64,000 nucleotides of DNA from Acidobacteriota bacterium (GTDB lineage Bacteria; Acidobacteriota; UBA6911; RPQK01; JAJDTT01), in contig CBDCJH010000002.1 in the NCBI GenBank assembly GCA_965217775.1, positions 1,216,001 to 1,280,000 on the forward strand, given 5' to 3'. The notes under the pieces are model-generated. The model saw nothing but the letters and a program-made list of their open reading frames with translations. It did no database searches and was not told the DNA's origin. Shown one piece after another: positions 1 to 64,000 of the stretch; the stretch's first letter is position 1; the number at the start of each line of letters is the position of its first letter. The position numbers were made by a program, and so were the translations under genes.

Positions 1-1287
1 TCTTCCGGTCCGGCCTCTCTGGCTGGGTTTCTACTCTTGGCCGCGACGGCCTCGGGGAGCGCCGGCGGCCGGAGCGAACCGGCGCCGGCCGCCGCCGCCA
101 GCAAAATCCTGGCCCGCGAGTGTTACTCCTGCCACAACCAGGTGAAGCGGTCGGGCTCCTTGAGCCTCCACACCTACCGGACCCTCATGAAGGGGGGCAA
201 CAACGGTCCCGCGCTGGTCCCGGGTCGGAGCGATGAGAGTCGGATGATCCAGATGGTAGAGGGCCTGCTGGAGCCCATCATGCCCGAGGACGGGTTCCTT
301 GCCGACCAGGACATCGAAGTCCTTCGGGCCTGGGTCGACGCCGGCGCTCCGCCCTGGGACGGCGATCTGGGACGAATGCGCCTGGAACGGCTTCCCGACA
401 TCCGTCCCGCCGAAACGGTCCGGCCGGAAGTAGCGAGTCTGGCTTTTCATCCCGGCGGAACCATGGTTGCCGCGGGCAGCTACCGGGAGATCCGGCTGCT
501 CCGGCCCGGGGGAGAAGTCCAGGCCCGGCTGACCGGATTGGCCGAGACGGTGCGGTCGGTCGCCTTCAGCCCGGATGGGTCGCGGCTGGCCTCGGGGGCC
601 GGAATGCCGTCCCGCTTCGGAGAGGTCAAGATCTGGGACCCGGCCGCCCGGGAGCTGGTCCGAGGCTGGGAAGGCCACACCGACTGCATCTACTCGGTGG
701 CCTTCAGTCCCGACGGGTCGGTGCTGGCCACGGCCAGCTACGATCGCCTCATCAAATTGTGGGAGGTGAAGACGGGCCGGGAGATCCGAACCATCTCCGG
801 ACACGTGGATGCGGTCTATTCGTTGGCCTTCAATTCCGCGGGCGACCGCTTGGCCTCGGCTTCGGCCGACCGCACGGTCAAAGTCTGGGACGTCGCCAGC
901 GGACGGCAGTTGGGGACGCCACTCTCGGGATCGACGGCCGAACTTTTCACCATGGCGTTCTACCCGGGCGGACGCCGGATCGCCGCCGCCGGCATGGACA
1001 AGATGATTCGGATCTGGGATCTGGGCGCGGACGGAGGCACCCTGGCCGGTTCCGTCTTCTCCCATGACGGTCCGGTCATCGACCTCTCTCTGACGCCGGA
1101 TGGGAACACCCTGATTTCGGCCGGCGCCGACGGACGAGTCAAATTCTGGGACGCCCTTTCCTTGGAGGAAAGGAAGGCGCTGGAGGCTCAGCCGGACACG
1201 GTCCTGGCCTTGGCCGTCAGTCCCTCCGGCGAGACTTTGGCCGTGGGCCGCTATGATGGGATCGTCGTCTTCGAGCCGATACCATAG
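1..1287 (+). CDS. Planctomycete-type cytochrome c domain + WD40-repeat protein (5'-truncated by window edge)
   Basis: Frame is open from base 1 (SSGPASLAGFLLLAATASG, signal-peptide-like). CYSCH heme motif followed by LxKGGxxGPALVPGxSDES...MP, as in Planctomycete cytochrome C. About 7 WD40 repeats (GHTDCIYSVAFSPDG...LWE, VKVWD, IRIWD). Confidence 0.88.
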   Translation, partial: SSGPASLAGFLLLAATASGSAGGRSEPAPAAAASKILARECYSCHNQVKRSGSLSLHTYRTLMKGGNNGPALVPGRSDESRMIQMVEGLLEPIMPEDGFLADQDIEVLRAWVDAGAPPWDGDLGRMRLERLPDIRPAETVRPEVASLAFHPGGTMVAAGSYREIRLLRPGGEVQARLTGLAETVRSVAFSPDGSRLASGAGMPSRFGEVKIWDPAARELVRGWEGHTDCIYSVAFSPDGSVLATASYDRLIKLWEVKTGREIRTISGHVDAVYSLAFNSAGDRLASASADRTVKVWDVASGRQLGTPLSGSTAELFTMAFYPGGRRIAAAGMDKMIRIWDLGADGGTLAGSVFSHDGPVIDLSLTPDGNTLISAGADGRVKFWDALSLEERKALEAQPDTVLALAVSPSGETLAVGRYDGIVVFEPIP

Positions 1288-1299
1288 CCGAGCAAGCCA

Positions 1300-3696
1300 A
1301 TGATGAAAAAAATGTCGATATTTCGGGGATTTCTCATCGTGTCGCTGGTGGCGCCGCTGTTCGGGCAACACGCGCCTCCGACCCTGACCTCAACGGTTCC
1401 TCTGGGTGGACAGCGGGGAACCAGCGTCACGCTCCTGCTGGATGGGTCCAACCTGGGAGAGGTCCGGCGGGTCCTCTTCGATCACGAGGGTCTGGACGCC
1501 GTCATCGAAAGGCAACGGGAACTGCCCAACCCGCGAAAGATGGCCGAGGGGCAGACCCGGGCCCTGATCCTGGACGGCGCCACCCGGAACCGTCTCTGGG
1601 TGCGGGTCGACGTCGACGGTTCCGTTCCTCCCGATCTCTACCACTTCAGGGTGTGGACGCCGCTGGGTCTGAGCAATCCGCTTCCGTTCGCGGTGGGAGA
1701 CTTCCCCGAGGTGGAGGAGACCCAGTTCAACGACACTCCACGGCAGGCGCAGCCCGTTACGCTGCCGGTGACCGTCCGGGGCGATATTTCCAGCACCGGA
1801 GACGTGGATCATTTTCGGTTTCGAGCTCGGCAAGGGCAGCATCTGGCCTTTCGCGTCATCTCCTCGCCGTTGGGATCGATTCTGAATGCCCAGATGCAGC
1901 TTTTGGATGGATCGGGGAAAAGGATCGAAGGATGTGTTTCGCGGTCGGGGAAATCGGCCTTTCTCAGCTGCCGGATCCCGGACCGGGGGATCCATGTCAT
2001 TCGGGTCGCCGACAAGAACCGCGTCGGCGCCATGAGCGGGTACGAATACCGGCTCGAAGCGGGTGAGTTCCCACTGTTGGAAAGCGTGTTCCCGCTGGGA
2101 GTCCAAGCGGGCAAGGAGACCCGTCTCAAGGTCTGGGGCGCCAATCTGGGGGACATCGATACGATTCCCTTTACGGCTCTCGAAGAGCAGGTGGGAAAGA
2201 TTATCCCGCTGACCGTTCCGCAGGCCTCCAACCGGCTCCGGTTGGCCGTCGGGGCCCATCCTGAAACACTGGAAACAGAGCCTAACAATACCCGGGAGAC
2301 GGCCCAGCCGGTGAGCTGGCCCGTCACCCTGAACGGACACGTCCACTCCTCGGCCGACAGCTCCCATCCGGAAGGTCCGGACCAGGATCTGTTTCGATTC
2401 GAGGCTCGAAAGGGACAGGTCCTGATCCTGGAGGTGGAAGCCTCCAGGCTGGGCTCCTCCCTGGACTCCCTGGTGGAGATCTGGGACGCCCAGGGCCGGC
2501 CGGTCCGCCGGGCGGAAGTACGTTGCCTTGCACAGACCGAGGTCGTTCTCAGCAATCGCGACTCGATCCAAGGGTCGATGCGTCTGGAGTCGACCGAGGA
2601 TCTGGCGCTGGACGATTATCTGATGGTCGGCTCGGAGATCGTGCAGATCAAGGCGATGCCGAGAGGTCCTGACGACGATGCCCGGTTCAAGTCGTTCCGG
2701 GGTGTGCGGCAGGCCCTGTTCGGGACCACGGCCGAGGGTCACGCCGTGGGAGACCCGGTCTACAAGGTTCGCTTGTTTCCCGCAGGCACCCGCTTCAGCG
2801 CCAACGGGATGCCCGTATTCCATCTCAACTACCGCAACGACGACGGAGGACCCGCATACGGCCGTGACTCCAATCTGGAATTTACGGTGCGCACCGACGG
2901 AACCTACCTGGTGGCCCTTCGGGATTCTCGGGGCCAGGAAGGTGCGGATCACCCCTACCGGCTGACGATCCGGGAGCCGAGTCCCGATTTTCGGATGGAG
3001 ATGCCCTCGCGCCGCTCGGGCCGCATTTTGAGCGACGCCGGAGATTCGACCCACTTCAACCTTCCGGCCGGGGGACGTCTCACCGTCGATGTCGCGGTGT
3101 ATCGGCTGGACGGATTCAACGGAGAAGTGCGGGTGCAAATGGAGGATCTTCCCGCGGGCGTCAGCTCTGGGACCGCAGTGGTTCCGGCAGGCGCCGACTC
3201 CACCGTGATCCTCCTCGAGGCGACGCCCGAGGCCTCGTTTGCTCCGGCTCGGGTGAGGATCGTGGGCCGGGCCGAGGTGAACGGCCGTCAGTTGGTCCGA
3301 ACCTTGGGGAACGATCCGGGTATCCTACTCGCTCTCAACACGGTGTCCGATCTCACCGTAGCCGTCGATCGCCGGGAGGTTCGTCTGGAGCCTGGGAAGG
3401 AGGCGCGCATCCGCGTCGACATCGACCGCCTCGGAGAGTTTCAAGGCCGGGTCCCGGTCAACGTTCGCAACCTTCCTTACGGGGTCCGGGTGATGAACGT
3501 GGGGCTCAACGGCATCCTGGTGACGGAAGAGGAGAGCAGCCGTGTATTCACCCTCTATGCCGAACCCTGGGTGAAACCCCTCGTCCAGCCCATCTATGTC
3601 GTCGCTCGAGTCGAGACGAACTCACCGAATACGCTGGAGCACGCGGCGGCAGCGGTCCAACTCCAAGTCGCCGGTGACCCGGCGCCGGGCCGGTAA
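1300..3696 (+). CDS. Secreted PPC (pre-peptidase C-terminal) repeat protein
   Basis: Signal peptide, PLGGQRGT start motif, repeated ExEPNxT..AQPV..PVT..G....D.D.FRF.A..GQ PPC units; no catalytic protease motif seen. Begins 12 nt after the WD40 gene. Confidence 0.82.
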   Translation: MMKKMSIFRGFLIVSLVAPLFGQHAPPTLTSTVPLGGQRGTSVTLLLDGSNLGEVRRVLFDHEGLDAVIERQRELPNPRKMAEGQTRALILDGATRNRLWVRVDVDGSVPPDLYHFRVWTPLGLSNPLPFAVGDFPEVEETQFNDTPRQAQPVTLPVTVRGDISSTGDVDHFRFRARQGQHLAFRVISSPLGSILNAQMQLLDGSGKRIEGCVSRSGKSAFLSCRIPDRGIHVIRVADKNRVGAMSGYEYRLEAGEFPLLESVFPLGVQAGKETRLKVWGANLGDIDTIPFTALEEQVGKIIPLTVPQASNRLRLAVGAHPETLETEPNNTRETAQPVSWPVTLNGHVHSSADSSHPEGPDQDLFRFEARKGQVLILEVEASRLGSSLDSLVEIWDAQGRPVRRAEVRCLAQTEVVLSNRDSIQGSMRLESTEDLALDDYLMVGSEIVQIKAMPRGPDDDARFKSFRGVRQALFGTTAEGHAVGDPVYKVRLFPAGTRFSANGMPVFHLNYRNDDGGPAYGRDSNLEFTVRTDGTYLVALRDSRGQEGADHPYRLTIREPSPDFRMEMPSRRSGRILSDAGDSTHFNLPAGGRLTVDVAVYRLDGFNGEVRVQMEDLPAGVSSGTAVVPAGADSTVILLEATPEASFAPARVRIVGRAEVNGRQLVRTLGNDPGILLALNTVSDLTVAVDRREVRLEPGKEARIRVDIDRLGEFQGRVPVNVRNLPYGVRVMNVGLNGILVTEEESSRVFTLYAEPWVKPLVQPIYVVARVETNSPNTLEHAAAAVQLQVAGDPAPGR

Positions 3697-3716
3697 CCGG
3701 CAAGCGGAGGAGAGCG

Positions 3717-5021
3717 TTGAAGCCTTATCGATTCCAAAGATCGCAGGAACTGTACGCGGAGGCTTGCAAGGTTCTGGCCGGCGGCGTCAGCAGCCACTTT
3801 CGGACCCTGGGGCGGCCCCACCCCATGTTCTTCGCCGAAGGGCGGGGCGTCCGGGTCCGGGACGTGGACGGCAACGAGTATCTGGACTTCACCCTGAGCC
3901 AGGGTCCCATGTTGTTGGGACATTCCCACCCGGAGGTGTTGGAGCGGGTCCGGCTGGAGCAGTCCAAGGGACAGCTCTACGCGGCCCAGAGCGAGCTGGA
4001 GATCGAGCTGGCCCGGCTCTTGACGCAGATACTGCCCAGCGCCGACCTGGTCCGGTTCTCCAACAGCGGGTCCGACGCGGCCCACGCGGTCTTTCGCATG
4101 GCACGAGCCCTGACCGGAAGGCGAAAGATCCTCAAGTTCGAGGGCCACTACCACGGCTGGTTCGATGACATCTTCCTGGACGTCAAGCCGGAAGCGGACG
4201 GATCCGGATACCGGACCTCGCTCCTCACCGGCGGACAACCGGCCTCGGTTCTGGATCAGGTCGTGGTCCTCCCCTGGAACGATCTGGAGGTGGTCCGGGA
4301 GACCTTGGAGCGGGACCCGGAAATCGCCGCCGTGGTGACCGAGCCCATCATGTGCAACAACAGTTGCATCCTTCCCGAGCCCGGATATCTGGAGGGCCTG
4401 CGGGAACTCTGCACCCGGCATGGCGTGGTGCTCATCTTCGACGAGGTCATCACCGGCTTCCGGGTGGCGCTGGGTGGGGCGCAGGAACTGTTGGGGGTGG
4501 AGTCGGACCTGTCGATTTACGGGAAGGCCATGGCCAGCGGCTTTCCCCTCAGCCTGATCGCCGGAAAACGGCAATTCATGGAGTGCCTGGCGGATGGCCG
4601 GGTGGTGCACGCGGGGACCATGAACGCGAATATTCCCGCTCTGGCGGCTTCGCTGGCCTCGGTGGAGATCCTGAATCGGGAGAGGAACGAGTTGTACCGG
4701 CGAATCACTCGGCTCGGCCGGCGGCTCATGGAGGGCCTGGGGAAGAGGGCGCGGGCCCGGGGACTCCCCCTGCTGGTCCAGGGGTTGGGCCCCATGTTTC
4801 ACACCGGGTTTACATCATTGGAATCGGTCCGGAATCTGCGCCAGTGCGCCAACTACGACATGGGCCGAATGGATGAGTTGGCCTTCGGACTCCTCAGAAG
4901 AGGGGTTCGGATCATCGGAAGAGGGCTCTGGTTCGTCTCCGCTGCGCTCACCGAGGACAACGTGGATACGGTGCTGGAGACGGCGGATCAGGTGTTCGAA
5001 GGGATGGACGGGGATTCCTGA
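3717..5021 (+). CDS. Class III PLP aminotransferase, glutamate-1-semialdehyde aminomutase-like
   Basis: GGVSS, DVDGNEYLD, FSNSGSDA, KFEGHYHG, LIFDEVITGFR and PLP lysine motif YGKAMASGFP. TTG start with GGAGG SD. Confidence 0.85.
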   Translation: MKPYRFQRSQELYAEACKVLAGGVSSHFRTLGRPHPMFFAEGRGVRVRDVDGNEYLDFTLSQGPMLLGHSHPEVLERVRLEQSKGQLYAAQSELEIELARLLTQILPSADLVRFSNSGSDAAHAVFRMARALTGRRKILKFEGHYHGWFDDIFLDVKPEADGSGYRTSLLTGGQPASVLDQVVVLPWNDLEVVRETLERDPEIAAVVTEPIMCNNSCILPEPGYLEGLRELCTRHGVVLIFDEVITGFRVALGGAQELLGVESDLSIYGKAMASGFPLSLIAGKRQFMECLADGRVVHAGTMNANIPALAASLASVEILNRERNELYRRITRLGRRLMEGLGKRARARGLPLLVQGLGPMFHTGFTSLESVRNLRQCANYDMGRMDELAFGLLRRGVRIIGRGLWFVSAALTEDNVDTVLETADQVFEGMDGDS

Positions 5022-5133
5022 GGGGCTGGAAGCCCCTTGCAGGTCCGGGTCCTTCACCGAATTCGGGCCGCATCTGGCCTTTCCGGAACGACTGTGATAA
5101 AAGTGGGCGAAATTTCCCACCAGGAGGGATGCG

Positions 5134-5799
5134 ATGCGTGGTTTTAGATTCATCTTTCTGTCTTTGGTCATCCTCTCGGTATCGGCTTGTTCCGGGCCGT
5201 CAGGAGGAGATGTCGCCAAGGCTCCGGAAGAGAAGCCCGAGCCGCCGCCACCATCGGGAGACCCGGTCGTCACCATTCAGACCATCAAGGGAGACATCGT
5301 CGTGCGGCTGCGACCCGATCTGGCGCCCAACAGCGCTGAACGTTTCAAGATCATGGCGATGGCAGGATTCTACAACCGCTCCACCTTCCACTACGTGAGC
5401 AAGGGTTTCATCCAGGGAGGCGATCCTTTCTCCAAGGACAACGATCCCTACAACGACGGCAAAGGCAACGCCGCCGAGTGGATCAACGCCGAGTTCCAGG
5501 AGGACTACAAGGTGGAACGGGGGTCTGTGGGCATGATGCGCAAGGACACTCAGCCCGACTCGTCGAGCTGCCAGTTCTTCATCTCCCTGCGCCGCAAAAA
5601 GGAGTGGGACGGCAAGTACAACATCTTCGGGGAGGTCATCGAAGGGATCGAGGTCGCTGAGGCCATTGGCGCATCTCCCATCGTCAAGAGTGATCGCAAG
5701 CTGGACAATCATCCGACGGGCAAGATGACCATCAAGAGAATGAAAGTGGAGTACCGGGAGTTCCCGGAAGAGGCGGCCGCGGAAGCCACTGAGGGATAA
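5134..5799 (+). CDS. Cyclophilin-type peptidyl-prolyl cis-trans isomerase, predicted lipoprotein
   Basis: Lipobox VSAC; GFYNxSTFH, IQGGDP, RGSVGM, SSSCQFFI, YNIFGEVIEG. Confidence 0.9.
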   Translation: MRGFRFIFLSLVILSVSACSGPSGGDVAKAPEEKPEPPPPSGDPVVTIQTIKGDIVVRLRPDLAPNSAERFKIMAMAGFYNRSTFHYVSKGFIQGGDPFSKDNDPYNDGKGNAAEWINAEFQEDYKVERGSVGMMRKDTQPDSSSCQFFISLRRKKEWDGKYNIFGEVIEGIEVAEAIGASPIVKSDRKLDNHPTGKMTIKRMKVEYREFPEEAAAEATEG

Positions 5800-6072
5800 T
5801 CGGGTTGCCCGTGCTCGTTGCCACGGGTTGAGTGGCCCCACCCAAACTGCAAACGGCCGGAATAAAATCGGGCCAGTCGGAAGTTGTTACCGGGCAAAGT
5901 GCGGTTGGCATCTGGCTGACGCTCGCACCCATCTAACAGTGGCGGCTGGTTCGAAGACTTCTTCCGCCATCCTTTCCCCTCGTATGTTTGTCGCAGTCGG
6001 CGTTCCTGCAGTCTGATGCTGGCGCCGTCGACCCCGACGCTCCTGAGGGAGCAATTTCCCATCGGTTTCGAT

Positions 6073-6102
6073 TTGACATTCTTTCGGGGGGTTTCGTAAC
6101 TT
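6073..6102 (+). promoter_or_regulatory. Possible sigma70 promoter upstream of SDR gene
   Basis: TTGACA (6073-6078), 18-nt spacer, TAACTT (6097-6102). Confidence 0.3.
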
Positions 6103-6185
6103 GACACGCTGTTGAAAGGCTCCCGGTCCGTGGAGATTCCGAAAACGGGGATCGTGGCGGGGCGGGGAATCAGGGGGGAGTGAGG

Positions 6186-6944
6186 ATGAGCTTGTCAGGC
6201 AAAGTCGCCCTGGTTACGGGTGCCAATCGAGGGATCGGACGGGGTTGCGCTCTGGAGATGGCCCGGCGGGGTGCGGACATTGCCGTCAACTACCGGAGCC
6301 ACGCCGACGAGGCGGAAGAGGTCGCGCGCGAGGTGCGATCCCTGGGCCGACGTGCCATCGTCCTGCAGGCCGACGTGTCGGATCGGAACCAGGATCGAGA
6401 GTTGGTCTCCGCCACTGTGGAGCAGTTGGGACGGCTCGACATTCTGGTGGCCAACGCCGCGGTCAGCAGGCGCAAACCGTTCGTGGAGCTGAGCGTCGAG
6501 GACATCCGGTTGACCCTGGGTGTCTGTCTCTGGGGCGTGATCCATTGCTGTCAGTTGGCCGCCCGCCAGATGCTGGCGCAGGGCCAGGGTGGGAACATCG
6601 TCATCATCAGCTCGGTCCACGCCTACCTCCCCATCGTGAATTCCATTCCCTACAACATCGCCAAGGCGGGTATCAATCACATGGGACGGACCCTTGCCAT
6701 GGAGCTGGTGAGCGACGGGATCCGGGTCAACGTGGTTGAGCCCGGCTGGATCGACACGCCTGGAGAGCGCAAGTACGCCACCGAGGAGGAGATTCGGGAA
6801 GCGGGGAAGAAACTTCCCATGGGCCGTCTCGGGACCATCGAGGAAATCGGCAAGGGGGTCGCCTACCTGGTCAGCGACGACGCCAGTTACGTGACCGGGT
6901 CGATCCTCCGGATCGATGGAGGATTCGTGCTGCCTCGCCCCTGA
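6186..6944 (+). CDS. Short-chain dehydrogenase/reductase (glucose 1-dehydrogenase/FabG-like)
   Basis: TGANRGIG Rossmann motif, NAA, YNIAK catalytic motif, PGWIDT, YVTGS...DGG. An alternative GTG start is at 6180. Confidence 0.92.
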   Translation: MSLSGKVALVTGANRGIGRGCALEMARRGADIAVNYRSHADEAEEVAREVRSLGRRAIVLQADVSDRNQDRELVSATVEQLGRLDILVANAAVSRRKPFVELSVEDIRLTLGVCLWGVIHCCQLAARQMLAQGQGGNIVIISSVHAYLPIVNSIPYNIAKAGINHMGRTLAMELVSDGIRVNVVEPGWIDTPGERKYATEEEIREAGKKLPMGRLGTIEEIGKGVAYLVSDDASYVTGSILRIDGGFVLPRP

Positions 6945-6996
6945 CCGGCACCCACCCTCGCCACGACGCCGGCAGCGGTCCCACGCCGTCATCGCG

Positions 6997-7881
6997 TCAG
7001 ACCTGGACGACCGGATTCTCCAGGACTCCGATTCTTTCGATCTCGATTCTGACCAAGTCTCCAGCCTGCAGGGAGAATTCCTGGTGCGGGACGATTCCGG
7101 TCCCGGTGAGGACCACCGTCCCGTCGGGCACCGGGTTATGCCGTGTGAGGAAACCGGCCAGCTCCTGGCAGGTTCTGACCATCCGGGAGGTGGAGGTCTC
7201 CCCTGTGAAGACTCGATCCCCGTCACGGAAAATTTTGCAGGTGACGGCCAAGTTGTGGGGATCGGGAACGGACTCGGCGCTCACGATGCAGGGGCCGATG
7301 GAGCAGCACCGGCGGTAAATCTTGGCCTGGGGGAGATAGAGTGGGTTGGCGCCCTCGATGGCACGGCTGCTCACGTCATTGCCTGCGGTATAACCGGTGA
7401 TCCGTCCGTCGTGGAGGATGAACGCCAGCTCCGCTTCCGGCACATCCCAGCCGGAATCTCCCCGGACGCCGACGGCCTCTCCGGGACCCACGCAACGGGC
7501 CGGGGTCGCCTTGAGAAAGATCTCGGGACGTTCGGCCCGGTAGACCCTGGCGTAAGGATCGGGGGTTTCGCTTTCCCGCTCCCGCTCATCCCGGCTCTTG
7601 CGATAAGTGACGCCGGCCGCCCAGACTTCGGGTGGAACCAGTGGCCGGCCCAGGCGCAGACTCTGCCTGCTCAGCGACTCGGAGGTGACTTGGCGGTCAC
7701 CCTTCTGAAGCAGATTCTCCACGAGTTCGTCCAAGCTTCGGCCCATCAGACGGGACCAGCGGACCAGATCGGTGAAGTCTCGGATGGGTGAATCATGAGT
7801 CAGATCGAACAGCTTGCCCGGCTCCGCTTCCGCGATGAGGCGGGCATCACGATTGGCATTCAGATAGCGGAAGAATTTCAT
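6997..7881 (-). CDS. Fumarylacetoacetate hydrolase family protein, 2-keto-3-deoxy-pentonate dehydratase-like
   Basis: EVWAAGVTYxxSR, RPEIFLKA, VPEAEL, GNDVSSRAIEGANPLYLPQAK, LTGTG. Start placed at MKFF after an AAGGAG SD. Confidence 0.85.
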   Translation of the reverse strand: MKFFRYLNANRDARLIAEAEPGKLFDLTHDSPIRDFTDLVRWSRLMGRSLDELVENLLQKGDRQVTSESLSRQSLRLGRPLVPPEVWAAGVTYRKSRDERERESETPDPYARVYRAERPEIFLKATPARCVGPGEAVGVRGDSGWDVPEAELAFILHDGRITGYTAGNDVSSRAIEGANPLYLPQAKIYRRCCSIGPCIVSAESVPDPHNLAVTCKIFRDGDRVFTGETSTSRMVRTCQELAGFLTRHNPVPDGTVVLTGTGIVPHQEFSLQAGDLVRIEIERIGVLENPVVQV

Positions 7882-8064
7882 GGACGACTCCTTTTCAAGC
7901 CCGGGCGGCCGTTTCCCGGCAGAGGCTGATAATCTCACACGTTGGCGGGCCGGCTGCAACTGGACTTTACACGGGTTCTTGTTGGACCATGTCGGCGGCG
8001 CCGGGATTTGGCGTTCGGGCCGGGTGGCCGTTCATGAGGCGGGTCCGGCCCGGAGGGTATCGAG

Positions 8065-9564
8065 ATGAGCGTATCCCAGGAATGGTTTGACAAGCAGAGC
8101 CGGGAACTGGTCCATCTGGAGAGCATTCTGGAGATGCTCGGCTGGGACCAGAGTACCACCATGCCTTCGAGTGGAGCCGGTCCCCGGGCCCAACAGAGTG
8201 CCTCCCTGGCGGCCCTGTATCATCAGAGGCTCACTCGGCCCCGTTGGTCCGAGGTTTTGGACGAGCTCGAGTCCAGGGAGCAGGACGAGTGGACGGAGGC
8301 GGCTGTCCGGGAGATGAGGCGAAAATACGACCGGGCGACCCGCATCCCCGAGGCTCTGGTCCGGGAATTGGCGGAAACGATTTCTCTGGGATACGAAGCC
8401 TGGGTCGCGGCCCGGAAGGAGTCCGATTTCGAGGCTTTCCGACCCTGGCTGGAGCGCATCCTGCGCCTGAAACGGCAGGAAGCCGCCTGTCTGGCGACCG
8501 GTGACTGTCTCTATGACGCGCTGCTGGACGACTACGAGCCCGGGATGACCACCCGGCAACTGGACCCGGTTTTCTCCCGGCTTCGGCCGCAGTTGACACG
8601 GTTGCTGGGCAGAATCCAGGAGGCCTCCCATCAGCCTCCGGCCGAGCTGCTGACGGGACGTTATCCCAGAACCGCTCAGGAGGCGTTCGGGCGAAGTGTC
8701 CTGTCCGCCATTGGGTTCGATTGGAAGGCGGGCCGTCTGGATGTATCTCCGCATCCCTTCTGCTGCGGCTTTTCTCCTCAAGACGTACGCATCACGACCC
8801 GATACGGGGAAGACTCCTTTGTCTCGTCCTTCTTCGGCATCGTTCATGAGGGCGGCCACGCCCTCTACGAACAGGGACTGGGCGGAGAGCGGTATGGTTC
8901 CCCCGCCTGCCAATCCATCTCTCTGGGCATACACGAGTCCCAGTCCCGACTCTGGGAAAACCAAGTGGCTCGAAGCCGGCCCTTCTGGGAATACTGGTAC
9001 CCGAAACTTCGAGAGACCTTTCCCGGCCAGTTGGACACGGTGCCGCTGGCGTCTTTCCTGAGGGGAGTGAATCGAGTCGAGGCCAGCTTGATCCGCGTCG
9101 AAGCCGACGAGGTCACCTACGGTCTGCACATCATTTTGCGTTACGAGTTGGAAAAGGCCCTTCTCGACCAGGATCTTCCGGTTTCGGACCTGGAAGGGAT
9201 CTGGGTCGAACGCATGCGGGAGTACCTGGGAGTGGTGCCCGGCAACGCCGCCGACGGAGTGCTCCAAGACACTCACTGGTCCTGCGGGCTCGTCGGCTAT
9301 TTCCCCACTTACCTGCTGGGGAACCTGTATGCGGCCCAGATCTACGCCCTGGCGCGTCAGATTCTCCCCGACCTGGACACTCAGTTCTCCACGGGCCGGT
9401 TTCTTCCCTTGAGGGAATGGCTGCGGGAGCAGATCCATTGCAAGGGGAGAACCCGTACGGCCGGAGAGTTGATTTTGGAGATCAGCGGAGAGCCTTTGGA
9501 TTCTCGATACCTGCTGAATTACCTGGAGGAGAAGTTCTCTCGGCTGTACCAACTGAACGGGTGA
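8065..9564 (+). CDS. Carboxypeptidase M32 (Taq family)
   Basis: HPF, DVRITTRY, HEGGH, HESQSRLWEN, IRVEADE, GVLQDTHW, GYFPTYLLG motifs. Confidence 0.95.
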   Translation: MSVSQEWFDKQSRELVHLESILEMLGWDQSTTMPSSGAGPRAQQSASLAALYHQRLTRPRWSEVLDELESREQDEWTEAAVREMRRKYDRATRIPEALVRELAETISLGYEAWVAARKESDFEAFRPWLERILRLKRQEAACLATGDCLYDALLDDYEPGMTTRQLDPVFSRLRPQLTRLLGRIQEASHQPPAELLTGRYPRTAQEAFGRSVLSAIGFDWKAGRLDVSPHPFCCGFSPQDVRITTRYGEDSFVSSFFGIVHEGGHALYEQGLGGERYGSPACQSISLGIHESQSRLWENQVARSRPFWEYWYPKLRETFPGQLDTVPLASFLRGVNRVEASLIRVEADEVTYGLHIILRYELEKALLDQDLPVSDLEGIWVERMREYLGVVPGNAADGVLQDTHWSCGLVGYFPTYLLGNLYAAQIYALARQILPDLDTQFSTGRFLPLREWLREQIHCKGRTRTAGELILEISGEPLDSRYLLNYLEEKFSRLYQLNG

Positions 9565-9593
9565 GGGAACCCGTTCCGCGAGGAAGGAATCCC

Positions 9594-11021
9594 ATGCACA
9601 AGGAGGAGCTCAGACGACGCTTGGCGGCCATCGTGGGTGAGGACAAGGTCCAGTTCCACCCCTCCGAACTGGTGGTCTACGAGTGTGACGCCCTGATCTT
9701 TCACCGGCGGCCACCCGATTTCGTGGTCTATCCGTCTTCAGCCCGACAGATCCAGGAGATCGTTCGGCTCGCCTACGCCAACGACGTTCCCTACCTTCCG
9801 CGAGGCGCCGGAACCAGTCTCAGCGGCGGCGCCATTCCCATCACCGGCGGAATTCTGATCCAACTCTCCCATCTGAACCGTATCCTCGAGGTCAATGCCC
9901 AGGGGCGTTACGCCGTGGTGGAACCCGGCGTCATCAATCTGGAGCTTTCGGAACGGGTCAAGCCGCTGGGTCTCTACTTCGCACCCGACCCTTCCAGCCA
10001 GAGCACCTGCACCGTCGGCGGAAACATCGGCGCCAACGCCGGAGGTCCGCACTGCCTCAAATACGGCACCACGGTCCTCCATGTCCTGGCGGCGGAGGTG
10101 GTGACCCCCGAAGGAGACCTGGTCCAGTTGGGGAGTCCTCAGGGCGAGAGCGCCGGGTTCGACTTGACGGGACTCTTCACCGGGAGCGAAGGGACGTTGG
10201 GAATTCTGACCAAGGCCTGGGTCCGGCTGCTTCCACTCCCGGAGGAGGTCAAGACGTTCCTGGCCGACTTCACCAGCATGGCGGACGCCACCCGCGCGGT
10301 GAGCGACATCATCGCCCGGGGCATCATCCCGGCCGCCATGGAGATCATCGATCAATTGACGATCCAGGCGGTGGAAGACTCCCACTATGCGGCCGGTTAT
10401 CCCACCGACGCAGCGGCCGTGCTGTTGGTGGAGCTGGACGGCTTGGCATGCGAGATCGAAGACACCGAAGGTCTCATCGACCGGATGCTCAGGAACAACG
10501 GAGCCCGCGAGGTTCTGGTGGCTCGAGATGAAGTGCAGCGGGCCAAGCTCTGGGCCGGTCGGAAGAAAGCCTACGGCGCCTTCGGGCGGCTGGCCAAGAA
10601 CTTCTACCTGCAGGACACGGTGGTTCCCCGGACCCGCCTGACCGAAGTGCTGGAGAAGATTTATGCCATCGCGGACAAGTACGACTTTTCGGTGGTCAAC
10701 GTCTTCCATGCGGGTGACGGAAATCTCCATCCCATGCTTCCCTACGACGCCGGTGATCCCGAGGACGTGGTGCGGGTTCTGAAGGCCGCCGAGGAGATGG
10801 TCCGGGCTTCCATCGAAGCCGGAGGATCGCTCAGCGGGGAACACGGTGTGGGCCTGGAGAAGAGAGACCTCATGCCCTATCTGTTCTCGGATGACGACCT
10901 GAACGTGATGCGCGACATCCGGCATCTCTTCGATCCCAAGCAGCTCTGCAACCCGGAAAAGATCCTGCCTACGACCAAAGTCTGCATGGAGTTCCGGGAA
11001 AAGGGCGCCTTCATGCTCTAG
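9594..11021 (+). CDS. FAD-linked oxidase, glycolate oxidase GlcD-like
   Basis: RGAGTSLSGG, PDPSS, NAGGPHCLKYG, GSEGTLG, HAGDGNLHP, GEHGVG. Start placed at MHKEE after an AGGA SD. No glcE/glcF adjacent. Confidence 0.88.
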   Translation: MHKEELRRRLAAIVGEDKVQFHPSELVVYECDALIFHRRPPDFVVYPSSARQIQEIVRLAYANDVPYLPRGAGTSLSGGAIPITGGILIQLSHLNRILEVNAQGRYAVVEPGVINLELSERVKPLGLYFAPDPSSQSTCTVGGNIGANAGGPHCLKYGTTVLHVLAAEVVTPEGDLVQLGSPQGESAGFDLTGLFTGSEGTLGILTKAWVRLLPLPEEVKTFLADFTSMADATRAVSDIIARGIIPAAMEIIDQLTIQAVEDSHYAAGYPTDAAAVLLVELDGLACEIEDTEGLIDRMLRNNGAREVLVARDEVQRAKLWAGRKKAYGAFGRLAKNFYLQDTVVPRTRLTEVLEKIYAIADKYDFSVVNVFHAGDGNLHPMLPYDAGDPEDVVRVLKAAEEMVRASIEAGGSLSGEHGVGLEKRDLMPYLFSDDDLNVMRDIRHLFDPKQLCNPEKILPTTKVCMEFREKGAFML

Positions 11022-11038
11022 CAATCTAGGCCTTTCTA

Positions 11039-12364
11039 TTGAAGATCCCCAGTATCACCGTTCGGTTGTCGCGGCGTTTCTTGCCAAGATTCCGCGAGAC
11101 TCACGGGATTCGCTTCGCCGTCCAACTGCTTCCGGTCCTGCTGGGATTCTGGTTTCTGTGCGCCTGCGGCGAATCGGCGCCGGCTCCGTCCGCACCCTCC
11201 TGCCCGACGCTGCGTCTCGGCAGCGACCGGCTCTTGGAACAACCCTATCTGGGTTGGGTCGCAGGGAAATCGGTGGGACTCGTCGCCAACCACACGGCGG
11301 TGAACGCCAAGCTGGAAGGGGTCGCCGGCATGCTCTCCAACCACCCCGGGATTCAGGTGAAGGCCATCTTCTCTCCCGAGCATGGCTTTTCGGGTGACGT
11401 TCAGGCCGGCGTGCTCGTTCCCCATAAGTCCCGAATCTACAGTCTTTATGGGGCGCACCGTGCGCCGACACCGGAAATGCTCCGCGGCGTGGATCTACTC
11501 GTCTACGACATCCAGGACGTGGGAGTGCGTTTCTATACCTATATCTCCACTCTGTACGAATGCATGAAGGCGGCTGCGCGCGAAGGGATCCCCCTGATCG
11601 TCCTGGATCGGCCCAATCCCATCGGCGGCGACCGGATCGAAGGACCGCTTTTGGATGAGAGTCTCGTCTCCTTCGTGGGTGCTCATCCCCTCCCCATTCG
11701 CTACGGGATGACGGCGGGAGAACTGGCGCGCCTCTTCAACCAGGAAGGGAATCTGAGGTGCGAACTGAGGGTCGTTCCCATGGCGGGCTGGAGCCGTTCC
11801 CACTGGTACGATGAAACCGGTCTGGTCTGGATCCCTCCGTCTCCCAACATGCCCACCCTGACCACGGCCACGCTCTACGCCGGAATGTGCCTGCTGGAGG
11901 GCACGAATCTTTCCGAGGGAAGAGGGACCACCCGTCCCTTCGAACTGGTGGGCGCTCCCTGGCTCGACGCCACGCGTCTGGCGGCAGCACTCAACGCCCT
12001 CGAGTTGGACGGGGTCCATTTCCGGGTCCAGTCCTTCACTCCGACCTTCTCCAAATTCAAGGGCCAGGTCTGCCAGGGCGTCCAGATCCATATCGTGGAC
12101 CGGGACCGGTTCAATCCCATCGCCTGTGCCCTGCACCTTCTCCGTCAGACGCTCGATCTGCACCCGGAAGAGTTTAAGTTCCACGATCAGATGTTCGATC
12201 TACTGGCGGGTCAGTCCGGACTCAGGTCCGATCTGCTTCAAGGGGTCGAGGTGGAGCAGACGGTGGCCTCTTGGCAGCCGGGCCTGGAGGCCTTCCGGGA
12301 GCGGAGATCCAGGCACCTCCTCTATCCGGAAGAAGAGGAAGGAGGAGTGAGGAGTGAGAAATGA
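11039..12364 (+). CDS. namZ: Exo-beta-N-acetylmuramidase NamZ family (DUF1343), probable lipoprotein
   Basis: FSPEHG, DIQDVGVRFYTY, LDRPNP, PPSPNMP, SEGRGTTRPFE. Lipobox-like CAC. Exact start uncertain. Confidence 0.88.
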   Translation: MKIPSITVRLSRRFLPRFRETHGIRFAVQLLPVLLGFWFLCACGESAPAPSAPSCPTLRLGSDRLLEQPYLGWVAGKSVGLVANHTAVNAKLEGVAGMLSNHPGIQVKAIFSPEHGFSGDVQAGVLVPHKSRIYSLYGAHRAPTPEMLRGVDLLVYDIQDVGVRFYTYISTLYECMKAAAREGIPLIVLDRPNPIGGDRIEGPLLDESLVSFVGAHPLPIRYGMTAGELARLFNQEGNLRCELRVVPMAGWSRSHWYDETGLVWIPPSPNMPTLTTATLYAGMCLLEGTNLSEGRGTTRPFELVGAPWLDATRLAAALNALELDGVHFRVQSFTPTFSKFKGQVCQGVQIHIVDRDRFNPIACALHLLRQTLDLHPEEFKFHDQMFDLLAGQSGLRSDLLQGVEVEQTVASWQPGLEAFRERRSRHLLYPEEEEGGVRSEK

Positions 12365-12484
12365 GAGAGGAAGGCACGCGCCACCAGCAGGGTCGAGGAT
12401 AAGGTCCTGCTGGTTCATAGAGTTGCCGTCAATATTTTAGTTCCTTAGTCTCAAAATCCTGTGCAAATGGACGAAAAATTATCG

Positions 12485-12510
12485 GTAGGGGCGCCCCTTG
12501 TGGGTGCCCT
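12485..12510. repeat. GTAG-type REP-like palindrome
   Basis: GTAGGGGCGCCCCTTGTGGGTGCCCT: GTAG head plus an imperfect GC-rich stem, between convergent genes. Confidence 0.5.
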
Positions 12511-12607
12511 CTTCGGTCCAAACCGGAGCAAGACGCGGCCAATTGAAGGTCCGGGAGCTGGAACGCCGCCGCTCAGGCGAAGAAATTTTGGTTCCGGCTA
12601 CGCCGGC

Positions 12608-14041
12608 TTAGGGGACTGTAGGCGATTGCGAAGGTGGTGAGGTCTTGGGATCCGGAACCGACTCGTACTCCTTGAGCAGCTCGTTGAAATCCTTCCGGTA
12701 CCGGATCACGTCCAGGTCCGAGATCACCTGCTTCAGAATCCGGCGCACCAAGGGGACGAAAGTCTGCGGTTCCATGCGGATGGCTGCCGTCAGATGAACC
12801 ATGGCCTCATCCGGCTGCGATTGCACGGCGAAGAATTGGGCCAGCCGGAAACGCCCCTGCGGCCTGTCCGCGCCGTTCCGAATCGCCTCCAGAAAATGGC
12901 GTTGAGCCCCATCCTCTTCCTTGCGCTGATCCAGGAGCACGGCCAGACTGTAATGAGCCCGCCCTTCCTTGGGACTCACTTCAATTGCCCGTTTGAGAAA
13001 TCCCTCGGCCTTGTCCTTCATGCCCAGATGCACATGCATGGCGGCCGTGTTGTAGAGCGTGCTGAAGGTCTCTGCGCCCAAGTCCAAGGCTCTGCTGTAG
13101 GCCTCAACGGCCTCCCGATGCTTTCGCTGGAAGCTTAGGACGTCACCCAGGTTGGCCCACAACTGGTCGTTGTTCGGGGCCTGGTCCAAAGCCGCACGAA
13201 GGTATCGCTCCGCGTCGGCGTATCGCTTTTCCCTTCTTGCGATCAGCCCCAGGTTGGCCAGATTCCACGCGTCATTCTCGTCGGACCGGGAAAGTCGCCG
13301 TTTCGCCTCGTCGGGATTGCCCAGCTCCAGATAGAGGCCGCCCAGTTCCCGCAGAACCCCTGGATCGTCGGGTTTCAGCCGTTCCGCCTTCAACAATTCA
13401 TGCAGTGCCTCTTTTTTCCGCCCTGCCTCCAGGTGGAGCAATCCCAAGCGAAACCGAGCCTGGAAATCCTCCGGGTGGGTTCGGAGAAAGGACTGGTAGT
13501 GGCTTTGAGCCTTCTGATCTTGACCCAGCCGCTGATAAGCCTGCGCCAGGTTGATGTGGGTCTGGGCCGTGGAAGGATTCAACTTCAGGACCTGGTCGAA
13601 AGCGTCGACGGCGTCCTGATCCCGGCCCTGCCGGAAATGGATCACGCCCAGGAGATGCCAGGAAATGGGATCCTGAGGATCGATTTTCAGCGCCCGGCCC
13701 AAGTCCTCGCGGGAAGCCTGTATCTGTCCTTGTCCGAACCGGATCTGGGCCCGCATTTGGAGCCCCCGGGCGTTCTCGGCCTCCAGCTCGATCAGGGCGT
13801 CGAGATGACCGACCGCCTGATCCAATTTCTTCTGTTGGAGATAGATTACGGCCAGGTTGTAACGGGCGGAGGCGAAAGCGGGAGAGATCTGGACCGCTTT
13901 CTCGAAGAACTCCGCGTGGCGGCTGGAGTACTGATCGGGGGTCCCGATCAGTTCCTCTCCTTTCCGGAACCATTCCACGGCGCGCTGGTCGATCTGGGCG
14001 CCGGCTTGAAACAACAGCCAGAGGGCAAGAAAGAGGCTCAT
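12608..14041 (-). CDS. Secreted TPR-repeat protein
   Basis: Signal peptide MSLFLALWLLFQAGA; about 12 TPR-like units (A.YNLA..Y, A...L..AL..dP). Confidence 0.85.
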   Translation of the reverse strand: MSLFLALWLLFQAGAQIDQRAVEWFRKGEELIGTPDQYSSRHAEFFEKAVQISPAFASARYNLAVIYLQQKKLDQAVGHLDALIELEAENARGLQMRAQIRFGQGQIQASREDLGRALKIDPQDPISWHLLGVIHFRQGRDQDAVDAFDQVLKLNPSTAQTHINLAQAYQRLGQDQKAQSHYQSFLRTHPEDFQARFRLGLLHLEAGRKKEALHELLKAERLKPDDPGVLRELGGLYLELGNPDEAKRRLSRSDENDAWNLANLGLIARREKRYADAERYLRAALDQAPNNDQLWANLGDVLSFQRKHREAVEAYSRALDLGAETFSTLYNTAAMHVHLGMKDKAEGFLKRAIEVSPKEGRAHYSLAVLLDQRKEEDGAQRHFLEAIRNGADRPQGRFRLAQFFAVQSQPDEAMVHLTAAIRMEPQTFVPLVRRILKQVISDLDVIRYRKDFNELLKEYESVPDPKTSPPSQSPTVP

Positions 14042-14057
14042 GATGGGTTCGTCCGAA

Positions 14058-15011
14058 TCAGGAGAGAGTTTTCTCTCGGGGTTGGGCGAAGTCCTCGAAA
14101 CGAGTCATTCGCTGAAGTTCCCGGTAACGCATCTCGATCTCGGTAAGGGTCACCTCCTTGAGGCGGTCCAGCGAGAAGCCTTCGACGGTGAAGCTGGCCA
14201 TGACGGAGCCGAAGATGACGGCTTGCCGGAGGGCGCGGCGGTCCGACCGGCCGGTCCCGGCCAGGTAGCCCATGAAGCCGCCGGCGAAAGTGTCGCCGGC
14301 GCCGGTCGGATCCAGCACGTCGGCCAGCGGGTAGGCGGGAGCACCGAAGACATCCAGGCCGCCTCCCGCCTCCCGCCGGAACATGAGTGCGCCGTATTCC
14401 CCTCGCTTGACCACCAGGATGCGGGGGCCCCAGCCCAGGATCTTCTCGGCCGCCCGGACCAGGTTCGGTTCCCGGGAGAGCTGCCGCGCCTCGGCGTCGT
14501 TGATGAGGAGGATCCCCACCCCCTTGAGAGTCTCGAGCAGGGAGGGGAAATGTTCCTGGATCCAATAGTTCATGGTGTCGCAGGCCACCAGTTTGGGCTG
14601 CCTGACCTGCAACAGCACCTGCCGTTGGAGTACGGGGTCGAAATTGCCCAGGAAGAGATACTCGCTGGTCCGATAATGTTCGGGGAGGTTGGGCCGAAAG
14701 TCGGCCAGGACGTTCAGTTGGGTGTCGAGGGTCTGGCAGTCGTTGAGATCATATCCGTACTTGCCGGCCCAGCGGAAGGTCCTGCCCGGCAGGACCTCCA
14801 GTCCCGCCAAGTCGATGTTTCTGGACTCCAGCAAGGAGACGTCCTGCTGTCGGAAGTCGTTCCCGACGGCCGCCACCATCCGGACATCGGTGAAATAGCC
14901 GGCCGCAATGCTGAAATAGGTCGCCGCCCCGCCCAGAACCTCCGTTACCTTGCCGAAGGGGGTCTCCACGGAATCGTAGGCGACCGAACCCACTACCGCA
15001 ATGGAACCCAT
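14058..15011 (-). CDS. PfkB-family carbohydrate/nucleoside kinase
   Basis: VGSVAYD, LGGAATY, INDAEAR, DPTGAGDTFAGG. Start placed at MGSIAVV. Confidence 0.9.
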   Translation of the reverse strand: MGSIAVVGSVAYDSVETPFGKVTEVLGGAATYFSIAAGYFTDVRMVAAVGNDFRQQDVSLLESRNIDLAGLEVLPGRTFRWAGKYGYDLNDCQTLDTQLNVLADFRPNLPEHYRTSEYLFLGNFDPVLQRQVLLQVRQPKLVACDTMNYWIQEHFPSLLETLKGVGILLINDAEARQLSREPNLVRAAEKILGWGPRILVVKRGEYGALMFRREAGGGLDVFGAPAYPLADVLDPTGAGDTFAGGFMGYLAGTGRSDRRALRQAVIFGSVMASFTVEGFSLDRLKEVTLTEIEMRYRELQRMTRFEDFAQPREKTLS

Positions 15012-15024
15012 GCCGTGTTCTCCA

Positions 15025-15885
<861 letters not shown>

Positions 15886-16000
15886 ATCAAGTTCTCAATA
15901 TTATCTTTTTTTGAGAAATGCTGTCGGTGGTGACCCTGGGGATTCCGGGAACGGCGTCAACTGCCGTCAACCTGGCCTGAATGCTCACGTCTCGCCGAAC

Positions 16001-16843
16001 TCAGTCCTCCCACGGAACCGGTTCGACCACATACCTGCCCTCTCGGCGGCTCATGACGCCGGCCACCACATCAGGGTCGTGGTCGAAGAGCAGGAGCCAC
16101 TTCTCCGCCACCGCGCGGGAATAGATGCGCTTTCTCGTTTCCAGAGTGGTCAAAGGGAAGAGATCGTAACCCATGATCCAAGGGAGTGGAACATGGGCCG
16201 TGGTCGCGCAGAGGTCCCCCAGGAAGAAGGCGGTCTCCCCGCCGGACTGGACCTTGACCGAGTGATGTCCGGGAGTGTGTCCGGGAGTGTGGACCAGCGA
16301 AACGCCCGGGACGATCTCCTGCTCTCCATCGACGAGCTTGAGTTGGTGCGCCTCTTGTAGCGGCACCCAGTTCTCGGTCCGGTAGGAATCGGCCGTCCTC
16401 TCGTTCCTGCCGGTCGCCGTCAAGTAGTCTTCACGCGCGACGATGTAGGTGGCGTTGGGGAAGTTGGACACCACCTGCCGACCCTCCCAGCGAGTGTTGC
16501 CGCCACAGTGATCGAAGTGAAGATGGGTGTTGATCACCAGGTCGACGTCCCCCGGTTCCATGCCCAGGTTCGCCAGACGGGCAACGACGTCCGGCTCCTT
16601 GCCGACACCGTAGATGTCCTGCTCTTTGGGGGAGTACTTTCGTCCGGCTCCGGTGTCCACTAGGATGGCTTCGTGGGGCGTGCGGATGAGGAGGCAGTTG
16701 AGGCCGAGCCGCACCCGGTTGCGGTCGTCGGGACGCATCTTCCGCTCCCAGAGGACCCTGGGCACGATTCCGAATACCGCGCCGCCGTCCAAGCGGATGG
16801 AGCCGTCGGAGATGTGGTTGAGTTGGAACCTACCCAGCCTCAT
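16001..16843 (-). CDS. MBL-fold metallo-hydrolase (YtnP-like)
   Basis: LDGGAVFGIVP, THLHFDHCGG, PGHTPGH, YDLFP, FDHDP. Confidence 0.9.
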   Translation of the reverse strand: MRLGRFQLNHISDGSIRLDGGAVFGIVPRVLWERKMRPDDRNRVRLGLNCLLIRTPHEAILVDTGAGRKYSPKEQDIYGVGKEPDVVARLANLGMEPGDVDLVINTHLHFDHCGGNTRWEGRQVVSNFPNATYIVAREDYLTATGRNERTADSYRTENWVPLQEAHQLKLVDGEQEIVPGVSLVHTPGHTPGHHSVKVQSGGETAFFLGDLCATTAHVPLPWIMGYDLFPLTTLETRKRIYSRAVAEKWLLLFDHDPDVVAGVMSRREGRYVVEPVPWED

Positions 16844-17253
16844 TCCTTCGATTGGACGGGCGCCTGGGTCAGTTCCACCAGGACTCCCCCGGTGCTGCGG
16901 GGATGGATGAAGGCGATGAGGTGGCCGCCGGCTCCGATGCGCGGAACCTCGTCGATCAGGTCCACGTTCCGTTCTCTCAACCGTCTCAGATCCGCTCGGA
17001 GATCGTCGACCTCGAAGGCGAGGTGATGAATGCCTTCCCCTCTTTTTTCCACGAAGCGGGAAATGACCGAGTCGGGTTCGGTCCCCTCGAGCAATTCGAC
17101 GGCTGTATCTCCGACCGGCAGGATCGCCGCACGAACCTTCTGATCCGGGACGGTTTCGGTCGTATCCACCTCGAGTCCCAGATCTTGGTACAGGCGGGAA
17201 AGAGACTCCAGAGAGCGGGTGGCGATCCCCACGTGGGCCAATCGTCGGATCAC
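16840..17253 (-). CDS. mce: Methylmalonyl-CoA epimerase
   Basis: HVGIA, DQKVR, ELLE, RGEGIHHLAFEVDD, FIHPRSTGGVLVEL; directly downstream of meaB. Confidence 0.92.
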   Translation of the reverse strand: MIRRLAHVGIATRSLESLSRLYQDLGLEVDTTETVPDQKVRAAILPVGDTAVELLEGTEPDSVISRFVEKRGEGIHHLAFEVDDLRADLRRLRERNVDLIDEVPRIGAGGHLIAFIHPRSTGGVLVELTQAPVQSKE

Positions 17254-18212
17254 TTTTTAAGTCCTGATCGCTCGAAGATGCGATCCACCAGAGTATAGGG
17301 GTCCACCTCCCGGTTGGCCATTCGCCGCGCCCATCGATCCAGTTCTCTCGAACCCATATCGTACGCGACCTGCTGAGCCATCCGGTCGCGAATCATCTCC
17401 AGGACTTTCTGCCGGCAGAGGAAGACTCTCCTCCGGGAAGCCGCCCCCTTTTGGTCCGTGAACCTGCGGTACGCTTCCACGGCCTCGGCCACCTCGTCGA
17501 TTCCCTGGCCCCGAGTGGCTACCGTCTGAACGATGGGAGGGTCCCAGCCGTCGTCCCGCGCTGCCAGGGAGAGGACGGCTCGGATTTCCCGCTCCGTCTT
17601 CATGGCGTCGGGGCGATCCGCCTTGTTGATGACGAAGATGTCCCCGATCTCCATGATTCCGGCCTTGATGCTCTGGATGTCGTCTCCCATGCCCGGGACC
17701 AGCAGGACCAGGACCACCTCCGCGGTCCGCACCACGTCGACCTCATCCTGACCGACCCCCACCGTCTCCACCATCAGGCGCTCGAAGCCGCCGGCGGCCA
17801 GCACCAGGAGGGCGTCGTCCACCGCGCTTGAGAGTCCTCCCAGACGGCCCCGCGTGGCCATGCTGCGGATGAAGACTCCCGGGTCGGTGAACAGATTCTG
17901 CATCCGCACGCGATCGCCCAGCAGGGCTCCCCCCGAAAAGGGCGAAGTCGGATCCACGGCCACGATCCCCACCTTCTCGCCGGCCTTGCGATAGTGACGA
18001 GCCAGCGCCTCCACCAAGGTGCTCTTCCCGGAACCGGGACTGCCGGTGATCCCCATCACCCACGAGCCGCCGGTCTTTCGAAAGAGAGCCTTGAGCAGAT
18101 TTCGGGTCGATTCCGTCGGGGAATTCTCGACTTCGGTCAGGGTACGGGCCAACTGGCGCACGTCACCGCGGCAGATGTTCCGAACTTCGTCCCGTCTTTC
18201 CAGATCGGTCAC
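17250..18212 (-). CDS. meaB: Methylmalonyl-CoA mutase-associated GTPase MeaB
   Basis: GITGSPGSGKST, AVDPTSPFSGGALLGDRVRM, RSMATRG, ETVGVGQDE, NKAD. GTG start at 18212 avoids overlap with the upstream gene (ORF track extends to 18275). Confidence 0.92.
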   Translation of the reverse strand: MTDLERRDEVRNICRGDVRQLARTLTEVENSPTESTRNLLKALFRKTGGSWVMGITGSPGSGKSTLVEALARHYRKAGEKVGIVAVDPTSPFSGGALLGDRVRMQNLFTDPGVFIRSMATRGRLGGLSSAVDDALLVLAAGGFERLMVETVGVGQDEVDVVRTAEVVLVLLVPGMGDDIQSIKAGIMEIGDIFVINKADRPDAMKTEREIRAVLSLAARDDGWDPPIVQTVATRGQGIDEVAEAVEAYRRFTDQKGAASRRRVFLCRQKVLEMIRDRMAQQVAYDMGSRELDRWARRMANREVDPYTLVDRIFERSGLKK

Positions 18213-18235
18213 TTTCTCGATCCGCGCCGGTGGTA

Positions 18236-19324
18236 TCAGGCGTATTTCTCGCGCAGAATCCGAGCCCCGCCGCACATGGCCTTGAGCTTCAGGTAGGCCT
18301 CGTCCAGGTCCATGGGATTGAGACTGGACGGGGCGAATCCACAGTCGGGGTTCAGGGTGATCCGTTCCGGCGGGACGAACTCCAGGGCCCGCTCGACACG
18401 GCCGACCACTTCCTCAGGAGTCTCCACATGCCGGTCGGTGTGGTCGATCACTCCCAGCCCGAGAAGCTTGTCCGGGGGAAATCGCCGGAGGCTCTCGACG
18501 CCGCCGGCATCCGGTGTGGCGAACTCCATGGCGATGCGATCCACGTTCATCTCTCCCAAGGCGTCCATGATGAGATGGTACGGACCGCGTGTGGAGTGGG
18601 CCCGGTTGAAGTGGGCGTGGCAGAGGTGGACGCTGATGAAGGCCCCCTCGAATCCTCGGACCGTCGCATTGAAACAGTCGACGCACAGAGAGATCTCCTG
18701 CTCGATGTCGACAATGCCCTCACGTTCCCGGTAGTCGGCATCCACCAGCAGCGCCAACCAGGGATCGTCCAACTGGATGGCATCGACGCCACAGGCGATG
18801 AGCTCCCGGATTTCCCGGCGCAGGAAGGGAATGCAGGCGTGCATGAAGGCCTCCCGGGTGGGGTAGGCCCCGGTCGAATACCGGGGGTCCCACATCCGCC
18901 GGCCCAAAGTGTAGGCGGAGGGGACGGCGGCCAGAATCCGCCGGTCCGTATGCTCGCGGACGAAACGGACTTCGCCCACGGCCATGAAACGGTGGGCCTT
19001 CATCTCGGACACGACGGAAGGGTATCTGAGCTGGGGGAAATTGGAGGCTCCGGCCGAGACCGTATCGTTCTCGAAGCCGGAGACCGCCTCGGAGAAGACC
19101 TTCATGTAGCTCTCGCGGCGCCATTCCCCATCGGAGACGTAGTCGAGGCCGGTCCGTTCCTGCATCTTCAGGTTCGACGGAATCGCTTCGTTCAGAAGTC
19201 GGTCCGCTTCGGTGGCATCGATATGTCCCGCCTTCCGGTCTTCGATCAGTTCGCGTATCCACTCCGGCCGGGGGAGGCTTCCGACCACCAGGGTAGGGAA
19301 GGGGTGAGGGATCGTTTCCTTCAT
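18236..19324 (-). CDS. Cobalamin-independent methionine synthase II family protein (single barrel)
   Basis: VGSLPRP, SDGEWRR, IQLDDP, Zn ligands HLC...E, NPDCG. Confidence 0.88.
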   Translation of the reverse strand: MKETIPHPFPTLVVGSLPRPEWIRELIEDRKAGHIDATEADRLLNEAIPSNLKMQERTGLDYVSDGEWRRESYMKVFSEAVSGFENDTVSAGASNFPQLRYPSVVSEMKAHRFMAVGEVRFVREHTDRRILAAVPSAYTLGRRMWDPRYSTGAYPTREAFMHACIPFLRREIRELIACGVDAIQLDDPWLALLVDADYREREGIVDIEQEISLCVDCFNATVRGFEGAFISVHLCHAHFNRAHSTRGPYHLIMDALGEMNVDRIAMEFATPDAGGVESLRRFPPDKLLGLGVIDHTDRHVETPEEVVGRVERALEFVPPERITLNPDCGFAPSSLNPMDLDEAYLKLKAMCGGARILREKYA

Positions 19325-19855
19325 GCTGCATTCGCTCCTGGAGCCTCTCGCCATTGGGTTTCCTTGGATCGGCCTCGCATTCTTCCCCGGGCCGCGGCAA
19401 ATGCTGCCGGCGCCCAGTCTACTATGAGCCGGCTCCGGGAGTCCGGGGTGAGGGTCACAAGAGACGGATTCGGGGGTGTTGCCGGGGACTGAAAAGGCTC
19501 GAGGAAGGGTCTATCCACCGGCATTGGACCAACCTCGCCAGACTCCGGAGTGAGATCCGGTTCCCCGCCCCCCGGCGTCGTTTCGACGGAGGATCCGGGT
19601 GCGCTACGCTCAGTCGCTGCCGGCGAGGGCGGTCCGGGTGGAATATTTCACTAAATTATCACTATATCAACCAAAATATCACTCGGATTGCACTCTGGTG
19701 CTCCAAAATCGTCCGGGTTGCTCCTTACAATTGACACATTGTCTATTGCACAGAACTCATCTGCTATAGAATTGAAGGACACTGTCGCCTTTTCCGAGCT
19801 TCTCCACTACAGGGCCGAATGGTCAAGTGAGTGTAAGGAGCCATGTGAGCGTCAC

Positions 19856-22800
19856 GTGGCGTTTCCCGGTCGTTGTCCCACTGAGAGGAACGCATGGGGT
19901 GAGAGACCGGAAGACCTAACCAGGCATCTCAGCACATTTTGCGGTGCCTGGCCATTGCTCCTCCTGCTGCTGGCCGGCGCGCCCACCATCCTGCACGCAC
20001 AATCCTCGCCCTCGATATCGGTCGAGCTGTCGCCGGGTCACCATGTGCCGCCGAAGACGGCGATCACCGCCACGATTACGTTGAGCAATCTGGACATCGA
20101 CAGCTACTCCTCCGTCATCTTCCGCGCTGATCTGACCGTGTACGGCAAGGGGGAAACGAGGTGCAACGGGGACGACACCGGTAAGGACATCGAGATAACG
20201 GTGGAGGACAGCCAGGAAGTTTTCACAGCGAAAGTTTACAACGCCTGTTCCTACGATACCTATGGGAACTACACGCTCAATGCCAGGATATTCCAGGTGG
20301 ATACGTCGGCGCCCAGCGACAAGGTTGAACTCGCGGCGGCGAGCACGCGGTTCTTGATGTCCAGATTTCTTATGCCCGGAGAGGTGCCGGCGCCTCCCCC
20401 CGCTCTCGGGGTAAAGGCATGGTTGGACCCGGACCCCACAAGTTTTGTCATGTACGTCGGAGAGTGGCATGAATTTCGCGTTCGTAGTGACATTCTGCTC
20501 TACCTCAGCGACCATCTCGGCGTGGAAATGGGGGGTAGCGAACCTGAATTCTTCGTCGCCCCCGGGGAAGTTACTCCATCAAAATCCGTTGAGGAAGCCT
20601 GTCAAGGTCCCTATTTCCTTGACCCGAATTGGCGCCGCGCCATCCATCAGGCGCTCTGGATAGGTGCCTGTAAGGCCGGCGACGGAGTCATTCAGGTTCG
20701 GCATGAAACCGACGCAGTTGAGCCGCTGTACAGGTATGAGATTCGGACAGTGGCGAGGGGGGAGGACAATACGCCGGTGGTGGACGCGGTGGCCATCACC
20801 TCGAACTCGGGGGCGGACGCGACCTACGCCGCGGGTGAGACGATCCAGGTGACGGTGACGTTCAGCAAAACGGTGGCTGTGACAGGAAGTCCACGCTTGA
20901 CGCTGAATGTGGGCGGCCGCAATCGAACGGCGACCTACCGGAGTGTCACGGGGGCGGCAGTCGTGTTTGCCTACACGGTGGCCATTGGCGACAACGACAC
21001 GGACGGGGTGAGCATCGGGGCAGACAGTCTGGCGCTGAATGGAGGGTCGATCAGGGATGGCTCAGGCGACGCTGACCTGGATCATCCAGCTTTGGAGGAC
21101 GATACGCAGCACAAGGTGGACGGTATCAAACCCGTACTGGCGAGCACCGACGGGGCGGTCGCCAACGGAACGATGCTGACGCTGGCCTACAATGAGCCTC
21201 TGGATACGTCTTCGGCGCCGGAGAACGACGCCTTCACCGTGACGGGAGGGAGTGAATCGCGGACGGTCATCGGTGTCCGGCTGCGCGGGAGTTCGGTAGA
21301 GCTGACCCTGATTCCGGCGGTGGAGCACGGGGAGACGGGCCTGCGGGTGAGCTACACGGTGCCGACCGGGGCGGGAGCGACTCCGATCCAGGACTCGGCG
21401 GGCAACGACGCGGACCGGGTGAGCAACCGGTCGGTCACCAACGTCACGGGAGACACGACGGGGCCGACGGTCGAGACGGTGAGAATCACCTCGAGTGCGG
21501 GATCGGATCGGATCTACGGAGTGGAAGATCCCATCGAGGTGACTGTAACGTTCAACGAGACGGTGGTGGTGACGGGAACCCCACGGCTGATGCTGAACGT
21601 GGGCGGCCGGAGTCGAACGGCCGACTACCTGAGTGTCACGGGGGCGGCCGTGAAGTTCGAGTACAGGGTCGCCCGGGGCGACAGCGACCGGGACGGGGTG
21701 AGCATCGAGGCGGACAGCCTGTCGGGCGGTGGAGGCACGATCCGCGACGGTGCCGGGAATGACGCGCAGCTCGACCAGGCGGCGGTGGCGTCCGACTCCC
21801 GGCACAAGGTGGACGGGATTCCGCCGGCGCTGGCCACGACCGACGGGGCCGTGGTGAACGGAACGAGGCTGACGCTGGCCTACAGCGAGCCGCTGAACTC
21901 GTCCTCAAGGCCGGCGGCGAGCGCCTTCACCGTGACCGGGGGGAGTGAGGCCCGAATGGTTACTCGGGTCCAGGTGAGCGGAAACGCGGTCTTGCTGACG
22001 TTGAACCCGGCCGTAACGGACGGGGAGAGCGGCCTCCGGTTGAGTTACCAGCCGGGCGGGAACCCCATCGAGGACGTCGTGGGCAACGCCGCGGACGAGC
22101 TGAACAACCGACGGGTCACGAACCGGACGGGGGACACGACGGGACCGACGGTCGAGACGGTGAGGATCACCTCCAATGCGGGGTCGGACCGGACCTACGC
22201 GGCCGGCGAGACCATCGAAGTGACGGTGACGTTCAGCGAAACGGTGGTGGTGACGGGGACGCCGCGGTTGACGTTGAACCTGGGCGGCCGCAGCCGGACG
22301 GCCAACTACCAGGACGTCACGGGGGCCGCCGTGAGGTTCGAATACAAAGTGGTCTCCGGGGACAGCGCCGCCTACGGGGTGAGTATTGAAGCGAATCGAC
22401 TGTCCAGCGGTACGATCCGGGACGGCGCCCGGAACAACGCCGTGCGGAACCACGCGCCGGTAGCGGCCGATTCTCAACACAAGGTGGATGGGGTCAAGCC
22501 CACACTGGCGAGCAGCGACGGCGCGGTCGTGAACGGGACGACACTGACTCTGGCCTACGGCGAGCCGCTGGATTCCTCTTCGGTGCCGGCGACGGACGAC
22601 TTCACCGTGACGGGAGGGAGTGAGACGCGCACGGTCACCGGCGTCAGGGTGAGCGGAAGCGCGGTGTTCCTGACGCTGAGTTCGGCCGTCGCGGATGGAG
22701 AGAGCCGCCTCCGTTTGAACTATGAGCCCGGGTCGGATCCGATTCAGGACACCGCAGGCAACGACGCGGACCGGCGGAGCAACAAGAGCGTCACGAACCG

Positions 22801-25800
22801 GACGGGAGACACGACGGGACCGGCCGTGTCGACGGTTCGGATCATCTCGAGTGCAGGGTCGGATCGGACCTACGGCGTGGACGAAACCATCGAGGTGACG
22901 GTGACGTTCGACGAGACGCTGGTGATCACCGGAACGCCCGAACTGACGTTGAACTTGGGCGACCGGAACCGGACGGCAGAGTACCGGAGCGTCTCGAGCC
23001 GAGCGGTGAAGTTCGCCTACCGGGTGGTCACTGGGGACAACGATGAGGACGGGGTGAGCATCGGGGCGAACCGGCTGTCGCGAAGCGGCGGGACGATCCG
23101 CGACGGGGCGGGCAATGATGCCACCTTGGACCATGATGCGGTGGCGGACAGTTCGAGCCACAAGGTGGATGCGGTCACCCCGTTGTTGGCCGATACGGAT
23201 CCGGCGGTGGTCAACGGGACGACGCTGACGTTGACGTATAACGAACCCCTGAATACGTCCTCACGACCAGCGACGAGCGACTTCACTGTAGCCGGGGGGA
23301 ACGAGACCCGCACCGTGAACCGGGTTCGGGTGAGCGGGAGCACGGTGCGGCTCACGGTGAATCCAGCGGCGGAGCACGGAGAGACGGGCATCCGGGTGAG
23401 CTACGAGTCGCGATCGAATCCGATCCAGGACCGGGTGGGCAACGATGCCGAGGCCTTCAGAGACGAGTTCGTGGACAACCAGACGCCGGACACGACGGCC
23501 CCGTCGATCGTAGGGATCGAGATCAGCTCGAACCCGGGGCCGGACGAGACCTACGCGGTCGACGACATGATCTCGGTGACGGTGAGGTATAGCGAGACGG
23601 TGACGGTGGACACCATTCGCGGAACGCCGACGTTGGATCTTCTGGTGGGGACCCGGCGGAAGCGGGCCAGCGCCAGTGTCGGGTCGGACCAGCCGGCCGT
23701 GGTGTTCGTCTACACGGTGGAGAAGGGAGACGAGGACGAGGACGGATTGAGCGTCCCGCGCGGGAGCATCGCGCTCAACGGGGGGAAGATCCTGGATCTG
23801 GCGGGCAACCCGGCGGCGCGGAGCTACGAGGCGGTGGAGGCGCAGTCGGACCACAAGGTGGATGCGAGCGTGCCGGAACTGGCGGGCGTGACGGTGCATG
23901 GCTCATGGGTGGCGCTGACCTACGACGAGGCGCTGGATGAGGGCTCGACACCATCGCGGTTCGATTTCGCGGTGACGGTGGCCGGGGATGATCGAACGGT
24001 GGACCAGGTCCGGGTAAGGGGAAACAGCGTCACCTTGATGCTGGCCCCGACGGTGACGGCCGGCGAGACCGTATTGGTGAGCTATACGCCGGGGTTCAAC
24101 CCGATCCAGGACGAGGTGGGCAACGCCGTGGAGGGGTTGACCGATCGACGGGCGGACCCGCCCCTGGTGACCATCCAGGCCAAGGAGGGATCCGAGACGT
24201 TGACGGAAGGCGACACCGTGGAGTTCACCCTGACGCGGGGACCCCCGACGGAGGCCGCGCTGACGGTGAATCTGGAGGTCACGGAGACGAGATCGATGAT
24301 CGAGACCTCGGGCGGGTACGAACCGCCGGAGGAGGTGGAGTTCCGGACCGGACAGGAGACGGCGACGCTGCAGGTTTTGACCGACGATGACGACGTCGCC
24401 GAATCCACCAGCCGGGTCACCGCCCGGCTGCTGCCGGGAGACGAGTACCGGCTGGGACCCACTTCGACCCAGAGCGCCCGGGTGACGGTCCAGGACAACG
24501 AAGTCTCGGCCCCGCCGCCACCACCTCCTCCACCGCCACCGCCGCCGCCGCCACCACCACCTCCTCCTCCGCCGCCACCACCCGTGCCGGCTCCAACAGC
24601 GCCTACAGCGCCCTTGAACCTCCAGGCAGAGGCCGGGGACGGTGAAGTGACGCTCTCCTGGCAGGCCCCCGAGAGCGACGGCCGCTCTGCACTCACCGGC
24701 TACGAGGTCCGGATCGACCGGATCGGGGAGTGGACCCCCATCGGTTCCACGGACCTGAGCTATTCCGTCAGCGGACTGACCAATGGCCGGACCTACGTCT
24801 TCGAGGTCCGGGCCGTGAACGAGGTCGGCCAGAGTCCTCCCTCCAGCCCGGTCGAGGCCACGCCCATGGCCGAGGAGGTGATCTTGGAGTTCGCCCATTT
24901 CGGCAACGGGTATTCGGGCAATGACGTGCTCATCACCTCCGACCTGGTGCTGGTGAACGTGGCCGAGTCGGAGATCCGTCCCGTCGTCTATTTCTTCGAC
25001 GGGGACGGAGAACTGTTTGAGGCCGAGTCCGTGGTGGATGTCGGAGACGATCTGGAGATCCGGGAGGACGGAGGGCTGTCGCCCCGGACAGAGATCGCGT
25101 CGCTGGGCGAGCTGACGATCTCGACCCACGGCCGGGGCGAATTGGTGACGGGGTCGGTGCGGGTGGTTTCGGACGGTCCCATCGGGGGCGTGGTGCGCTT
25201 CGACATCCCCGGGATCGGGGTCGCCGGCGTCGGAGCCAGCGAACCCACCAGGGACGCCCTGTTCCCGGCCCGGCGGCAGGCGGGCGGGATCCGCACCGCG
25301 GCAGCGATCCACAACCTGGGTCCGGAAGCGGTGAACGTGCAGTGCCGGTTGCTGAAGGACGGAAGCGTGCTGGAAGAGGGGGAGATCGAACTCAGCGCCA
25401 ACGGGCAGGACGCCCAGTTCATCGAGGAGCTGTTCACCGCGACCGACACCACGGACTTCGTGGGGTCGGTGCGCTGTACGGTCCCGGCCGGTGAGTCGTT
25501 CACGGGAGTGGCGGTGGAGCTGGATGCGGGCAACCGGATCTTCACCACGCTGCCGGTGGTGCCGATCGGCCCGGAGGCTACCGAAGACCAGGGAACGACG
25601 CTCAACTTCGCGCACTTCGCCAACGGAACTTCCGGCGACGGGACCTTGATCACGTCGGACCTGGTGCTGGTGAACGTGGCGGCGTCAACGGTCCGTCCCG
25701 CCATCTACTTTTACGATCAGCGTGGGCAACTGTTGGAGCCGGAATCGATGGTGGACGTCGGAGACGACCTTCTGGTCCGAGAGGACGGCGGTCTGACGGT

Positions 25801-26293
25801 TCGAACGGCCATGGCCCGACTGGGCGAGCTGGCGATCTCGACGCATGGGAGGGAAGAGGTGGTGGCGGGATCGGTGCGAGTGGTCGCGAATGGACCCGTC
25901 GGCGGCGTCCTGCGCTTTGACATCCCGGGCGTGGGCGTGGCCGGAGTGGGAGCGAGTCAACCCACGTCGGACGCGCTGTTTCCGGCTCGCAGGCAAGAGA
26001 GAGAGGTCCGCACGGCAGCGGCGATCCGGAACCTGGAAGCAGTACGGGCGACGGTTCGCTGCCGGTTGATGAGTGGGGGCGAGGAACTGGAGGAGGTGGA
26101 CATCCCACTCAACGGCCATGGACAGTACGCCCGCTTCATCGACGAAGTGTTCACGAGGACGGATACGGCGGACTTCGCAGGGTCGGTCAGGTGCACGGCG
26201 CTCGGGAAAGGAATGTTCACCGGAGTCGCGGTGGAGCTGGACACGGGTAACCGGATCTTTACGACCTTGCCGGTGGTTCCGGTTCCAAGATGA
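19856..26293 (+). CDS. Giant secreted repeat surface protein / putative adhesin (5 Ig+SwmB-like units, Calx-beta-like, poly-Pro, FN3, duplicated C-terminal domain)
   Basis: Signal-peptide core WPLLLLLLAGAPTILHA; repeated GPTV..V.ITS.AG.D.TY...E.I.VTVTF and A.VNGT.LTL.Y.EPL.....P....FTV units; FN3 (AGDGEVTLSWQAP...GLTNGRTYVFEVRAVN). Start uncertain: ORF track 19688, in-frame GTG 19856, out-of-frame ATG 19894. Confidence 0.8.
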   Translation: MAFPGRCPTERNAWGERPEDLTRHLSTFCGAWPLLLLLLAGAPTILHAQSSPSISVELSPGHHVPPKTAITATITLSNLDIDSYSSVIFRADLTVYGKGETRCNGDDTGKDIEITVEDSQEVFTAKVYNACSYDTYGNYTLNARIFQVDTSAPSDKVELAAASTRFLMSRFLMPGEVPAPPPALGVKAWLDPDPTSFVMYVGEWHEFRVRSDILLYLSDHLGVEMGGSEPEFFVAPGEVTPSKSVEEACQGPYFLDPNWRRAIHQALWIGACKAGDGVIQVRHETDAVEPLYRYEIRTVARGEDNTPVVDAVAITSNSGADATYAAGETIQVTVTFSKTVAVTGSPRLTLNVGGRNRTATYRSVTGAAVVFAYTVAIGDNDTDGVSIGADSLALNGGSIRDGSGDADLDHPALEDDTQHKVDGIKPVLASTDGAVANGTMLTLAYNEPLDTSSAPENDAFTVTGGSESRTVIGVRLRGSSVELTLIPAVEHGETGLRVSYTVPTGAGATPIQDSAGNDADRVSNRSVTNVTGDTTGPTVETVRITSSAGSDRIYGVEDPIEVTVTFNETVVVTGTPRLMLNVGGRSRTADYLSVTGAAVKFEYRVARGDSDRDGVSIEADSLSGGGGTIRDGAGNDAQLDQAAVASDSRHKVDGIPPALATTDGAVVNGTRLTLAYSEPLNSSSRPAASAFTVTGGSEARMVTRVQVSGNAVLLTLNPAVTDGESGLRLSYQPGGNPIEDVVGNAADELNNRRVTNRTGDTTGPTVETVRITSNAGSDRTYAAGETIEVTVTFSETVVVTGTPRLTLNLGGRSRTANYQDVTGAAVRFEYKVVSGDSAAYGVSIEANRLSSGTIRDGARNNAVRNHAPVAADSQHKVDGVKPTLASSDGAVVNGTTLTLAYGEPLDSSSVPATDDFTVTGGSETRTVTGVRVSGSAVFLTLSSAVADGESRLRLNYEPGSDPIQDTAGNDADRRSNKSVTNRTGDTTGPAVSTVRIISSAGSDRTYGVDETIEVTVTFDETLVITGTPELTLNLGDRNRTAEYRSVSSRAVKFAYRVVTGDNDEDGVSIGANRLSRSGGTIRDGAGNDATLDHDAVADSSSHKVDAVTPLLADTDPAVVNGTTLTLTYNEPLNTSSRPATSDFTVAGGNETRTVNRVRVSGSTVRLTVNPAAEHGETGIRVSYESRSNPIQDRVGNDAEAFRDEFVDNQTPDTTAPSIVGIEISSNPGPDETYAVDDMISVTVRYSETVTVDTIRGTPTLDLLVGTRRKRASASVGSDQPAVVFVYTVEKGDEDEDGLSVPRGSIALNGGKILDLAGNPAARSYEAVEAQSDHKVDASVPELAGVTVHGSWVALTYDEALDEGSTPSRFDFAVTVAGDDRTVDQVRVRGNSVTLMLAPTVTAGETVLVSYTPGFNPIQDEVGNAVEGLTDRRADPPLVTIQAKEGSETLTEGDTVEFTLTRGPPTEAALTVNLEVTETRSMIETSGGYEPPEEVEFRTGQETATLQVLTDDDDVAESTSRVTARLLPGDEYRLGPTSTQSARVTVQDNEVSAPPPPPPPPPPPPPPPPPPPPPPPPVPAPTAPTAPLNLQAEAGDGEVTLSWQAPESDGRSALTGYEVRIDRIGEWTPIGSTDLSYSVSGLTNGRTYVFEVRAVNEVGQSPPSSPVEATPMAEEVILEFAHFGNGYSGNDVLITSDLVLVNVAESEIRPVVYFFDGDGELFEAESVVDVGDDLEIREDGGLSPRTEIASLGELTISTHGRGELVTGSVRVVSDGPIGGVVRFDIPGIGVAGVGASEPTRDALFPARRQAGGIRTAAAIHNLGPEAVNVQCRLLKDGSVLEEGEIELSANGQDAQFIEELFTATDTTDFVGSVRCTVPAGESFTGVAVELDAGNRIFTTLPVVPIGPEATEDQGTTLNFAHFANGTSGDGTLITSDLVLVNVAASTVRPAIYFYDQRGQLLEPESMVDVGDDLLVREDGGLTVRTAMARLGELAISTHGREEVVAGSVRVVANGPVGGVLRFDIPGVGVAGVGASQPTSDALFPARRQEREVRTAAAIRNLEAVRATVRCRLMSGGEELEEVDIPLNGHGQYARFIDEVFTRTDTADFAGSVRCTALGKGMFTGVAVELDTGNRIFTTLPVVPVPR
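20770..24160 (+). repeat. Five intragenic tandem repeats of ~680 bp (~225 aa)
   Basis: Units start near 20770, 21452, 22132, 22808 and 23488; units 2-4 share GACACGACGGG(G/A)CCG at the DNA level. Confidence 0.85.
24512..24583 (+). repeat. 24-codon poly-proline tract (CCN)24
   Basis: 72 nt of mixed CCG/CCA/CCT/CCC codons between the Calx-like and FN3 domains. Confidence 0.95.
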
Positions 26294-26514
26294 GTTCTCG
26301 ACGACAGGCAGGTTGGATCGGCATCCGTGGCCGGTCCCGGTGACGGCCCCGTCGTCGTCTTTTAGTGGCGACGCAGATGATTGCGCTCGCCGCGTCGAAA
26401 ACAGTTCTCGTCCCGAACGACCGGGTGGCCGACCATACTGCCACGTCGCAAAAAAGGACATTCTGACGGCATCCGGCTTGAGACCCTTGGCGACATCTGT
26501 TAAGACCGGGACTC

Positions 26515-27180
26515 ATGGGCACTATCCGGAATTTGGTCTTGGGTTCTTGGCCGGCAATCTTCTTCTTGTACCCGCCTGCTCTGGCAGGGGCTGTCGAAAC
26601 TATTGGGGTCGAGGTCGGTTCCGATCGACTGGAGGTTGAGGTTCCCGAGTGTCTCGAGCTCCTCTTCAACCGGATGACTCCGGTGCCGGTCCGGGTGAGC
26701 AATCGGACCGAGGAAGATATCGAGCTTTCCGTAACCACCCGTTCCGATGTCATGGGCTTGGTCCCCTTTCGGGAACGGACACCTGCGGGCAGTAGCGCGG
26801 AAGCGGGACAACTGATCCTGATCCCACTCATGGCCGGAGAGTGGGATGCGGAACTGATTCTGACCGCCGGGGACCGCTCACGGACCTGGAACCAGCGCTT
26901 CTGCGTCCTGCCGCCGGCCCGTCTGCACGCCCGGGTCCGTGATGCGGCGAATCGAGTGGTGCCCGCCCGGGTCCGGGTGACCGGCGCGGATGGACGTCAT
27001 TACGCTCCGGACGGATACGGCGCAGGCGAGTTCAGGACGGAAGGACTGTTCGAGTTGCTGGTTCCGGCAGGCGAGGCCACGGTTTCCGTCCGTCCCGCGG
27101 ACCGGGACGGACCGGCGCGCGAGACCCGAGTCGATCTTCCCGTCAACCGCACGGTATTCGTCGAGCTGCCGCTCCCATGA
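26515..27180 (+). CDS. Secreted hypothetical protein with a C-terminal carboxypeptidase-regulatory-like beta domain
   Basis: Signal-like N-terminus ending ALA; ATGA overlap with the next gene; C-terminal domain resembles an internal domain of that gene. Confidence 0.65.
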   Translation: MGTIRNLVLGSWPAIFFLYPPALAGAVETIGVEVGSDRLEVEVPECLELLFNRMTPVPVRVSNRTEEDIELSVTTRSDVMGLVPFRERTPAGSSAEAGQLILIPLMAGEWDAELILTAGDRSRTWNQRFCVLPPARLHARVRDAANRVVPARVRVTGADGRHYAPDGYGAGEFRTEGLFELLVPAGEATVSVRPADRDGPARETRVDLPVNRTVFVELPLP

Positions 27181-29318
27181 GATCCGGCATAGTTTGGATC
27201 CTGCTGATCCTGACCCCGGTTTCGCTCGGGGCGAGTGGCCGCGCGTGGAATCCCTACGGGCTGAGCGAGGACGAGGTGGATGCCTTGCGGGTCCGGCATC
27301 CGGCCCTGCGGGAATTCTCCGAGTTCTTTACGGCGCTTCTTCGCCACCAGGATGCGCCGCGGGACGAGAACTTCGCCGTCTATCGCCCCATCCGGCGTCT
27401 GGCCATGAGGAGACGCGCGGTTCGGGGAGCTTGGTCTCCCGATTCGCAGGACGGGATCCAAGGTCAGGTCAGCCAGGCGCTCTGGAACTTGGCTTCACCG
27501 GAATTGGCCAGAATCGATCTGAACCCGGACGTCCAACTGACGCCTCCGGCCCAGGTATCCGTCTTCACCGAAGGCTTGGAGAACCGGGTCCTGCTCCTGC
27601 TTCGCAACAACCGACGGAAACCGGTAGCTTTGAGGCTGACTCCCGCCGGCGGATCGCTTCATTTTCCTCCTCGTGAGGTGTCACTGGCTCCGGGACAGGT
27701 GACGGGATTGCAGCTTCGGGTCTGGGGAGAGGGCGCCGATTCGCTGGGCTTGCGGCTGACCGTCGAGAAGAAGCCGATGGTCCTTGCGTTGCCGGTTCGG
27801 TGGCGCAAGGCAGCCCGGTTGGAGTTGACGGTCAAGACGCAGGATCGTGAATCATTCCGGCCCGCCCGGGTCTATGTGGTGGGGTCGGATCGGCTGGCAC
27901 GGGGGCCTGCCGGGACCTTTCTGCGGAGCACGTGGACGGAAGGGCACCACTATTTCCATACCCGGGGAGCCAGCTCTCTGGTTCTGCCCTCGGGACCGGC
28001 TCGCATACTGGTGGTGCATGGGTTCGAGCACGCTCCCGTGACCCTGAACCTGAATTTGGAACCGGGAGGCAATGAGGTGGAGGTCATCCCTCGACCGGGG
28101 TTCGATTGCGCCTCTCGAGGATGGTATTCGGGAGACATCCATATTCACCTGAACCTGGTCCACAAGACCCTGGATCAACTGGTTTTGACTCAAGACGCAC
28201 TCCTCCAGGCCGAGGCCGAGGACCTGGACGTCTCCAATCTGCTGGTGTGCAACTCGCTGGGCTCCATCACCTTCGATCGCAACCGCTTCACCGGATCGCT
28301 CCATCCTCTATCGACGGTGGAGCGGGTTCTGTATTGGAACGAGGAGGTCCGGGCCTCCCTCTACGGTCATCTGGCCGCGCTCAACCTCAAGGAGTTCCTG
28401 GAGCCCAACTTCACCGGGTTCCGCAACACCGACCACGCGTTCGACTACCCTTCCAACACCATTCAGGCCCGGAAGGGGAGGGAACAGGGGGCCGGGATCT
28501 TCTACGTCCACCCGGTCCACAATCCGGACGCCAACGAACTGGCCGGGTCCAGCGCCAAGGCGGTTCCCGTGGACGCGGCTCTGGGCCTCGTCGACGGACT
28601 GGAAATCCTGGGTTACGGACACCCTGCCGCCTCCTTGCGCCTCTATTACCGGCTGTTGAACTGTGGTTTCCGGTTGGCCGCCGCGGCGGGCACCGACGCC
28701 TTCAACAACATCCGGCGCCACAAGGTCATCGGCGGCGACCGCGTCTACGTGTACACCGGAGAGGCCTTCAACTACGACTCCTGGGTCCAGGGGCTCAAAG
28801 CGGGTCGGAGCTTCGTCACCAACGGGCCTCTCCTGTTCTTCGAAGTGGACGGCCGGTTGCCGGGATCGGAACTGGACCTGGAAGAACCGGGCCGGGTTCG
28901 GGTTCGGGTGGAGGCCTATTCCCATGCTCCCATGGATCGACTCGACCTGGTCTTCAACGGGAAGCCGCTACACACGGTGAAGGCTTCGGGAAACGGAACC
29001 CATCTGCTCTATCGGGGCTCGCTTCCCATCACCGAAAGCGGATGGCTGGCCGCGCGGATCCAGGGCGGTCCTCACCGTCTGGTCGTCAACAACACGGACC
29101 TTTTCGCACATACGACGCCCGTGTACCTGACTGTGGGCGGTAAGCCGTATGCGGATCCGGATTCCGTTACCCACTTTCTGCGCTGGATCGGGGATCTGCG
29201 GCAACGGCTGCTGACCGAGGGCCTGTTCCAGGAACCGATTCAGAAGCGGCAGGTGCTGGAGCAATTCCGGATGGCTGAAGCCGTCTACCGGCAGAAGCTG
29301 GATTCCGTCGAGAAATAG
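27177..29318 (+). CDS. CehA/McbA-family metallohydrolase (PHP-like), secreted
   Basis: WYSGDIHIH, NEE....YGH, YVHP, LLNCGFRLAAAAGTD, GRSFVTNGPLL, FAHTTPVY. Confidence 0.85.
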   Translation: MRSGIVWILLILTPVSLGASGRAWNPYGLSEDEVDALRVRHPALREFSEFFTALLRHQDAPRDENFAVYRPIRRLAMRRRAVRGAWSPDSQDGIQGQVSQALWNLASPELARIDLNPDVQLTPPAQVSVFTEGLENRVLLLLRNNRRKPVALRLTPAGGSLHFPPREVSLAPGQVTGLQLRVWGEGADSLGLRLTVEKKPMVLALPVRWRKAARLELTVKTQDRESFRPARVYVVGSDRLARGPAGTFLRSTWTEGHHYFHTRGASSLVLPSGPARILVVHGFEHAPVTLNLNLEPGGNEVEVIPRPGFDCASRGWYSGDIHIHLNLVHKTLDQLVLTQDALLQAEAEDLDVSNLLVCNSLGSITFDRNRFTGSLHPLSTVERVLYWNEEVRASLYGHLAALNLKEFLEPNFTGFRNTDHAFDYPSNTIQARKGREQGAGIFYVHPVHNPDANELAGSSAKAVPVDAALGLVDGLEILGYGHPAASLRLYYRLLNCGFRLAAAAGTDAFNNIRRHKVIGGDRVYVYTGEAFNYDSWVQGLKAGRSFVTNGPLLFFEVDGRLPGSELDLEEPGRVRVRVEAYSHAPMDRLDLVFNGKPLHTVKASGNGTHLLYRGSLPITESGWLAARIQGGPHRLVVNNTDLFAHTTPVYLTVGGKPYADPDSVTHFLRWIGDLRQRLLTEGLFQEPIQKRQVLEQFRMAEAVYRQKLDSVEK

Positions 29319-29322
29319 GGGA

Positions 29323-30168
29323 CTATTCGGGAGGCGGCTCCGGGTCCGGCTTGGAGTCGGCGGGTGCCTCAGGCACGGATTCCGCCTCCGACTCTGGCGC
29401 TGGCTCCGGTTGCGGTTCCGGCTCGCCGAGGACCTCCCCGAATTCGATCGAGGTCCCCACTTCGAACTTCTTGAAATTGGAATAGGTGATCAGTTCCCGG
29501 ATGTGTACGCGGCGGCTTCGTCTGAAGCCTCCGCCGAACACCAGGATGTCGTCCGCCTCGCTCCAGGTGGGGAACCAGTATTCGCCATCGACCTGTTGCC
29601 GGAGAGTCTCGAAAGCCGGGAACTTGTTGTTGCCCAGGTCCGGCACGGCTTTGCCCTTGGTCATCACGATCTGCAGGTCCAGGTCGTCCACCCAGATCCG
29701 TCCCCGGAAGTAACGCCTGCCGCGGCGGATCCGCTTCGGCTTCACGTCGAACACGTAGCAATTGAGTTCGTCCACCTGCTCCTCTCCCCGGTACTTGATC
29801 TCGTATTGGGGAAGATCCTCCGTGGTCAGTGCGAAGGGTTGCAGGTTGAGGGCGTCGTCGAGATCTTCGCGCGTCAGTATCAACGATTCGAGTCTCCCCC
29901 GGTCGTCCACGATGCGATGTTGGCGTTCTCCATCACTGGTGAAGAAGATCTCGATGGTCATCTCCCGCTCTTCACGCACGCGGCCGGTGCGGGTCAGGAC
30001 CTGAAAGCGAATATGTTGAGTGTAGGTGTACTGTTGCCAGACTTGGCGAAATTCCGATTCTTTCTGGGCGAAACGTTTGATGATCTCCTGGGGATCGACC
30101 TTCGCTCCGGCCCCGGATCCCGTGGCGAGGAAGAAAAGGAACGGCAATATGGGGGAATTTCTCTTCAT
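29323..30168 (-). CDS. Secreted conserved hypothetical protein (lipoprotein-sorting/LolA-like fold possible)
   Basis: Signal peptide; CYVFDVKPK...YFRGRIWVDDxDxQIV, FET.R.QVDG.YWFP; Pro/Glu-rich tail. Confidence 0.7.
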   Translation of the reverse strand: MKRNSPILPFLFFLATGSGAGAKVDPQEIIKRFAQKESEFRQVWQQYTYTQHIRFQVLTRTGRVREEREMTIEIFFTSDGERQHRIVDDRGRLESLILTREDLDDALNLQPFALTTEDLPQYEIKYRGEEQVDELNCYVFDVKPKRIRRGRRYFRGRIWVDDLDLQIVMTKGKAVPDLGNNKFPAFETLRQQVDGEYWFPTWSEADDILVFGGGFRRSRRVHIRELITYSNFKKFEVGTSIEFGEVLGEPEPQPEPAPESEAESVPEAPADSKPDPEPPPE

Positions 30169-30219
30169 GACACCTATTGGATGCATCGTCCCCCGAAAAG
30201 GGTCTCGATCACTTCCACT

Positions 30220-31206
30220 CTAACTCTCCCGGGGATGGGCCTTCAACAGGGAAAGCACCTCGTCCAGGGGAGGGATGCCGGCCCTGGCGCCGACTCGGGT
30301 GCAGGACAGGCTGGCGGCGGCGCCGGCAAAGAGGAGGCAACGCTCCACGCTCCAGTCCTGGAAGAGACTGTAGATGAACGCGCCGTGAAAGACGTCTCCG
30401 GCCCCGTTGGTATCGATGGGACGGACGGGGAAAGCCGGGAGCTGGATAATCCGGCCGTTCCAGATTGCGGCGGTCCCCTTCCGGCCCCGGGTCACGGCGA
30501 CGAATCCTCGGGTCCGCCGGGCCAGTTCCCTCAATCCCGACCTCCAGTCCTCATGCCCGGTGAAATTCCTGACGAATGCCTCACTCGGGATGAGAAAGTC
30601 GGTCAGTTCGACGACCTCCCGGATACCCGGCTGGACGTCGTCCACGTCCAGGGACACCTTCATTCCGGCCTCCCGGGCCCAGCGGGCAGCCTGGAGATTG
30701 GCATTCGGGTCGCAGCCGTCCAGATGCAGGAGCCGGCCGGATACGATCCACTCCCGTTTCAACTCTCCCTCGGCGTAGCGCAGTCTGCGGTCTCTGTGCC
30801 ATAAGACGGTCCTCTCACCGGTGAGGCGATCGACCAGGATGATGCCCAATTGGGTGGTTGCGTCGGGAACGATCCGGACGCAGGAGAGGTCCATGGGCTC
30901 CCGTCTGAGGTCCTGCAGCGAAAAACGGCCGAGATCGTCTCCGCCTACACTTCCGATGAACCTGGCCTTGAGGCCGTATCGTCCGCAGAGTGCCGTGGCA
31001 GTGGCCACTGGTCCGCCGCCCATCTGCACGACGTCGTCACACTCGATTCGGCTGCTATGGGCCGGGTATCGGGGGAGGAGGCAGACCCAGTCCACCGCAT
31101 CCATCCCCTGACCGATCACGTGGAAGGACCTGTCGCGGGGCCAATTAATGTCGAACGAGACGCTGTCGAGAGGACTGAGGGAGGGGTTCGGAGTTGCGCC
31201 GGTCAT
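30220..31206 (-). CDS. PfkB-family sugar kinase (sulfofructose kinase/ribokinase-like)
   Basis: GGGPVATA, GSVGGDDLG, LHLDG, DTNGAGDVFHGAF. Start placed at MTGAT. Confidence 0.88.
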   Translation of the reverse strand: MTGATPNPSLSPLDSVSFDINWPRDRSFHVIGQGMDAVDWVCLLPRYPAHSSRIECDDVVQMGGGPVATATALCGRYGLKARFIGSVGGDDLGRFSLQDLRREPMDLSCVRIVPDATTQLGIILVDRLTGERTVLWHRDRRLRYAEGELKREWIVSGRLLHLDGCDPNANLQAARWAREAGMKVSLDVDDVQPGIREVVELTDFLIPSEAFVRNFTGHEDWRSGLRELARRTRGFVAVTRGRKGTAAIWNGRIIQLPAFPVRPIDTNGAGDVFHGAFIYSLFQDWSVERCLLFAGAAASLSCTRVGARAGIPPLDEVLSLLKAHPRES

Positions 31207-31261
31207 CCGGGCGCCTTCCCGGTTTCGGTGGGCGGCAGGAGATTCACGACGGAATTTCCGA

Positions 31262-31924
31262 TCAGAGCAGGCCTTCGTCGGCGAAACTGAAGTACCGGTG
31301 GGGACCGATGATAACATGGTCCAGAACCCGGATCCCCACCACCTCGCCGGTAGCCACGAGGCGGCGCGTGATCTCACGGTCCTCCCGGCTGGGCGTCGGA
31401 TCCCCGCTCGGATGGTTGTGAGCCAGGATGACGCCGGCCGCCGCTTCCTCGATGGCCGGCCGGAAGACTTCGCGGGGGTGGACCAGCGACGAAGTCAGTG
31501 TTCCCTCGGAGACAGTCACCAGTTTCAGGGTGCGGTTCTTTCCATCCAGGAGCAGAGTCCAGAAACATTCCTTGAGAAGTCCCGGGACCAAACCCCGAAA
31601 ATGCCGGTAGACCTGGGCGCTGTTGTGCAGCGAATCGCCGGCCGCAAGAGGGACACTCCCCAACCGCTGGAAGAGGTGGGCTGCGGCCAGGAGTGCCTGG
31701 GTCTGTCTCCGGGTCATACCGGTCTGCCGGAGCAGGGAATAGCTTGCGCGTCGCAGGCGGCGGGTCGAACCCAGCAACTCCAGGATCCTCCGGGCCCGCG
31801 CCAGGGCCTGTTGATCCGAGTCCGTCGGAGCGAGCACCAACGCCAGCAGTTCCACATCCGAAAGTGAATTCCAGTCGGACTCGAAGAGTCGCTGCGCAGG
31901 CAGGGGCTCGGTGCTTCCACTCAT
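31262..31924 (-). CDS. radC: RadC (JAB domain) protein
   Basis: LSDVELLALVL, GTLTSSLVHPREVF, HNHPSGDPTPSREDR, LDHVIIG. Confidence 0.92.
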   Translation of the reverse strand: MSGSTEPLPAQRLFESDWNSLSDVELLALVLAPTDSDQQALARARRILELLGSTRRLRRASYSLLRQTGMTRRQTQALLAAAHLFQRLGSVPLAAGDSLHNSAQVYRHFRGLVPGLLKECFWTLLLDGKNRTLKLVTVSEGTLTSSLVHPREVFRPAIEEAAAGVILAHNHPSGDPTPSREDREITRRLVATGEVVGIRVLDHVIIGPHRYFSFADEGLL

Positions 31925-32009
31925 ATTCAATAACAACGATTCCGTCTGGCGATCGATGGAAAAAGATTTCGTGTGGAGACGCGTTTCGCTTTCTATGTCT
32001 TACGGTGAC

Positions 32010-32038
32010 TTGTGACGGAAGGGGGATGGTGGTATAGT
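32010..32038 (+). promoter_or_regulatory. Sigma70-like promoter of the RRM gene
   Basis: TTGTGA (32010-32015), 17-nt spacer, TATAGT (32033-32038) with an extended -10 TGn. Confidence 0.55.
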
Positions 32039-32160
32039 GATTCCAATCTGAATGACCTGCTCATTCCAATTGGTCTGACCCGCAAATCCGGGGTTTATTG
32101 CGTTGTTCGTCTTGGGGACCGACCGGCGTCCGGCGGAATTTCATTATCCAAGGAGTCCGA

Positions 32161-32472
32161 ATGAACAAGATTTTCGTTGGCAATCTGAGCTTCAGCGTCA
32201 GTGAGAGCGCTCTGGAAATGTTTATCCGTGAGTTCGAGGTAGAAGTCGAAGAGATTCGGATCATTCGAGATCGGTATACCGGACGATCCCGAGGCTTTGG
32301 GTTCGTCGAGTTGCGCGAGGGCCAGGATCTGGATGAAGTCATCTCCAAATTGCACGGAAGGAACCTGGAAGGGCGCGACCTGCGGGTCGACCGGGCCAAC
32401 GAGCGCAGCCGAAGGGACTCGTTCGGGGGCCGTAAGGACTCATATGGGGACCGGCCGCGACGCCGGTACTAG
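32161..32472 (+). CDS. RNA-recognition-motif (RRM) RNA-binding protein
   Basis: RNP2 KIFVGNLS, RNP1 RGFGFVE, Arg/Gly-rich tail; AAGGAG SD. Confidence 0.93.
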   Translation: MNKIFVGNLSFSVSESALEMFIREFEVEVEEIRIIRDRYTGRSRGFGFVELREGQDLDEVISKLHGRNLEGRDLRVDRANERSRRDSFGGRKDSYGDRPRRRY

Positions 32473-32491
32473 TGAGATTCTGCGGTGAGTC

Positions 32492-33142
32492 TCACCGCGA
32501 CGCTCGTCCCTCCTCACTTTTTTTCACGCTCACCGATACTCCGTCCCGAATCGGAATCACGGTAGAGAAATACTCTTCGCTGTCGAAAATCAACCGCGTG
32601 TATTCCAGAATCCCCCGGACGTTTTCGTCAGCGCCAGATTCCAGAACCCGTCCTTGAGACAAGAGATTGTCGGAGATCAGTAATCCGCCCGGCCTCAACA
32701 GATTCGAGGCTCGACTGAACACCTGCGGATACCGCGCCTTGTCCATGTCATTGAAGATGATGTCGAAAGGTCCGGAGACCTGCCCCAACGTCCGGAGGGC
32801 ATTCCCCTCTCGAAACCGCGTGCGGCAGGAGATCCCTCCCCGCTTGAAGTAACTCTCGGCGTCCCGAAGGTTCCGGGACGAGAAATCGGTCAGGGTGAGC
32901 TCCCCGCCAGGGCCTACGGCGGAGCCGAACCAGTAGCCGGAATATCCGAATCCCGATCCCAACTCCAGAACGCGTTTCGCTCCGCTGATCCTGGCGAGCA
33001 GAAACAGCAGACGGCCCACCAGAGGGCCGACGATAGGAAAGGATTCGACCGCCGCCCGGGACTCCATTTCCGCCAGGATCGAGTCTCGTGGGGGACAAGC
33101 CTGAAGCAAATACGCGTCAATGTCGGCCAGGAGCAGGTTCAT
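32492..33142 (-). CDS. O-methyltransferase (caffeoyl-CoA/MdmC-like family)
   Basis: FPIVGP.VG..L, VLELGSGFGYS, FDIIFND.DK..YP, LRPGGLLISDN, IPIRDG. Confidence 0.88.
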   Translation of the reverse strand: MNLLLADIDAYLLQACPPRDSILAEMESRAAVESFPIVGPLVGRLLFLLARISGAKRVLELGSGFGYSGYWFGSAVGPGGELTLTDFSSRNLRDAESYFKRGGISCRTRFREGNALRTLGQVSGPFDIIFNDMDKARYPQVFSRASNLLRPGGLLISDNLLSQGRVLESGADENVRGILEYTRLIFDSEEYFSTVIPIRDGVSVSVKKSEEGRASR

Positions 33143-33250
33143 CGGAATATGTTGGCATCTGGTTGCGGTGTGGACAACCGGGGGATCTGAGGAGCCGACA
33201 CACCGTTGGCGGTCCGGCGAAGTCGTCCGGGAGATAGTGAAACGTGCGAG

Positions 33251-35014
33251 CTATGGCGGCGAGCTGGTGGACGGTCCCGGGAGGTCCATGGCTGAGGCCA
33301 CCGGTGAAAAAATGGGATCATCCTCTCTCCAAGGGCGCCGACAGGGTTGCCGACGCTGGTAAAGCGAGAGATTCTCGGTCAGGAGTCGCGCCAGGTCGAA
33401 GCGTTGGTTCCGCTGCAGATCGGAAATCATGGCGCGTTGCATTTCGGCTGCCTGTTCAAACTGGCCCGTTTCGGCGAACGCCATGGCCAGAGTTTCGACA
33501 TATTCCAACTCAAGGTCGCCCTGGTTCTCAAACAAGCCTTTGAGGAGCTGCAAAGCTCTCATTCCGTTTCGGATCTTGGGGTCGGGCGAAGCGGCCAGCA
33601 ACCGGGCCACGGCGTGCGTCATGTCGGCGTGACCTGGAAATACCTGCAGCCCCTTCTCCAATAGGGACAGCGCCTCCTCATGGCGGCTCAATTGGACCAG
33701 AGACATCGCCCGCATGAAACGTGCCAGGATGCTCATTTGTTGGATTTGCCCGCCCGCATGGCTGCCGTCCGGGGTGCGGCTACCGAACCCGGAATCGAGT
33801 TCCATAACGGCCGTGTAGTGGGGAATGGCGTCGTGGTAACGCCGCAGACGCATGAGCAGATTGGCCAACTGAAAGTGGGCCTCCATAAACCCGGGGTTGG
33901 CCCCAATGGCGCGCTGATAGTGTTTGGCCGCTTCCTCTTCGGACTGCAACCCCATCAACGTGGTTCCCAGGTAGTAATGCAGCATGGGATTGCCGGGCGA
34001 GGCGCGCAACGCTTGAGCGTATTCCCGGACCGCCCCTTTGAGGTCCCCCATTCGGGCCAATGCCGAACCCAGATCGGTCAGCGGAACCGGGTTCTTGGGA
34101 TCCAGAGCCACCGAGGTGCGATATTCCTTGACGGCCTCGGCAAAACGTCCTTTTCCGAAAGCCCGCATTCCGCGGACCCAGTGGTGGCGCCAACCAGTGG
34201 TCAGATCGTCCAGGGCCTCCATCAGGGGATCGGGATAACCTGCCGTGGCGTGGCCACGCCGGAGCCGCTCCAACATGGCGACCTGCTGGAAGTGAGTCTG
34301 GGCTTGATCGAGTTCTCCCTGCTTTCGATAACTCATGGCCAACAGGTAGTGGATGTTGTTGACATCCGGTTGCAGCGCGAGTGCGGCTTCGAAGTAACGG
34401 ATCGCTTCCTTGGTATCGCGCCTTGAGGAAGCGATTTTTCCCATCCCGACCAGGGCCGGAGCACAAGCTTCGTCCAGTGCCAGGGCCCGCTCGAACAAAG
34501 GCCGGGCCCGGTTATGCCGGTTCAGGCTGAGGTGGCCTTCGGCCGCGCCCAGAATGGCCGGCACGTTGTCGGGTTGGTGTTCCAAAGCTCGCTGGTAAGC
34601 GGCGATGGACTTCTCGAGGTCACCCTGATTCTTGTAGATGTGGCCCAGATAGTAGGACCAGCGAAAGTCTGTTGGCGTCAGTGATTCCGCATTGAGATAA
34701 GAGGCCTCGGCCGCGCCCAGAAAATCCTGTACGTGGTAGAGCTTGCCCATCTCACCGTAGGCCTGAGAGAGTTCCTCCTTGCTGACCTCCCCCGCTTTCG
34801 CCATTGACTCCAGCTTTGCCCGGGTGTCTCTTATTCGTTGCTGTGCAGCGGGCTCCAGCCGGCTCAGATCCGGATGGGGAATCGGCCGATATGGATCATT
34901 CGAGTGGGGAACGGACGCGGATTCTCCAGTGACCGCGGTGGGTAGGACGCTCAGCCCGGCAAGAAACAGGGCGCAGACACGCAACAGGTTGAGGAGCGTC
35001 CTCGAATCACTCAT
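33251..35014 (-). CDS. Secreted TPR protein A (paralog of 52925..54652)
   Basis: Signal peptide, PIPHPDL motif, ~11 TPRs, C-terminal module ending PCRRPWREDDPIFSP. Start overlaps the CRTAC1 stop by 8 nt. Confidence 0.85.
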   Translation of the reverse strand: MSDSRTLLNLLRVCALFLAGLSVLPTAVTGESASVPHSNDPYRPIPHPDLSRLEPAAQQRIRDTRAKLESMAKAGEVSKEELSQAYGEMGKLYHVQDFLGAAEASYLNAESLTPTDFRWSYYLGHIYKNQGDLEKSIAAYQRALEHQPDNVPAILGAAEGHLSLNRHNRARPLFERALALDEACAPALVGMGKIASSRRDTKEAIRYFEAALALQPDVNNIHYLLAMSYRKQGELDQAQTHFQQVAMLERLRRGHATAGYPDPLMEALDDLTTGWRHHWVRGMRAFGKGRFAEAVKEYRTSVALDPKNPVPLTDLGSALARMGDLKGAVREYAQALRASPGNPMLHYYLGTTLMGLQSEEEAAKHYQRAIGANPGFMEAHFQLANLLMRLRRYHDAIPHYTAVMELDSGFGSRTPDGSHAGGQIQQMSILARFMRAMSLVQLSRHEEALSLLEKGLQVFPGHADMTHAVARLLAASPDPKIRNGMRALQLLKGLFENQGDLELEYVETLAMAFAETGQFEQAAEMQRAMISDLQRNQRFDLARLLTENLSLYQRRQPCRRPWREDDPIFSPVASAMDLPGPSTSSPP

Positions 35015-36764
35015 TCTCGCTGACGATCCGGCCGCTGCCCGCCTGTAGTGTCGTATAGCGGTCCACGGGGAGATCGATCCACTCTTCCACACCGCTGCCG
35101 GGCCAGGAGACGCGGACGGCTTTTACCCGGTTCCGGCTTCCCAGCCCGACCAACACCCGGGGATCGTTGGCGGAACCGTAGCTGCCGTCGGTTCTCACAC
35201 GCCGTAGCAGGGTGGGACCGTCAGGGAAGACCACTTCCACTCGGGCTCCCAACATGTCTCGTGGGATGTCTCCTCCCAGCAGTCTCAAACCCAACCAGTG
35301 ACGGCGGGTCCCCACGTTGTTGATGAGCAGCCGGGCCGGGCCGTTGTTGTTGACGATCAGCACGTCCACGTCTCCATCGTTGTCGATGTCCCCAAAGGCG
35401 CCGCCGCGGCTCACCTCGGAGAGCTTGAATACGGCTCCAGCCTGTTGGGTAACCTCCTCGAAACGTCCGTTTCCCAGGTTATGGAAGAGCTGGTTGGGCT
35501 GATGCAATGGATAGGGGTCTCGCAGTTTTTCCAGGGCCTCGATGGTCGCAACATCCCCGTGCAAGGCCAGAATGTCCAGCCAGCCGTCGTTATCGTAGTC
35601 CAGGAAGGCGGTCCCGAACCCGGTGTAGGGCATGCTCGCGACTCCCAATTCGCTCTCGAAGGTCTGATCTTCAAACCATCCCTGCCCATTGTTGAGGTAG
35701 AGCGTATTGGTTTCCCGGATCAGATGGGTCATGAAGAGATCTTCGTCGCCGTCGTTGTCCAGGTCTCCGGCGTCGACTCCCATGCTGGCCTCGGTTTTGC
35801 CGTCCCGGTTCAGGGCGCAACCGGCCACCAGTGCTTCTTCCCGGTAACTGCCGTTTCTCTGGTTGATCCACAAGTGATTGGGACGTTGATCGTTGGCGAC
35901 ATAGAAATCGATCCAGCCATCTCCATTGAAGTCGGCGCTCACGACGCCCAGGGCGCCGCCGTGCCTGGTGGCTACGCCGGTTTGGGAGGATACGTCCTGA
36001 AATCTTCCATCACCAAGGTTGCGATAGAACCGGTTGGACTGGGCCGGGTAACTCCGGGGCCCACAGTAGTCTATGGCTCCCGTACTGGAGTAGCACTTCT
36101 TGGGATTGGACAGCCGGTAGTCCACGTAGTTGCCCACGAACAGGTCCAGCCAACCGTCTCGATCGTAATCCAGAAAGGAGGCACTCACGCTCCACGCCGT
36201 ATCGGCGCCGTCACCCATGGGGACCTCGGTGAAGGTGCCGTTGCCGTTGTTCCGATACATTCGGTTCTTGCCGAAGTTGGTGACGTAGAGGTCGACCCAG
36301 CCATCGTTGTCGATGTCCCCCGCCGCCGCCCCCATTCCGTAGCCGATCGAAACGATTCCGCTCTGCGCGGTCACGTCGGTAAAGCGCAAGTTGGGCGTCC
36401 CGTCCGGGTTCACGTTCAAATCGTTTCGAAAGAGCCGGTCTCGGAGTGGAGGCTTTTCCGGCGGCGAAAAGAGGGCGTCGTTCAGTGTCTTGTCCGGTCC
36501 CAGCATCTGGCCTTGCACCAGGTAGACGTCCAGATCGCCGTCGTTGTCGTAGTCGAAGAGGGCGCCTCCGGGGCCCATCATTTCGCAGAAGTAATACTCT
36601 CCGGACATTCCGTTGAAGTGGCGGAAGTCGATTCCGACAGCCTGGGCGACGTCCTGGAACAAATCGGTGCCGGCGTCGCCAGTCTTGGATGGGTAAGCCG
36701 GTGACGTGCAGAACCCCAAGGTCGTGAGACCGATCAGCAGGATCAGCCGATTGAGTTGTGACAT
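35007..36764 (-). CDS. CRTAC1-family / ASPIC-UnbV FG-GAP (VCBS) beta-propeller protein A
   Basis: Repeated D(Y/F/I)D(N/R)DGxxD Ca-binding FG-GAP motifs, SRGGAFGDIDNDGD, C-terminal GARV..GSYGSAND....GLG...V.WP (ASPIC/UnbV). Start placed at MSQLN; the ORF-track extension runs into the MITE. Confidence 0.9.
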   Translation of the reverse strand: MSQLNRLILLIGLTTLGFCTSPAYPSKTGDAGTDLFQDVAQAVGIDFRHFNGMSGEYYFCEMMGPGGALFDYDNDGDLDVYLVQGQMLGPDKTLNDALFSPPEKPPLRDRLFRNDLNVNPDGTPNLRFTDVTAQSGIVSIGYGMGAAAGDIDNDGWVDLYVTNFGKNRMYRNNGNGTFTEVPMGDGADTAWSVSASFLDYDRDGWLDLFVGNYVDYRLSNPKKCYSSTGAIDYCGPRSYPAQSNRFYRNLGDGRFQDVSSQTGVATRHGGALGVVSADFNGDGWIDFYVANDQRPNHLWINQRNGSYREEALVAGCALNRDGKTEASMGVDAGDLDNDGDEDLFMTHLIRETNTLYLNNGQGWFEDQTFESELGVASMPYTGFGTAFLDYDNDGWLDILALHGDVATIEALEKLRDPYPLHQPNQLFHNLGNGRFEEVTQQAGAVFKLSEVSRGGAFGDIDNDGDVDVLIVNNNGPARLLINNVGTRRHWLGLRLLGGDIPRDMLGARVEVVFPDGPTLLRRVRTDGSYGSANDPRVLVGLGSRNRVKAVRVSWPGSGVEEWIDLPVDRYTTLQAGSGRIVSENE

Positions 36765-36860
36765 TGAACCGGGAAAGGATTCGTTGAGAGTCGTGATCTT
36801 AGCAGTCCGCGCACGATGCAGGGACAGTCGAATGCCGTGACGACTTTGGCCACGGGCTGC

Positions 36861-37025
36861 TAGGAGCCTGCGCGGCAGAAATTGATCTACTGCGAAAGCG
36901 GTAGAATCGGTCCATATTTCCTCGATTTCTCGGCGAATAGAACAACTATGCACCTCCAAATCGAGAAAATCTGGCCTCGATTCCCCACTTTCTCGCTACG
37001 ATCATTTCTACCGCGCAGACTCCTA
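36861..37025. mobile_element. 165-bp MITE, copy 1
   Basis: Imperfect terminal inverted repeats TAGGAGCCTGCGCGGCAGAAAT / ATTTCTACCGCGCAGACTCCTA, with CTAG at both ends; near-identical copy at 56490..56654. Confidence 0.85.
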
Positions 37026-38672
37026 GCCACCCTTGACTTGGAAGCTGTCTCCGACCTGAGTCCTGGCATCGTTGAGCTGATCCCAGGCTTGGACTTCCAT
37101 CCGGTAGGTTCCGGGTTCCAGACCCCTCAGGAGAAACCCCTTGACCAGGACCAGTCTCTCCGGCGAGAAGAACTGAATCGACTCCCCGTTGTTGTCGGTG
37201 GTTTCGTGAACGAGGTCGCCGCCGCGGCTGATTCGGTAACGCACCTGCAAATTGGGAGCATTGGAGGATTGATCCAAACCGAAATTGTACAAGTGCAGGT
37301 AAACCGCAAGAAGAGACTTCTCGGAAAAGCTCTTGTCCATGCTGGGCCGTATCTTGACGTCTCCCAAAACGAACATCTGGTTGTCTTCCGGTACCACGTC
37401 CAGCTTGCGGATGAAGTCGGAAAGAATGAGCGAACTGTTGCTTAGTTTCTCTCCTTCCTTCAAGCTCGGCGGAGGAATGATGGCTTGTTTGACGGCGCCG
37501 ATGTTGCTGCTTTCGATGTCCTTCACGACCAGATCGAGTTTATAGCGGGTCTTGTTGTCCAGAATCAGGACTTTCTGGTACATTGATCGACCCTGCAAAC
37601 TCCTCTCCAGCACCTCCGGTGCGTAGGAGATCACCAGTTCATCGTCGAATTCCTGGATCAGTTGATTGTCCAGGCTGGTCACGGCGCCATAGAGGCCGAT
37701 TCGAGCCGAATGCAAATTCCCTTTGCGCTTGAAGGTCATGTCCTTGTTCTGGAGCTGCAGGGTCACGGGAACCAGAATCTTCTGCCGGTTGAGCTTGAAG
37801 TAGTCGCTTCGAGCCTGGAAAGCGAGGTTTGAATAGCCGATGTTGATCTTCACCAACTCCTTCAGATCGTTGTACTTGATCTTTTTCGGGGTCTGTACGT
37901 TGGAAAAAATCTCGTACCGGTAGAAGGGGTTGTTTCTGAAGCTGCCGGTGTTGTAGGCGGGGTTGTGCCGTCCCGGAGAAAAATAAGGGCGATCCTCTTT
38001 TCGGGTGAGACCCACTTGCTCGGACCAGGTCAGGCCCTGTCCCGGCATGTGCAGCAGCGCATCCTTTTCTTCCGGATTGAGAGCCAGGTGGTAGTCCCCC
38101 GTGAAGGAGTTGTCCACGAATTCCAACTCGATGTCGTCTCCAATGCCCTCCAGGTGCCGGTAGCGCCACCGTTCGAATGGATAGACGGTCGTCTGTCCAC
38201 CACCCTGTTCGAATTCCCGGTCGTAGAAACTTCCTGCGGCATAGGACTCTATTTCGGCCGGTTCCCCGTGAATGATGTAGATTCTGCCCCGATCCGAGCG
38301 CCAACCCTCTTTGCCGGAGTGGAATCGCTCATTGGCATAGGCAATCCGCCGATAGTGTTCTTCCTTGAACTCGTTGAGCGCCGTCCGGGGATCGGGATCC
38401 CGCCGGCGCCAGAACTGTTCGATGAAGCGCTCCTTTTCGTCCTCCGTGGTCAGGCTTCCAAAAACCGACTTCTCCTCGTCCGAAATAATGTAGACGGCAT
38501 CCCGTTCCAGCCAGTTCTTGAAATAGTCCTCACTCTCCTCACGCCGGACGTCGGGATTGACTTTTTCCTTTTTCGCCATCGCAGAAATGGACAGCCCCAG
38601 CGACAGAAGCATCAGAAGGGGAAGGAATATATGGTGCACGGCTCTGAACCTTTGTTTCAATGGAGACCTCAT
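37023..38672 (-). CDS. GWxTD domain-containing protein
   Basis: W...D..YII..EE, FIEQFWRRRDP, EHYRRIAYANE.F, GWRSDRGRIYIIHGEP, FERWRYR. Start placed at MRSPL (ORF extends to 38750). Confidence 0.9.
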   Translation of the reverse strand: MRSPLKQRFRAVHHIFLPLLMLLSLGLSISAMAKKEKVNPDVRREESEDYFKNWLERDAVYIISDEEKSVFGSLTTEDEKERFIEQFWRRRDPDPRTALNEFKEEHYRRIAYANERFHSGKEGWRSDRGRIYIIHGEPAEIESYAAGSFYDREFEQGGGQTTVYPFERWRYRHLEGIGDDIELEFVDNSFTGDYHLALNPEEKDALLHMPGQGLTWSEQVGLTRKEDRPYFSPGRHNPAYNTGSFRNNPFYRYEIFSNVQTPKKIKYNDLKELVKINIGYSNLAFQARSDYFKLNRQKILVPVTLQLQNKDMTFKRKGNLHSARIGLYGAVTSLDNQLIQEFDDELVISYAPEVLERSLQGRSMYQKVLILDNKTRYKLDLVVKDIESSNIGAVKQAIIPPPSLKEGEKLSNSSLILSDFIRKLDVVPEDNQMFVLGDVKIRPSMDKSFSEKSLLAVYLHLYNFGLDQSSNAPNLQVRYRISRGGDLVHETTDNNGESIQFFSPERLVLVKGFLLRGLEPGTYRMEVQAWDQLNDARTQVGDSFQVKGG

Positions 38673-38878
38673 CGAGTCCGGCCCGGTGCAACCTAGTTTA
38701 GGCAAGATCCGATTGGGGATCAACGATGCGGATCGACCCACATCATCCACGATGACGTCGCCGCGACTTGACCGGTTTGTCCGTCAGCCCGCAGGATGGG
38801 TTCAGTGGCAGCAATTTTCAGCCAGCTCGAGGCAAACTGTGCTGTCGGAAATCTCTTTGTCTTGAAGGTGTTAAGAAG

Positions 38879-41164
38879 GTGAAGCCGGGTAGGTCGAGTC
38901 GACCCTTACAGCGGAGACTCAAGGCTGCCGTTAATTTCCCCCTGCTAGCGGGGGCCCTATTCAGCTTGAATTGGATCGCGTGTACGCAATCGGACCCGCC
39001 CCCGCCCCCTTCGCCGGCTCTAGATTCCAGCTCTGAAGAAACCGTGGAAACCCAGGTGCCCGAGCCTCCGGGCAGCTTGACCTTTACCCGGGACATCGCG
39101 CCCATCGTCTTCCCGAATTGTTCCCCATGTCATCGCCCGGGCGGAGCGGGTCCGTTCGATCTGCTCAGCTACGACGACGTCAAAACGCGGGGCCGGTTGA
39201 TGGTCGCGGTCACAGAGAGTCGTTTCATGCCTCCCTGGCAGCCCGAACCCGGTTTCGGCGAATTCAGCGGCGAACGCCGGCTCAGCGATGATCAGATCGA
39301 AGTGCTTGAGAAGTGGGTGGCGCAAGGATCGGTCGAAGGAGATCCGGCCGACCTGCCCAGTGTCCCGAAGTGGCCGACGGGATGGCTGCTGGGGCCGCCG
39401 GATCTGATTGTGACCATGCCCCGGCCGTACACGCTGGCCGCCGAGGCCAGCGCGGCGGGGAAGGACGTGTTTCGTACCTTCGTGCTGCCGGTTCCACTGG
39501 AATCCATGCGTTACGTTCGCGCATTGGAGTTGAGACCCGGAAATCCCAAGATCGTGCATCACATCGTGGGAGGCGTCGACCCCACGCCTCGCTCCCGGCA
39601 ACGCGACCGACAAGACGACATGCCCGGATTCGATGGGATGAGATCCACTCAGACGGCTCGTCCTCCCGGGGGCCATATCCTGGTCTGGACGCCCGGAAAG
39701 GTCCCCACGGAGAACCCTGAGGGCTTGGCTTGGGGACTACGGGAGGGGACCGACCTGGTGTTGGAACTGCACATGCAACCGTCTGGTAAACCGGAACGGG
39801 TTCAGCCCAGCGCCGGTCTTTATTTCAGCGACGAAGCACCCACCAAGATCCCCTTCATCCTGATTCTGGGGTCCGTTGCCATCGATATTCCGGCGGGCAG
39901 CAAGAACCACTGGATTGAAGACAGCTACGTACTGCCGGTGGACGTGCAGGTGATGGGCTTGTATCCGCACGCCCATTTCCTGGGCAAGCAGATGGAGGTC
40001 TCCGCACGCTTTCCCGACGGGAGTCGGCGCTGGCTCCTCCATATCAAGGATTGGGACTTCAACTGGCAGGACGATTACGTCTATGCCGAGCCCGTCGCGC
40101 TCCCGCGCGGCACCCAATTGACCATGCGCTACAGCTACGACAACTCGGCCGGCAACGTTCGCAACCCTCACAATCCCCCCCGGCGCGTGGTCTACGGCCC
40201 CAATTCCTTCGATGAGATGGGTGAGGTGTGGATCCAAATGCTGACCCGCGACCAAAGCGACCGGGAAACGCTGCAGAGCGATTATCGCCGCAAACAACTC
40301 GACTTGGGCATCGCCGGCTTCCGGCATTCATTGGACACGAAACCCCAGGACGCCAACACCCATCTGCAGTTGGGTCAGGCGCTCTACGCTCAGGGAAAGA
40401 TCGGGGAGGCCATCGAGCACTATCGCCAGTCGCTGGACTTGCATCCTTCCAGCGCCGAGACGCATGCCTACCTGGCCAATGCCCTGATGCAACAGGACGA
40501 CCCGGAGGGAGCGGTTCGCCACTATTCTCTGGCATTGGAGATCAAACCGGATTTTGTCGAAGCTCGCTTGCATGCTGCCAACTCGCTGATGGGGCTCGGA
40601 AAACACGCACCAGCGGAAGGGCACTATGCGCGAGTCGTCGCATTGAACGGCGGACACGCCTTCGCCCGCTTCATGCAGGCCATGGCACTGATCCGGCTGG
40701 GCCGCTACCAGTCCGCCCGGTCCCGGTTGGAAGAGAGCCGCCGGGCGCTGCCTGAAGATATCGATATCACTCACGCCCTGGCCCGGCTCTTGGCAGCGGC
40801 TCCCGACAGCAGCGTCCGCAACGGACCGCTGGCGCTGCAGCTCTTGCAGAAGGTGTTCCAAGCCCAGAAGGAAATCTCCTTCGAACACGTGGAAACGCTG
40901 GCGATGGCCTTTGCGGAAACGGGGCAATTCCAGCGAGCGGTCCAGATGCAGCAGGCCATGATCGAGGACGTCAGCCGAGGTGGGCGTAGGGATCTTGCCG
41001 AATTGCTACGAGAGAACCTGGGGCGGTATCGCCGGGGACAGCCCTGCCGGAGCCCCTGGAGGGCGGACGATCCGGTCTTTTCACCGCGTCCAGGCGAATG
41101 GACTCCGCTGGAGTCTCCCGCCGGTGCGAGCCGGGGGCAGATCCCGACCCCAGCGGGTCGTTAG
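38879..41164 (+). CDS. Predicted lipoprotein: c-type cytochrome + copper type II (PHM/DBH-like) monooxygenase + TPR, copy 1
   Basis: Lipobox-like WIAC; CSPCH (39119-39133) and MPPW; VHH (His at 39557-39562), ELHM, HAH (39968-39976), DEM (Met at 40217); WDFNWQ; TPRs and the shared C-terminal module. GTG start chosen by similarity to the paralog start at 45032. Confidence 0.82.
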   Translation: MKPGRSSRPLQRRLKAAVNFPLLAGALFSLNWIACTQSDPPPPPSPALDSSSEETVETQVPEPPGSLTFTRDIAPIVFPNCSPCHRPGGAGPFDLLSYDDVKTRGRLMVAVTESRFMPPWQPEPGFGEFSGERRLSDDQIEVLEKWVAQGSVEGDPADLPSVPKWPTGWLLGPPDLIVTMPRPYTLAAEASAAGKDVFRTFVLPVPLESMRYVRALELRPGNPKIVHHIVGGVDPTPRSRQRDRQDDMPGFDGMRSTQTARPPGGHILVWTPGKVPTENPEGLAWGLREGTDLVLELHMQPSGKPERVQPSAGLYFSDEAPTKIPFILILGSVAIDIPAGSKNHWIEDSYVLPVDVQVMGLYPHAHFLGKQMEVSARFPDGSRRWLLHIKDWDFNWQDDYVYAEPVALPRGTQLTMRYSYDNSAGNVRNPHNPPRRVVYGPNSFDEMGEVWIQMLTRDQSDRETLQSDYRRKQLDLGIAGFRHSLDTKPQDANTHLQLGQALYAQGKIGEAIEHYRQSLDLHPSSAETHAYLANALMQQDDPEGAVRHYSLALEIKPDFVEARLHAANSLMGLGKHAPAEGHYARVVALNGGHAFARFMQAMALIRLGRYQSARSRLEESRRALPEDIDITHALARLLAAAPDSSVRNGPLALQLLQKVFQAQKEISFEHVETLAMAFAETGQFQRAVQMQQAMIEDVSRGGRRDLAELLRENLGRYRRGQPCRSPWRADDPVFSPRPGEWTPLESPAGASRGQIPTPAGR

Positions 41165-41268
41165 CACTGATAGTGCTGTCGGGCCACGCTGCAGCCTGTA
41201 TCGATGGTTTGGGAGAGGGGCAAGCCCGGTATGGGAGGAGGAGGCGTGCAACCTCCGACTCCCGGAAA

Positions 41269-41292
41269 AGGGGGACAAGAATGTCCCCCCTC
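41269..41292. repeat. REP-like palindrome / possible bidirectional terminator between convergent genes
   Basis: AGGGGGACAAGAATGTCCCCCCT hairpin next to the TonB receptor stop codon. Confidence 0.45.
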
Positions 41293-41294
41293 CT

Positions 41295-44200
41295 TTACCA
41301 AGCGATCCTTAGCCGGAACTGAATAATTCGGGCGAGGGCCGTGTTTCTATATCGTCCGAAGGCGCTTGGATTCGCGAGGGAATAACTCGGCGAATAGAAC
41401 TGCGCGCGGTTGAAGATATTGAAGATCTCCGTCCCAAACTCCAGGCGCACGCCCTCCGTGACCTGGAAGTCCTTCAGAATCGACAGGTTTTCGGTCGAAT
41501 ATCCGAACCTGCGAACATCCGGCAACTGGTTGGTATCGGCAAAGCCGATCACCCGGTTCTCAGGTGCAAATGCTGCCACGTTGAGCGTATTTTTCTGTGA
41601 ACCGTTGGGATCATACGCCCCATGGCTGACCCCGCCTCCTACGGATGAACCCGTGCGATTGACACGACCCAAGTTGATGGGATCGCCCGACATGTAGTTG
41701 TGCCAACCCATGACCCGCCATCTCCCGATGAGATGATTGAGCACGGTGGAGGCGTCGGCACCCCATCGCTGCCCCCGGCCGAGGGGCAACTGCCAGGTCC
41801 AGGTCAAGGCCAAATTGTGGGCGCGGTCAAAGGGCACCAGGAAACGGACTCCGCTGCCTCCGTACCCCTCATGCGACACACCGGGCGCGCCGAATACACC
41901 ATAACCGTTGCCAGTGGCGATGTTCTTGGAGAGCGTATAGGCCAGCAGAAAACTGAGTCCGCCTCCAAAACGCTTCTGGGCACTGATGTTAGCGGCGTGA
42001 TACGAGGTAATTCCGCCGTGGGCGCCTCTCAGATTGACCCCCGTGTATTGGGGATACGGACGCGAAGCCTGCCGGACACTTCCAGTGAACCCCGCGTAGG
42101 GTACTTGGACTCCGGTCGCCATTCCCGCGGGGGACGATATTGGTTGATCGATGACCGGTCCCAGTCTGAAGATCCCCGGGGGCACCTCGTTGCGTTCCCA
42201 GTTCAGGCGGTAATGCCGGCCCAGTTTGCCGACGTAGTCCCCCTTGAGGAGGAGATTCCACCCGACCTCCCTTTCGAGGCCGAAGCCAAAGTTGTAGCTG
42301 GTGGTCCACTTATTGTCCTGGGGATGAATCCAGTGCACGGCGGTCCCGTTGGCCAGGGTCGGATCGAGGTTGGGAAGACTGCTGACAATCTGGAGTCCTT
42401 CGGCCGGAAACCCGTCGTTCCAGTTGAAGGCCGGGGTCACCCCGCCGTCAATTGAACTGTACGCCGGCTCGGCAGCCCAGCCCAGAGCCGCAACATTCCC
42501 ACCGCCCTGCAACTCGGCGCCCGGATTCGCGTAGGTGATTCCACTGTATGCTCGCAGCACAGTTTTGTCATCCAAGGCGTAGGCCAAGCCTATACGGGGT
42601 GACCAAGCGCCCCAATCCCGATCGTAGGCCCTGGTTCGACCGTTTCGCCCCGGTCCCTCGCCGTTGAAAGTCAAGGCGCCCAAACGTCCGTCCGCCCCAG
42701 CATTGGGAATGTCGGGACTGAAGTAGCCCATCCGATGATAGGTTTCGCCGAAGGGGGTCCACCAGTTGTATCGAAGCCCGTAGTTGACGGTCAGTTGGCG
42801 GGTGGCGCGCCACGTATCCTGCAAATAGATGGCATAGACGCGATTGTTCACTCTTTTGTTATCAGACGGCCTCATGAAGGCGGTGTTCACTTCCCCCAGC
42901 AGGTAGCTGGCCCAGCCACGGCCTGTCAGCGCGATATCGGGGAACGCGGAGACGTTGCCGTCTGCGCCCATCTGATTGCCGCCGGCCAGTCCCGTCGTGA
43001 TGTCGCTGAAGGTGAAATTGCCGTTGGTGAAAATCTGGACGTTCCGTCCCACGGCGGCGTATCTGCCCTGGATTCCGAACTTGTAGTTGTGGCTCCCTTT
43101 GACCCAGGTCAGATCCGTATAAACCGGGTACGTGAACTCGGGCATGAAGAGATTCAGGAAGAGGAATCCAAACCCGGAGGCGCCCTGGATGTTGGTAAAA
43201 GGAGTATCGGGTGTCACCAAGCCGGTAAGCCCCGAATCCCGGCCGTGCGTGTTGCCCGGCTTGCCGATCTCCCGGGGGACTCCCTGGCCGGCAAAGCGCA
43301 CACTCAAAAGCAGATTGGGCCGCAGGGTGAAGTAATTCGAGAACCGAAAGCGGTACTGTTTGCCCAGCGTCAGGTGGGTCGTGTTGATCAACTGGTCATA
43401 GCCGGCGTTCCCGGGCCAGACGACATCCTTCCTGTGCCAGTCCATCCCAAAGGACAGCTTATAGCTATCGGTAATCTTGTGGTCCGTCTTCAAGGTCAGC
43501 TTGTCGATGTCCTGCTCGCCCTTGTCCAGCGGACCGATATGGTTGTCCACCGTGCCCGGCTGGTTGGGCATTGGGATACTGTCCTGAAAAGCGGTCGAAA
43601 TGGAGCTGAGGCGGTTGCTAGGAATGACGTTGCCTGGAAATGGATCGCGGATGAAACCTCCATGTCCGTCCGGCCGAGTGGAGGCCGGATCATAGATCTG
43701 CCCCTGCATAATCGGTCTCCCCAGGACGTCGGTCCCAATTTGCGCTCCCAGGAACTCGCTGAAATCCCCGCCTCGCATCAACGACGTGGCGACGGTCGAG
43801 GTCTGGCCACCGGCGGTCCTGCGTTCGCGGTACCCGGTATAGCTGACCAGGAAAAAGTGCTTGTCCTTGATGATCCGCCCGCCCACAACAGCTCCAAACT
43901 CGTTCTGCCGGTGGGGGTTGACATCTGTGGCGAACCATTGCCGGGCGTCCAGAACGTCGTTTCGAAAGTACTCGAAAAGGCTGCCGTGGAACTCGTTGGT
44001 TCCCGACTTCATGACCATTTCCACACTCGATCCCATATTCCAGCCGTGCTCGGCGTTGACGTTGGCCACCGTCCGAAACTCGCTGATGACTTCGGGAATC
44101 AGCCCCGAGTCCTCTCTCATGCCGAAGTTGTTGGCGGGACTGGAGTAGATCCCGTCGATATTGGTGCTCATGACTCCCACCACGCCGTGGACGTAGCCCC

Positions 44201-44747
44201 GGTCGGTGGTGTCGGTTTCCTTGCCGTAGGGATCGTAAGAGAAACCGGGCAACGTCCGAGTGTAGGACAGACTGTGCCGGGCCCCCTGGTTGACTGCCAT
44301 CGGCAGTTCCTCGATCTCCTCGACAACCCTGGTGAGGCCTGAGCTGGAGGACTGGTTGTCGACAGCCAGGGCTTGGCTTTCCACCGTCACGGTGTCGACC
44401 ACTTCTCCAATGGGCATGGTGATGTCGAGCGTCACTGCCAGTCCGGACACGACGCGCACGCCCACTTGTTCAACCGTCTTGAAACCAGGGAGACTTGCGC
44501 TGATCGTATAGGAGCCGATCGGCAGGGCTGGAAAAGAGTAGTCTCCCGCCTCGCTGCTGACGGTAGCGGTCTCGAGGCCAGTCGCTTCATCGCGGGCCGT
44601 CACGTCGACGCCCGGAATCCGCGCCCCCGTCTCGTCGACGACGGCCCCCGCAATCCTGCCCAGATTGTCCTGGGCCGATACCGGGAGGGATACCAGAAGC
44701 AGAATCAGCGGTAGGATGATCCTGACGGAAGATAGAAAAGACTGCAT
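41295..44747 (-). CDS. TonB-dependent receptor, Oar-like with N-terminal carboxypeptidase-regulatory-like domain
   Basis: Signal peptide; G.V.D.TGA.IPG..V, KSGTNEFHGSLFEYFRN..LDAR, NEFG..VGG, YLQDTWR....LT.NYGLRY, terminal ARIIQFRLRIAW beta-signal. AAGGAGG SD before MQSF. Confidence 0.92.
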   Translation of the reverse strand: MQSFLSSVRIILPLILLLVSLPVSAQDNLGRIAGAVVDETGARIPGVDVTARDEATGLETATVSSEAGDYSFPALPIGSYTISASLPGFKTVEQVGVRVVSGLAVTLDITMPIGEVVDTVTVESQALAVDNQSSSSGLTRVVEEIEELPMAVNQGARHSLSYTRTLPGFSYDPYGKETDTTDRGYVHGVVGVMSTNIDGIYSSPANNFGMREDSGLIPEVISEFRTVANVNAEHGWNMGSSVEMVMKSGTNEFHGSLFEYFRNDVLDARQWFATDVNPHRQNEFGAVVGGRIIKDKHFFLVSYTGYRERRTAGGQTSTVATSLMRGGDFSEFLGAQIGTDVLGRPIMQGQIYDPASTRPDGHGGFIRDPFPGNVIPSNRLSSISTAFQDSIPMPNQPGTVDNHIGPLDKGEQDIDKLTLKTDHKITDSYKLSFGMDWHRKDVVWPGNAGYDQLINTTHLTLGKQYRFRFSNYFTLRPNLLLSVRFAGQGVPREIGKPGNTHGRDSGLTGLVTPDTPFTNIQGASGFGFLFLNLFMPEFTYPVYTDLTWVKGSHNYKFGIQGRYAAVGRNVQIFTNGNFTFSDITTGLAGGNQMGADGNVSAFPDIALTGRGWASYLLGEVNTAFMRPSDNKRVNNRVYAIYLQDTWRATRQLTVNYGLRYNWWTPFGETYHRMGYFSPDIPNAGADGRLGALTFNGEGPGRNGRTRAYDRDWGAWSPRIGLAYALDDKTVLRAYSGITYANPGAELQGGGNVAALGWAAEPAYSSIDGGVTPAFNWNDGFPAEGLQIVSSLPNLDPTLANGTAVHWIHPQDNKWTTSYNFGFGLEREVGWNLLLKGDYVGKLGRHYRLNWERNEVPPGIFRLGPVIDQPISSPAGMATGVQVPYAGFTGSVRQASRPYPQYTGVNLRGAHGGITSYHAANISAQKRFGGGLSFLLAYTLSKNIATGNGYGVFGAPGVSHEGYGGSGVRFLVPFDRAHNLALTWTWQLPLGRGQRWGADASTVLNHLIGRWRVMGWHNYMSGDPINLGRVNRTGSSVGGGVSHGAYDPNGSQKNTLNVAAFAPENRVIGFADTNQLPDVRRFGYSTENLSILKDFQVTEGVRLEFGTEIFNIFNRAQFYSPSYSLANPSAFGRYRNTALARIIQFRLRIAW

Positions 44748-44813
44748 TGCAACGTCCTCCTTAGGGACGGAATGTGACTGGGCGGAAAGAGGCTTCCTCA
44801 AGTTGAAGCGGAA

Positions 44814-44841
44814 GCTATACGATTCCGTCAGCAAAAGTCAA
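44814..44841 (-). promoter_or_regulatory. Possible sigma70 promoter of the TonB-dependent receptor
   Basis: On the minus strand: TTGACT, 16-nt spacer, TATAGC. Confidence 0.3.
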
Positions 44842-45031
44842 GCAAACAACTCCTCCGGACTTTCGCAATTTTTTGGAGATTCACGAGAACAGGTGAAGCG
44901 GATTCGCTCGCGTATCGGGACGAGGCGGCCCATTACCGGGGGGACGACCAAACAGGAAACTGCCGGATCCCGGCCGCAATCACGTAGAATCGGGAATCAG
45001 GCATCTCAGTAACCTGCTCGGGGGTAAAACG

Positions 45032-47062
45032 GTGAAGCTGTACAGGCCGGATCGACCCTTTCGGAAGAGACCCAAAGCAGTCGTTGTCTTTCCGCTCTTG
45101 ATGGGGGCATGGCTATGCTCGACTTGGATGGGATGCATACAATCCGACTCTCCCGCGACAGCCCCGCCACCTCCGGATTCAAAGCTTGAAGCAGTACTGG
45201 AAACCTATGTGCCCCGGCCGGCCGGCAGCTTGACCTTCAACCGGGAGATCGCTCCCCTGGTGTTCGAGAGCTGCGCACCCTGTCACCGCCCGGGGGGCGC
45301 AGGGCCATTCAACTTGCTCGGCTACGCAGACGTCAGCCGCCGGGCCAACCAGATCGTGACCGTCACGCAGAGTCGTTACATGCCTCCGTGGCAACCCGAG
45401 CCGGGCTACGGGGAGTTCATCGGGGAGCGCCGACTGAATGTGGACCAGATCGGCATGCTGGCGCAGTGGGTGGCTGAGGGGGCGATCGAAGGGAATCCGG
45501 CAGACTTGCCCAAGGTGCCGGAATGGCCGACTGGCTGGCACTTGGGGCAACCGGATCTGGTCCTCACCATGCCGCGGCCTTATACGCTTGCGGCCGATGG
45601 ACCGGACGTCTTCCGGATGTTCATCATACCGGTTCCTCTGGCGTCGAACCGCTTTGTACGAGCCTTGGAATTACGGCCCGAAAACCCAAGGGTCGTCCAC
45701 CATGCGGTAGGACTGGTCGACACGACCCTTCGCAGCCGGCAATTGGATGAAGAAGATCCCATTCCGGGTTTCGAAGGCATGAGGTCCACGGAGTTCGCTC
45801 GCGCCCCCGATGGCCGTTTCCTGGGTTGGACACCAGGCAAGGTTCCAACAGAGAGTGCCGAAGGGAGGACGTGGCGGTTGAAAAGAGGGGCCGACCTGGT
45901 GCTGGAACTGCACATGATGCCCTCCGGCAAACCGGAACTGATTCAGCCCAGCGTGGGGCTGTATTTCAGTGACGAGGCCCCGGCCAGGACCTCCTTCATC
46001 GTCGGACTGGGCTCCCAGACCATCGACGTTCCCCCGGGAGAGAAGGAATACTGGATCGAGGACAGTTATGACCTGCCGGTGGCGGTGCAGGTTCTGGGCG
46101 TTTACCCGCATGCCCACTACCTGGGGAAGCAGATGCGCGCTTTTGCACAGCTTCCCGACGGCAGCCGGCACTGGCTCGTTCATATCAAGGAGTGGGACTT
46201 CAATTGGCAGGACGAATACGTCTACCGTGAGCCGATCTCTCTCCCCCGCGGAACCCGGCTGACCATGCAATACAGTTACGATAACTCGGTCGGCAACCTG
46301 CGAAATCCCCAAAACCCGCCTCAGCGGGTGGTTTACGGCCCCAATTCCAGCGATGAGATGGGTGACCTGTGGCTCCAGGTATTGACGCAAAACAGGAACG
46401 ACTTGCTGACCCTGCAAGCCGACTACCGGGTCAAAGATCGAGACAGGTTCATTGCCGGCTACCGGCATGCCTTGAAGATCAAGCCGGAGGATGCCCAAAC
46501 GCACGACCACTTGGGCCAAGTGCTGCAGGCGCAGGGAATGGTTGAGGATGCCATCCGCCACTATCGCCAAGCGCTGGAAATCCGTCCCGTTTACGCGGAA
46601 ACCCACAGCAATCTGGCGACCGCCCTGATACAGCAGGGTCATACCGAGGAGGCGATTGACCACTATGGCCGGGCCCTTAAAATCAAACCGGACCTGCTTG
46701 AAGCCCACTACAATCTGGGCGGAGCCCTGTTGTCCATCGGACGCACCAGCCAAGCCATTGCCTCCTTGCGGCGAGCTATCCAAATCGAGCCCGAGTTTGC
46801 CAGGGCACACAACAACCTGGGCATCGCCTTCGCTCAGCAGGAAGACTTGGCCCGGGCCCTATACCATTTTGAGCGGGCGGTGAGGATCGATTCGGACTTT
46901 GCAGAGGCCCGCAACAATCTTGGCAATGCACTTCTCTCCTCGGGGGATTTCAGCCGGGCCGTTTCTGAATATCGGCGCGCCCTGGAGATCGACCCCAGCT
47001 ACGCCGATGCCGAGCGCAACCTGAAGCTGGCACAGGAACTGCTGCTGACTTCCCCCCAATGA
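45032..47062 (+). CDS. Predicted lipoprotein: c-type cytochrome + copper type II (PHM/DBH-like) monooxygenase + TPR, copy 2
   Basis: Lipobox-like WMGC; CAPCH (45272-45286), MPPW, VHH, ELHM, YPHAHYLG, SDEMGDL; five to six canonical TPRs. Confidence 0.82.
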   Translation: MKLYRPDRPFRKRPKAVVVFPLLMGAWLCSTWMGCIQSDSPATAPPPPDSKLEAVLETYVPRPAGSLTFNREIAPLVFESCAPCHRPGGAGPFNLLGYADVSRRANQIVTVTQSRYMPPWQPEPGYGEFIGERRLNVDQIGMLAQWVAEGAIEGNPADLPKVPEWPTGWHLGQPDLVLTMPRPYTLAADGPDVFRMFIIPVPLASNRFVRALELRPENPRVVHHAVGLVDTTLRSRQLDEEDPIPGFEGMRSTEFARAPDGRFLGWTPGKVPTESAEGRTWRLKRGADLVLELHMMPSGKPELIQPSVGLYFSDEAPARTSFIVGLGSQTIDVPPGEKEYWIEDSYDLPVAVQVLGVYPHAHYLGKQMRAFAQLPDGSRHWLVHIKEWDFNWQDEYVYREPISLPRGTRLTMQYSYDNSVGNLRNPQNPPQRVVYGPNSSDEMGDLWLQVLTQNRNDLLTLQADYRVKDRDRFIAGYRHALKIKPEDAQTHDHLGQVLQAQGMVEDAIRHYRQALEIRPVYAETHSNLATALIQQGHTEEAIDHYGRALKIKPDLLEAHYNLGGALLSIGRTSQAIASLRRAIQIEPEFARAHNNLGIAFAQQEDLARALYHFERAVRIDSDFAEARNNLGNALLSSGDFSRAVSEYRRALEIDPSYADAERNLKLAQELLLTSPQ

Positions 47063-47120
47063 GGGGTTCGGATATCTGGCTCTCCGTTACCGAATACGTT
47101 CGTAATAGGATGAGAGAAGC

Positions 47121-48935
47121 ATGTGCTCTCAGCGAGGGAGTCCCTGGGGCATCCTGGTCATTTGGGCTCTACTGAACGTCTCTCTGGCCCAGGGTCCACA
47201 GCAGGCCGTCGGTCCGGGGCAGCATGAAGGAGATTCGGCAACCAGTGATATCTTCCTGGATGCGACGCGGGCAGCAGGGATCGATTTCGTCCACTTCAAC
47301 GGCATGTCGGGGGAACGCTATCTCTGCGAAATGATGGGCCCCGGTGGAGCCATGTTCGATTATGACAACGACGGCGATCTCGACCTCTATCTGATTCAGG
47401 GTCAAATGCTCGGACCGGGGAAAACTCTTGCCGATGCGGTCTTCCCCCCGCCCAACTCCGAATTGCTGATCGACAGGCTCTACCGAAACGACCTGCAGAC
47501 GCACAAATCGGGAAGACGCCGTCTGCACTTTACGGACGTGACGGAGGAAGTGGGGATCGAGGCACGGGGCTACGGGATGGGCGTGGCAACGGGAGACTTC
47601 GACAACGATGGCTGGACCGACCTCTACCTGACCAATTTCGGGCCCAACCAGTTGTTTCGAAACAATGGAGATGGAACCTTTACCGATGTGACCGGGGCAA
47701 CCGGCACGGATGACTCTCGCTGGAGTGTCAGCGCGGCTTTCCTGGACTACGACCGGGATGGCTGGCTGGACCTTTACGTGGGCAACTACGTCGACTTCAG
47801 CTTCTCCAATCACAAGCGCTGCTTCTCTTTCGCTGATGCCGGCAGCGGGAGTGCCCTCGAGTACTGTGATCCCAGCCAATACGAACCGTTGCCTGAGAGC
47901 CTGTTCCGCAACCGGGGCGATGGAACCTTCGAAGATGTGTCCCACAAGGCAAGAATTGCCCGGGAATCAAATGGGGCATTGGGCGTGAGTACGGCCGACT
48001 TCAACGGAGATGGCTGGATCGACATCTATGTCGCCAATGACAAGAGGCCAAATCACCTTTGGATCAATCAGACGGATGGCAGTTTTCGGAACCAGGCTCT
48101 GCTGGCCGGTTGCGCAGTAAGTGGGGAGGGTTTTTCCGAGTCCAGCATGGGAGTGGACGCCGGTGACTTTGACAATGACGGAGACGAAGACCTCTTCATG
48201 ACACACATGTCGCTGAACGAGAAGAACACCCTCTATGTCAACCAGGGAGAGGGATCGTTCGAGGATGCCTCCTACCTGAGCGGGCTCGCTCTTCCCAGCA
48301 TTTCTTTCACCGGGTTCGGAACCGCATTTTTCGATTACGACAACGATGGCAGGCTGGACATTATGGCTGCCAATGGACACGTCAAAAGGGTTGAGGGGCT
48401 GGCACGGGCCAAAGACCCTTATCCATTGCACCAAACCAATCAACTGTTCAGGAATATGGGGAAGGGACAGTTTCAAGAAGTGACCCAAGCCGCCGGGGCC
48501 GTGTTCGAGCTGTCCGAAGTGAGTCGCGGAGCGGCATTTGGCGATGTCGACAACGATGGAGACACGGATGTTCTGGTTCTCAACAACAGCGGGCAAGCGC
48601 GGCTGCTGACCAATCAGGTCGGAAGCGGCAACCATTGGATGGGACTGAGGTTGGTCGGCCGGCCTTCGGCACGAGACCTGCTGGGCACCAGAGTGGCTGT
48701 CCTGCTATCCCAGGGCCGAACCTTGTGGCGCCGGGTCCGCTCGGACGGCAGCTATGCCTCCGCCAATGATCCCAGAGTGCTGGTCGGACTGGGTGGAGAC
48801 ACTCAGGTCGAGGCGGTGCGAGCTTACTGGCCCGACGGTCGAGCAGAAGAATGGAAAAAAGTTCCGATCGATACCTACTCGAGACTGCGTCAAGGCAGCG
48901 GGACCCGACTGTCTTTGCCACCGGAGCATCGATAG
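47121..48935 (+). CDS. CRTAC1-family / ASPIC-UnbV beta-propeller protein B (close paralog of A)
   Basis: Signal peptide; HFNGMSGE.Y.CEMMGPGGA.FDYDNDGD shared with A; FG-GAP repeats; GSYASANDPRVLVGLG. Confidence 0.9.
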   Translation: MCSQRGSPWGILVIWALLNVSLAQGPQQAVGPGQHEGDSATSDIFLDATRAAGIDFVHFNGMSGERYLCEMMGPGGAMFDYDNDGDLDLYLIQGQMLGPGKTLADAVFPPPNSELLIDRLYRNDLQTHKSGRRRLHFTDVTEEVGIEARGYGMGVATGDFDNDGWTDLYLTNFGPNQLFRNNGDGTFTDVTGATGTDDSRWSVSAAFLDYDRDGWLDLYVGNYVDFSFSNHKRCFSFADAGSGSALEYCDPSQYEPLPESLFRNRGDGTFEDVSHKARIARESNGALGVSTADFNGDGWIDIYVANDKRPNHLWINQTDGSFRNQALLAGCAVSGEGFSESSMGVDAGDFDNDGDEDLFMTHMSLNEKNTLYVNQGEGSFEDASYLSGLALPSISFTGFGTAFFDYDNDGRLDIMAANGHVKRVEGLARAKDPYPLHQTNQLFRNMGKGQFQEVTQAAGAVFELSEVSRGAAFGDVDNDGDTDVLVLNNSGQARLLTNQVGSGNHWMGLRLVGRPSARDLLGTRVAVLLSQGRTLWRRVRSDGSYASANDPRVLVGLGGDTQVEAVRAYWPDGRAEEWKKVPIDTYSRLRQGSGTRLSLPPEHR

Positions 48936-49005
48936 AGCTCGGTTCGAGCAGACTTGGCTGATCCTGAAACCGCCCCACGCGACCCGATCAAGGGACCAAC
49001 TGAAC

Positions 49006-50163
49006 TCACTGGGGCTTTCCCTGCAGGAAGTCTCCAGCATCGCGCTGCTTCTTTTCTCGGGCTTGCGTGTCCAGTTTCTGAAACAGCTCCAGTTCTCGTT
49101 GAGCTTCTTCCATCCGTCCGAGCTTCTTATAGATTTGGGCCAATTGATAGTGGGATTGCGGTTGGCTCGGATCCAAGGCGATCGCTCTCTGCAACGCCGC
49201 CACACCATCCTGTAGCCGTCCTTTGGCCGCGTAGGCAGCGGACAATGCGACGTAAGCATCAGGAATCTGATCATCTACGCGCGATACCGCCTCCAAATGC
49301 CGAATCGCCTGGTCGAACTCCTGGCGGTAGTTCTTGATGATTCCCAACTCGAGATTGACGATCGGATGGTGGGGATCGATCTTCCACTCCTTCTCCAGCG
49401 CCGGCTCCGCCTTGTCGTACTGTCCCAAACCAAAATAGAGATCGCCCAGGGCGAAGTTGACTCCGGGCGCGTTCGGATTCAGAGCGACCGCTTTCTCGTA
49501 TTCTTCGATGGCCTGGTTCAGACGTCCCTGGGTGGCATAAGCCTCCGCCAGAAGTTGGTGGGTACGAAAGGAATCCGGATCGATCTCTTCGATACGGGAG
49601 AAAGTCTCCTGGAATTTGTTGTACGAGGTCCTGGTCCGGTTCAAGTAAGCCTGGGCCAATGTCTGCAGTGCTTCCAGTTCCTGAGGATGTTTCTCGATGA
49701 CCGCTTCCAGGCGCTCGATACTCTTGCCGATCTGTTGCAGAGCCAAAAAACAGACCCCCAGATAGACTTGGGCCTTTACGTTTTCGGGATTCTGGGAAAT
49801 CGCTTGTTGGAATGACTCGATAGCCTTCTGATACTCATACAGGCTGTAGTAAGCGAGCCCCAGAAAGAAATGGGCATCGGGCAGCTTAGGGTCGAGTGTC
49901 AGGGCCTTCTCGATCGACTCGACGGCTTCCCCAAACCTCCCCTGAAACTGATAGATCAATCCCAATTTGGCATGAAGGGGCGGGAAATTGGGTTGGATCT
50001 CCAGCGCTGACCGATAGGCCTGTTCAGCGGTACTCCAGTCGCCACTTTCCTCGGCGCGAGCGGCACTCTGGAGGTATTCCTGAACCTCTGGAAGCATTTG
50101 GCCTGCCGTCGAGGTCGCCTGCCCCCCCAGCAATGTCAGAAGTAACAAACTATGAAGCACCAT
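49006..50163 (-). CDS. Secreted TPR protein B
   Basis: Signal peptide MVLHSLLLLTLLGG; ~9 TPRs; C-terminal HYQLAQIYKKLGR.EEA..EL..F..L. ORF extends to 50271. Confidence 0.83.
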   Translation of the reverse strand: MVLHSLLLLTLLGGQATSTAGQMLPEVQEYLQSAARAEESGDWSTAEQAYRSALEIQPNFPPLHAKLGLIYQFQGRFGEAVESIEKALTLDPKLPDAHFFLGLAYYSLYEYQKAIESFQQAISQNPENVKAQVYLGVCFLALQQIGKSIERLEAVIEKHPQELEALQTLAQAYLNRTRTSYNKFQETFSRIEEIDPDSFRTHQLLAEAYATQGRLNQAIEEYEKAVALNPNAPGVNFALGDLYFGLGQYDKAEPALEKEWKIDPHHPIVNLELGIIKNYRQEFDQAIRHLEAVSRVDDQIPDAYVALSAAYAAKGRLQDGVAALQRAIALDPSQPQSHYQLAQIYKKLGRMEEAQRELELFQKLDTQAREKKQRDAGDFLQGKPQ

Positions 50164-50286
50164 TATTAGGGAGACTCCCCAAGTATGAAGTGAAATGTCT
50201 GGCTGCTGATATCCTTTTTTCGATGCTGAATTAACAGTGAATCTCGAGGCCTCCGTACCCGGTGAGTTCAACTCGGCTTCTACAGG

Positions 50287-52758
50287 CTAGGGCTCCGTTA
50301 CATTCAATTCGGAACCGGCTGGTATGGGTCCAGGAAGTACTTGTTGCTTACCTGAGGGCCAAAGCACTTCAACTTTATCGACGTGTCTGGCCTCGCCGAG
50401 CCCAAAGTAAAGCGGATAGAGACTTTGCGAGAGGTAACCGGATTGGCCGTCCTGAACCTTGGTGTAGTTGGCTTTCCCAACCCGGACCGTGACCCGGGCG
50501 CCGAGCCCGTCGCGGTTCGACCGGGTACCGGTCAGATTGACTTTAAGGAAACGAATCTGCTTGCGATCGGCCAGATCACTGACGAGGACCAAGGGCTCGG
50601 AATTGAAATCGTTGGTCACAATGTCAAGGTCCCCGTCGTTATCCAGGTCGAAAATCACTGACGAACGAGAGCCCACGGCTCCCCAGGCCACGACACGGGT
50701 GACTCCGGCTCCCCGGGCCCTGACCTTCTTGACCAGTTCGTGGTCCTTGTCGACGCGGAGCGCGTCCAGTTCAAACCAGGGGGTGAGGGTTCGGCCGCCG
50801 CGCCTGGGTTCCACGCCCAAAATGAATTCGCTGTCGACGAATCCCTGCCCGCGGTCGTTGAGCAGCAGACTGTTGATGCCATAGCGATAGCCGTAGTTCA
50901 TGCAGGAAGTGATGAATGCATCTTCGAATCCGTCGGCGTTCAGGTCCCCCACACTCAATCCCCAGGGCCAATAATTCTCGGCATTGATTTGATCGGATAC
51001 TTCTTTGAAAGTGCCGTCTCCCCGGTTGCGAAAGAAGGCGTTTCCCCAGACATGATTTCCGTCAGTGGCCAACATCTGTTTCTCGGCGATCTCCTCGGGG
51101 AAGGGGATCTTCTCTTTCTCGCTGAACGGACCCAGATGCTTCCACATGTCCGTGTGCATGTCGGTCAGATAGAGGTCCAGTTGCCCGTCGTTGTCGAAGT
51201 CGAAGACCTTGATCCCCATGGTTCCCCACGGCGTCGCGGGAAACCGCTGGCGGCTCTTCTTCACGAATCTTCGACCTTCAATATTCTCGTAATACTGGTC
51301 ATGGCCCTGCATGTTGGCCAGATACAGATCGGGCCAGCCATCATTGTTGGCATCAAGCGGGCTGGCGTCTCCCGACCAACTCATATCCTTCAAGCCCACC
51401 TGGCCGGTGACGTCGACGAATCGGTTTCCGCCCTGGTTCTGAAAGAGGATGCTGGTCTCCGAGAGTGCAGCATCCAGGTGACGGTTGAAGGCGTCCGGGG
51501 TGGAACGATAGTAGGTATATGGGGAGCGATCCGCGCCCGTGAAGGAGTCATGGACGACCGTCCTGATTTCCTCCGTTGTATAGATGCCGACGTTCACCAG
51601 GAAAAGGTCCAGCCGGCCGTCCCGGTTGTAGTCGAAGAAAACCGCCGCCGAGGAGTGGCCCGTGTACCCGAGACCCGACTCGGCGCTGATGTCTTTGAAG
51701 ACTCCGCTCCCGTCGTTCTCGAACAACACATTACCGCCGCGAACGGTGGTGACGTAAAGGTCTGCGTCCCCGTCGTTGTCGATATCGGCAAAAGAAGCGG
51801 CCACGCCGATCCGTTCCCTGACACCGACCCCCGCCCGCTCCGTGATGTTCTCGAACTTGCCGCCGCCCCGGTTCTTCCAGAGTTCGTTGCTGCCGGCCTG
51901 GCTCACGAAGTAGATGTCGTGCCGCCCGTCGCCATCGACGTCGGCAATGGCGAGACCGTTTCCATGGTCGTAGTGGGCGAAGATAAAGGACCTTCCCGCA
52001 TCGTCGACGATCCGGTTGCGAAAAGCGATGCCCGACTCCCGGACCCGGTCCTCAAACGAAAAATCATGGAAGACTTGTATGTTGTCGGCTCCGTCAAGTT
52101 GGGCCTGCCGGCGTTCTTCCAGCCACGGGAAACCCTGCCACAGGAGACGTTCCTGCAGCGTCGTCAGGGCATCCCTCTTCAGGGCCTCTCTCTGGCCGGA
52201 TACCGTGCCGTCGTAGAACCCCCGGACATGCCCTTGCGGATCGACCAGCATCCATTTTCCGCCGTGCTCGTGCGCCGGCCCGGCGAACCCCGCGTGCACT
52301 TGACTTAGTACGTCTCGTGAGCCGGTGAGGAAGCTCCACTGCTCCCCGTCCACTCCGGCCGCGGTTGCGTAACTCCGAAGGACTTTGGGCGAGTCGTGCT
52401 CCGGATCGGCTGTGAGAGTCACTAGGCGAATATCAGCCCAGCCGGGACGTCTTCTGAGCTCTTTTTGGAGCTTTTCCAGCATGGCGGTTTGTGACGCCGC
52501 CCGTGGATCGTGGGTACGAACAACGTCGGCGATCCAAGCTTTTCCCAGCAGTTCGTGGGTCCCGAAAGGCCGGGAGAGGTGGTCGGTCAAGGAGAACTCG
52601 GGCAAACGGTGCAGTACGGGAGGCATATGGTCTTGCGGGCTGGTTCTTTCGTTTGTCGCCTGCCGCAGGTTCGGCGCAGACGAAGGAGCCGCCGCCAGGC
52701 CGAGCCAAGCCATCACCAATACGCTGGCTGCCGCAATTGCCGAATTTGGTGGGAACAT
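50287..52758 (-). CDS. SCO/SenC-like domain fused to CRTAC1/ASPIC-UnbV beta-propeller (protein C)
   Basis: LPEFSLTDH..RPF....L.GKAWIAD, T.DPEHDSP.VL..YA, WSFLTG, H....MLVDPQG.VRG.Y (SCO fold); then FG-GAP repeats and SGYLSQS..PLYFGLG...WPSG (ASPIC/UnbV). Confidence 0.85.
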   Translation of the reverse strand: MFPPNSAIAAASVLVMAWLGLAAAPSSAPNLRQATNERTSPQDHMPPVLHRLPEFSLTDHLSRPFGTHELLGKAWIADVVRTHDPRAASQTAMLEKLQKELRRRPGWADIRLVTLTADPEHDSPKVLRSYATAAGVDGEQWSFLTGSRDVLSQVHAGFAGPAHEHGGKWMLVDPQGHVRGFYDGTVSGQREALKRDALTTLQERLLWQGFPWLEERRQAQLDGADNIQVFHDFSFEDRVRESGIAFRNRIVDDAGRSFIFAHYDHGNGLAIADVDGDGRHDIYFVSQAGSNELWKNRGGGKFENITERAGVGVRERIGVAASFADIDNDGDADLYVTTVRGGNVLFENDGSGVFKDISAESGLGYTGHSSAAVFFDYNRDGRLDLFLVNVGIYTTEEIRTVVHDSFTGADRSPYTYYRSTPDAFNRHLDAALSETSILFQNQGGNRFVDVTGQVGLKDMSWSGDASPLDANNDGWPDLYLANMQGHDQYYENIEGRRFVKKSRQRFPATPWGTMGIKVFDFDNDGQLDLYLTDMHTDMWKHLGPFSEKEKIPFPEEIAEKQMLATDGNHVWGNAFFRNRGDGTFKEVSDQINAENYWPWGLSVGDLNADGFEDAFITSCMNYGYRYGINSLLLNDRGQGFVDSEFILGVEPRRGGRTLTPWFELDALRVDKDHELVKKVRARGAGVTRVVAWGAVGSRSSVIFDLDNDGDLDIVTNDFNSEPLVLVSDLADRKQIRFLKVNLTGTRSNRDGLGARVTVRVGKANYTKVQDGQSGYLSQSLYPLYFGLGEARHVDKVEVLWPSGKQQVLPGPIPAGSELNVTEP

Positions 52759-52924
52759 CGTTTCATCTACGGGGGTTCGGAGAACCGCTCCGTGACGGGG
52801 ATAGGATCTTCTTTTTTGGCGAGTCTGGCAAGGTCAATTGCTACGGGGCGAACCTTCATCCATAGCACCGGGACAGCCGTCAAGGAACAGCCTCTCGACT
52901 CCTCCCGGTGGTATTCTTCTGGGA

Positions 52925-54652
52925 ATGTTCCGGTTCGTGGCAAACGGCAGAATAGCCTTCCCGGTACCCGTCGGACTGTCCCTGGCTCTGGTTTTCCTGG
53001 GCGTGGCCGGTGTCCATTCCGTAGCGGAATCTGCCGGGCTTCAGGACCCTGACGCCAGAGAGCTGACCCCCATTCCTCATCCCGACCTCAATGCCGTGGA
53101 GCGGCTGATTCGGGAGCAACTCCAAGCAGAGCGATCCAGGTTGACGGCCAAGGTCTCCGCCGCCGAAGTTCCCGATTCGGCTCGAGCTGACGCTTTTGGA
53201 GGGCTGGGAAGGCTTTACCATGCCTACGATTTCACCGAAGCCGCCCGGGCCTGCTACCGGAATGCGCTCGTCCTGAAGCCCAAGGATTTTCGCTGGGCCT
53301 ATCTGCTGGGCCGCCTGTTGGAAAGCCAAGGGGACCTGAAGCAAGCCGTCGAGCACTACCGGCGAGCCGCCGCCATCGAGCCGGAAGATCTTCCGACACT
53401 GCTGCATCTGGCCCAGGCGCAACTGAACCTGAATCGTCCGGAGTTGGCCGAACCGCTTTTCAAGGAGGCCATCTCCCGAGACCCGTATCCATCGTCAGCT
53501 TCCGCGTTGGTGGGGTTGGGCAATATTTCCCTCTCGCGGAACGATCCTGAGGAGGCAATCGAATACTTCGAAACCGCCGTCTCGCTGCAACCGGAGGCCA
53601 ACAGCATCCACTATCCGTTGGCCATGTCCTACCGGCAGATCGGGGACCTGGAGAAGGCGCGGGAACATCTCAAGCAGCGCGGGACCAAGACCCCGGAATA
53701 CCCGGATCCGCTGATGGACGAGCTCCGAAAAGTCAGGACGGGCAAGCAGTTTTTTTGGAGTCAGGGCACCGTCGCGCTGAGCGAAGGAAGGTTTGCGGAC
53801 GCCGCCGAGGCCTTCCGTCAGATGGTGGCCGCCGATCCGGAGGAGCCGATCGCGCACATGGACCTGGGGACGGCGCTGCTGCAACTCGGAGATGTCGGCG
53901 GAGCCCTGGCCAGGTACCAGGAATCGCTCCGGCTCTCGCCGGGCAATCCCCGGCTTCACTACAACCTGGGGCTGGTTTACACCCTGCAGAAGGCCTATCC
54001 GAAGGCGCTCGAGCATTATCAGAATGCCGTCGAGCTGGATCCCGGATTCGAGAACGCCCATTTCAACGCGGCGAATCTATTGATGAGACTGGGGAACATG
54101 GCGCGGGCCGGGCGGCACTACGGTCGAGTGAATGAACTGAATCCCAGCCATGCCTTTGCCCGTTTCATGCAGGCCATGACGTTGGTGAAGCTGGGCCGCT
54201 ACCGGGAGGCGCGAACGCTTCTGGAATCGAGCCACCAGGCTCTGCCCGATGATGTCGATATCACCCACGCCCTGGCCCGTCTGCTGGCGGCTTCGCCCCA
54301 AAGCACCGCCGGCGATGGACGCCAGGCTTTGAAGCTGCTGGAGGGTGTCTTCAAGTCCCAGAACGAAGTGGCTTTCGAGCACTTTGAGACGCTGGCGATG
54401 GCTCTGGCAATGTCCGGACAAATCCATAGGGCCTTGCAGGTGCAGCAGGGAATGATGGACGAAGTCAGGCAAGCCGGACGTGCGGATCTGGCCGCGTTGC
54501 TCGAAGAGAATTTGGCGCGGTATCGAAGCGGTCAACCCTGCCGCACCCCCTGGAGGGACGACGATCCGGTGTTCTCTCCTGTCCCAGGGGATTTGGCGCC
54601 GCTCAAGTCAATCGGGGAAGGGTCCAACCCAAACTCGGTTCCTGGGAGTTGA
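52925..54652 (+). CDS. Secreted TPR protein C (paralog of TPR protein A)
   Basis: Signal/TM segment, PIPHPDL, DFRWAYLLG, IHYPLAMSYR, YPDPLM, C-terminal PCRTPWRDDDPVFSP. ORF extends to 52838. Confidence 0.85.
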   Translation: MFRFVANGRIAFPVPVGLSLALVFLGVAGVHSVAESAGLQDPDARELTPIPHPDLNAVERLIREQLQAERSRLTAKVSAAEVPDSARADAFGGLGRLYHAYDFTEAARACYRNALVLKPKDFRWAYLLGRLLESQGDLKQAVEHYRRAAAIEPEDLPTLLHLAQAQLNLNRPELAEPLFKEAISRDPYPSSASALVGLGNISLSRNDPEEAIEYFETAVSLQPEANSIHYPLAMSYRQIGDLEKAREHLKQRGTKTPEYPDPLMDELRKVRTGKQFFWSQGTVALSEGRFADAAEAFRQMVAADPEEPIAHMDLGTALLQLGDVGGALARYQESLRLSPGNPRLHYNLGLVYTLQKAYPKALEHYQNAVELDPGFENAHFNAANLLMRLGNMARAGRHYGRVNELNPSHAFARFMQAMTLVKLGRYREARTLLESSHQALPDDVDITHALARLLAASPQSTAGDGRQALKLLEGVFKSQNEVAFEHFETLAMALAMSGQIHRALQVQQGMMDEVRQAGRADLAALLEENLARYRSGQPCRTPWRDDDPVFSPVPGDLAPLKSIGEGSNPNSVPGS

Positions 54653-54709
54653 ATCGAACCCGTATCGCCGCTTTGACGTTGTGTGAGCGTGGGCCAGGCC
54701 GGATCGCCT

Positions 54710-56314
54710 CTACGATCCCTCCGGCGCCAGGGCATCAAATTGAACCAGCGTGAGGGAGAACGGCGGGCACGACAAAATCCACTCCCGGTCCTGTTCTCCG
54801 ACTTTCGCGGAGGCCGGCTCGATGCGATCGGGAACCTTGAAATCATTGATTTCCAGTGGCCCTGAAGCAGTCAGCACGGTGGCTGCGGTCTTCAACCGCC
54901 CGGCCCCCTCGAGGCGAAATCGGACGGACTGCTCGCGGCTCAGGTGGGGATTGATGATCGAGACGGTGAATTGACTCGAATCGCTCTTTTTGGAAGCTAC
55001 GATGTCCAGTTCCGGGAGCGAGCGGGTCCTGCCCTCGTCCTCGAACTGAAATTCGCCGATGGCTGCTTCCAACCCCATGACATCGGCGTTCATATGGTGT
55101 TTGAGCAGGTCGAAGACATGGTAGGTGGGAGTCCGAACCAGCTTGGGCCCCTTGGTCTTCAACACGTTGTGAATCACGTTGACGGATAGGGCCAAATGAG
55201 CCAAATGCAGGCGATTCGCCCGGCGCATGAACCCGTGCAGCATGCGCGCGGCCATGAGTGCGTCACGCATGGTGTCCGGCTGGACGAAGTCCTTGCCGGA
55301 CATGGAGATGGGAAAAGATTCAACGGGATCGATCTCCTTGTGCCAGGCGCCCCACTCGTCGAGCATGATGCCGATGTGTTTGCGCCCCCCGATCCAGCGG
55401 TCGATGGACCTGGCCGCCTCATCGATCACGTTCTTGCACTTCTCAACGTCGGCCAGCAGGGCGTAGGTGTCCGCGGCTTGGCTTTCGGCCGCCGCCGCCG
55501 GCTTCAAGTAGCACTGGAGCGAAATCAGGTCGAACAACTCGAGGCGGTCGCTCAGCGCTTTGAGCAGCCGGTCGACCCAGTCGCTGTGCGGCTCGCCATT
55601 GATGATGATTTTGGCGTCCCGGCCATACTGGCGCATGTAGAATCCGTAGCGGCGCACCTGGATCGCGTACAGTTCCGGCGTCCACTGGTAGCTGGTCTCA
55701 TTGCCGATGGTCCAGTACTTGACCCCGTAAGGCTCCGGGTGGCCGTTTTTCCGCCGCAGCTCGGCATACCGGGTGTCTGTAGTGCCATTGACGTATTCCA
55801 TCCAGGCGACGATCTCCCTGGGGTCGCCCATTCCAATATTGGTTTGGATGACCGGCTCGGCTCCGATGGCGGCGCACCACTGCAGGAATTCGTCGGTTCC
55901 AAAAAAATTGGGTTCAACCTCCTGCCAGAAGCTCAGGCTGCGGGGACGTTGCGATCGAGGTCCGATCCCGTCTTTCCAGTGGTAGGTGTCGGCGGCGGTC
56001 CCCCCCGGCCAGCGAAATGCGGGAGCCCGGAGTTGACGATAGGCTTCGATGGTGTCGAGCCGCATACCGCCGTCATTGGGGATGCTGGAATCCTCGCCAA
56101 CCCAGACGCCGTCGTAGATGGTCGCGCCGAGCAGCTCCACCATGTGACCGAAGATCCCGGGAGCGATCGTTCCCCGGCGCTCTTCCGGATGGATCTTCAC
56201 TGTCGTCTCGACCCCTATTTTAGGGCCGCCTGGAAGGTTGGACTCCTGCGCTTGGAGGGTGGCGAACGGTCCAACGGCCGTCGCGAGAATCAGAGGAAGA
56301 ACCGATCTTTCCAT
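54710..56314 (-). CDS. Alpha-L-arabinofuranosidase-like glycoside hydrolase, family GH51, secreted
   Basis: FGHMVE..G..IYDGVWVG, RWPGG..AD.YHW.DGIGP, FGTDEF, YW.IGNE (acid/base), LDEWG.WH (nucleophile), TPTYHVF. Confidence 0.9.
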   Translation of the reverse strand: MERSVLPLILATAVGPFATLQAQESNLPGGPKIGVETTVKIHPEERRGTIAPGIFGHMVELLGATIYDGVWVGEDSSIPNDGGMRLDTIEAYRQLRAPAFRWPGGTAADTYHWKDGIGPRSQRPRSLSFWQEVEPNFFGTDEFLQWCAAIGAEPVIQTNIGMGDPREIVAWMEYVNGTTDTRYAELRRKNGHPEPYGVKYWTIGNETSYQWTPELYAIQVRRYGFYMRQYGRDAKIIINGEPHSDWVDRLLKALSDRLELFDLISLQCYLKPAAAAESQAADTYALLADVEKCKNVIDEAARSIDRWIGGRKHIGIMLDEWGAWHKEIDPVESFPISMSGKDFVQPDTMRDALMAARMLHGFMRRANRLHLAHLALSVNVIHNVLKTKGPKLVRTPTYHVFDLLKHHMNADVMGLEAAIGEFQFEDEGRTRSLPELDIVASKKSDSSQFTVSIINPHLSREQSVRFRLEGAGRLKTAATVLTASGPLEINDFKVPDRIEPASAKVGEQDREWILSCPPFSLTLVQFDALAPEGS

Positions 56315-56489
56315 TGCTGCTGCCCACCTTCTACGTCTCAAATGTTTGACTCCGGTTCTCAGACTGCACGTTCTGTTGTACAGGAATGCATGTAACCACA
56401 ACCGGTCGTCAACAGCCCGTGGTGAAACTCGCGCGAGCACCGAGACCGTTCCTGCGCCGTCGTCGTGCCGCGCGGTGAGAAATTCGAGC

Positions 56490-56654
56490 TAGGAGCCTGC
56501 GCCGCAGAAATTGATCTACTGCGAAAGCGGTAGAATCGGTCCAGATTTCCCCGATTTCTCGGCGAATAGAACAACTATGCACCTCAAAATCGAGAAAATC
56601 TGGCCTCGATTCCCCACTTTCTCGCTACGATCATTTCTACGGCGCAGACTCCTA
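56490..56654. mobile_element. 165-bp MITE, copy 2
   Basis: Same length, orientation and TIRs as 36861..37025, with only a few substitutions. Confidence 0.85.
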
Positions 56655-57011
56655 TTGGATCCTGTTCCGGACCAGACAGTAGGCTACCAGGACCAAAGTC
56701 ATTCCCGCCACGTCCGCCAGCACGTCTCCAGCGGAGGCATCCCGGCTGGGAACGAAGGACTGATGGATTTCGTCGCTCACGGCGAAGAGCGTTCCCAGAA
56801 ACCAGAGCCAGAGGAGTTGGCGGGTTTTAATTCTTCGCCGAAGTCCTGAGCTTCGTCCCCAGACCAGAGTCACGGTCAGGAGTGCATATTCGATGACGTG
56901 CAGCAGGGGATTGAGACCCAATCCGGCTCCGGGAGGGTGGCTCTGATGAGACAGGTAGACGATCAGGCAGATGGTGGTGAGAGCCGGAATCCAGTGCAGG
57001 ACGGTCCCCAC
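56652..57011 (-). CDS. VanZ-family membrane protein
   Basis: W.P.....I.YLS, H..EYA.L, SDE.HQSFVP.R.....D..AD..G. Confidence 0.85.
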   Translation of the reverse strand: MGTVLHWIPALTTICLIVYLSHQSHPPGAGLGLNPLLHVIEYALLTVTLVWGRSSGLRRRIKTRQLLWLWFLGTLFAVSDEIHQSFVPSRDASAGDVLADVAGMTLVLVAYCLVRNRIQ

Positions 57012-57024
57012 GTCGACACCACCG

Positions 57025-57195
57025 TTACCAGGGGATCAGTTGCATCAGCCACACGGCCGCCAGCGACCCCAGGATGAGGTAGGCCGAGAGGGAGAGAAAA
57101 TAACGGACCCGCTCTCGCGTGTCCTCCTTGTTGATCATGGCGAACACGACGCCGATGCTCAATGCCAGCAAGACCAGCCCGAAGAGATGGTTCAT
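57025..57195 (-). CDS. Small two-TM membrane protein (56 aa)
   Basis: MNHLFGLVLLALSIGVVFAMI...AAVWLMQLIPW; ATGA overlap with the upstream gene. Confidence 0.65.
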   Translation of the reverse strand: MNHLFGLVLLALSIGVVFAMINKEDTRERVRYFLSLSAYLILGSLAAVWLMQLIPW

Positions 57196-57554
57196 CGGCG
57201 ATTCCCCGCCGCGATATCGTAGCTGTCCAGCACCATCAGCATGTTCAGCAACCCGGCCGTGTACAGGAACGTGTTGCCGTATTCGTACCCGAAGGAGTGG
57301 ATGTCGCCTGCTCCCCAACCGGCCCATTTTCCGAGGAGGTAGGGAAGTCCGATGCTCAGATCGGCGATGAATTTCAGCTTACCGAAGAAACCGGGTCCCA
57401 AGCCGAACAGGCGGCCGTCCATGGAGAGGCCGAACGCGAACAGAATCATCACCACAGAGAAGAAAAGCAATCCCCTGGCCCAGCGTCCCTGCAAGAAATG
57501 ACCCGAACCTGGAATCAGCCAGGCAGCCAGACAGAGGGCAATGTTCGTAGACAC
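57192..57554 (-). CDS. Conserved membrane protein, DUF6677-like
   Basis: AWLIPG.GH...GR..RG, YEYG..F...AGLLN.L..LD.YD. GTG start inferred; ORF extends to 57599. Confidence 0.7.
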   Translation of the reverse strand: MSTNIALCLAAWLIPGSGHFLQGRWARGLLFFSVVMILFAFGLSMDGRLFGLGPGFFGKLKFIADLSIGLPYLLGKWAGWGAGDIHSFGYEYGNTFLYTAGLLNMLMVLDSYDIAAGNRR

Positions 57555-57681
57555 GCGTGAAGAATAGAAAGAGTCGCCCGGGAGTTCAAGCCGCTGCATC
57601 CTATGCTGTCTCCCCGCCCGGCTAGAATGACGGAGACAAGACGCGGGGACTCACGTAGAATCCCCCGGTCGAGCGACGGAA

Positions 57682-58497
57682 ATGGAATATCTATTTGGGT
57701 TTCGCGATTGGCATCCGGTGCTTCAGGCCTTGGGAGCGACTGGATTCACCTGGTTCATGACCGCCCTCGGAGCGGCCCTCGTCTTCGCCGCCAAGGACCT
57801 GAACCGCAAGGTTCTGGACGGCATGCTGGGGTTCGCGGCAGGGGTCATGATCGCGGCCAGTTACTGGTCCCTTCTGGCTCCGGCCATCGAGCTTTCTGAA
57901 GGCGGGAGTCTGCCGTCCTGGTTTCCCGCAGCCACCGGATTTCTGGCCGGGGCCTCGTTTCTATGGTGCATCGACAAGGTGATGCCCCACCTGCATCTGG
58001 GCTTTCCCAAATCCGAATCGGAGGGAATCAAGACGACTTGGCACAGGACGAGCCTGTTGATATTGGCGATTACCATCCACAATATTCCGGAAGGTCTGGC
58101 CGTGGGCGTCGCGTTCGGATCACTCGGCGTCGATTCGACCATGACGTTTGGCTCTGCGGTGGCGCTCGCCATCGGAATCGGCCTGCAGAATATGCCGGAG
58201 GGGGTGGCCGTGGCCATGCCGTTGCGCCGGGAGAAGGTCTCCCGCTTGAAGTGTTTCTGGTACGGTCAGCTTTCGGCCGTGGTAGAGCCGGTGGCCGGTG
58301 TCCTGGGAGCCGTCCTGGTTTCTCTTTCGCGGCCTTTGCTGCCCTATGCCTTCGGTTTCGCTGCCGGAGCCATGATTTTTGTCGTGGTCGAGGAGGTGGT
58401 CCCCGAGTCCCAGAGGGCAGGTGACACGGATCTGGCCACCATGGGCGCCATCTTCGGATTTACCGTGATGATGATTCTGGACGTGGCTCTGGGCTGA
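57682..58497 (+). CDS. ZIP-family divalent metal transporter (GufA/ZupT-like)
   Basis: GFAAGVMIAAS.WSLL.P, IHNIPEGLAVG, QNMPEG.AV, FAAGAMIFVV.EE. Confidence 0.92.
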   Translation: MEYLFGFRDWHPVLQALGATGFTWFMTALGAALVFAAKDLNRKVLDGMLGFAAGVMIAASYWSLLAPAIELSEGGSLPSWFPAATGFLAGASFLWCIDKVMPHLHLGFPKSESEGIKTTWHRTSLLILAITIHNIPEGLAVGVAFGSLGVDSTMTFGSAVALAIGIGLQNMPEGVAVAMPLRREKVSRLKCFWYGQLSAVVEPVAGVLGAVLVSLSRPLLPYAFGFAAGAMIFVVVEEVVPESQRAGDTDLATMGAIFGFTVMMILDVALG

Positions 58498-58609
58498 CGT
58501 TCCGCATCGAAGGCGAAACTGGCGCGGTAGAGACCGGCGGCACCGGAAGGGATCATGGTTTCCGCGCAGTTCGGAAACGATCCCCCTGTGAATCCCGGCG
58601 TGGAGGAAC

Positions 58610-59611
58610 ATGGCGCGAAGACGGCCCACTGTGATTCTGGGAGTCGGACTCCTCTGTTCCTGGGTCGTGGTCGGGAGTCTCGGGTTTTCCTGGATCGAGG
58701 ACTGGTCCCTGTTGGACGGTGTCTATATGACCGTCATCGCCATCTCCACGGTGGGTTTCGGCGAGGTGCATCCACTCTCCGATTCTGGGAAGGTGTTTGC
58801 TACCTTCCTGATCGTGGCGGGTCTGGGGACGGCGATCTATACCTTCACCATCCTGGGGCAAACTTTGCTGGAAGGAGAACTGGCCGAAGTTCTGGGGAGA
58901 CGGCGAATGAAAAGCCATCGGGGTAAGCTCGAAGACCACTACATCGTCTGTGGAAACGGGCGCGTGGGCCGCACCGTGTCGACCTATCTGGACCGCCGCA
59001 AGCTTCCCTTTTGCGTGATCGAAATCGATCCGGCGGCGGAAGCGGAACTGAGGCAGCGCCGCTATCGGTATGTCATAGGCGACGCGACCGAAGATGAGAA
59101 TCTCATTCTCGCCGGGTTGTCCCGGGCCAAGGCGGTCTTTGCCTTGCTGCCGTCGGACGCGGACAACCTGTACCTGACGCTGTCGGCCAAGGGCCTCAAC
59201 CCGTCGGCGGTGGTCGTGGCCCGGGCCTCCGGCAAGGGAGCCGAATCCAAGCTGGAAAGGGCCGGCGCCGATCACGTCGTCTCTCCCTACGAACTGGTCG
59301 GGCTGCGGCTTCTCCAGAAAGTTCTAAGTCCGACCCTGTTGGAGTTCATGGACTTGGTGATCCATCGAGAACATCTGAAATTGATCATGGAAGAGTTTTG
59401 CGTGCCTTCCGATTCGGTGTTGGCCGGATATTCGATCGAAGAAGCCCGGATTCGCAGTCGGTATGGCCTTATCGTCGTGGCCTTCAAACGGCCCGACGGT
59501 CCCATGCTCTTCAATCCCGATGCGGGCGAGAAGATGGAACCGGGAGACGTGCTGGTGCTCTTGGGGCCCGAGGATCAAGTCAAAGACCTGGAACAAGCCA
59601 AAAGAGCGTGA
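58610..59611 (+). CDS. Two-TM potassium channel with RCK (TrkA-N/TrkA-C) domains
   Basis: STVGFGE selectivity filter, HYIVCGNGRVG, GDAT, AGAD.V.SPY, C-terminal FNP....GD.L..LG. Confidence 0.92.
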   Translation: MARRRPTVILGVGLLCSWVVVGSLGFSWIEDWSLLDGVYMTVIAISTVGFGEVHPLSDSGKVFATFLIVAGLGTAIYTFTILGQTLLEGELAEVLGRRRMKSHRGKLEDHYIVCGNGRVGRTVSTYLDRRKLPFCVIEIDPAAEAELRQRRYRYVIGDATEDENLILAGLSRAKAVFALLPSDADNLYLTLSAKGLNPSAVVVARASGKGAESKLERAGADHVVSPYELVGLRLLQKVLSPTLLEFMDLVIHREHLKLIMEEFCVPSDSVLAGYSIEEARIRSRYGLIVVAFKRPDGPMLFNPDAGEKMEPGDVLVLLGPEDQVKDLEQAKRA

Positions 59612-59843
59612 CGCCCCCCTGCCCGTTACCGGTGCGGGTGGCCGGGAGTATCTGGCATTCGGAAGGGAAATCGTGTAAGGTGGGTCGGTCTTCGCGAGAG
59701 CGTCTGAAAGGAAGGACGGGTAGGTGTGGCCTTGGCGGGAGCGTTCCCGCAAGCCATTTCTTTATTCGGAAACGAGTTTCGACCCTGGCGGAGCTCATAC
59801 GCGGCTCGTCCGGGTCCGCCCCCAACTCGAGGAGAGAGTAGAT

Positions 59844-61625
59844 ATGAGTTCGGGACAGTTCGATTTTTCCTTGGCCATTGGAGGCGCTGCGGGTCAGGGA
59901 ATCGCGACGCCAGGGAACATCCTGGCTCGGATCTTCGTGCGGCGCGGGGTTCATCTGAACGCGTACAACGCCTACCAATCCATCATTCGTGGTGGGCATA
60001 TCTTTCTCACCATCCGGCTCCGGGACCGCCATCCGGAGACCCACGGCGACAAGCTGGATCTTCTGGTCTGTTTGAATCAGGACACGATGAATCGGCATTT
60101 GGGGTTGCTGGGTCCGGGCGCTTGCGCCATCTACAACAGCGACGCCATCAAGCCCGGTGACGCCGCCGACGGAGTCCAGTTGTGTCCCATGCCGGTGGTG
60201 GACCTGACCAGCGGCAATCGGAACCGTTTGATCCAGAACACCGTTGGCCTGGGTGTGATCGTCTCCCTGTTGAAAATGGACTTCGATCTCCTGGCGGGCG
60301 CGTTGAAGCTCCAGTTCCAACGGAAGGGTCCGGCCGTGGTGGACGAAAACGTCTCGGTCGCGCAAGCTGGTTACCGGTTCGCCGAAGACAACTTCGATCC
60401 TTTTCCGATGAGCGTCCCGGTGGGTCCCAAACCGCTTGCGGTCTGGACGGGCAACGATGCCCTGGCCATGGGGGGAGCCGCCGCCGGCTGCAAATTCTAT
60501 TGTGCCTATCCCATGAGCCCGTCCACGGGTGTGCTCCATTGGATGGCCAGGAACGCCCCTGAACTGGGCATTATGGTGCGCCAGGTCGAGGACGAGATCG
60601 GGGTTGCCAACATGGCCATCGGTGCGGCGCATGCCGGGTGCCGGAGCATGTGCGCCACCTCGGGTGGTGGATTCGCTCTCATGACCGAAGCCATCGGCGC
60701 CTCCGCGATGATGGAGATCCCGGTGGTCTTCATCGACGTGCAGCGGGCGGGTCCGTCCACCGGGGTCCCCACCAAGACGGAGCAGGGGGATCTGTGGCAG
60801 ATGCTGGGGGCCAGCCAGGGAGACTTTCAGCGCTTCATCGTGGCGCCCAAAGACGCGCTGGACGCCTTCGATACCATTCCCCAGGTTTTCAACTTGACGG
60901 ACCGGTATCAATGCCCGGGCATAGTTCTTTCCGATCTCCTGATTTCAGAGGGAACCTTCAGCATCGACCCGGACAAGATCAATTTCCAGCCTGCGATCGA
61001 CCGCGGCCGATTGATTACCGATCACTCCGAAACCGACGGGTACAAGCGTTACCTGGACACCGAAGACGGAGTCTCTCCGCGGGCTATTCCGGGGTTGGAG
61101 GGTTATGTCCACGTCGTGGCCACCGACGAGCACGATGAGGACGGCGTGCTGATCAGCGACGAGTTCACGAATCCCCACAAGCGCCGCCAGATGGTGGAGA
61201 AACGAGCCCGTAAATTCGCCAACGTGCTGGAGGACATCGAGGCCCCCCAGTTGGAGGGGCCCGTCGACGGAGAGGCGACGCTGGTGGGCTGGGGATCCAC
61301 CTACGGTGTCATCAACGAGGCCATTGGCCAGCTCAAGGAGCAGGGAGTCCAGGTCAACCATCTGCCCATCAAGTGGATCGTCCCGTTGCACGACGATGCC
61401 ATCCTGGAAACGCTGGGACGAGCCAAGCGGACCATCATCGTCGAAAACAACCATTCCGGACAGTTCGCCCGGTATCTGCGGGGCGAAACCGGCTTCGTGG
61501 CCGACGGCCACATTCGAAAATACGACGGCGAACCTTTCATGCCCCACCACATCGTGGAAGCTGTGCTGGAGCAGTTGAGAGGCGAGACGAACCACTCCGT
61601 TCCTTACCAGGAGATCATGGTATAG
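59844..61625 (+). CDS. korA: 2-oxoacid:ferredoxin oxidoreductase, alpha subunit (gamma-alpha fusion)
   Basis: GGAAGQGI, IRGGH, YPMSP, EDEI, TSGGGF.LM.E, QRAGPSTG.PT, VENN..GQ. Substrate specificity not determinable. Confidence 0.9.
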   Translation: MSSGQFDFSLAIGGAAGQGIATPGNILARIFVRRGVHLNAYNAYQSIIRGGHIFLTIRLRDRHPETHGDKLDLLVCLNQDTMNRHLGLLGPGACAIYNSDAIKPGDAADGVQLCPMPVVDLTSGNRNRLIQNTVGLGVIVSLLKMDFDLLAGALKLQFQRKGPAVVDENVSVAQAGYRFAEDNFDPFPMSVPVGPKPLAVWTGNDALAMGGAAAGCKFYCAYPMSPSTGVLHWMARNAPELGIMVRQVEDEIGVANMAIGAAHAGCRSMCATSGGGFALMTEAIGASAMMEIPVVFIDVQRAGPSTGVPTKTEQGDLWQMLGASQGDFQRFIVAPKDALDAFDTIPQVFNLTDRYQCPGIVLSDLLISEGTFSIDPDKINFQPAIDRGRLITDHSETDGYKRYLDTEDGVSPRAIPGLEGYVHVVATDEHDEDGVLISDEFTNPHKRRQMVEKRARKFANVLEDIEAPQLEGPVDGEATLVGWGSTYGVINEAIGQLKEQGVQVNHLPIKWIVPLHDDAILETLGRAKRTIIVENNHSGQFARYLRGETGFVADGHIRKYDGEPFMPHHIVEAVLEQLRGETNHSVPYQEIMV

Positions 61626-61679
61626 GATTCGACAACAGGTCGATCCAATTCGGAACCCGACACACGAAAGGGAAGCATC

Positions 61680-62582
61680 ATGAGTATGGCTGTCACTCAA
61701 CAAGCGTCGGTCAAGCCCTTAAAGCCAAAAGATTTCAAGGGAAAGGTCGAACCGGACTGGTGCGCCGGATGCGGAGACTTCGGAGTGTTGCGCACGCTGC
61801 AGAGAGCCTGCGCCGAGTTGGGTCTCCGGCCCCATCAGATCCTCACCGTGAGCGGGATCGGATGTTCTTCGAACCTGCCGGGCTATTTCAACGGCTATGG
61901 GATGCACACCCTGCATGGCCGGGCCCTGGCGGTGGCCACGGGAGCGCAGTTGGCCAATCATGAGCTGACCGTGGTGGCGACCGGCGGCGACGGTGACGGC
62001 TATGGAATCGGGGGTAACCATTTCACCCACACGGCGCGCCGAAACGTGGATATGACTTATCTCGTCATGAACAATCAGATCTACGGCCTCACTACCGGGC
62101 AGGTCTCTCCCACCAGCGAGGAGGGCATGAAGACCAAGAGCACTCCTTATGGAAGCGTCGAGGTTCCGGTGAACCCCATCACCTCCGCCATCATGAGCGG
62201 CGCCAGCTACGTGGCTCGCGGGTTCAGTGGACAGGCGCGCCAGTTGATAGATCTCATCAAGCAGGCCATCCTGCACAAGGGCTTTGCCCTGGTCGACGTT
62301 TTCAGCCCGTGTGTCACCTTCAACCACGACAACGACTACAAGTTTTTCAAGCCCCGAGTCAGAAGGCTGGAAGACCTGGGGCACGACACCTCGGACTGGA
62401 AAGCCGCTTGCGAAAAGGCGATGGTCTGGGGTGACGACATCTATATCGGCTGCTTCTTTCAGAAGCTGGCGCCGTCTTTGCACAGCCTGGAAGGGGTTCT
62501 GGACGAAGGCGGACCCTTGGCGCACAGGAAGCTGGGAATTACCCAGGAGCAGGCGCAACGCATCATCAAGCGGATGATGTAG
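61680..62582 (+). CDS. korB: 2-oxoacid:ferredoxin oxidoreductase, beta subunit
   Basis: WCAGCGD, SGIGCS, HGRA, GDGDG..IG.NH, NNQIYGLTTGQ.SPT, SPCVTFN. Confidence 0.92.
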   Translation: MSMAVTQQASVKPLKPKDFKGKVEPDWCAGCGDFGVLRTLQRACAELGLRPHQILTVSGIGCSSNLPGYFNGYGMHTLHGRALAVATGAQLANHELTVVATGGDGDGYGIGGNHFTHTARRNVDMTYLVMNNQIYGLTTGQVSPTSEEGMKTKSTPYGSVEVPVNPITSAIMSGASYVARGFSGQARQLIDLIKQAILHKGFALVDVFSPCVTFNHDNDYKFFKPRVRRLEDLGHDTSDWKAACEKAMVWGDDIYIGCFFQKLAPSLHSLEGVLDEGGPLAHRKLGITQEQAQRIIKRMM

Positions 62583-62841
62583 CGTTGCGCCGCGGGCCTT
62601 CACGGCACCGCGGATTCGCCCCGAGGCCGGCCCGAAGCCGGAATCGCGACTATCCAGGGCAGGTTGCATCTTAACTACCTGCTCGTCGGGTGGGACGTTC
62701 AGAGGCTGGGGACGCTTCGATCGGATTTTGATGGAGCGGCATTCCCGGGGCATCGACTACCGGGAATGTCGGCTCCAACTGCTGTGACCGGGGAAATCGC
62801 GAGATTATCCTCCCCGTAGCGGGCCGCCGGAGGCTTCAGTT

Positions 62842-63180
62842 ATGAAGCGGGCTATTCTGGCCGTCGAATCCCTCTATCCTCAAGCCCGAGCTCGGGACAG
62901 AAACTCCAAAAATCTGGCTCTTGCCATACTCATTCAGGCATTTCGGGATGTCGTCTCCCCGGTCCGGTCCTCCCGGGAGTGGAGATTCTGGGAGCAAGAC
63001 GCATTGCAATGGTTCGCCGCCTTGGAGGACCATCCCGGCAGCTTCCAATGGATCTGCGGGATACTGGACCTGAACTCCTCGGAGTTGCGGAGATGGCTCG
63101 ATTCGTACCGGCACAGCGGAACCGGTCGGCGCCGGAAAATGGCTCGCAAGCTCATCCGTTTCCGCTTCCGCGGGGAGTAA
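62842..63180 (+). CDS. Small basic helical hypothetical protein
   Basis: 112-aa ORF with GGAGG SD; LA.AIL.QA..D...DA..WF......SF..IC..LDL....LR pattern; 13 nt before hemY. Confidence 0.65.
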   Translation: MKRAILAVESLYPQARARDRNSKNLALAILIQAFRDVVSPVRSSREWRFWEQDALQWFAALEDHPGSFQWICGILDLNSSELRRWLDSYRHSGTGRRRKMARKLIRFRFRGE

Positions 63181-63193
63181 GTTCGTCGCCTCA

Positions 63194-64000
63194 ATGCCTT
63201 CGAGACTGAGGGTAGGAATTGTCGGCGGAGGCCTTTCCGGACTGGCGGTTGCCTACTACCTGACCCGGGAGAACTCTGCCAACGGACTCGGCTTGGACAT
63301 CACTCTCCTGGAGAAGTCCCCGCGCCTGGGCGGAGTCATCCGGTCCAGACGAGTGGGTGATTTCCTCCTGGAAGACGGCCCGGAAGCCTTTGTCTCCTAC
63401 AAGCCGGCAGCTTCGAGACTGGTCGAGGAACTGGGCCTCGATGCTGACCTGCTGGGTTCAAGGGATGACCGGCGCAAGGTCTACGTCCTGGACCAGGATG
63501 GTCTGAACCCCCTCCCGGAAGGGATGGTGTTTCTGGCCCCGGTCCGGAGGCGAGCTTTCTGGTCTACGGCCTCGCTGAGCCCGGCAGGTAAGATTCGAGC
63601 CCTGCTGGAACCTTGGGTCCCACCAACCCGCAAGGATGCCAGCGTCCGGGAATTCTTCCATCGGCGTCTGGGGCGCGAGTTCACCCGCCGTGTCGCCGAG
63701 CCCCTGGTCTCCGCCATCTACGGGGGCAACATCCGGCACTTGAGCATGGAAAGCGCGCTTCCCCTCCTCTACCGGTTGGAGCAGAGTCAGGGAAGCCTCC
63801 GGAAGGGTTTCCTGCGGCGGCCCCTCGAGAGTTCTTCCCAGCCGCGGCCCCTCTTCCTGACTCTGCGGAAGGGGATGGAACAGTTGGTGGACGCCCTGCG
63901 CAAGCAGGTCGATGGAGTGACGATCCGCACCGGTGTCTCCGGGCTGCGCCTGACCCCCAGCTCCGGGGGCAGCTATCTCCTGAAGGGTAAAGGGTTCGAG
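63194..64000 (+). CDS. hemY: Protoporphyrinogen/coproporphyrinogen oxidase HemY (3'-truncated by window edge; absent from ORF track)
   Basis: Translation from ATG 63194: MPSRLRVGIVGGGLSGLAVAYYL...LLEKSPRLGGVIRS...LEDGPEAF...EPLVSAIYGG...FLTLRKGMEQLVDAL, open to the window end. Confidence 0.88.
   Translation, partial: MPSRLRVGIVGGGLSGLAVAYYLTRENSANGLGLDITLLEKSPRLGGVIRSRRVGDFLLEDGPEAFVSYKPAASRLVEELGLDADLLGSRDDRRKVYVLDQDGLNPLPEGMVFLAPVRRRAFWSTASLSPAGKIRALLEPWVPPTRKDASVREFFHRRLGREFTRRVAEPLVSAIYGGNIRHLSMESALPLLYRLEQSQGSLRKGFLRRPLESSSQPRPLFLTLRKGMEQLVDALRKQVDGVTIRTGVSGLRLTPSSGGSYLLKGKGFE

Follow-up and report, generated by a model that had tools for sequence, protein, structure and literature searches.

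Eleven consecutive genes at positions 33251–56314 of the window, as we call the whole 64 kb stretch of DNA that was analysed, encode monooxygenase-like proteins, β-propellers, TPR proteins and an outer-membrane barrel. The question that they raise is whether they form a single oxidative machine of the cell envelope, as proposed in a preliminary description of this DNA, or an assembly of parts with separate histories. The inventory given in that description is borne out, as gene structure and a domain scan of the 64 kb window place all eleven genes and their domains where they had been claimed. We somewhat favour the reading that these exported envelope proteins make up a genuine island in an Acidobacteriota genome, built from separately recurring and loosely linked modules rather than inherited as one machine.

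All 11 N-termini, when read by eye, have a plausible start codon followed by a basic and then a hydrophobic stretch, in agreement with the claim that all of the products are exported. The block uses both strands and contains at least six transcription units. The remaining ∼41 kb of the window (37 ORFs scanned) hold no propeller gene, no heme–copper gene and one TPR gene (12608–14041), and the density of these genes in the block is therefore above background. Local duplication accounts for part of the repetitiveness of the block: the N-terminal catalytic domains of g4 and g6 are 68% identical and g2 and g7 are 63% identical. In the tree, g4 and g6 group as a clade only with the copies of a close relative. 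A MITE-like repeat of 167 nt with terminal inverted repeats of ∼27 nt is located between g3 and g2 (36859–37025); a second copy in direct orientation (56488–56654) is 97% identical. The repeat is also found at the syntenic place in the close relative (locus L001), and an Rfam search with it gave no match at the gathering threshold.

The proteins g4 (38879–41164, plus strand) and g6 (P0002; 45032–47062, plus strand) are lipoprotein-like and each consists of a c-type heme motif (CxxCH), a predicted copper monooxygenase of the PHM fold and a TPR tail, which in g4 gives Pfam TPR matches at residues ∼510–600. Both bear a lipoprotein-type signal in this window, with a cysteine at a lipobox-like position (W-I-A-C in g4 and W-M-G-C in g6, read by eye). 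Their identification as copper monooxygenases was upheld by fold, ligand pattern and heme motif but not by Pfam, where Cu2_monoox_C scores 12.9 and 14.3 bits, under the cut-off of 23. Sequence profiles of the g4/g6 type do not reach PHM in the PDB, and it is the predicted structure alone that confirms the assignment. The AF2 model of g6 residues 60–470 (pLDDT 94.1, pTM 0.89) matches two type II copper monooxygenases: peptidylglycine α-hydroxylating monooxygenase (PHM; PDB entry 3mll), with a Foldseek E value of 6.9e-15 and a TM score of 0.68 on the target, and dopamine β-hydroxylase (DBH; PDB entry 4zel), with an E value of 7.2e-13. The two-domain β-sandwich is shared, with ∼290 columns aligned to 3mll.

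All 48 aligned relatives conserve the motifs CxxCH, HH, H, HxH and M without exception, and the invariant residues of g6 are Cys22, Cys25, His26, Met58, His164, His165, His235, His301, His303 and Met384. The spacings within HH…H/HxH…M (70, 66 and 81 residues) are close to those of PHM, the ligands of which we take to be His107/His108, His172, His242/His244 and Met314. The invariant His and Met residues would thus be the equivalents of the PHM ligands, a correspondence drawn from the fold match and the spacing rather than from a residue-by-residue superposition. Both g4 and g6 combine a PHM/DBH fold, the ligand pattern that goes with it and a motif for c-type heme. Compared with PHM and DBH, identity is low (∼18%) and the proteins are bacterial, lipoprotein-like and below the Pfam cut-offs; they have an N-terminal c-type heme where PHM and DBH rely on ascorbate (DBH with a DOMON domain), carry a C-terminal TPR tail and have no PAL partner.

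Searches returned 14 963 clusters (50% identity) of heme–copper relatives at E ≤ 1e-3 and 3139 at 1e-30. The CxxCH motif is present in 262 of 267 fetched relatives and the TPR tail in 251 of 265. In the source records these proteins go by no names other than 'tetratricopeptide repeat protein' and 'mono/diheme cytochrome c family protein', and among Atlas neighbours of the family only 15–29% of members carry Cu2_monoox_C. To judge from these sequences, the heme–copper monooxygenases form a large, widespread family with a built-in heme that is unnamed and unstudied.

Three genes encode CRTAC1-like propellers: g2 (35007–36764, minus strand; FG-GAP_3 163.5 bits, UnbV_ASPIC tail 51 bits), g7 (47121–48935, plus strand; 181.2 and 52.7 bits) and g9 (P0003; 50287–52758, minus strand; 156.9 and 62.5 bits). 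In the last of these an SCO-like domain precedes the propeller, unlike in CRTAC1. The repeats and the tail score above the Pfam cut-offs, and g7 matches murine CRTAC1 (PDB entry 9etn) both in sequence (E value 2.5e-16) and in fold over its whole length (E value 2.4e-30, TMq 0.71, TMt 0.75), so that the CRTAC1/ASPIC-UnbV assignment stands. The proteins differ from CRTAC1 in being bacterial, exported and paired or fused with TPR proteins, with ∼18% identity. Their fold neighbours include integrins, fungal lectins that bind GlcNAc, and YesW, a rhamnogalacturonan lyase of family PL11. The likeness to eukaryotic PAM, in which PHM is joined with PAL, lies in a PHM-fold enzyme being encoded beside a β-propeller protein. 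It is superficial, because the propeller is of the FG-GAP, CRTAC1/integrin-like type and PAL is not among the 50 fold matches listed; furthermore, the adjacency is not conserved, with a propeller gene lying at most 500 nt from the monooxygenase gene in two of 80 loci.

As had been noted, each propeller gene is co-directional with and adjacent to a gene carrying TPRs. The g2 gene overlaps by 8 nt, given a g1 start at ATG 35014, with g1 (33251–35014, minus strand), located at its 3′ side and encoding an exported TPR protein of ∼587 amino acids. Downstream of g9, after a gap of 123 nt (15 nt with an upstream TTG start), lies g8 (49006–50163, minus strand), an exported TPR protein of ∼385 amino acids, while g10 (52925–54652, plus strand), with ∼575 amino acids, diverges from g9. 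All three were recognized by Pfam TPR families, and g1 and g10 are of the propeller-partner type. For the third propeller gene, g7, there is no separate TPR partner gene; it lies 58 nt 3′ of the TPR-tailed g6.

Among the 120 long propeller homologs listed, 34 are propeller–TPR fusions, 29 of them in the order propeller then TPR. Of the 19 propeller genes in related loci, 13 either include a fused TPR region or have a co-directional TPR gene as their neighbour. The pairing is therefore real and not due to chance. The TPR halves of the fusions align with g10 or g1 over their full length (∼400–510 residues; ∼380–550 amino acids for g1), and g10 is the best TPR match from the window for 30 of the 34, mostly with 30–40% identity over ∼400–510 amino acids. 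A literature search on bacterial CRTAC1/ASPIC-UnbV members found no function. Elsewhere, homologs of hydrazine synthase subunits, likewise periplasmic heme enzymes, flank a CRTAC1-family gene (PMC12758564). As in our block, a CRTAC1-like FG-GAP gene is thus placed amid genes for periplasmic heme c redox enzymes; there the redox family consists of HZS α and βγ homologs, and the part of that paper available to us mentions neither TPR proteins nor a copper monooxygenase.

The SCO protein proposed as a copper loader is a domain of g9 (residues ∼54–160; SCO1-SenC 36.9 bits, cut-off 22.8) and not a separate gene. It aligns with the Sco structures 4hde (E value 6e-13) and 1xzo. However, both CxxxC cysteines are replaced, which also holds for 26 of its 27 fused homologs; the Sco ligand histidine is not conserved either. 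Canonical copper loading by this domain is therefore excluded, and its sequence points to a degenerate thioredoxin fold devoid of the copper-binding cysteines. The broader idea of an accessory protein fared better: SCO itself is found near the monooxygenase in one of 80 loci, but a thioredoxin-fold gene of ∼190 amino acids is the commonest partner of the family elsewhere (26 of 80 loci, 21 of the 61 with both sides visible, in at least seven phyla); in L078 it is joined with the monooxygenase in one protein. It is related to 2ywi, 3u5r, 2cvb and ResA, has a single cysteine at the active-site position and a C-terminal GC, and is probably a maturation or redox helper of the monooxygenase. It has no profile similarity to the g9 domain, belonging to another thioredoxin-fold family, and is absent from this window.

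The barrel protein g5 (41295–44747, minus strand) is an Oar-like outer-membrane protein of the TonB-dependent-receptor type (CarboxypepD_reg 69.8, OMP_b-brl_4 557.6 and TonB_dep_Rec_b-barrel 26.9 bits), with AAGGAGG ahead of the ATG and a signal peptide after it. The exported g3 (37023–38672, minus strand) has a GWxTD domain (GWxTD_dom 58.2 bits in Pfam; TIGR04514 111.6 bits against a cut-off of 28 in NCBIfam) and no solved relative by sequence. The exported g11 (54710–56314, minus strand) resembles GH51 α-L-arabinofuranosidases (Alpha-L-AF_C 101 bits in Pfam) and reaches 222.3 bits against NCBIfam ArfA, under its cut-off of 625.

Conservation of the block was evaluated in the best 80 of at least 599 confirmed monooxygenase-anchored loci, a sample biased towards relatives of g6 in which many loci are short and only 38 extend for 5 kb or more to each side. 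The whole eleven-gene set recurs only in L001, the 92% identical relative. A propeller lies within 10 kb of the monooxygenase in ten loci, with at least eight changes on the tree. Within 2.5 kb of the monooxygenase, receptor genes reach ∼5 times the density that they have at greater distances (p = 2.8e-4), and an Oar-like receptor lies within this distance in 15 loci: 14 of the 37 from Acidobacteriota and none in other named phyla, the rest being unlabelled records. Propeller density remains flat with proximity (p = 0.30). At ∼0.2 per 10 kb near the anchors it seems higher overall than a genome average would be, which would speak for tighter linkage than in the reading that we favour. GH51 is found near the monooxygenase in one locus and GWxTD in two, the single GH51 and SCO cases both being in the close relative. 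Other recurrent neighbours are sulfatases (five loci), PQQ dehydrogenases (five), GH3 (four) and GMC oxidoreductase.

The idea of one machine, in which TPRs dock propellers to copper monooxygenases, a part of the thioredoxin/SCO type attends to the metal sites and a peptide or glycan handled by the barrel is hydroxylated or amidated, is only partly supported, and we consider it quite improbable for the block as a whole. A few independent Acidobacteriota loci combine all types of parts: in L080 a receptor, a TPR, a Trx, three or four monooxygenase genes, a TPR, a propeller and a TPR follow on one strand, and in L061 propeller genes flank a Trx, a monooxygenase, a receptor and a TPR gene. In L073 (Verrucomicrobiota) and L075 (no phylum label) a propeller gene, a UnbV–redoxin(WCxPC)–TPR fusion and the monooxygenase succeed each other in overlapping frames, and the same kind of fusion adjoins the monooxygenase in L025. 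Loci such as L080 and L073 resemble operons and, for some lineages, would be in keeping with one system; both the thioredoxin-fold partner and the position of g7 behind the TPR tail of g6 point the same way. On the other hand, a propeller is out of reach in 70 of the 80 loci, and 21 of the 38 well covered loci have neither propeller nor receptor. The flat propeller density, the multiple transcription units, the lost SCO cysteines and a propeller unlike PAL argue against it as well, and no fusion of monooxygenase and propeller is found among 416 fetched proteins. Receptors beside the monooxygenase are 24–31% identical to g5, not above the identity of distant ones, and are unrelated paralogs rather than orthologs.

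A polymer-utilization island, the acidobacterial counterpart of a PUL, is unlikely. Here the barrel would import fragments, GH51 would trim arabinofuranose, the propellers would bind glycans in a lectin-like manner and the heme–copper enzymes would oxidize a recalcitrant polymer, by analogy with lytic polysaccharide monooxygenases, copper enzymes that can be fed by a cytochrome domain. The GH51 and barrel genes, the lectins and YesW among the fold neighbours, the sulfatases, dehydrogenases, GH3 and GMC oxidoreductase elsewhere and the apparent export of all 11 products agree with this. However, peptides and amines are the substrates of the characterized enzymes with a PHM fold, and TPR tails suggest protein rather than glycan ligands. 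The close relative is the sole one of the 80 loci with GH51 beside the family, the 11 genes include no SusD-like gene or carbohydrate-active domain besides GH51, and a literature search for ASPIC/FG-GAP in polysaccharide-utilization loci found nothing. Equally, we give little credence to chance clustering, in which the mere expansion of these families in Acidobacteriota, together with local duplications (tandem or inverted), mimics a system. The paralog pairs g4/g6 and g2/g7, synteny with a 92% identical relative only and unrelated receptors beside the monooxygenase are what it predicts, and ASPIC/UnbV and TonB-dependent receptor genes are among the paralog families tabulated for Solibacter usitatus (PMC3174227). 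Against it, the fusions show that at least the propeller–TPR pairing is functional, receptors are concentrated near the monooxygenase, redoxin-bearing propeller–TPR fusions lie directly beside it in another phylum, and the rest of the window is free of propeller and heme–copper genes.

In the modular reading that we favour, g4 and g6 would be a lineage-specific paralog pair in a family of self-contained periplasmic oxidases. The fused cytochrome would replace ascorbate and hand single electrons to the CuH site, the CuM site would activate O2 so that a substrate C—H bond is hydroxylated, and the TPR tail may hold a protein, a peptide or a partner. A second module would comprise g2 with g1, g9 with g8/g10, and g7, that is CRTAC1-like FG-GAP propellers of the calcium type with a dedicated TPR protein of ∼575 amino acids; propeller and TPR are a single polypeptide in many bacteria. 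Since its fold neighbours are integrins and fungal lectins, this module most likely serves in ligand binding or as an adaptor, and not as a lyase. The barrel g5 would be a third module, such genes often lying beside the monooxygenase in Acidobacteriota as unrelated paralogs, and the modules may cooperate. The GWxTD protein g3 and the GH51 protein g11 would be neighbours shared with the close relative alone.

Eleven consecutive genes at 33251–56314, as pointed out in the preliminary description, are borne out by the ORF listing and the family scans. From left to right they are g1 (33251–35014, minus strand), which encodes a TPR protein, g2 (35007–36764, minus), an FG-GAP propeller with UnbV_ASPIC, g3 (37023–38672, minus), a GWxTD protein, g4 (38879–41164, plus), in which a heme motif is accompanied by ∼400 residues without family assignment and by TPRs, g5 (41295–44747, minus), a CarboxypepD_reg domain with an OMP_b-brl_4 barrel, g6 (45032–47062, plus), with the same content as g4, g7 (47121–48935, plus), a propeller, g8 (49006–50163, minus), a TPR protein, g9 (50287–52758, minus), an SCO1-SenC domain with a propeller, g10 (52925–54652, plus), a TPR protein, and g11 (54710–56314, minus), a GH51-like protein. 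Start codons were picked from the N-terminal sequences. As judged by eye, each of the 11 N-termini carries a leader that is basic and then hydrophobic, and both g4 and g6 have a cysteine at a lipobox-like position. The block lies between ordinary cytoplasmic or membrane genes, bordered by that of a leaderless O-methyltransferase at one end and that of a ZIP transporter at the opposite end. The remaining ∼41 kb of the window contains one TPR gene and no propeller or heme–copper genes.

By strand and spacing, the block falls into at least six transcription units (g3–g2–g1, g4, g5, g6–g7, g9–g8, g10 and g11). A scan of 32000–51999 for consensus promoters and terminators gave counts that are not above those of shuffled sequences (4 versus 5.4 and 18 versus 19.1), and the operon limits are therefore based on spacing and strand only. 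At the gathering threshold, nothing in the window matched Rfam. The class-3 O-methyltransferase (32492–33142, minus), of the caffeoyl-CoA/catechol type, follows g1 on its strand after a gap of 108 nt. It was considered as a member of the block and dropped, a signal sequence being absent; that it lies next to DBH-like enzymes is a curiosity and probably coincidental.

The central domain of g4 and g6 is not assigned by sequence. Cu2_monoox_C reaches 12.9 bits on g4 and 14.3 bits on g6 against a Pfam cut-off of 23, the N-terminal Cu2_monooxygen model gives no match on either protein even at E ≤ 10, and Cytochrome_CBB3 remains below its cut-off of 27 as well (15.4 and 18.8 bits). Searches of the PDB with the catalytic domain, as a single sequence or as a domain-only profile, did not find PHM, and a profile that includes the TPR tails found TPR proteins only. 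An AlphaFold model of g6 was built on a 48-member alignment (pLDDT 94.1, pTM 0.89). Its two β-sandwich domains can be superposed on PHM using Foldseek, with PDB entry 3mll as the best match (E = 6.9 × 10−15, ∼290 columns, 18% identity, TM score of 0.68 on the target), and all listed PDB matches down to rank 31 are PHM or DBH. With Pfam scores below threshold and sequence and profile searches that miss PHM, it is thus the fold that identifies g4 and g6 as copper monooxygenases, as had been correctly proposed, and only evidence at the level of fold shows it.

The conserved residues agree with such a fold. Cys22, Cys25 and His26 of the CxxCH motif, Met58, His164, His165, His235, His301, His303 and Met384 are invariant in all 48 aligned members, and the same residues are invariant in all 30 sequences of the domain-only alignment, which covers seven named phyla. 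A CuH-type ligand set (HH plus H) and a CuM-type set (HxH plus M) are thereby conserved, the correspondence to the PHM ligands being one of type and not of residue-by-residue superposition. The N-terminal ∼100 residues of the g6 model are helical and bear the heme motif; 262 of 267 relatives have CxxCH, and the putative distal ligand is Met58, invariant in both alignments. The TPR tail is found in 251 of the 265 relatives that were fetched.

The family is large. A word-indexed search gave at least 6538 members at E ≤ 10−3 among 8000 candidates, and an exhaustive search of 50%-identity cluster representatives gave 14 963 at 10−3 and 3139 at 10−30. In the Atlas the domain sits among clusters in which only 15–29% of the members reach Cu2_monoox_C, and relatives are named in their sources merely as `tetratricopeptide repeat protein' or `cytochrome c family protein'. 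No description of the heme–copper family was found in the open-access literature. Variant architectures occur among P0030, P0034, P0035, P0007, P0124 and P0095: variants of ∼1080 residues contain EF-hand domains, others of ∼1070 residues show two matched stretches and thus an apparently doubled catalytic domain, and one variant of 531 residues is annotated with sigma-70 region 4 domains.

In g2, g7 and g9 an FG-GAP propeller is followed by UnbV_ASPIC, all with Pfam scores above the cut-off. g7 matches murine CRTAC1 (PDB entry 9etn, chain A) by sequence (E = 2.5 × 10−16) and, as a model with a pLDDT of 91.9, over its whole length by fold (E = 2.4 × 10−30, TMq = 0.71). The next fold matches are integrin α propellers, fungal GlcNAc lectins, aldos-2-ulose dehydratase and the PL11 lyase YesW. 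The preliminary description had drawn an analogy to PAM, in which PHM is joined to the lyase PAL; the g7 propeller matches CRTAC1-type folds, and PAL is absent among the 50 listed matches, so the analogy is only superficial.

The pairing of propellers with TPR proteins is real. Among 120 listed propeller homologs of 1058–3020 residues, 34 contain TPR domains, in the order propeller–TPR in 29 and in the reverse order in three. The TPR half of these 29 proteins can be aligned with g10 or, in two cases, with g1 over ∼400–510 residues (30–40% identity). Since the fusions align with g10 and g1, these two proteins are the split form of a common two-domain propeller–TPR protein; g8 is a shorter and different TPR protein. 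The gene order of g2–g1 and of g9–g8 is propeller then TPR, as in most fusions, and of the 19 propeller genes in the loci of other genomes, 13 are fused to a TPR gene or directly adjoin a co-directional one. No literature on bacterial CRTAC1–TPR pairs was found among open-access papers. A parallel for a CRTAC1-family gene near redox genes is offered by the hydrazine synthase-homolog clusters of non-anammox bacteria, where such a gene lies between homologs of the hydrazine synthase subunits (PMC12758564). For the g7 propeller (580 residues) folded with the TPR tail of g6 (212 residues), both scores were 0.00, the mark being 0.32, a result that was obtained without controls and speaks neither for nor against the complex.

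The N-terminal domain of g9 (residues 54–159) is recognized by SCO1-SenC with 36.9 bits (cut-off 22.8) and figures in the preliminary description as SCO, a family that loads copper. In its alignment with the Sco structures 4hde and 1xzo both cysteines of the CxxxC motif are replaced. Fusions of this kind form a narrow clade, and 26 of the 27 clusters found are without the cysteines, the motif being kept only in the most distant member; the column of the ligand histidine is variable. With this pattern of residues the domain is unable to load copper in the known way, and copper chaperone would be a wrong annotation for it.

In other genomes the heme–copper family is most often accompanied by a thioredoxin-fold protein of ∼190 residues. 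It was seen in 26 of the 80 loci, or 21 if only the 61 that are visible on both sides are counted, and occurs in at least seven phyla. Its gene usually lies directly upstream of the monooxygenase with overlapping stop and start codons (for example L017:9258–9833, L061:9387–9953 and L080:5624–6307), and once the protein is fused to the monooxygenase C-terminus (L078:7994–11074). It has one invariant cysteine at the active-site position, a conserved motif after it and a nearly invariant C-terminal Gly-Cys. Its profile matches the uncharacterized thioredoxin-like structures 2ywi (E = 2.9 × 10−21), 3u5r and 2cvb, and ResA more weakly. A relation to the SCO-like domain of g9 is not detectable (hhalign probability 0.08%), and no such protein was found among the six-frame ORFs of at least 60 residues in the window at E ≤ 10.

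The remaining members of the block can be assigned in part. g5 has features of an Oar-like TonB-dependent receptor, with 69.8 bits for CarboxypepD_reg and 557.6 bits for the large outer-membrane barrel, and no Plug model was reported at E ≤ 10−3. g11 reaches 101 bits for Alpha-L-AF_C (cut-off 27) and 222 bits for the NCBIfam ArfA equivalog, which is under the cut-off of 625, and the GH51 assignment is therefore at the family level only. Models of SusD/RagB, a lipoprotein type expected beside the receptor in a SusC/SusD-type PUL, did not match any of the 11 proteins.

Whether the block acts as one unit was judged from its conservation. When genomes were scanned once with 14 aligned catalytic-domain sequences, 599 loci were confirmed. 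The best 80 of these (37 from Acidobacteriota, 13 from Gemmatimonadota, 11 from Verrucomicrobiota, nine from Planctomycetota and others) were kept, and every ORF in them was compared with the proteins of the window. Among these best 80 of 599, the whole block is repeated only in L001, a 92% identical relative. A propeller lies within 10 kb of the anchoring monooxygenase in ten of the 80 loci, an Oar-like barrel is present in 19 (in 15 of them at no more than 2.5 kb) and a stand-alone TPR gene in 20; GWxTD is found in two loci, and SCO and GH51 in one each. If only the 38 loci that extend for 5 kb or more to either side are counted, five have a propeller, 14 a barrel and 11 a TPR gene, and 21 lack propeller and barrel alike. 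Up to 2.5 kb from the monooxygenase, the density of barrel genes is about five times that found farther away (p = 2.8 × 10−4). The density of the propellers, for which the link to the monooxygenase may be a loose one, is flat with distance within the anchored loci (p = 0.30). The barrel association is limited to Acidobacteriota (14 of 37 loci) with at least ten changes on the tree; propellers near the anchor are seen in Acidobacteriota and Verrucomicrobiota, with at least eight changes. A specific receptor subfamily that partners the monooxygenase was ruled out, as the adjoining barrels are 24–31% identical to g5 and no closer to it than distant barrels; with median identities of 26% between adjacent receptors and 28% between adjacent and distal ones, they are unrelated paralogs.

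Some loci do look system-like. L080 has a barrel, a TPR gene, a thioredoxin-like gene, three or four monooxygenase genes, a TPR gene, a propeller and a further TPR gene on one strand, and L061 has a similar set. In L073, L075 and L025 a fusion of UnbV, a redoxin with WCxPC and TPRs adjoins the monooxygenase. These UnbV_ASPIC–redoxin–TPR ORFs (L073:2262–4337, L075:7770–9845 and L025:5212–6402) also adjoin a propeller ORF; in L073 and L075 the two ORFs are just 25 nt apart and could be parts of a single split or misassembled gene. Monooxygenase and propeller domains do not occur together in any of the 416 proteins that were fetched.

The observation made in the preliminary description is thus confirmed, while its interpretation as one envelope oxidative machine, in which TPRs dock propellers to copper monooxygenases, is supported in part. 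The modules may cooperate in some lineages, and among the best 80 of 599 loci the 11-gene set recurs only in L001. The block should not be annotated as a single system. What is novel is the heme-fed PHM-type family and the propeller–TPR module, and not the 11-gene machine. The textbook enzymes PHM and DBH are of animal origin and ascorbate-dependent. By architecture and general knowledge of the PHM family, g4 and g6 are most likely self-sufficient periplasmic hydroxylases, in which the fused cytochrome would take up electrons and hand them to CuH, CuM would activate O2 and the TPR tail would bind a protein, a peptide or a partner. For the propeller–TPR pairs a role in binding or as adaptors is most likely, and a barrel of the g5 type may carry substrate or product across the outer membrane. 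A far broader reading, which we think improbable, is a widespread envelope hydroxylation system acting on peptides, proteins or glycans, with a PHM-type dicopper monooxygenase, its own c-type heme in place of ascorbate and a thioredoxin-fold helper, joined in some lineages by CRTAC1-like propeller–TPR adaptors and an outer-membrane barrel; if true, it would provide the first function for bacterial CRTAC1/UnbV proteins and a new class of copper oxygenase.

The bacterial PHM-like branch comprises at least ∼15 000 sequence clusters, and its own heme electron entry and TPR tail make electron delivery in the PHM/DBH class testable in a single polypeptide. The family suggests that the envelopes of phyla abundant in soil and sediment host oxidative chemistry that is as yet unrecognized, and the propeller–TPR fusions give bacterial CRTAC1/UnbV proteins their first firm functional partner.

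A MITE-like element of 167 nt is present between g3 and g2 (36859–37025) and upstream of g11 (56488–56654). The two copies are 97% identical, in direct orientation and bounded by terminal inverted repeats of ∼27 nt, and belong to no Rfam family; the element is kept at the same place in L001 (1643–1921), where two partial copies of 62 nt occur elsewhere. A 2201-residue ORF with SWM_repeat, fn3 and Big_5 domains (19688–26293, plus), unrelated to the block, probably encodes a giant surface protein. In the ∼1.4 kb between g11 and the ZIP transporter gene, the stretch 56654–57682 has no Pfam-assigned gene, and small ORFs with hydrophobic segments are found at 56652–57011, 57025–57327 and 57192–57599, all on the minus strand.

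Follow-up and report, generated by a model that had tools for sequence, protein, structure and literature searches.

Two paralogous genes, A and B, in a 64,000-nucleotide stretch of acidobacterial DNA (hereafter the window) are best explained as encoding exported, heme-fed dicopper enzymes of the PHM/DBH type, built from three modules: a cytochrome c, a two-copper core and a TPR tail. We give this reading a probability of about 0.6. We accept that each protein joins a cytochrome c to a dicopper core of the PHM/DBH type, with metal and heme binding predicted from the sequence, and the electrons probably come from the built-in heme rather than from ascorbate (vitamin C). A and B are members of a bacterial family that is very large and unstudied; a literature search found no description of it.

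The Gene Pair and Its Surroundings

Paralog A (38879..41164, plus strand) is 761 residues long when read from a GTG at 38879, lies within an enclosing open reading frame of 38768..41164 and has a Pfam TPR match, along with weak matches to PF13442 and PF03712 in its N-terminal part. Paralog B (45032..47062, plus strand) is an open reading frame of 676 residues that also starts with GTG. The two proteins are 57% identical across 675 residues in a pairwise comparison. Between them, on the minus strand, is a gene (41295..44834, 1179 residues) identified by its open reading frame and Pfam matches as encoding an outer-membrane protein with a CarboxypepD_reg domain and a large β-barrel that resembles a TonB-dependent receptor. 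A and the barrel gene have their 3' ends 130 nt apart, and the start of B is 197 nt from the 5' end of the barrel gene. The open reading frame coordinates thus bear out an earlier sequence-only reading of this DNA, which had described two paralogs flanking one barrel gene, one convergent with it and one divergent from it.

That reading also called the middle gene a TonB receptor. The large outer-membrane barrel stands, with matches to PF25183 (E = 7.7e-167) and, for the CarboxypepD_reg domain, PF13620 (E = 2.6e-19). However, the TonB-receptor barrel model PF00593 is matched just under its cut-off (26.9 bits against 27), and no Plug domain was found by Pfam, even at E ≤ 10 on residues 130–300.

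Divergent from A is a gene for a GWxTD-domain protein (37023..38750, minus strand; TIGR04514, E = 2.3e-32), which is found at the same place in seven complete syntenic loci. At 58 nt from the 3' end of B and on the same strand is a gene for an FG-GAP β-propeller/UnbV_ASPIC (CRTAC1-like) protein (47121..48935, plus strand), and a second FG-GAP/UnbV_ASPIC gene (35007..36959, minus strand) lies on the A side of the cluster, both assigned by Pfam. All three paralogs in the genome adjoin PF25183 barrels. Since the genome contains about 50 genes of the barrel family and 45 ASPIC matches, some adjacency to barrels and ASPIC genes is expected by chance, and the neighboring genes give no clue to the substrate.

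Heme and Copper Motifs

Both proteins carry the motifs CxxCH, MPPW, VHH, LELH, PHAH and DEMG in this order, just as had been noticed before. In A, the heme c attachment motif CSPCH (39119–39133) and the MPPW motif with its candidate axial Met (39227–39238) define a heme span of 39119..39238 from their positions and their invariance in the family. The candidate copper-ligand motifs VHH (39554–39562), LELH (39761–39772), PHAH (39965–39976) and DEMG (40211–40222) follow in a span of 39554..40222, aligned with the PHM ligand motifs via the family profile. All of these motifs are on the plus strand, as are those of B.

B begins with a signal peptide that includes a conserved Cys (45032..45136; ..STWMGC), a possible lipoprotein signal judging by the sequence, with the same N-terminus in two relatives (L001 and L008). 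A predicted monoheme cytochrome c domain at about residues 65–150 (45224..45481; PF13442, E = 0.0014–0.0019; helical segments 69–148 in the structural model) contains CAPCH (45272–45286; C81, C84 and H85 invariant) and MPPW (45380–45391; M117 invariant). Two PHM-like β-sandwiches come next. The N-terminal one, corresponding to the CuH subdomain (45539..45976; PHM profile alignment and β strands 176–313 in the model), holds VHH (45695–45703) and LELH (45902–45913), with candidate CuH ligands H223, H224 and H294. The C-terminal one, corresponding to the CuM subdomain (45989..46396; PHM profile alignment, model and conservation), holds PHAH (46106–46117) and DEMG (46352–46363), with candidate CuM ligands H360, H362 and M443, as well as two family-specific invariant motifs, WDFNWQ (46193–46210) and YDNS (46277–46288). 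The TPR tail at about residues 465–676 (46424..47059) matches Pfam TPR families, e.g., TPR_11 at E = 1.5e-50.

The conservation counts cover 272 domains, drawn from 267 proteins. CxxCH is intact in 267 of these domains, the remaining five being N-terminal gaps, and M117 is kept in all 272. The candidate CuH ligands H223, H224 and H294 are kept in 269, 272 and 271 domains, respectively, and the candidate CuM ligands H360, H362 and M443 in 271, 272 and 271. Neither an alignment of 60 sequences nor a cross-phylum one of 35 sequences, which reaches down to 33% identity, shows any variation at these positions, and the pattern in A and B is therefore not due to chance. With each candidate copper ligand kept in 269–272 domains and aligned with the PHM ligand motifs, the claim that all six are intact holds.

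Relationship to PHM and DBH

A family profile made from 35 trimmed cores was searched against the PDB. It matched 10 distinct PHM sequences with E-values from 1.6e-7 to 1.3e-5; profile positions 123–386 aligned with chain residues 22–272, so that both subdomains are covered. PHM was the sole enzyme family matched; the next matches, to cytochromes c (E = 0.15 and 0.43), lay at the CxxCH stretch, and DBH was absent among the matches at E ≤ 10. The six ligand positions (HH/H and HxH/M) align with PHM VHHM, QVHY, HTHHLGK and DEMC. Homology of the core to PHM, as the sequence-only reading had proposed, is thus supported by a profile match at E = 1.6e-7 across both subdomains. Searches of the PDB with single sequences returned only noise.

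Pfam covers the dicopper core only below threshold, with A and B alone scoring 14.2 and 13.1 bits against the core models (cut-off 23). A scan of each of the 35 members at E ≤ 0.1 matched PF03712 in 29 and PF01082 in 4 and gave no competing enzyme family. The ESM Atlas clusters of one homologue are automatically named Cu type II monooxygenase C-terminal domain, and 27–37% of their members carry PF03712. A confident AlphaFold2 model of B residues 1–463 (pLDDT 89.3, pTM 0.83) consists of a helical block followed by β-rich blocks at 176–313 and 321–452.

PHM is peptidylglycine α-hydroxylating monooxygenase, which amidates peptides in animals (PDB 1PHM, 1OPM, 1YJK and others). Its CuH (HH...H) and CuM (HxH...M) motifs match residue for residue, and the HxHxLGK and DEM contexts are shared as well. 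Unlike PHM, A and B are bacterial and apparently secreted via a signal peptide, and their family has an N-terminal c-type cytochrome, in many cases a TPR tail or a fused redoxin, and the additional invariant motifs WDFNWQ and YDNSxxNxxNP. Dopamine β-hydroxylase (DBH), tyramine β-monooxygenase and MOXD1/2 (PF01082 + PF03712) belong to the same two-copper core family and likewise have an extra N-terminal domain, DOMON. A and B lack DOMON, and the CxxCH cytochrome c occupies its position. Some DOMON domains of other proteins bind heme. Copper nitrite reductases that carry a tethered cytochrome c domain are a functional analogy only: they share the covalently fused monoheme cytochrome c, which would supply single electrons to copper within one polypeptide, but they have an unrelated cupredoxin fold and unrelated chemistry, and none of the searches here gave a sequence relation to them.

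Predicted Heme Domain and Export

PF13442 matches 32 of the 35 members at E ≤ 0.1 in the per-member scan. It exceeds its cut-off of 27 bits in homologues P0023 and P0121 (36 and 34.1 bits); A and B score 18.9 and 15.5 bits. The genome encodes a Ccm system, with three PF01578 matches that include a 668-residue CcmF-like and a 251-residue CcmC-like frame 5 kb apart; ResB was looked for in the genome and not found. Taken with the invariant CxxCH and Met, these matches agree with the proposed built-in c-type heme domain at the N-terminus, where heme binding is predicted.

The N-termini of A and B are signal-like: a hydrophobic core accompanies a basic n-region. The A/B clade conserves the Cys that comes after the signal peptide, in a lipobox that is non-canonical at −3 (WIAC in A, WMGC in B) relative to the pattern [LVI][ASTVI][GAS]C after the h-region, and the third paralog of the genome has LAAC at this position. 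A lipobox-like motif is present in 95 of 226 usable relatives (37 strict, 58 loose), while the 131 without one partly reflect miscalled starts. Such features suggest that A and B are secreted, probably facing the periplasm and possibly lipid-anchored. Dependence on ascorbate would be unexpected in the bacterial periplasm.

Proposed Mechanism

The predicted scheme, from heme and metal binding through the electron path and O2 chemistry to the substrate and the role of the TPR tail, would run as follows. The first module, a class-I-like monoheme cytochrome c, would carry heme at CxxCH, the candidate axial ligands being His85 and Met117, and would be reduced by a periplasmic carrier. It would then hand single electrons to CuH, in place of the ascorbate of the animal enzymes. 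In the second module, a non-coupled two-copper core, CuH would be held by H223, H224 and H294 and CuM by H360, H362 and M443, and CuM would bind O2 and hydroxylate a C–H bond of the bound substrate. The TPR tail would form the third module. The conserved ligands are, as a separate observation, equally compatible with a non-hydroxylating copper redox role.

It is very improbable that A and B are copper-handling or pure electron-transfer proteins, whose His/Met sites would serve in trafficking, oxidation or relay with no oxygenation of a substrate. Periplasmic copper proteins commonly have His/Met-rich sites, and the thioredoxin-fold neighbors of the family look like copper or heme maturation factors of the Sco/TlpA type; a SCO1/SenC-like domain occurs in one ASPIC gene within the window. 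However, this domain has no Cys, and hundreds of sequences preserve the PHM ligands and their spacing exactly in both subdomains, as is typical of a conserved catalytic site. Genomes with up to 14 matches to the family also fit substrate diversification better than metal trafficking.

Probable Substrate Pocket and TPR Tail

The peptidyl-glycine-binding residues of PHM, R240, N316 and Y318, correspond to Y358 (Y in 191 of 272 domains), D445 (D in 134, E in 74) and W447 (W in 180 of 272). By the PHM profile alignment and these counts, the glycine-carboxylate residues are replaced in the family. Because the carboxylate-binding residues are absent, the substrate should not be a peptidyl-glycine, and since the PHM substrate-binding residues are not kept, the chemistry could differ from that of PHM. 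Several non-ligand residues near CuM (W388, Q393, D417, N418, N422 and N425) are kept in 270–272 of the 272 domains, and the pocket is probably defined by the invariant family-specific motifs WDFNWQ and YDNSxxNxxNP.

The TPR tail had been proposed to select a protein or peptide substrate. This idea is weakened by the replaced residues and by the absence of a TPR-type tail in 26 of the 82 family genes at the fetched loci; many acidobacterial copies are open frames of only about 420–530 residues. It is more likely that the tail in the A/B lineage docks a partner protein than that it selects substrates across the family, and the co-encoded β-propeller/ASPIC protein and the barrel are candidate partners.

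A peptide or protein hydroxylase would use the same heme-fed dicopper chemistry, with the tail capturing a peptide or protein for hydroxylation at CuM. Possible substrates of this kind are the FG-GAP/ASPIC protein encoded alongside and an imported peptide. Peptide binding by TPR domains is known from many systems, and PHM itself acts on peptides. The close spacing of B and its ASPIC neighbor points the same way, and 18 of 77 loci have an ASPIC homologue close to the family gene. B also weakly matches the prolyl 4-hydroxylase TPR peptide-substrate-binding domain PF23558 (E = 0.00045, below cut-off), but this match sits among dozens of generic TPR matches. The tail-less genes and short frames, the loss of the peptidyl-glycine-binding residues and the disproportion between the ASPIC matches and only three of these enzymes in the genome all argue against such a hydroxylase, which we consider unlikely.

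The Redoxin Partner

The commonest partner of the family across phyla is a thioredoxin-fold redoxin (AhpC-TSA/Redoxin), directly upstream of or fused to 29 of the 82 family genes, in five phyla, an association that fits a periplasmic redox or maturation context. Most of these redoxins have CPxS and a C-terminal GC, not a classical peroxiredoxin or CxxC pair. No redoxin is adjacent to A or B; an orthologue is encoded elsewhere in the genome, beside FG-GAP genes.

So widespread a partner would suit a role in handling oxygen or peroxide, in which the heme-fed copper pair would reduce O2 or another small oxidant and the redoxin would deal with peroxide, the two proteins forming a periplasmic oxidant-scavenging or signalling pair. 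Uncoupled PHM-type sites release H2O2, and no gene related to a substrate is consistently linked to the family. However, the CPxS and GC redoxins could equally serve heme or copper maturation, and the invariant non-ligand residues near CuM suggest a defined substrate pocket, so that this role seems rather improbable.

Returning to the heme-fed dicopper enzyme, a bolder and tentative extension is that the family may represent an undescribed, widespread and ascorbate-independent bacterial oxidation system. In it, a periplasmic cytochrome c–dicopper monooxygenase would work with a thioredoxin-fold CPxS protein dedicated to it and, in some lineages, with TPR-docked β-propellers and outer-membrane barrels. 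A new class of substrates, either imported or at the cell surface, would be hydroxylated. If true, the family may be the prokaryotic stock of eukaryotic PHM/DBH, and its tethered heme would provide a ready-made way to trigger and time the long-debated electron transfer from CuH to CuM.

The family comprises 3,137 cluster representatives at E ≤ 1e-30. Its members are publicly named “tetratricopeptide repeat protein” or “mono/diheme cytochrome c family protein”, and for the TPR lipoproteins listed under such names, these miss the dicopper core of about 300 residues that is the conserved heart of the protein.

The two paralogs and the gene between them

Paralog A (38879..41164, + strand) lies in an open reading frame of 38768..41164, in which the start chosen by the sequence-only reading, a GTG at 38879, gives a protein of 761 amino acids. 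Paralog B (45032..47062, + strand) also starts with GTG and encodes 676 amino acids; the two proteins are 57% identical over 675 residues. Between them, on the minus strand, is a gene for a 1179-residue protein (41295..44834). By the ORF coordinates, A is convergent with this gene across a 130-nt gap and B divergent from it across 197 nt, as had been described. Predicted promoters and terminators between 38500 and 49100 were no more common than in shuffled sequence (2 versus 2.8 and 6 versus 9.7, respectively); operon structure is judged from gene spacing only.

Both N-termini run from a basic stretch through a hydrophobic stretch to a cysteine (..NWIAC in A, ..TWMGC in B). The heme and copper motifs listed earlier do occur in order in both proteins. 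In A, they are CSPCH (39119-39133), MPPW (39227-39238), VHH (39554-39562), LELH (39761-39772), PHAH (39965-39976) and DEMG (40211-40222), all on the plus strand. Their plus-strand counterparts in B are CAPCH (45272-45286), MPPW (45380-45391), VHH (45695-45703), LELH (45902-45913), PHAH (46106-46117) and DEMG (46352-46363).

The middle gene had been taken for a TonB receptor. Pfam finds a CarboxypepD_reg domain and an outer-membrane barrel (PF25183, E 7.7e-167). The match to the TonB-receptor barrel model falls just below threshold, and a Pfam search for a Plug domain detected none. By its sequence, the product is best called “TonB-receptor-like”.

Relation to PHM

PHM, DBH and related enzymes are textbook examples from animals; ascorbate is their reductant, and how electrons cross the long distance between their two coppers is still debated. 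At full length, A and B match only TPR repeats in Pfam. Their N-terminal 463-484 residues alone give sub-threshold matches, one per paralog, to Cytochrome_CBB3 (PF13442, E 0.0019 and 0.022) and Cu2_monoox_C (PF03712, E 0.03 and 0.069). An NCBIfam scan of the core gave no match, and a single-sequence PDB search returned only NrdI noise (E ≥ 0.41).

TPR proteins swamped the PDB search when the untrimmed alignment (A1) served as the profile, and an alignment of 35 trimmed cores (A2) was therefore built. Locus L069 was left out because of a stop codon within its match; this match (L069:8001-9146, from a Bryobacterales MAG) has one in-frame stop, which may reflect a pseudogene or a misassembly. PHM was the only enzyme that the trimmed profile retrieved from the PDB, with ten distinct sequences at E 1.6e-7 to 1.3e-5; the other matches below E 1 were two cytochromes c, aligned along the CxxCH stretch. 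The alignment spans both PHM subdomains and pairs the family's putative CuH and CuM ligand motifs with those of PHM: vHHa with VHHM, lqlHl with LQVHY, HaHylgk with HTHHLGK and tdemg with SDEMC. These PHM motifs supply the copper ligands of the enzyme: H107, H108 and H172 for CuH, and H242, H244 and M314 for CuM. At the sequence level, the PHM-like core suggested by the sequence-only reading is thereby upheld.

When the 35 cores were scanned one by one (E ≤ 0.1), PF13442 was found in 32, PF03712 in 29 (best 3.3e-6) and PF01082 in four (best 6.4e-4). Other matches were to the cytochrome c/heme-binding models PF14376 (six), PF00034 (six) and PF22297 (three), plus one stray, and PF13442 scores above its cut-off in two tandem-duplicated homologues. 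A copper-handling or pure electron-transfer protein is a rival reading that seems highly improbable. The AlphaFold2 model of residues 1-463 of B is confident (mean pLDDT 89.3, pTM 0.83); in it, a helical block (69-148) precedes beta-rich blocks at 176-313 and 321-452, the layout expected of a cytochrome c with two sandwiches after it.

The family differs from PHM in the residues around the substrate. R240, N316 and Y318 of PHM, which hold the glycine carboxylate, align with Y358, D445 and W447 of B. Among 272 family domains, the first of these positions is Y in 191, the second D or E in 208 and the third W in 180. Because these residues are replaced, the sequences argue that the family is not a peptide-amidating enzyme. 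In their place, it has CuM-subdomain invariants of its own, W388 and Q393 (WDFNWQ) and D417, N418, N422 and N425 (YDNSxxNxxNP), each kept in 270-272 of the 272 domains, which are likely to line a candidate substrate pocket.

Family size, conservation and distribution

A word-indexed search found at least 6,535 proteins at E ≤ 0.001 among 8,000 candidates scored. When the first 463 residues, which exclude the TPR, were searched exhaustively against representatives of 50%-identity clusters, 9,201 proteins matched at E ≤ 1e-10 and 3,137 at E ≤ 1e-30. The family is thus very large, and its motif conservation exceeds chance. The invariant columns of a 60-sequence alignment include, in B numbering, C81, C84, H85, M117-P119, H223, H224, H294, H360, H362, E442 and M443, and the same conservation is seen in 35 cores from genome loci of several phyla, with identity down to 33%. 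In 272 domains from 267 proteins aligned to the family HMM, CxxCH is present in 267 (the other five have N-terminal gaps) and M117 in all 272. The candidate copper ligands, said in the sequence-only reading to be intact in A and B, are kept throughout the family: H223 in 269, H224 and H362 in 272, and H294, H360 and M443 in 271.

By record title, carriers belong to Acidobacteriota (Bryobacterales, Terriglobia, Vicinamibacteria and Thermoanaerobaculia), Verrucomicrobiota, Planctomycetota (including the cultured Gemmata algarum JC673), Gemmatimonadota, Sumerlaeota and Bacteroidota, along with two actinobacterial MAGs. These phyla are abundant in soil and freshwater and in association with sponges. 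In a sample of Acidobacteriota, matches at E ≤ 1e-20 occur in 31 of 151 genomes, spread over 25 of 105 genera, and some genomes have as many as 14; the 31 include G024, which is unpublished.

In public records, family members are called just “tetratricopeptide repeat protein” or “cytochrome c family protein”. The ESM Atlas, entered via the homologue P0061 (the window protein and P0066 are not in the atlas), returned only the family's own clusters. Some of these bear the automatic name [quoted passage not shown], and 27-37% of their members have PF03712, so automatic pipelines already catch part of the copper-domain signal. A bacterial cytochrome c-PHM fusion was not found in the full-text literature, a search with subscription journals mostly outside its scope, and an earlier description is possible. 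Passages of PMC12164859 deal with animal PHM and DBM. The fold and the metal sites are already known; novelty lies in the built-in heme, in the partners and substrate, and in the bacterial setting.

The TPR tail and other architectures

In the genome loci analysed, the C-terminal extension is at least 142 amino acids long in 56 of 82 genes and at most 106 in the other 26, two of which stop at a contig end. Every extension scanned is TPR. Many acidobacterial copies in the phylum survey lie in open frames of only 420-530 amino acids. Tail-less copies mark the TPR tail as a lineage feature outside the catalytic unit. The proposal that it selects a protein or peptide substrate does not hold family-wide: missing from so many genes and short frames, the tail cannot select substrates for the family as a whole. 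A hydroxylase of peptides or proteins with the TPR as a substrate clamp is an unlikely rival, given the copies that do without a tail. In the reading preferred here, a hydroxylase of a substrate other than peptidyl-glycine, the tail would instead dock partners in this clade.

Another architecture is a tandem duplication with EF-hand tails. P0023, P0121, P0029 and P0032 (about 1,070 amino acids) have two tandem heme-copper units with EF-hand motifs after each; in P0023 and P0121 the cytochrome domain scores above Pfam's cut-off. The C-terminus of P0087 (531 amino acids, from a 2-kb contig) matches Sigma-70 region 4/HTH models rather than TPR, and may be a chimeric gene call.

Neighbouring genes

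An FG-GAP/UnbV_ASPIC (CRTAC1-like) gene starts 58 nt downstream of B, and a second one, with a GWxTD gene, is found on the A side. The order GWxTD-A-barrel-B-ASPIC is kept in seven complete loci of close relatives, an eighth being broken by a contig end. The genome of the window (G000) has exactly three family paralogs, the third followed on the same strand by two further PF25183 barrels. With about 50 PF25183/CarboxypepD_reg barrel genes in this genome (66 matches), it is unlikely by chance that all three enzymes would be beside one. The genome also has 45 UnbV_ASPIC matches, a family listed as an expanded paralog family in a passage of PMC3174227. Among 77 loci of other genomes, ASPIC homologues are near in 18, closely similar barrels in 13 and other CarboxypepD_reg proteins in five. 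The enzyme-barrel adjacency is not strong evidence of a shared pathway.

By their coordinates, many barrel and ASPIC genes of this genome lie within a few kb of one another. In the window, TPR-only genes adjoin ASPIC genes (33251..35092 with 35007..36959; 49006..50271 with 50287..52758), and TPR plus propeller, sometimes with a barrel, looks like a repeated cassette in the stretches 33251..36959 and 47121..54652. The gene at 50287..52758 (−) encodes an FG-GAP/UnbV_ASPIC protein of 823 residues whose N-terminus resembles SCO1/SenC (E 4.2e-9). A role for this SCO1/SenC-like domain as a copper chaperone was rejected: the first 260 residues of the protein have no cysteine, so the beta-propeller protein carries a degenerate thioredoxin fold.

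The commonest partner, absent from the window, is an AhpC-TSA/Redoxin-fold protein of about 190 amino acids with conserved CP(I/V)(S/A/C) and RIDDRY motifs and a C-terminal GC. It is encoded directly upstream on the same strand in 13 loci (L015:7300-7896 and 12 others), often with overlapping stop and start. Seven of ten N-terminal extensions tested (L064, L066, L070, L071, L041, L063 and L060) are in-frame redoxin fusions, as are the proteins P0187 and P0252. By HMM, a redoxin is fused or lies within 1.1 kb upstream in 29 of 82 family genes and 28 of 73 loci, from Acidobacteriota, Sumerlaeota, Gemmatimonadota, Planctomycetota and Bacteroidota. G000 has an orthologue (61% identity) away from A and B, at G000:C2:4506110-4506676 (L079:9099-9689; −), upstream of a 944-residue FG-GAP protein and beside an ASPIC gene. 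These patterns make the redoxin, the heme-copper enzyme and the FG-GAP/ASPIC proteins a loose recurring set. The redoxin may act in heme or copper-site maturation, peroxide handling or electron donation. The enzyme's recurrent association with it and with outer-membrane barrels suggests a periplasmic oxidative pathway that is so far unexplored. An O2- or peroxide-handling pair of enzyme and redoxin is another rival reading, somewhat less probable still than the peptide hydroxylase.

Proposed mechanism

We give a probability of about 0.6 to the whole of the following: an exported, heme-fed dicopper hydroxylase with TPR docking and a substrate that is not peptidyl-glycine. The enzyme would be exported and possibly lipid-anchored, with its heme attached by the Ccm system; CcmF/CcmC-like genes are present in G000. 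Electrons would pass from a periplasmic carrier to the heme and on to CuH, while CuM would activate O2 and hydroxylate the substrate. Homology to PHM, the conserved ligands and heme motif, the confident model, the maturation genes and the recurring neighbours are observed here; that the cofactors bind, how electrons travel, oxygenation, the substrate and the role of the TPR are inferred. If this is true, the bacterial branch would show how PHM/DBH chemistry runs without ascorbate. The built-in covalent heme donor would offer a self-contained, expressible model in which light or an electrode could start the supply of electrons, and a function would be assigned to a family with thousands of cluster representatives.

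RNA libraries and other genes of the window

In four metatranscriptome runs of one study, whose contigs could stem from DNA and give no ranking of genes, short contigs identical to B at a depth of 2-3 cover 45526-45788 (X2), 45526-45763 (X4) and 46654-46874 (X3), that is, three of the four runs. None was seen on A (39005-40608) in the four runs. This is no more than a hint that B's sequence is present in these libraries, and thin evidence of expression. In all four runs, one contig joins 37028 (end) to 41270 (start) with 31 other letters between, the shorter side being only 24 letters. The joint would skip the GWxTD gene and A, and may come from a related organism with another gene order.

Six kb from A, 32492..33142 (−) encodes a catechol/caffeoyl-CoA-type class I O-methyltransferase (PF01596, E 1.9e-25), a curiosity in that catecholamines are substrates of DBH-type enzymes. 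At 26515..31867 (+), four ORFs in a row (221, 713, 464 and 239 amino acids) have no Pfam match at E ≤ 1e-4. The gene at 19688..26293 (+) encodes a 2,201-residue protein with five SWM_repeat units, fn3 and Big_5, probably a giant surface protein.
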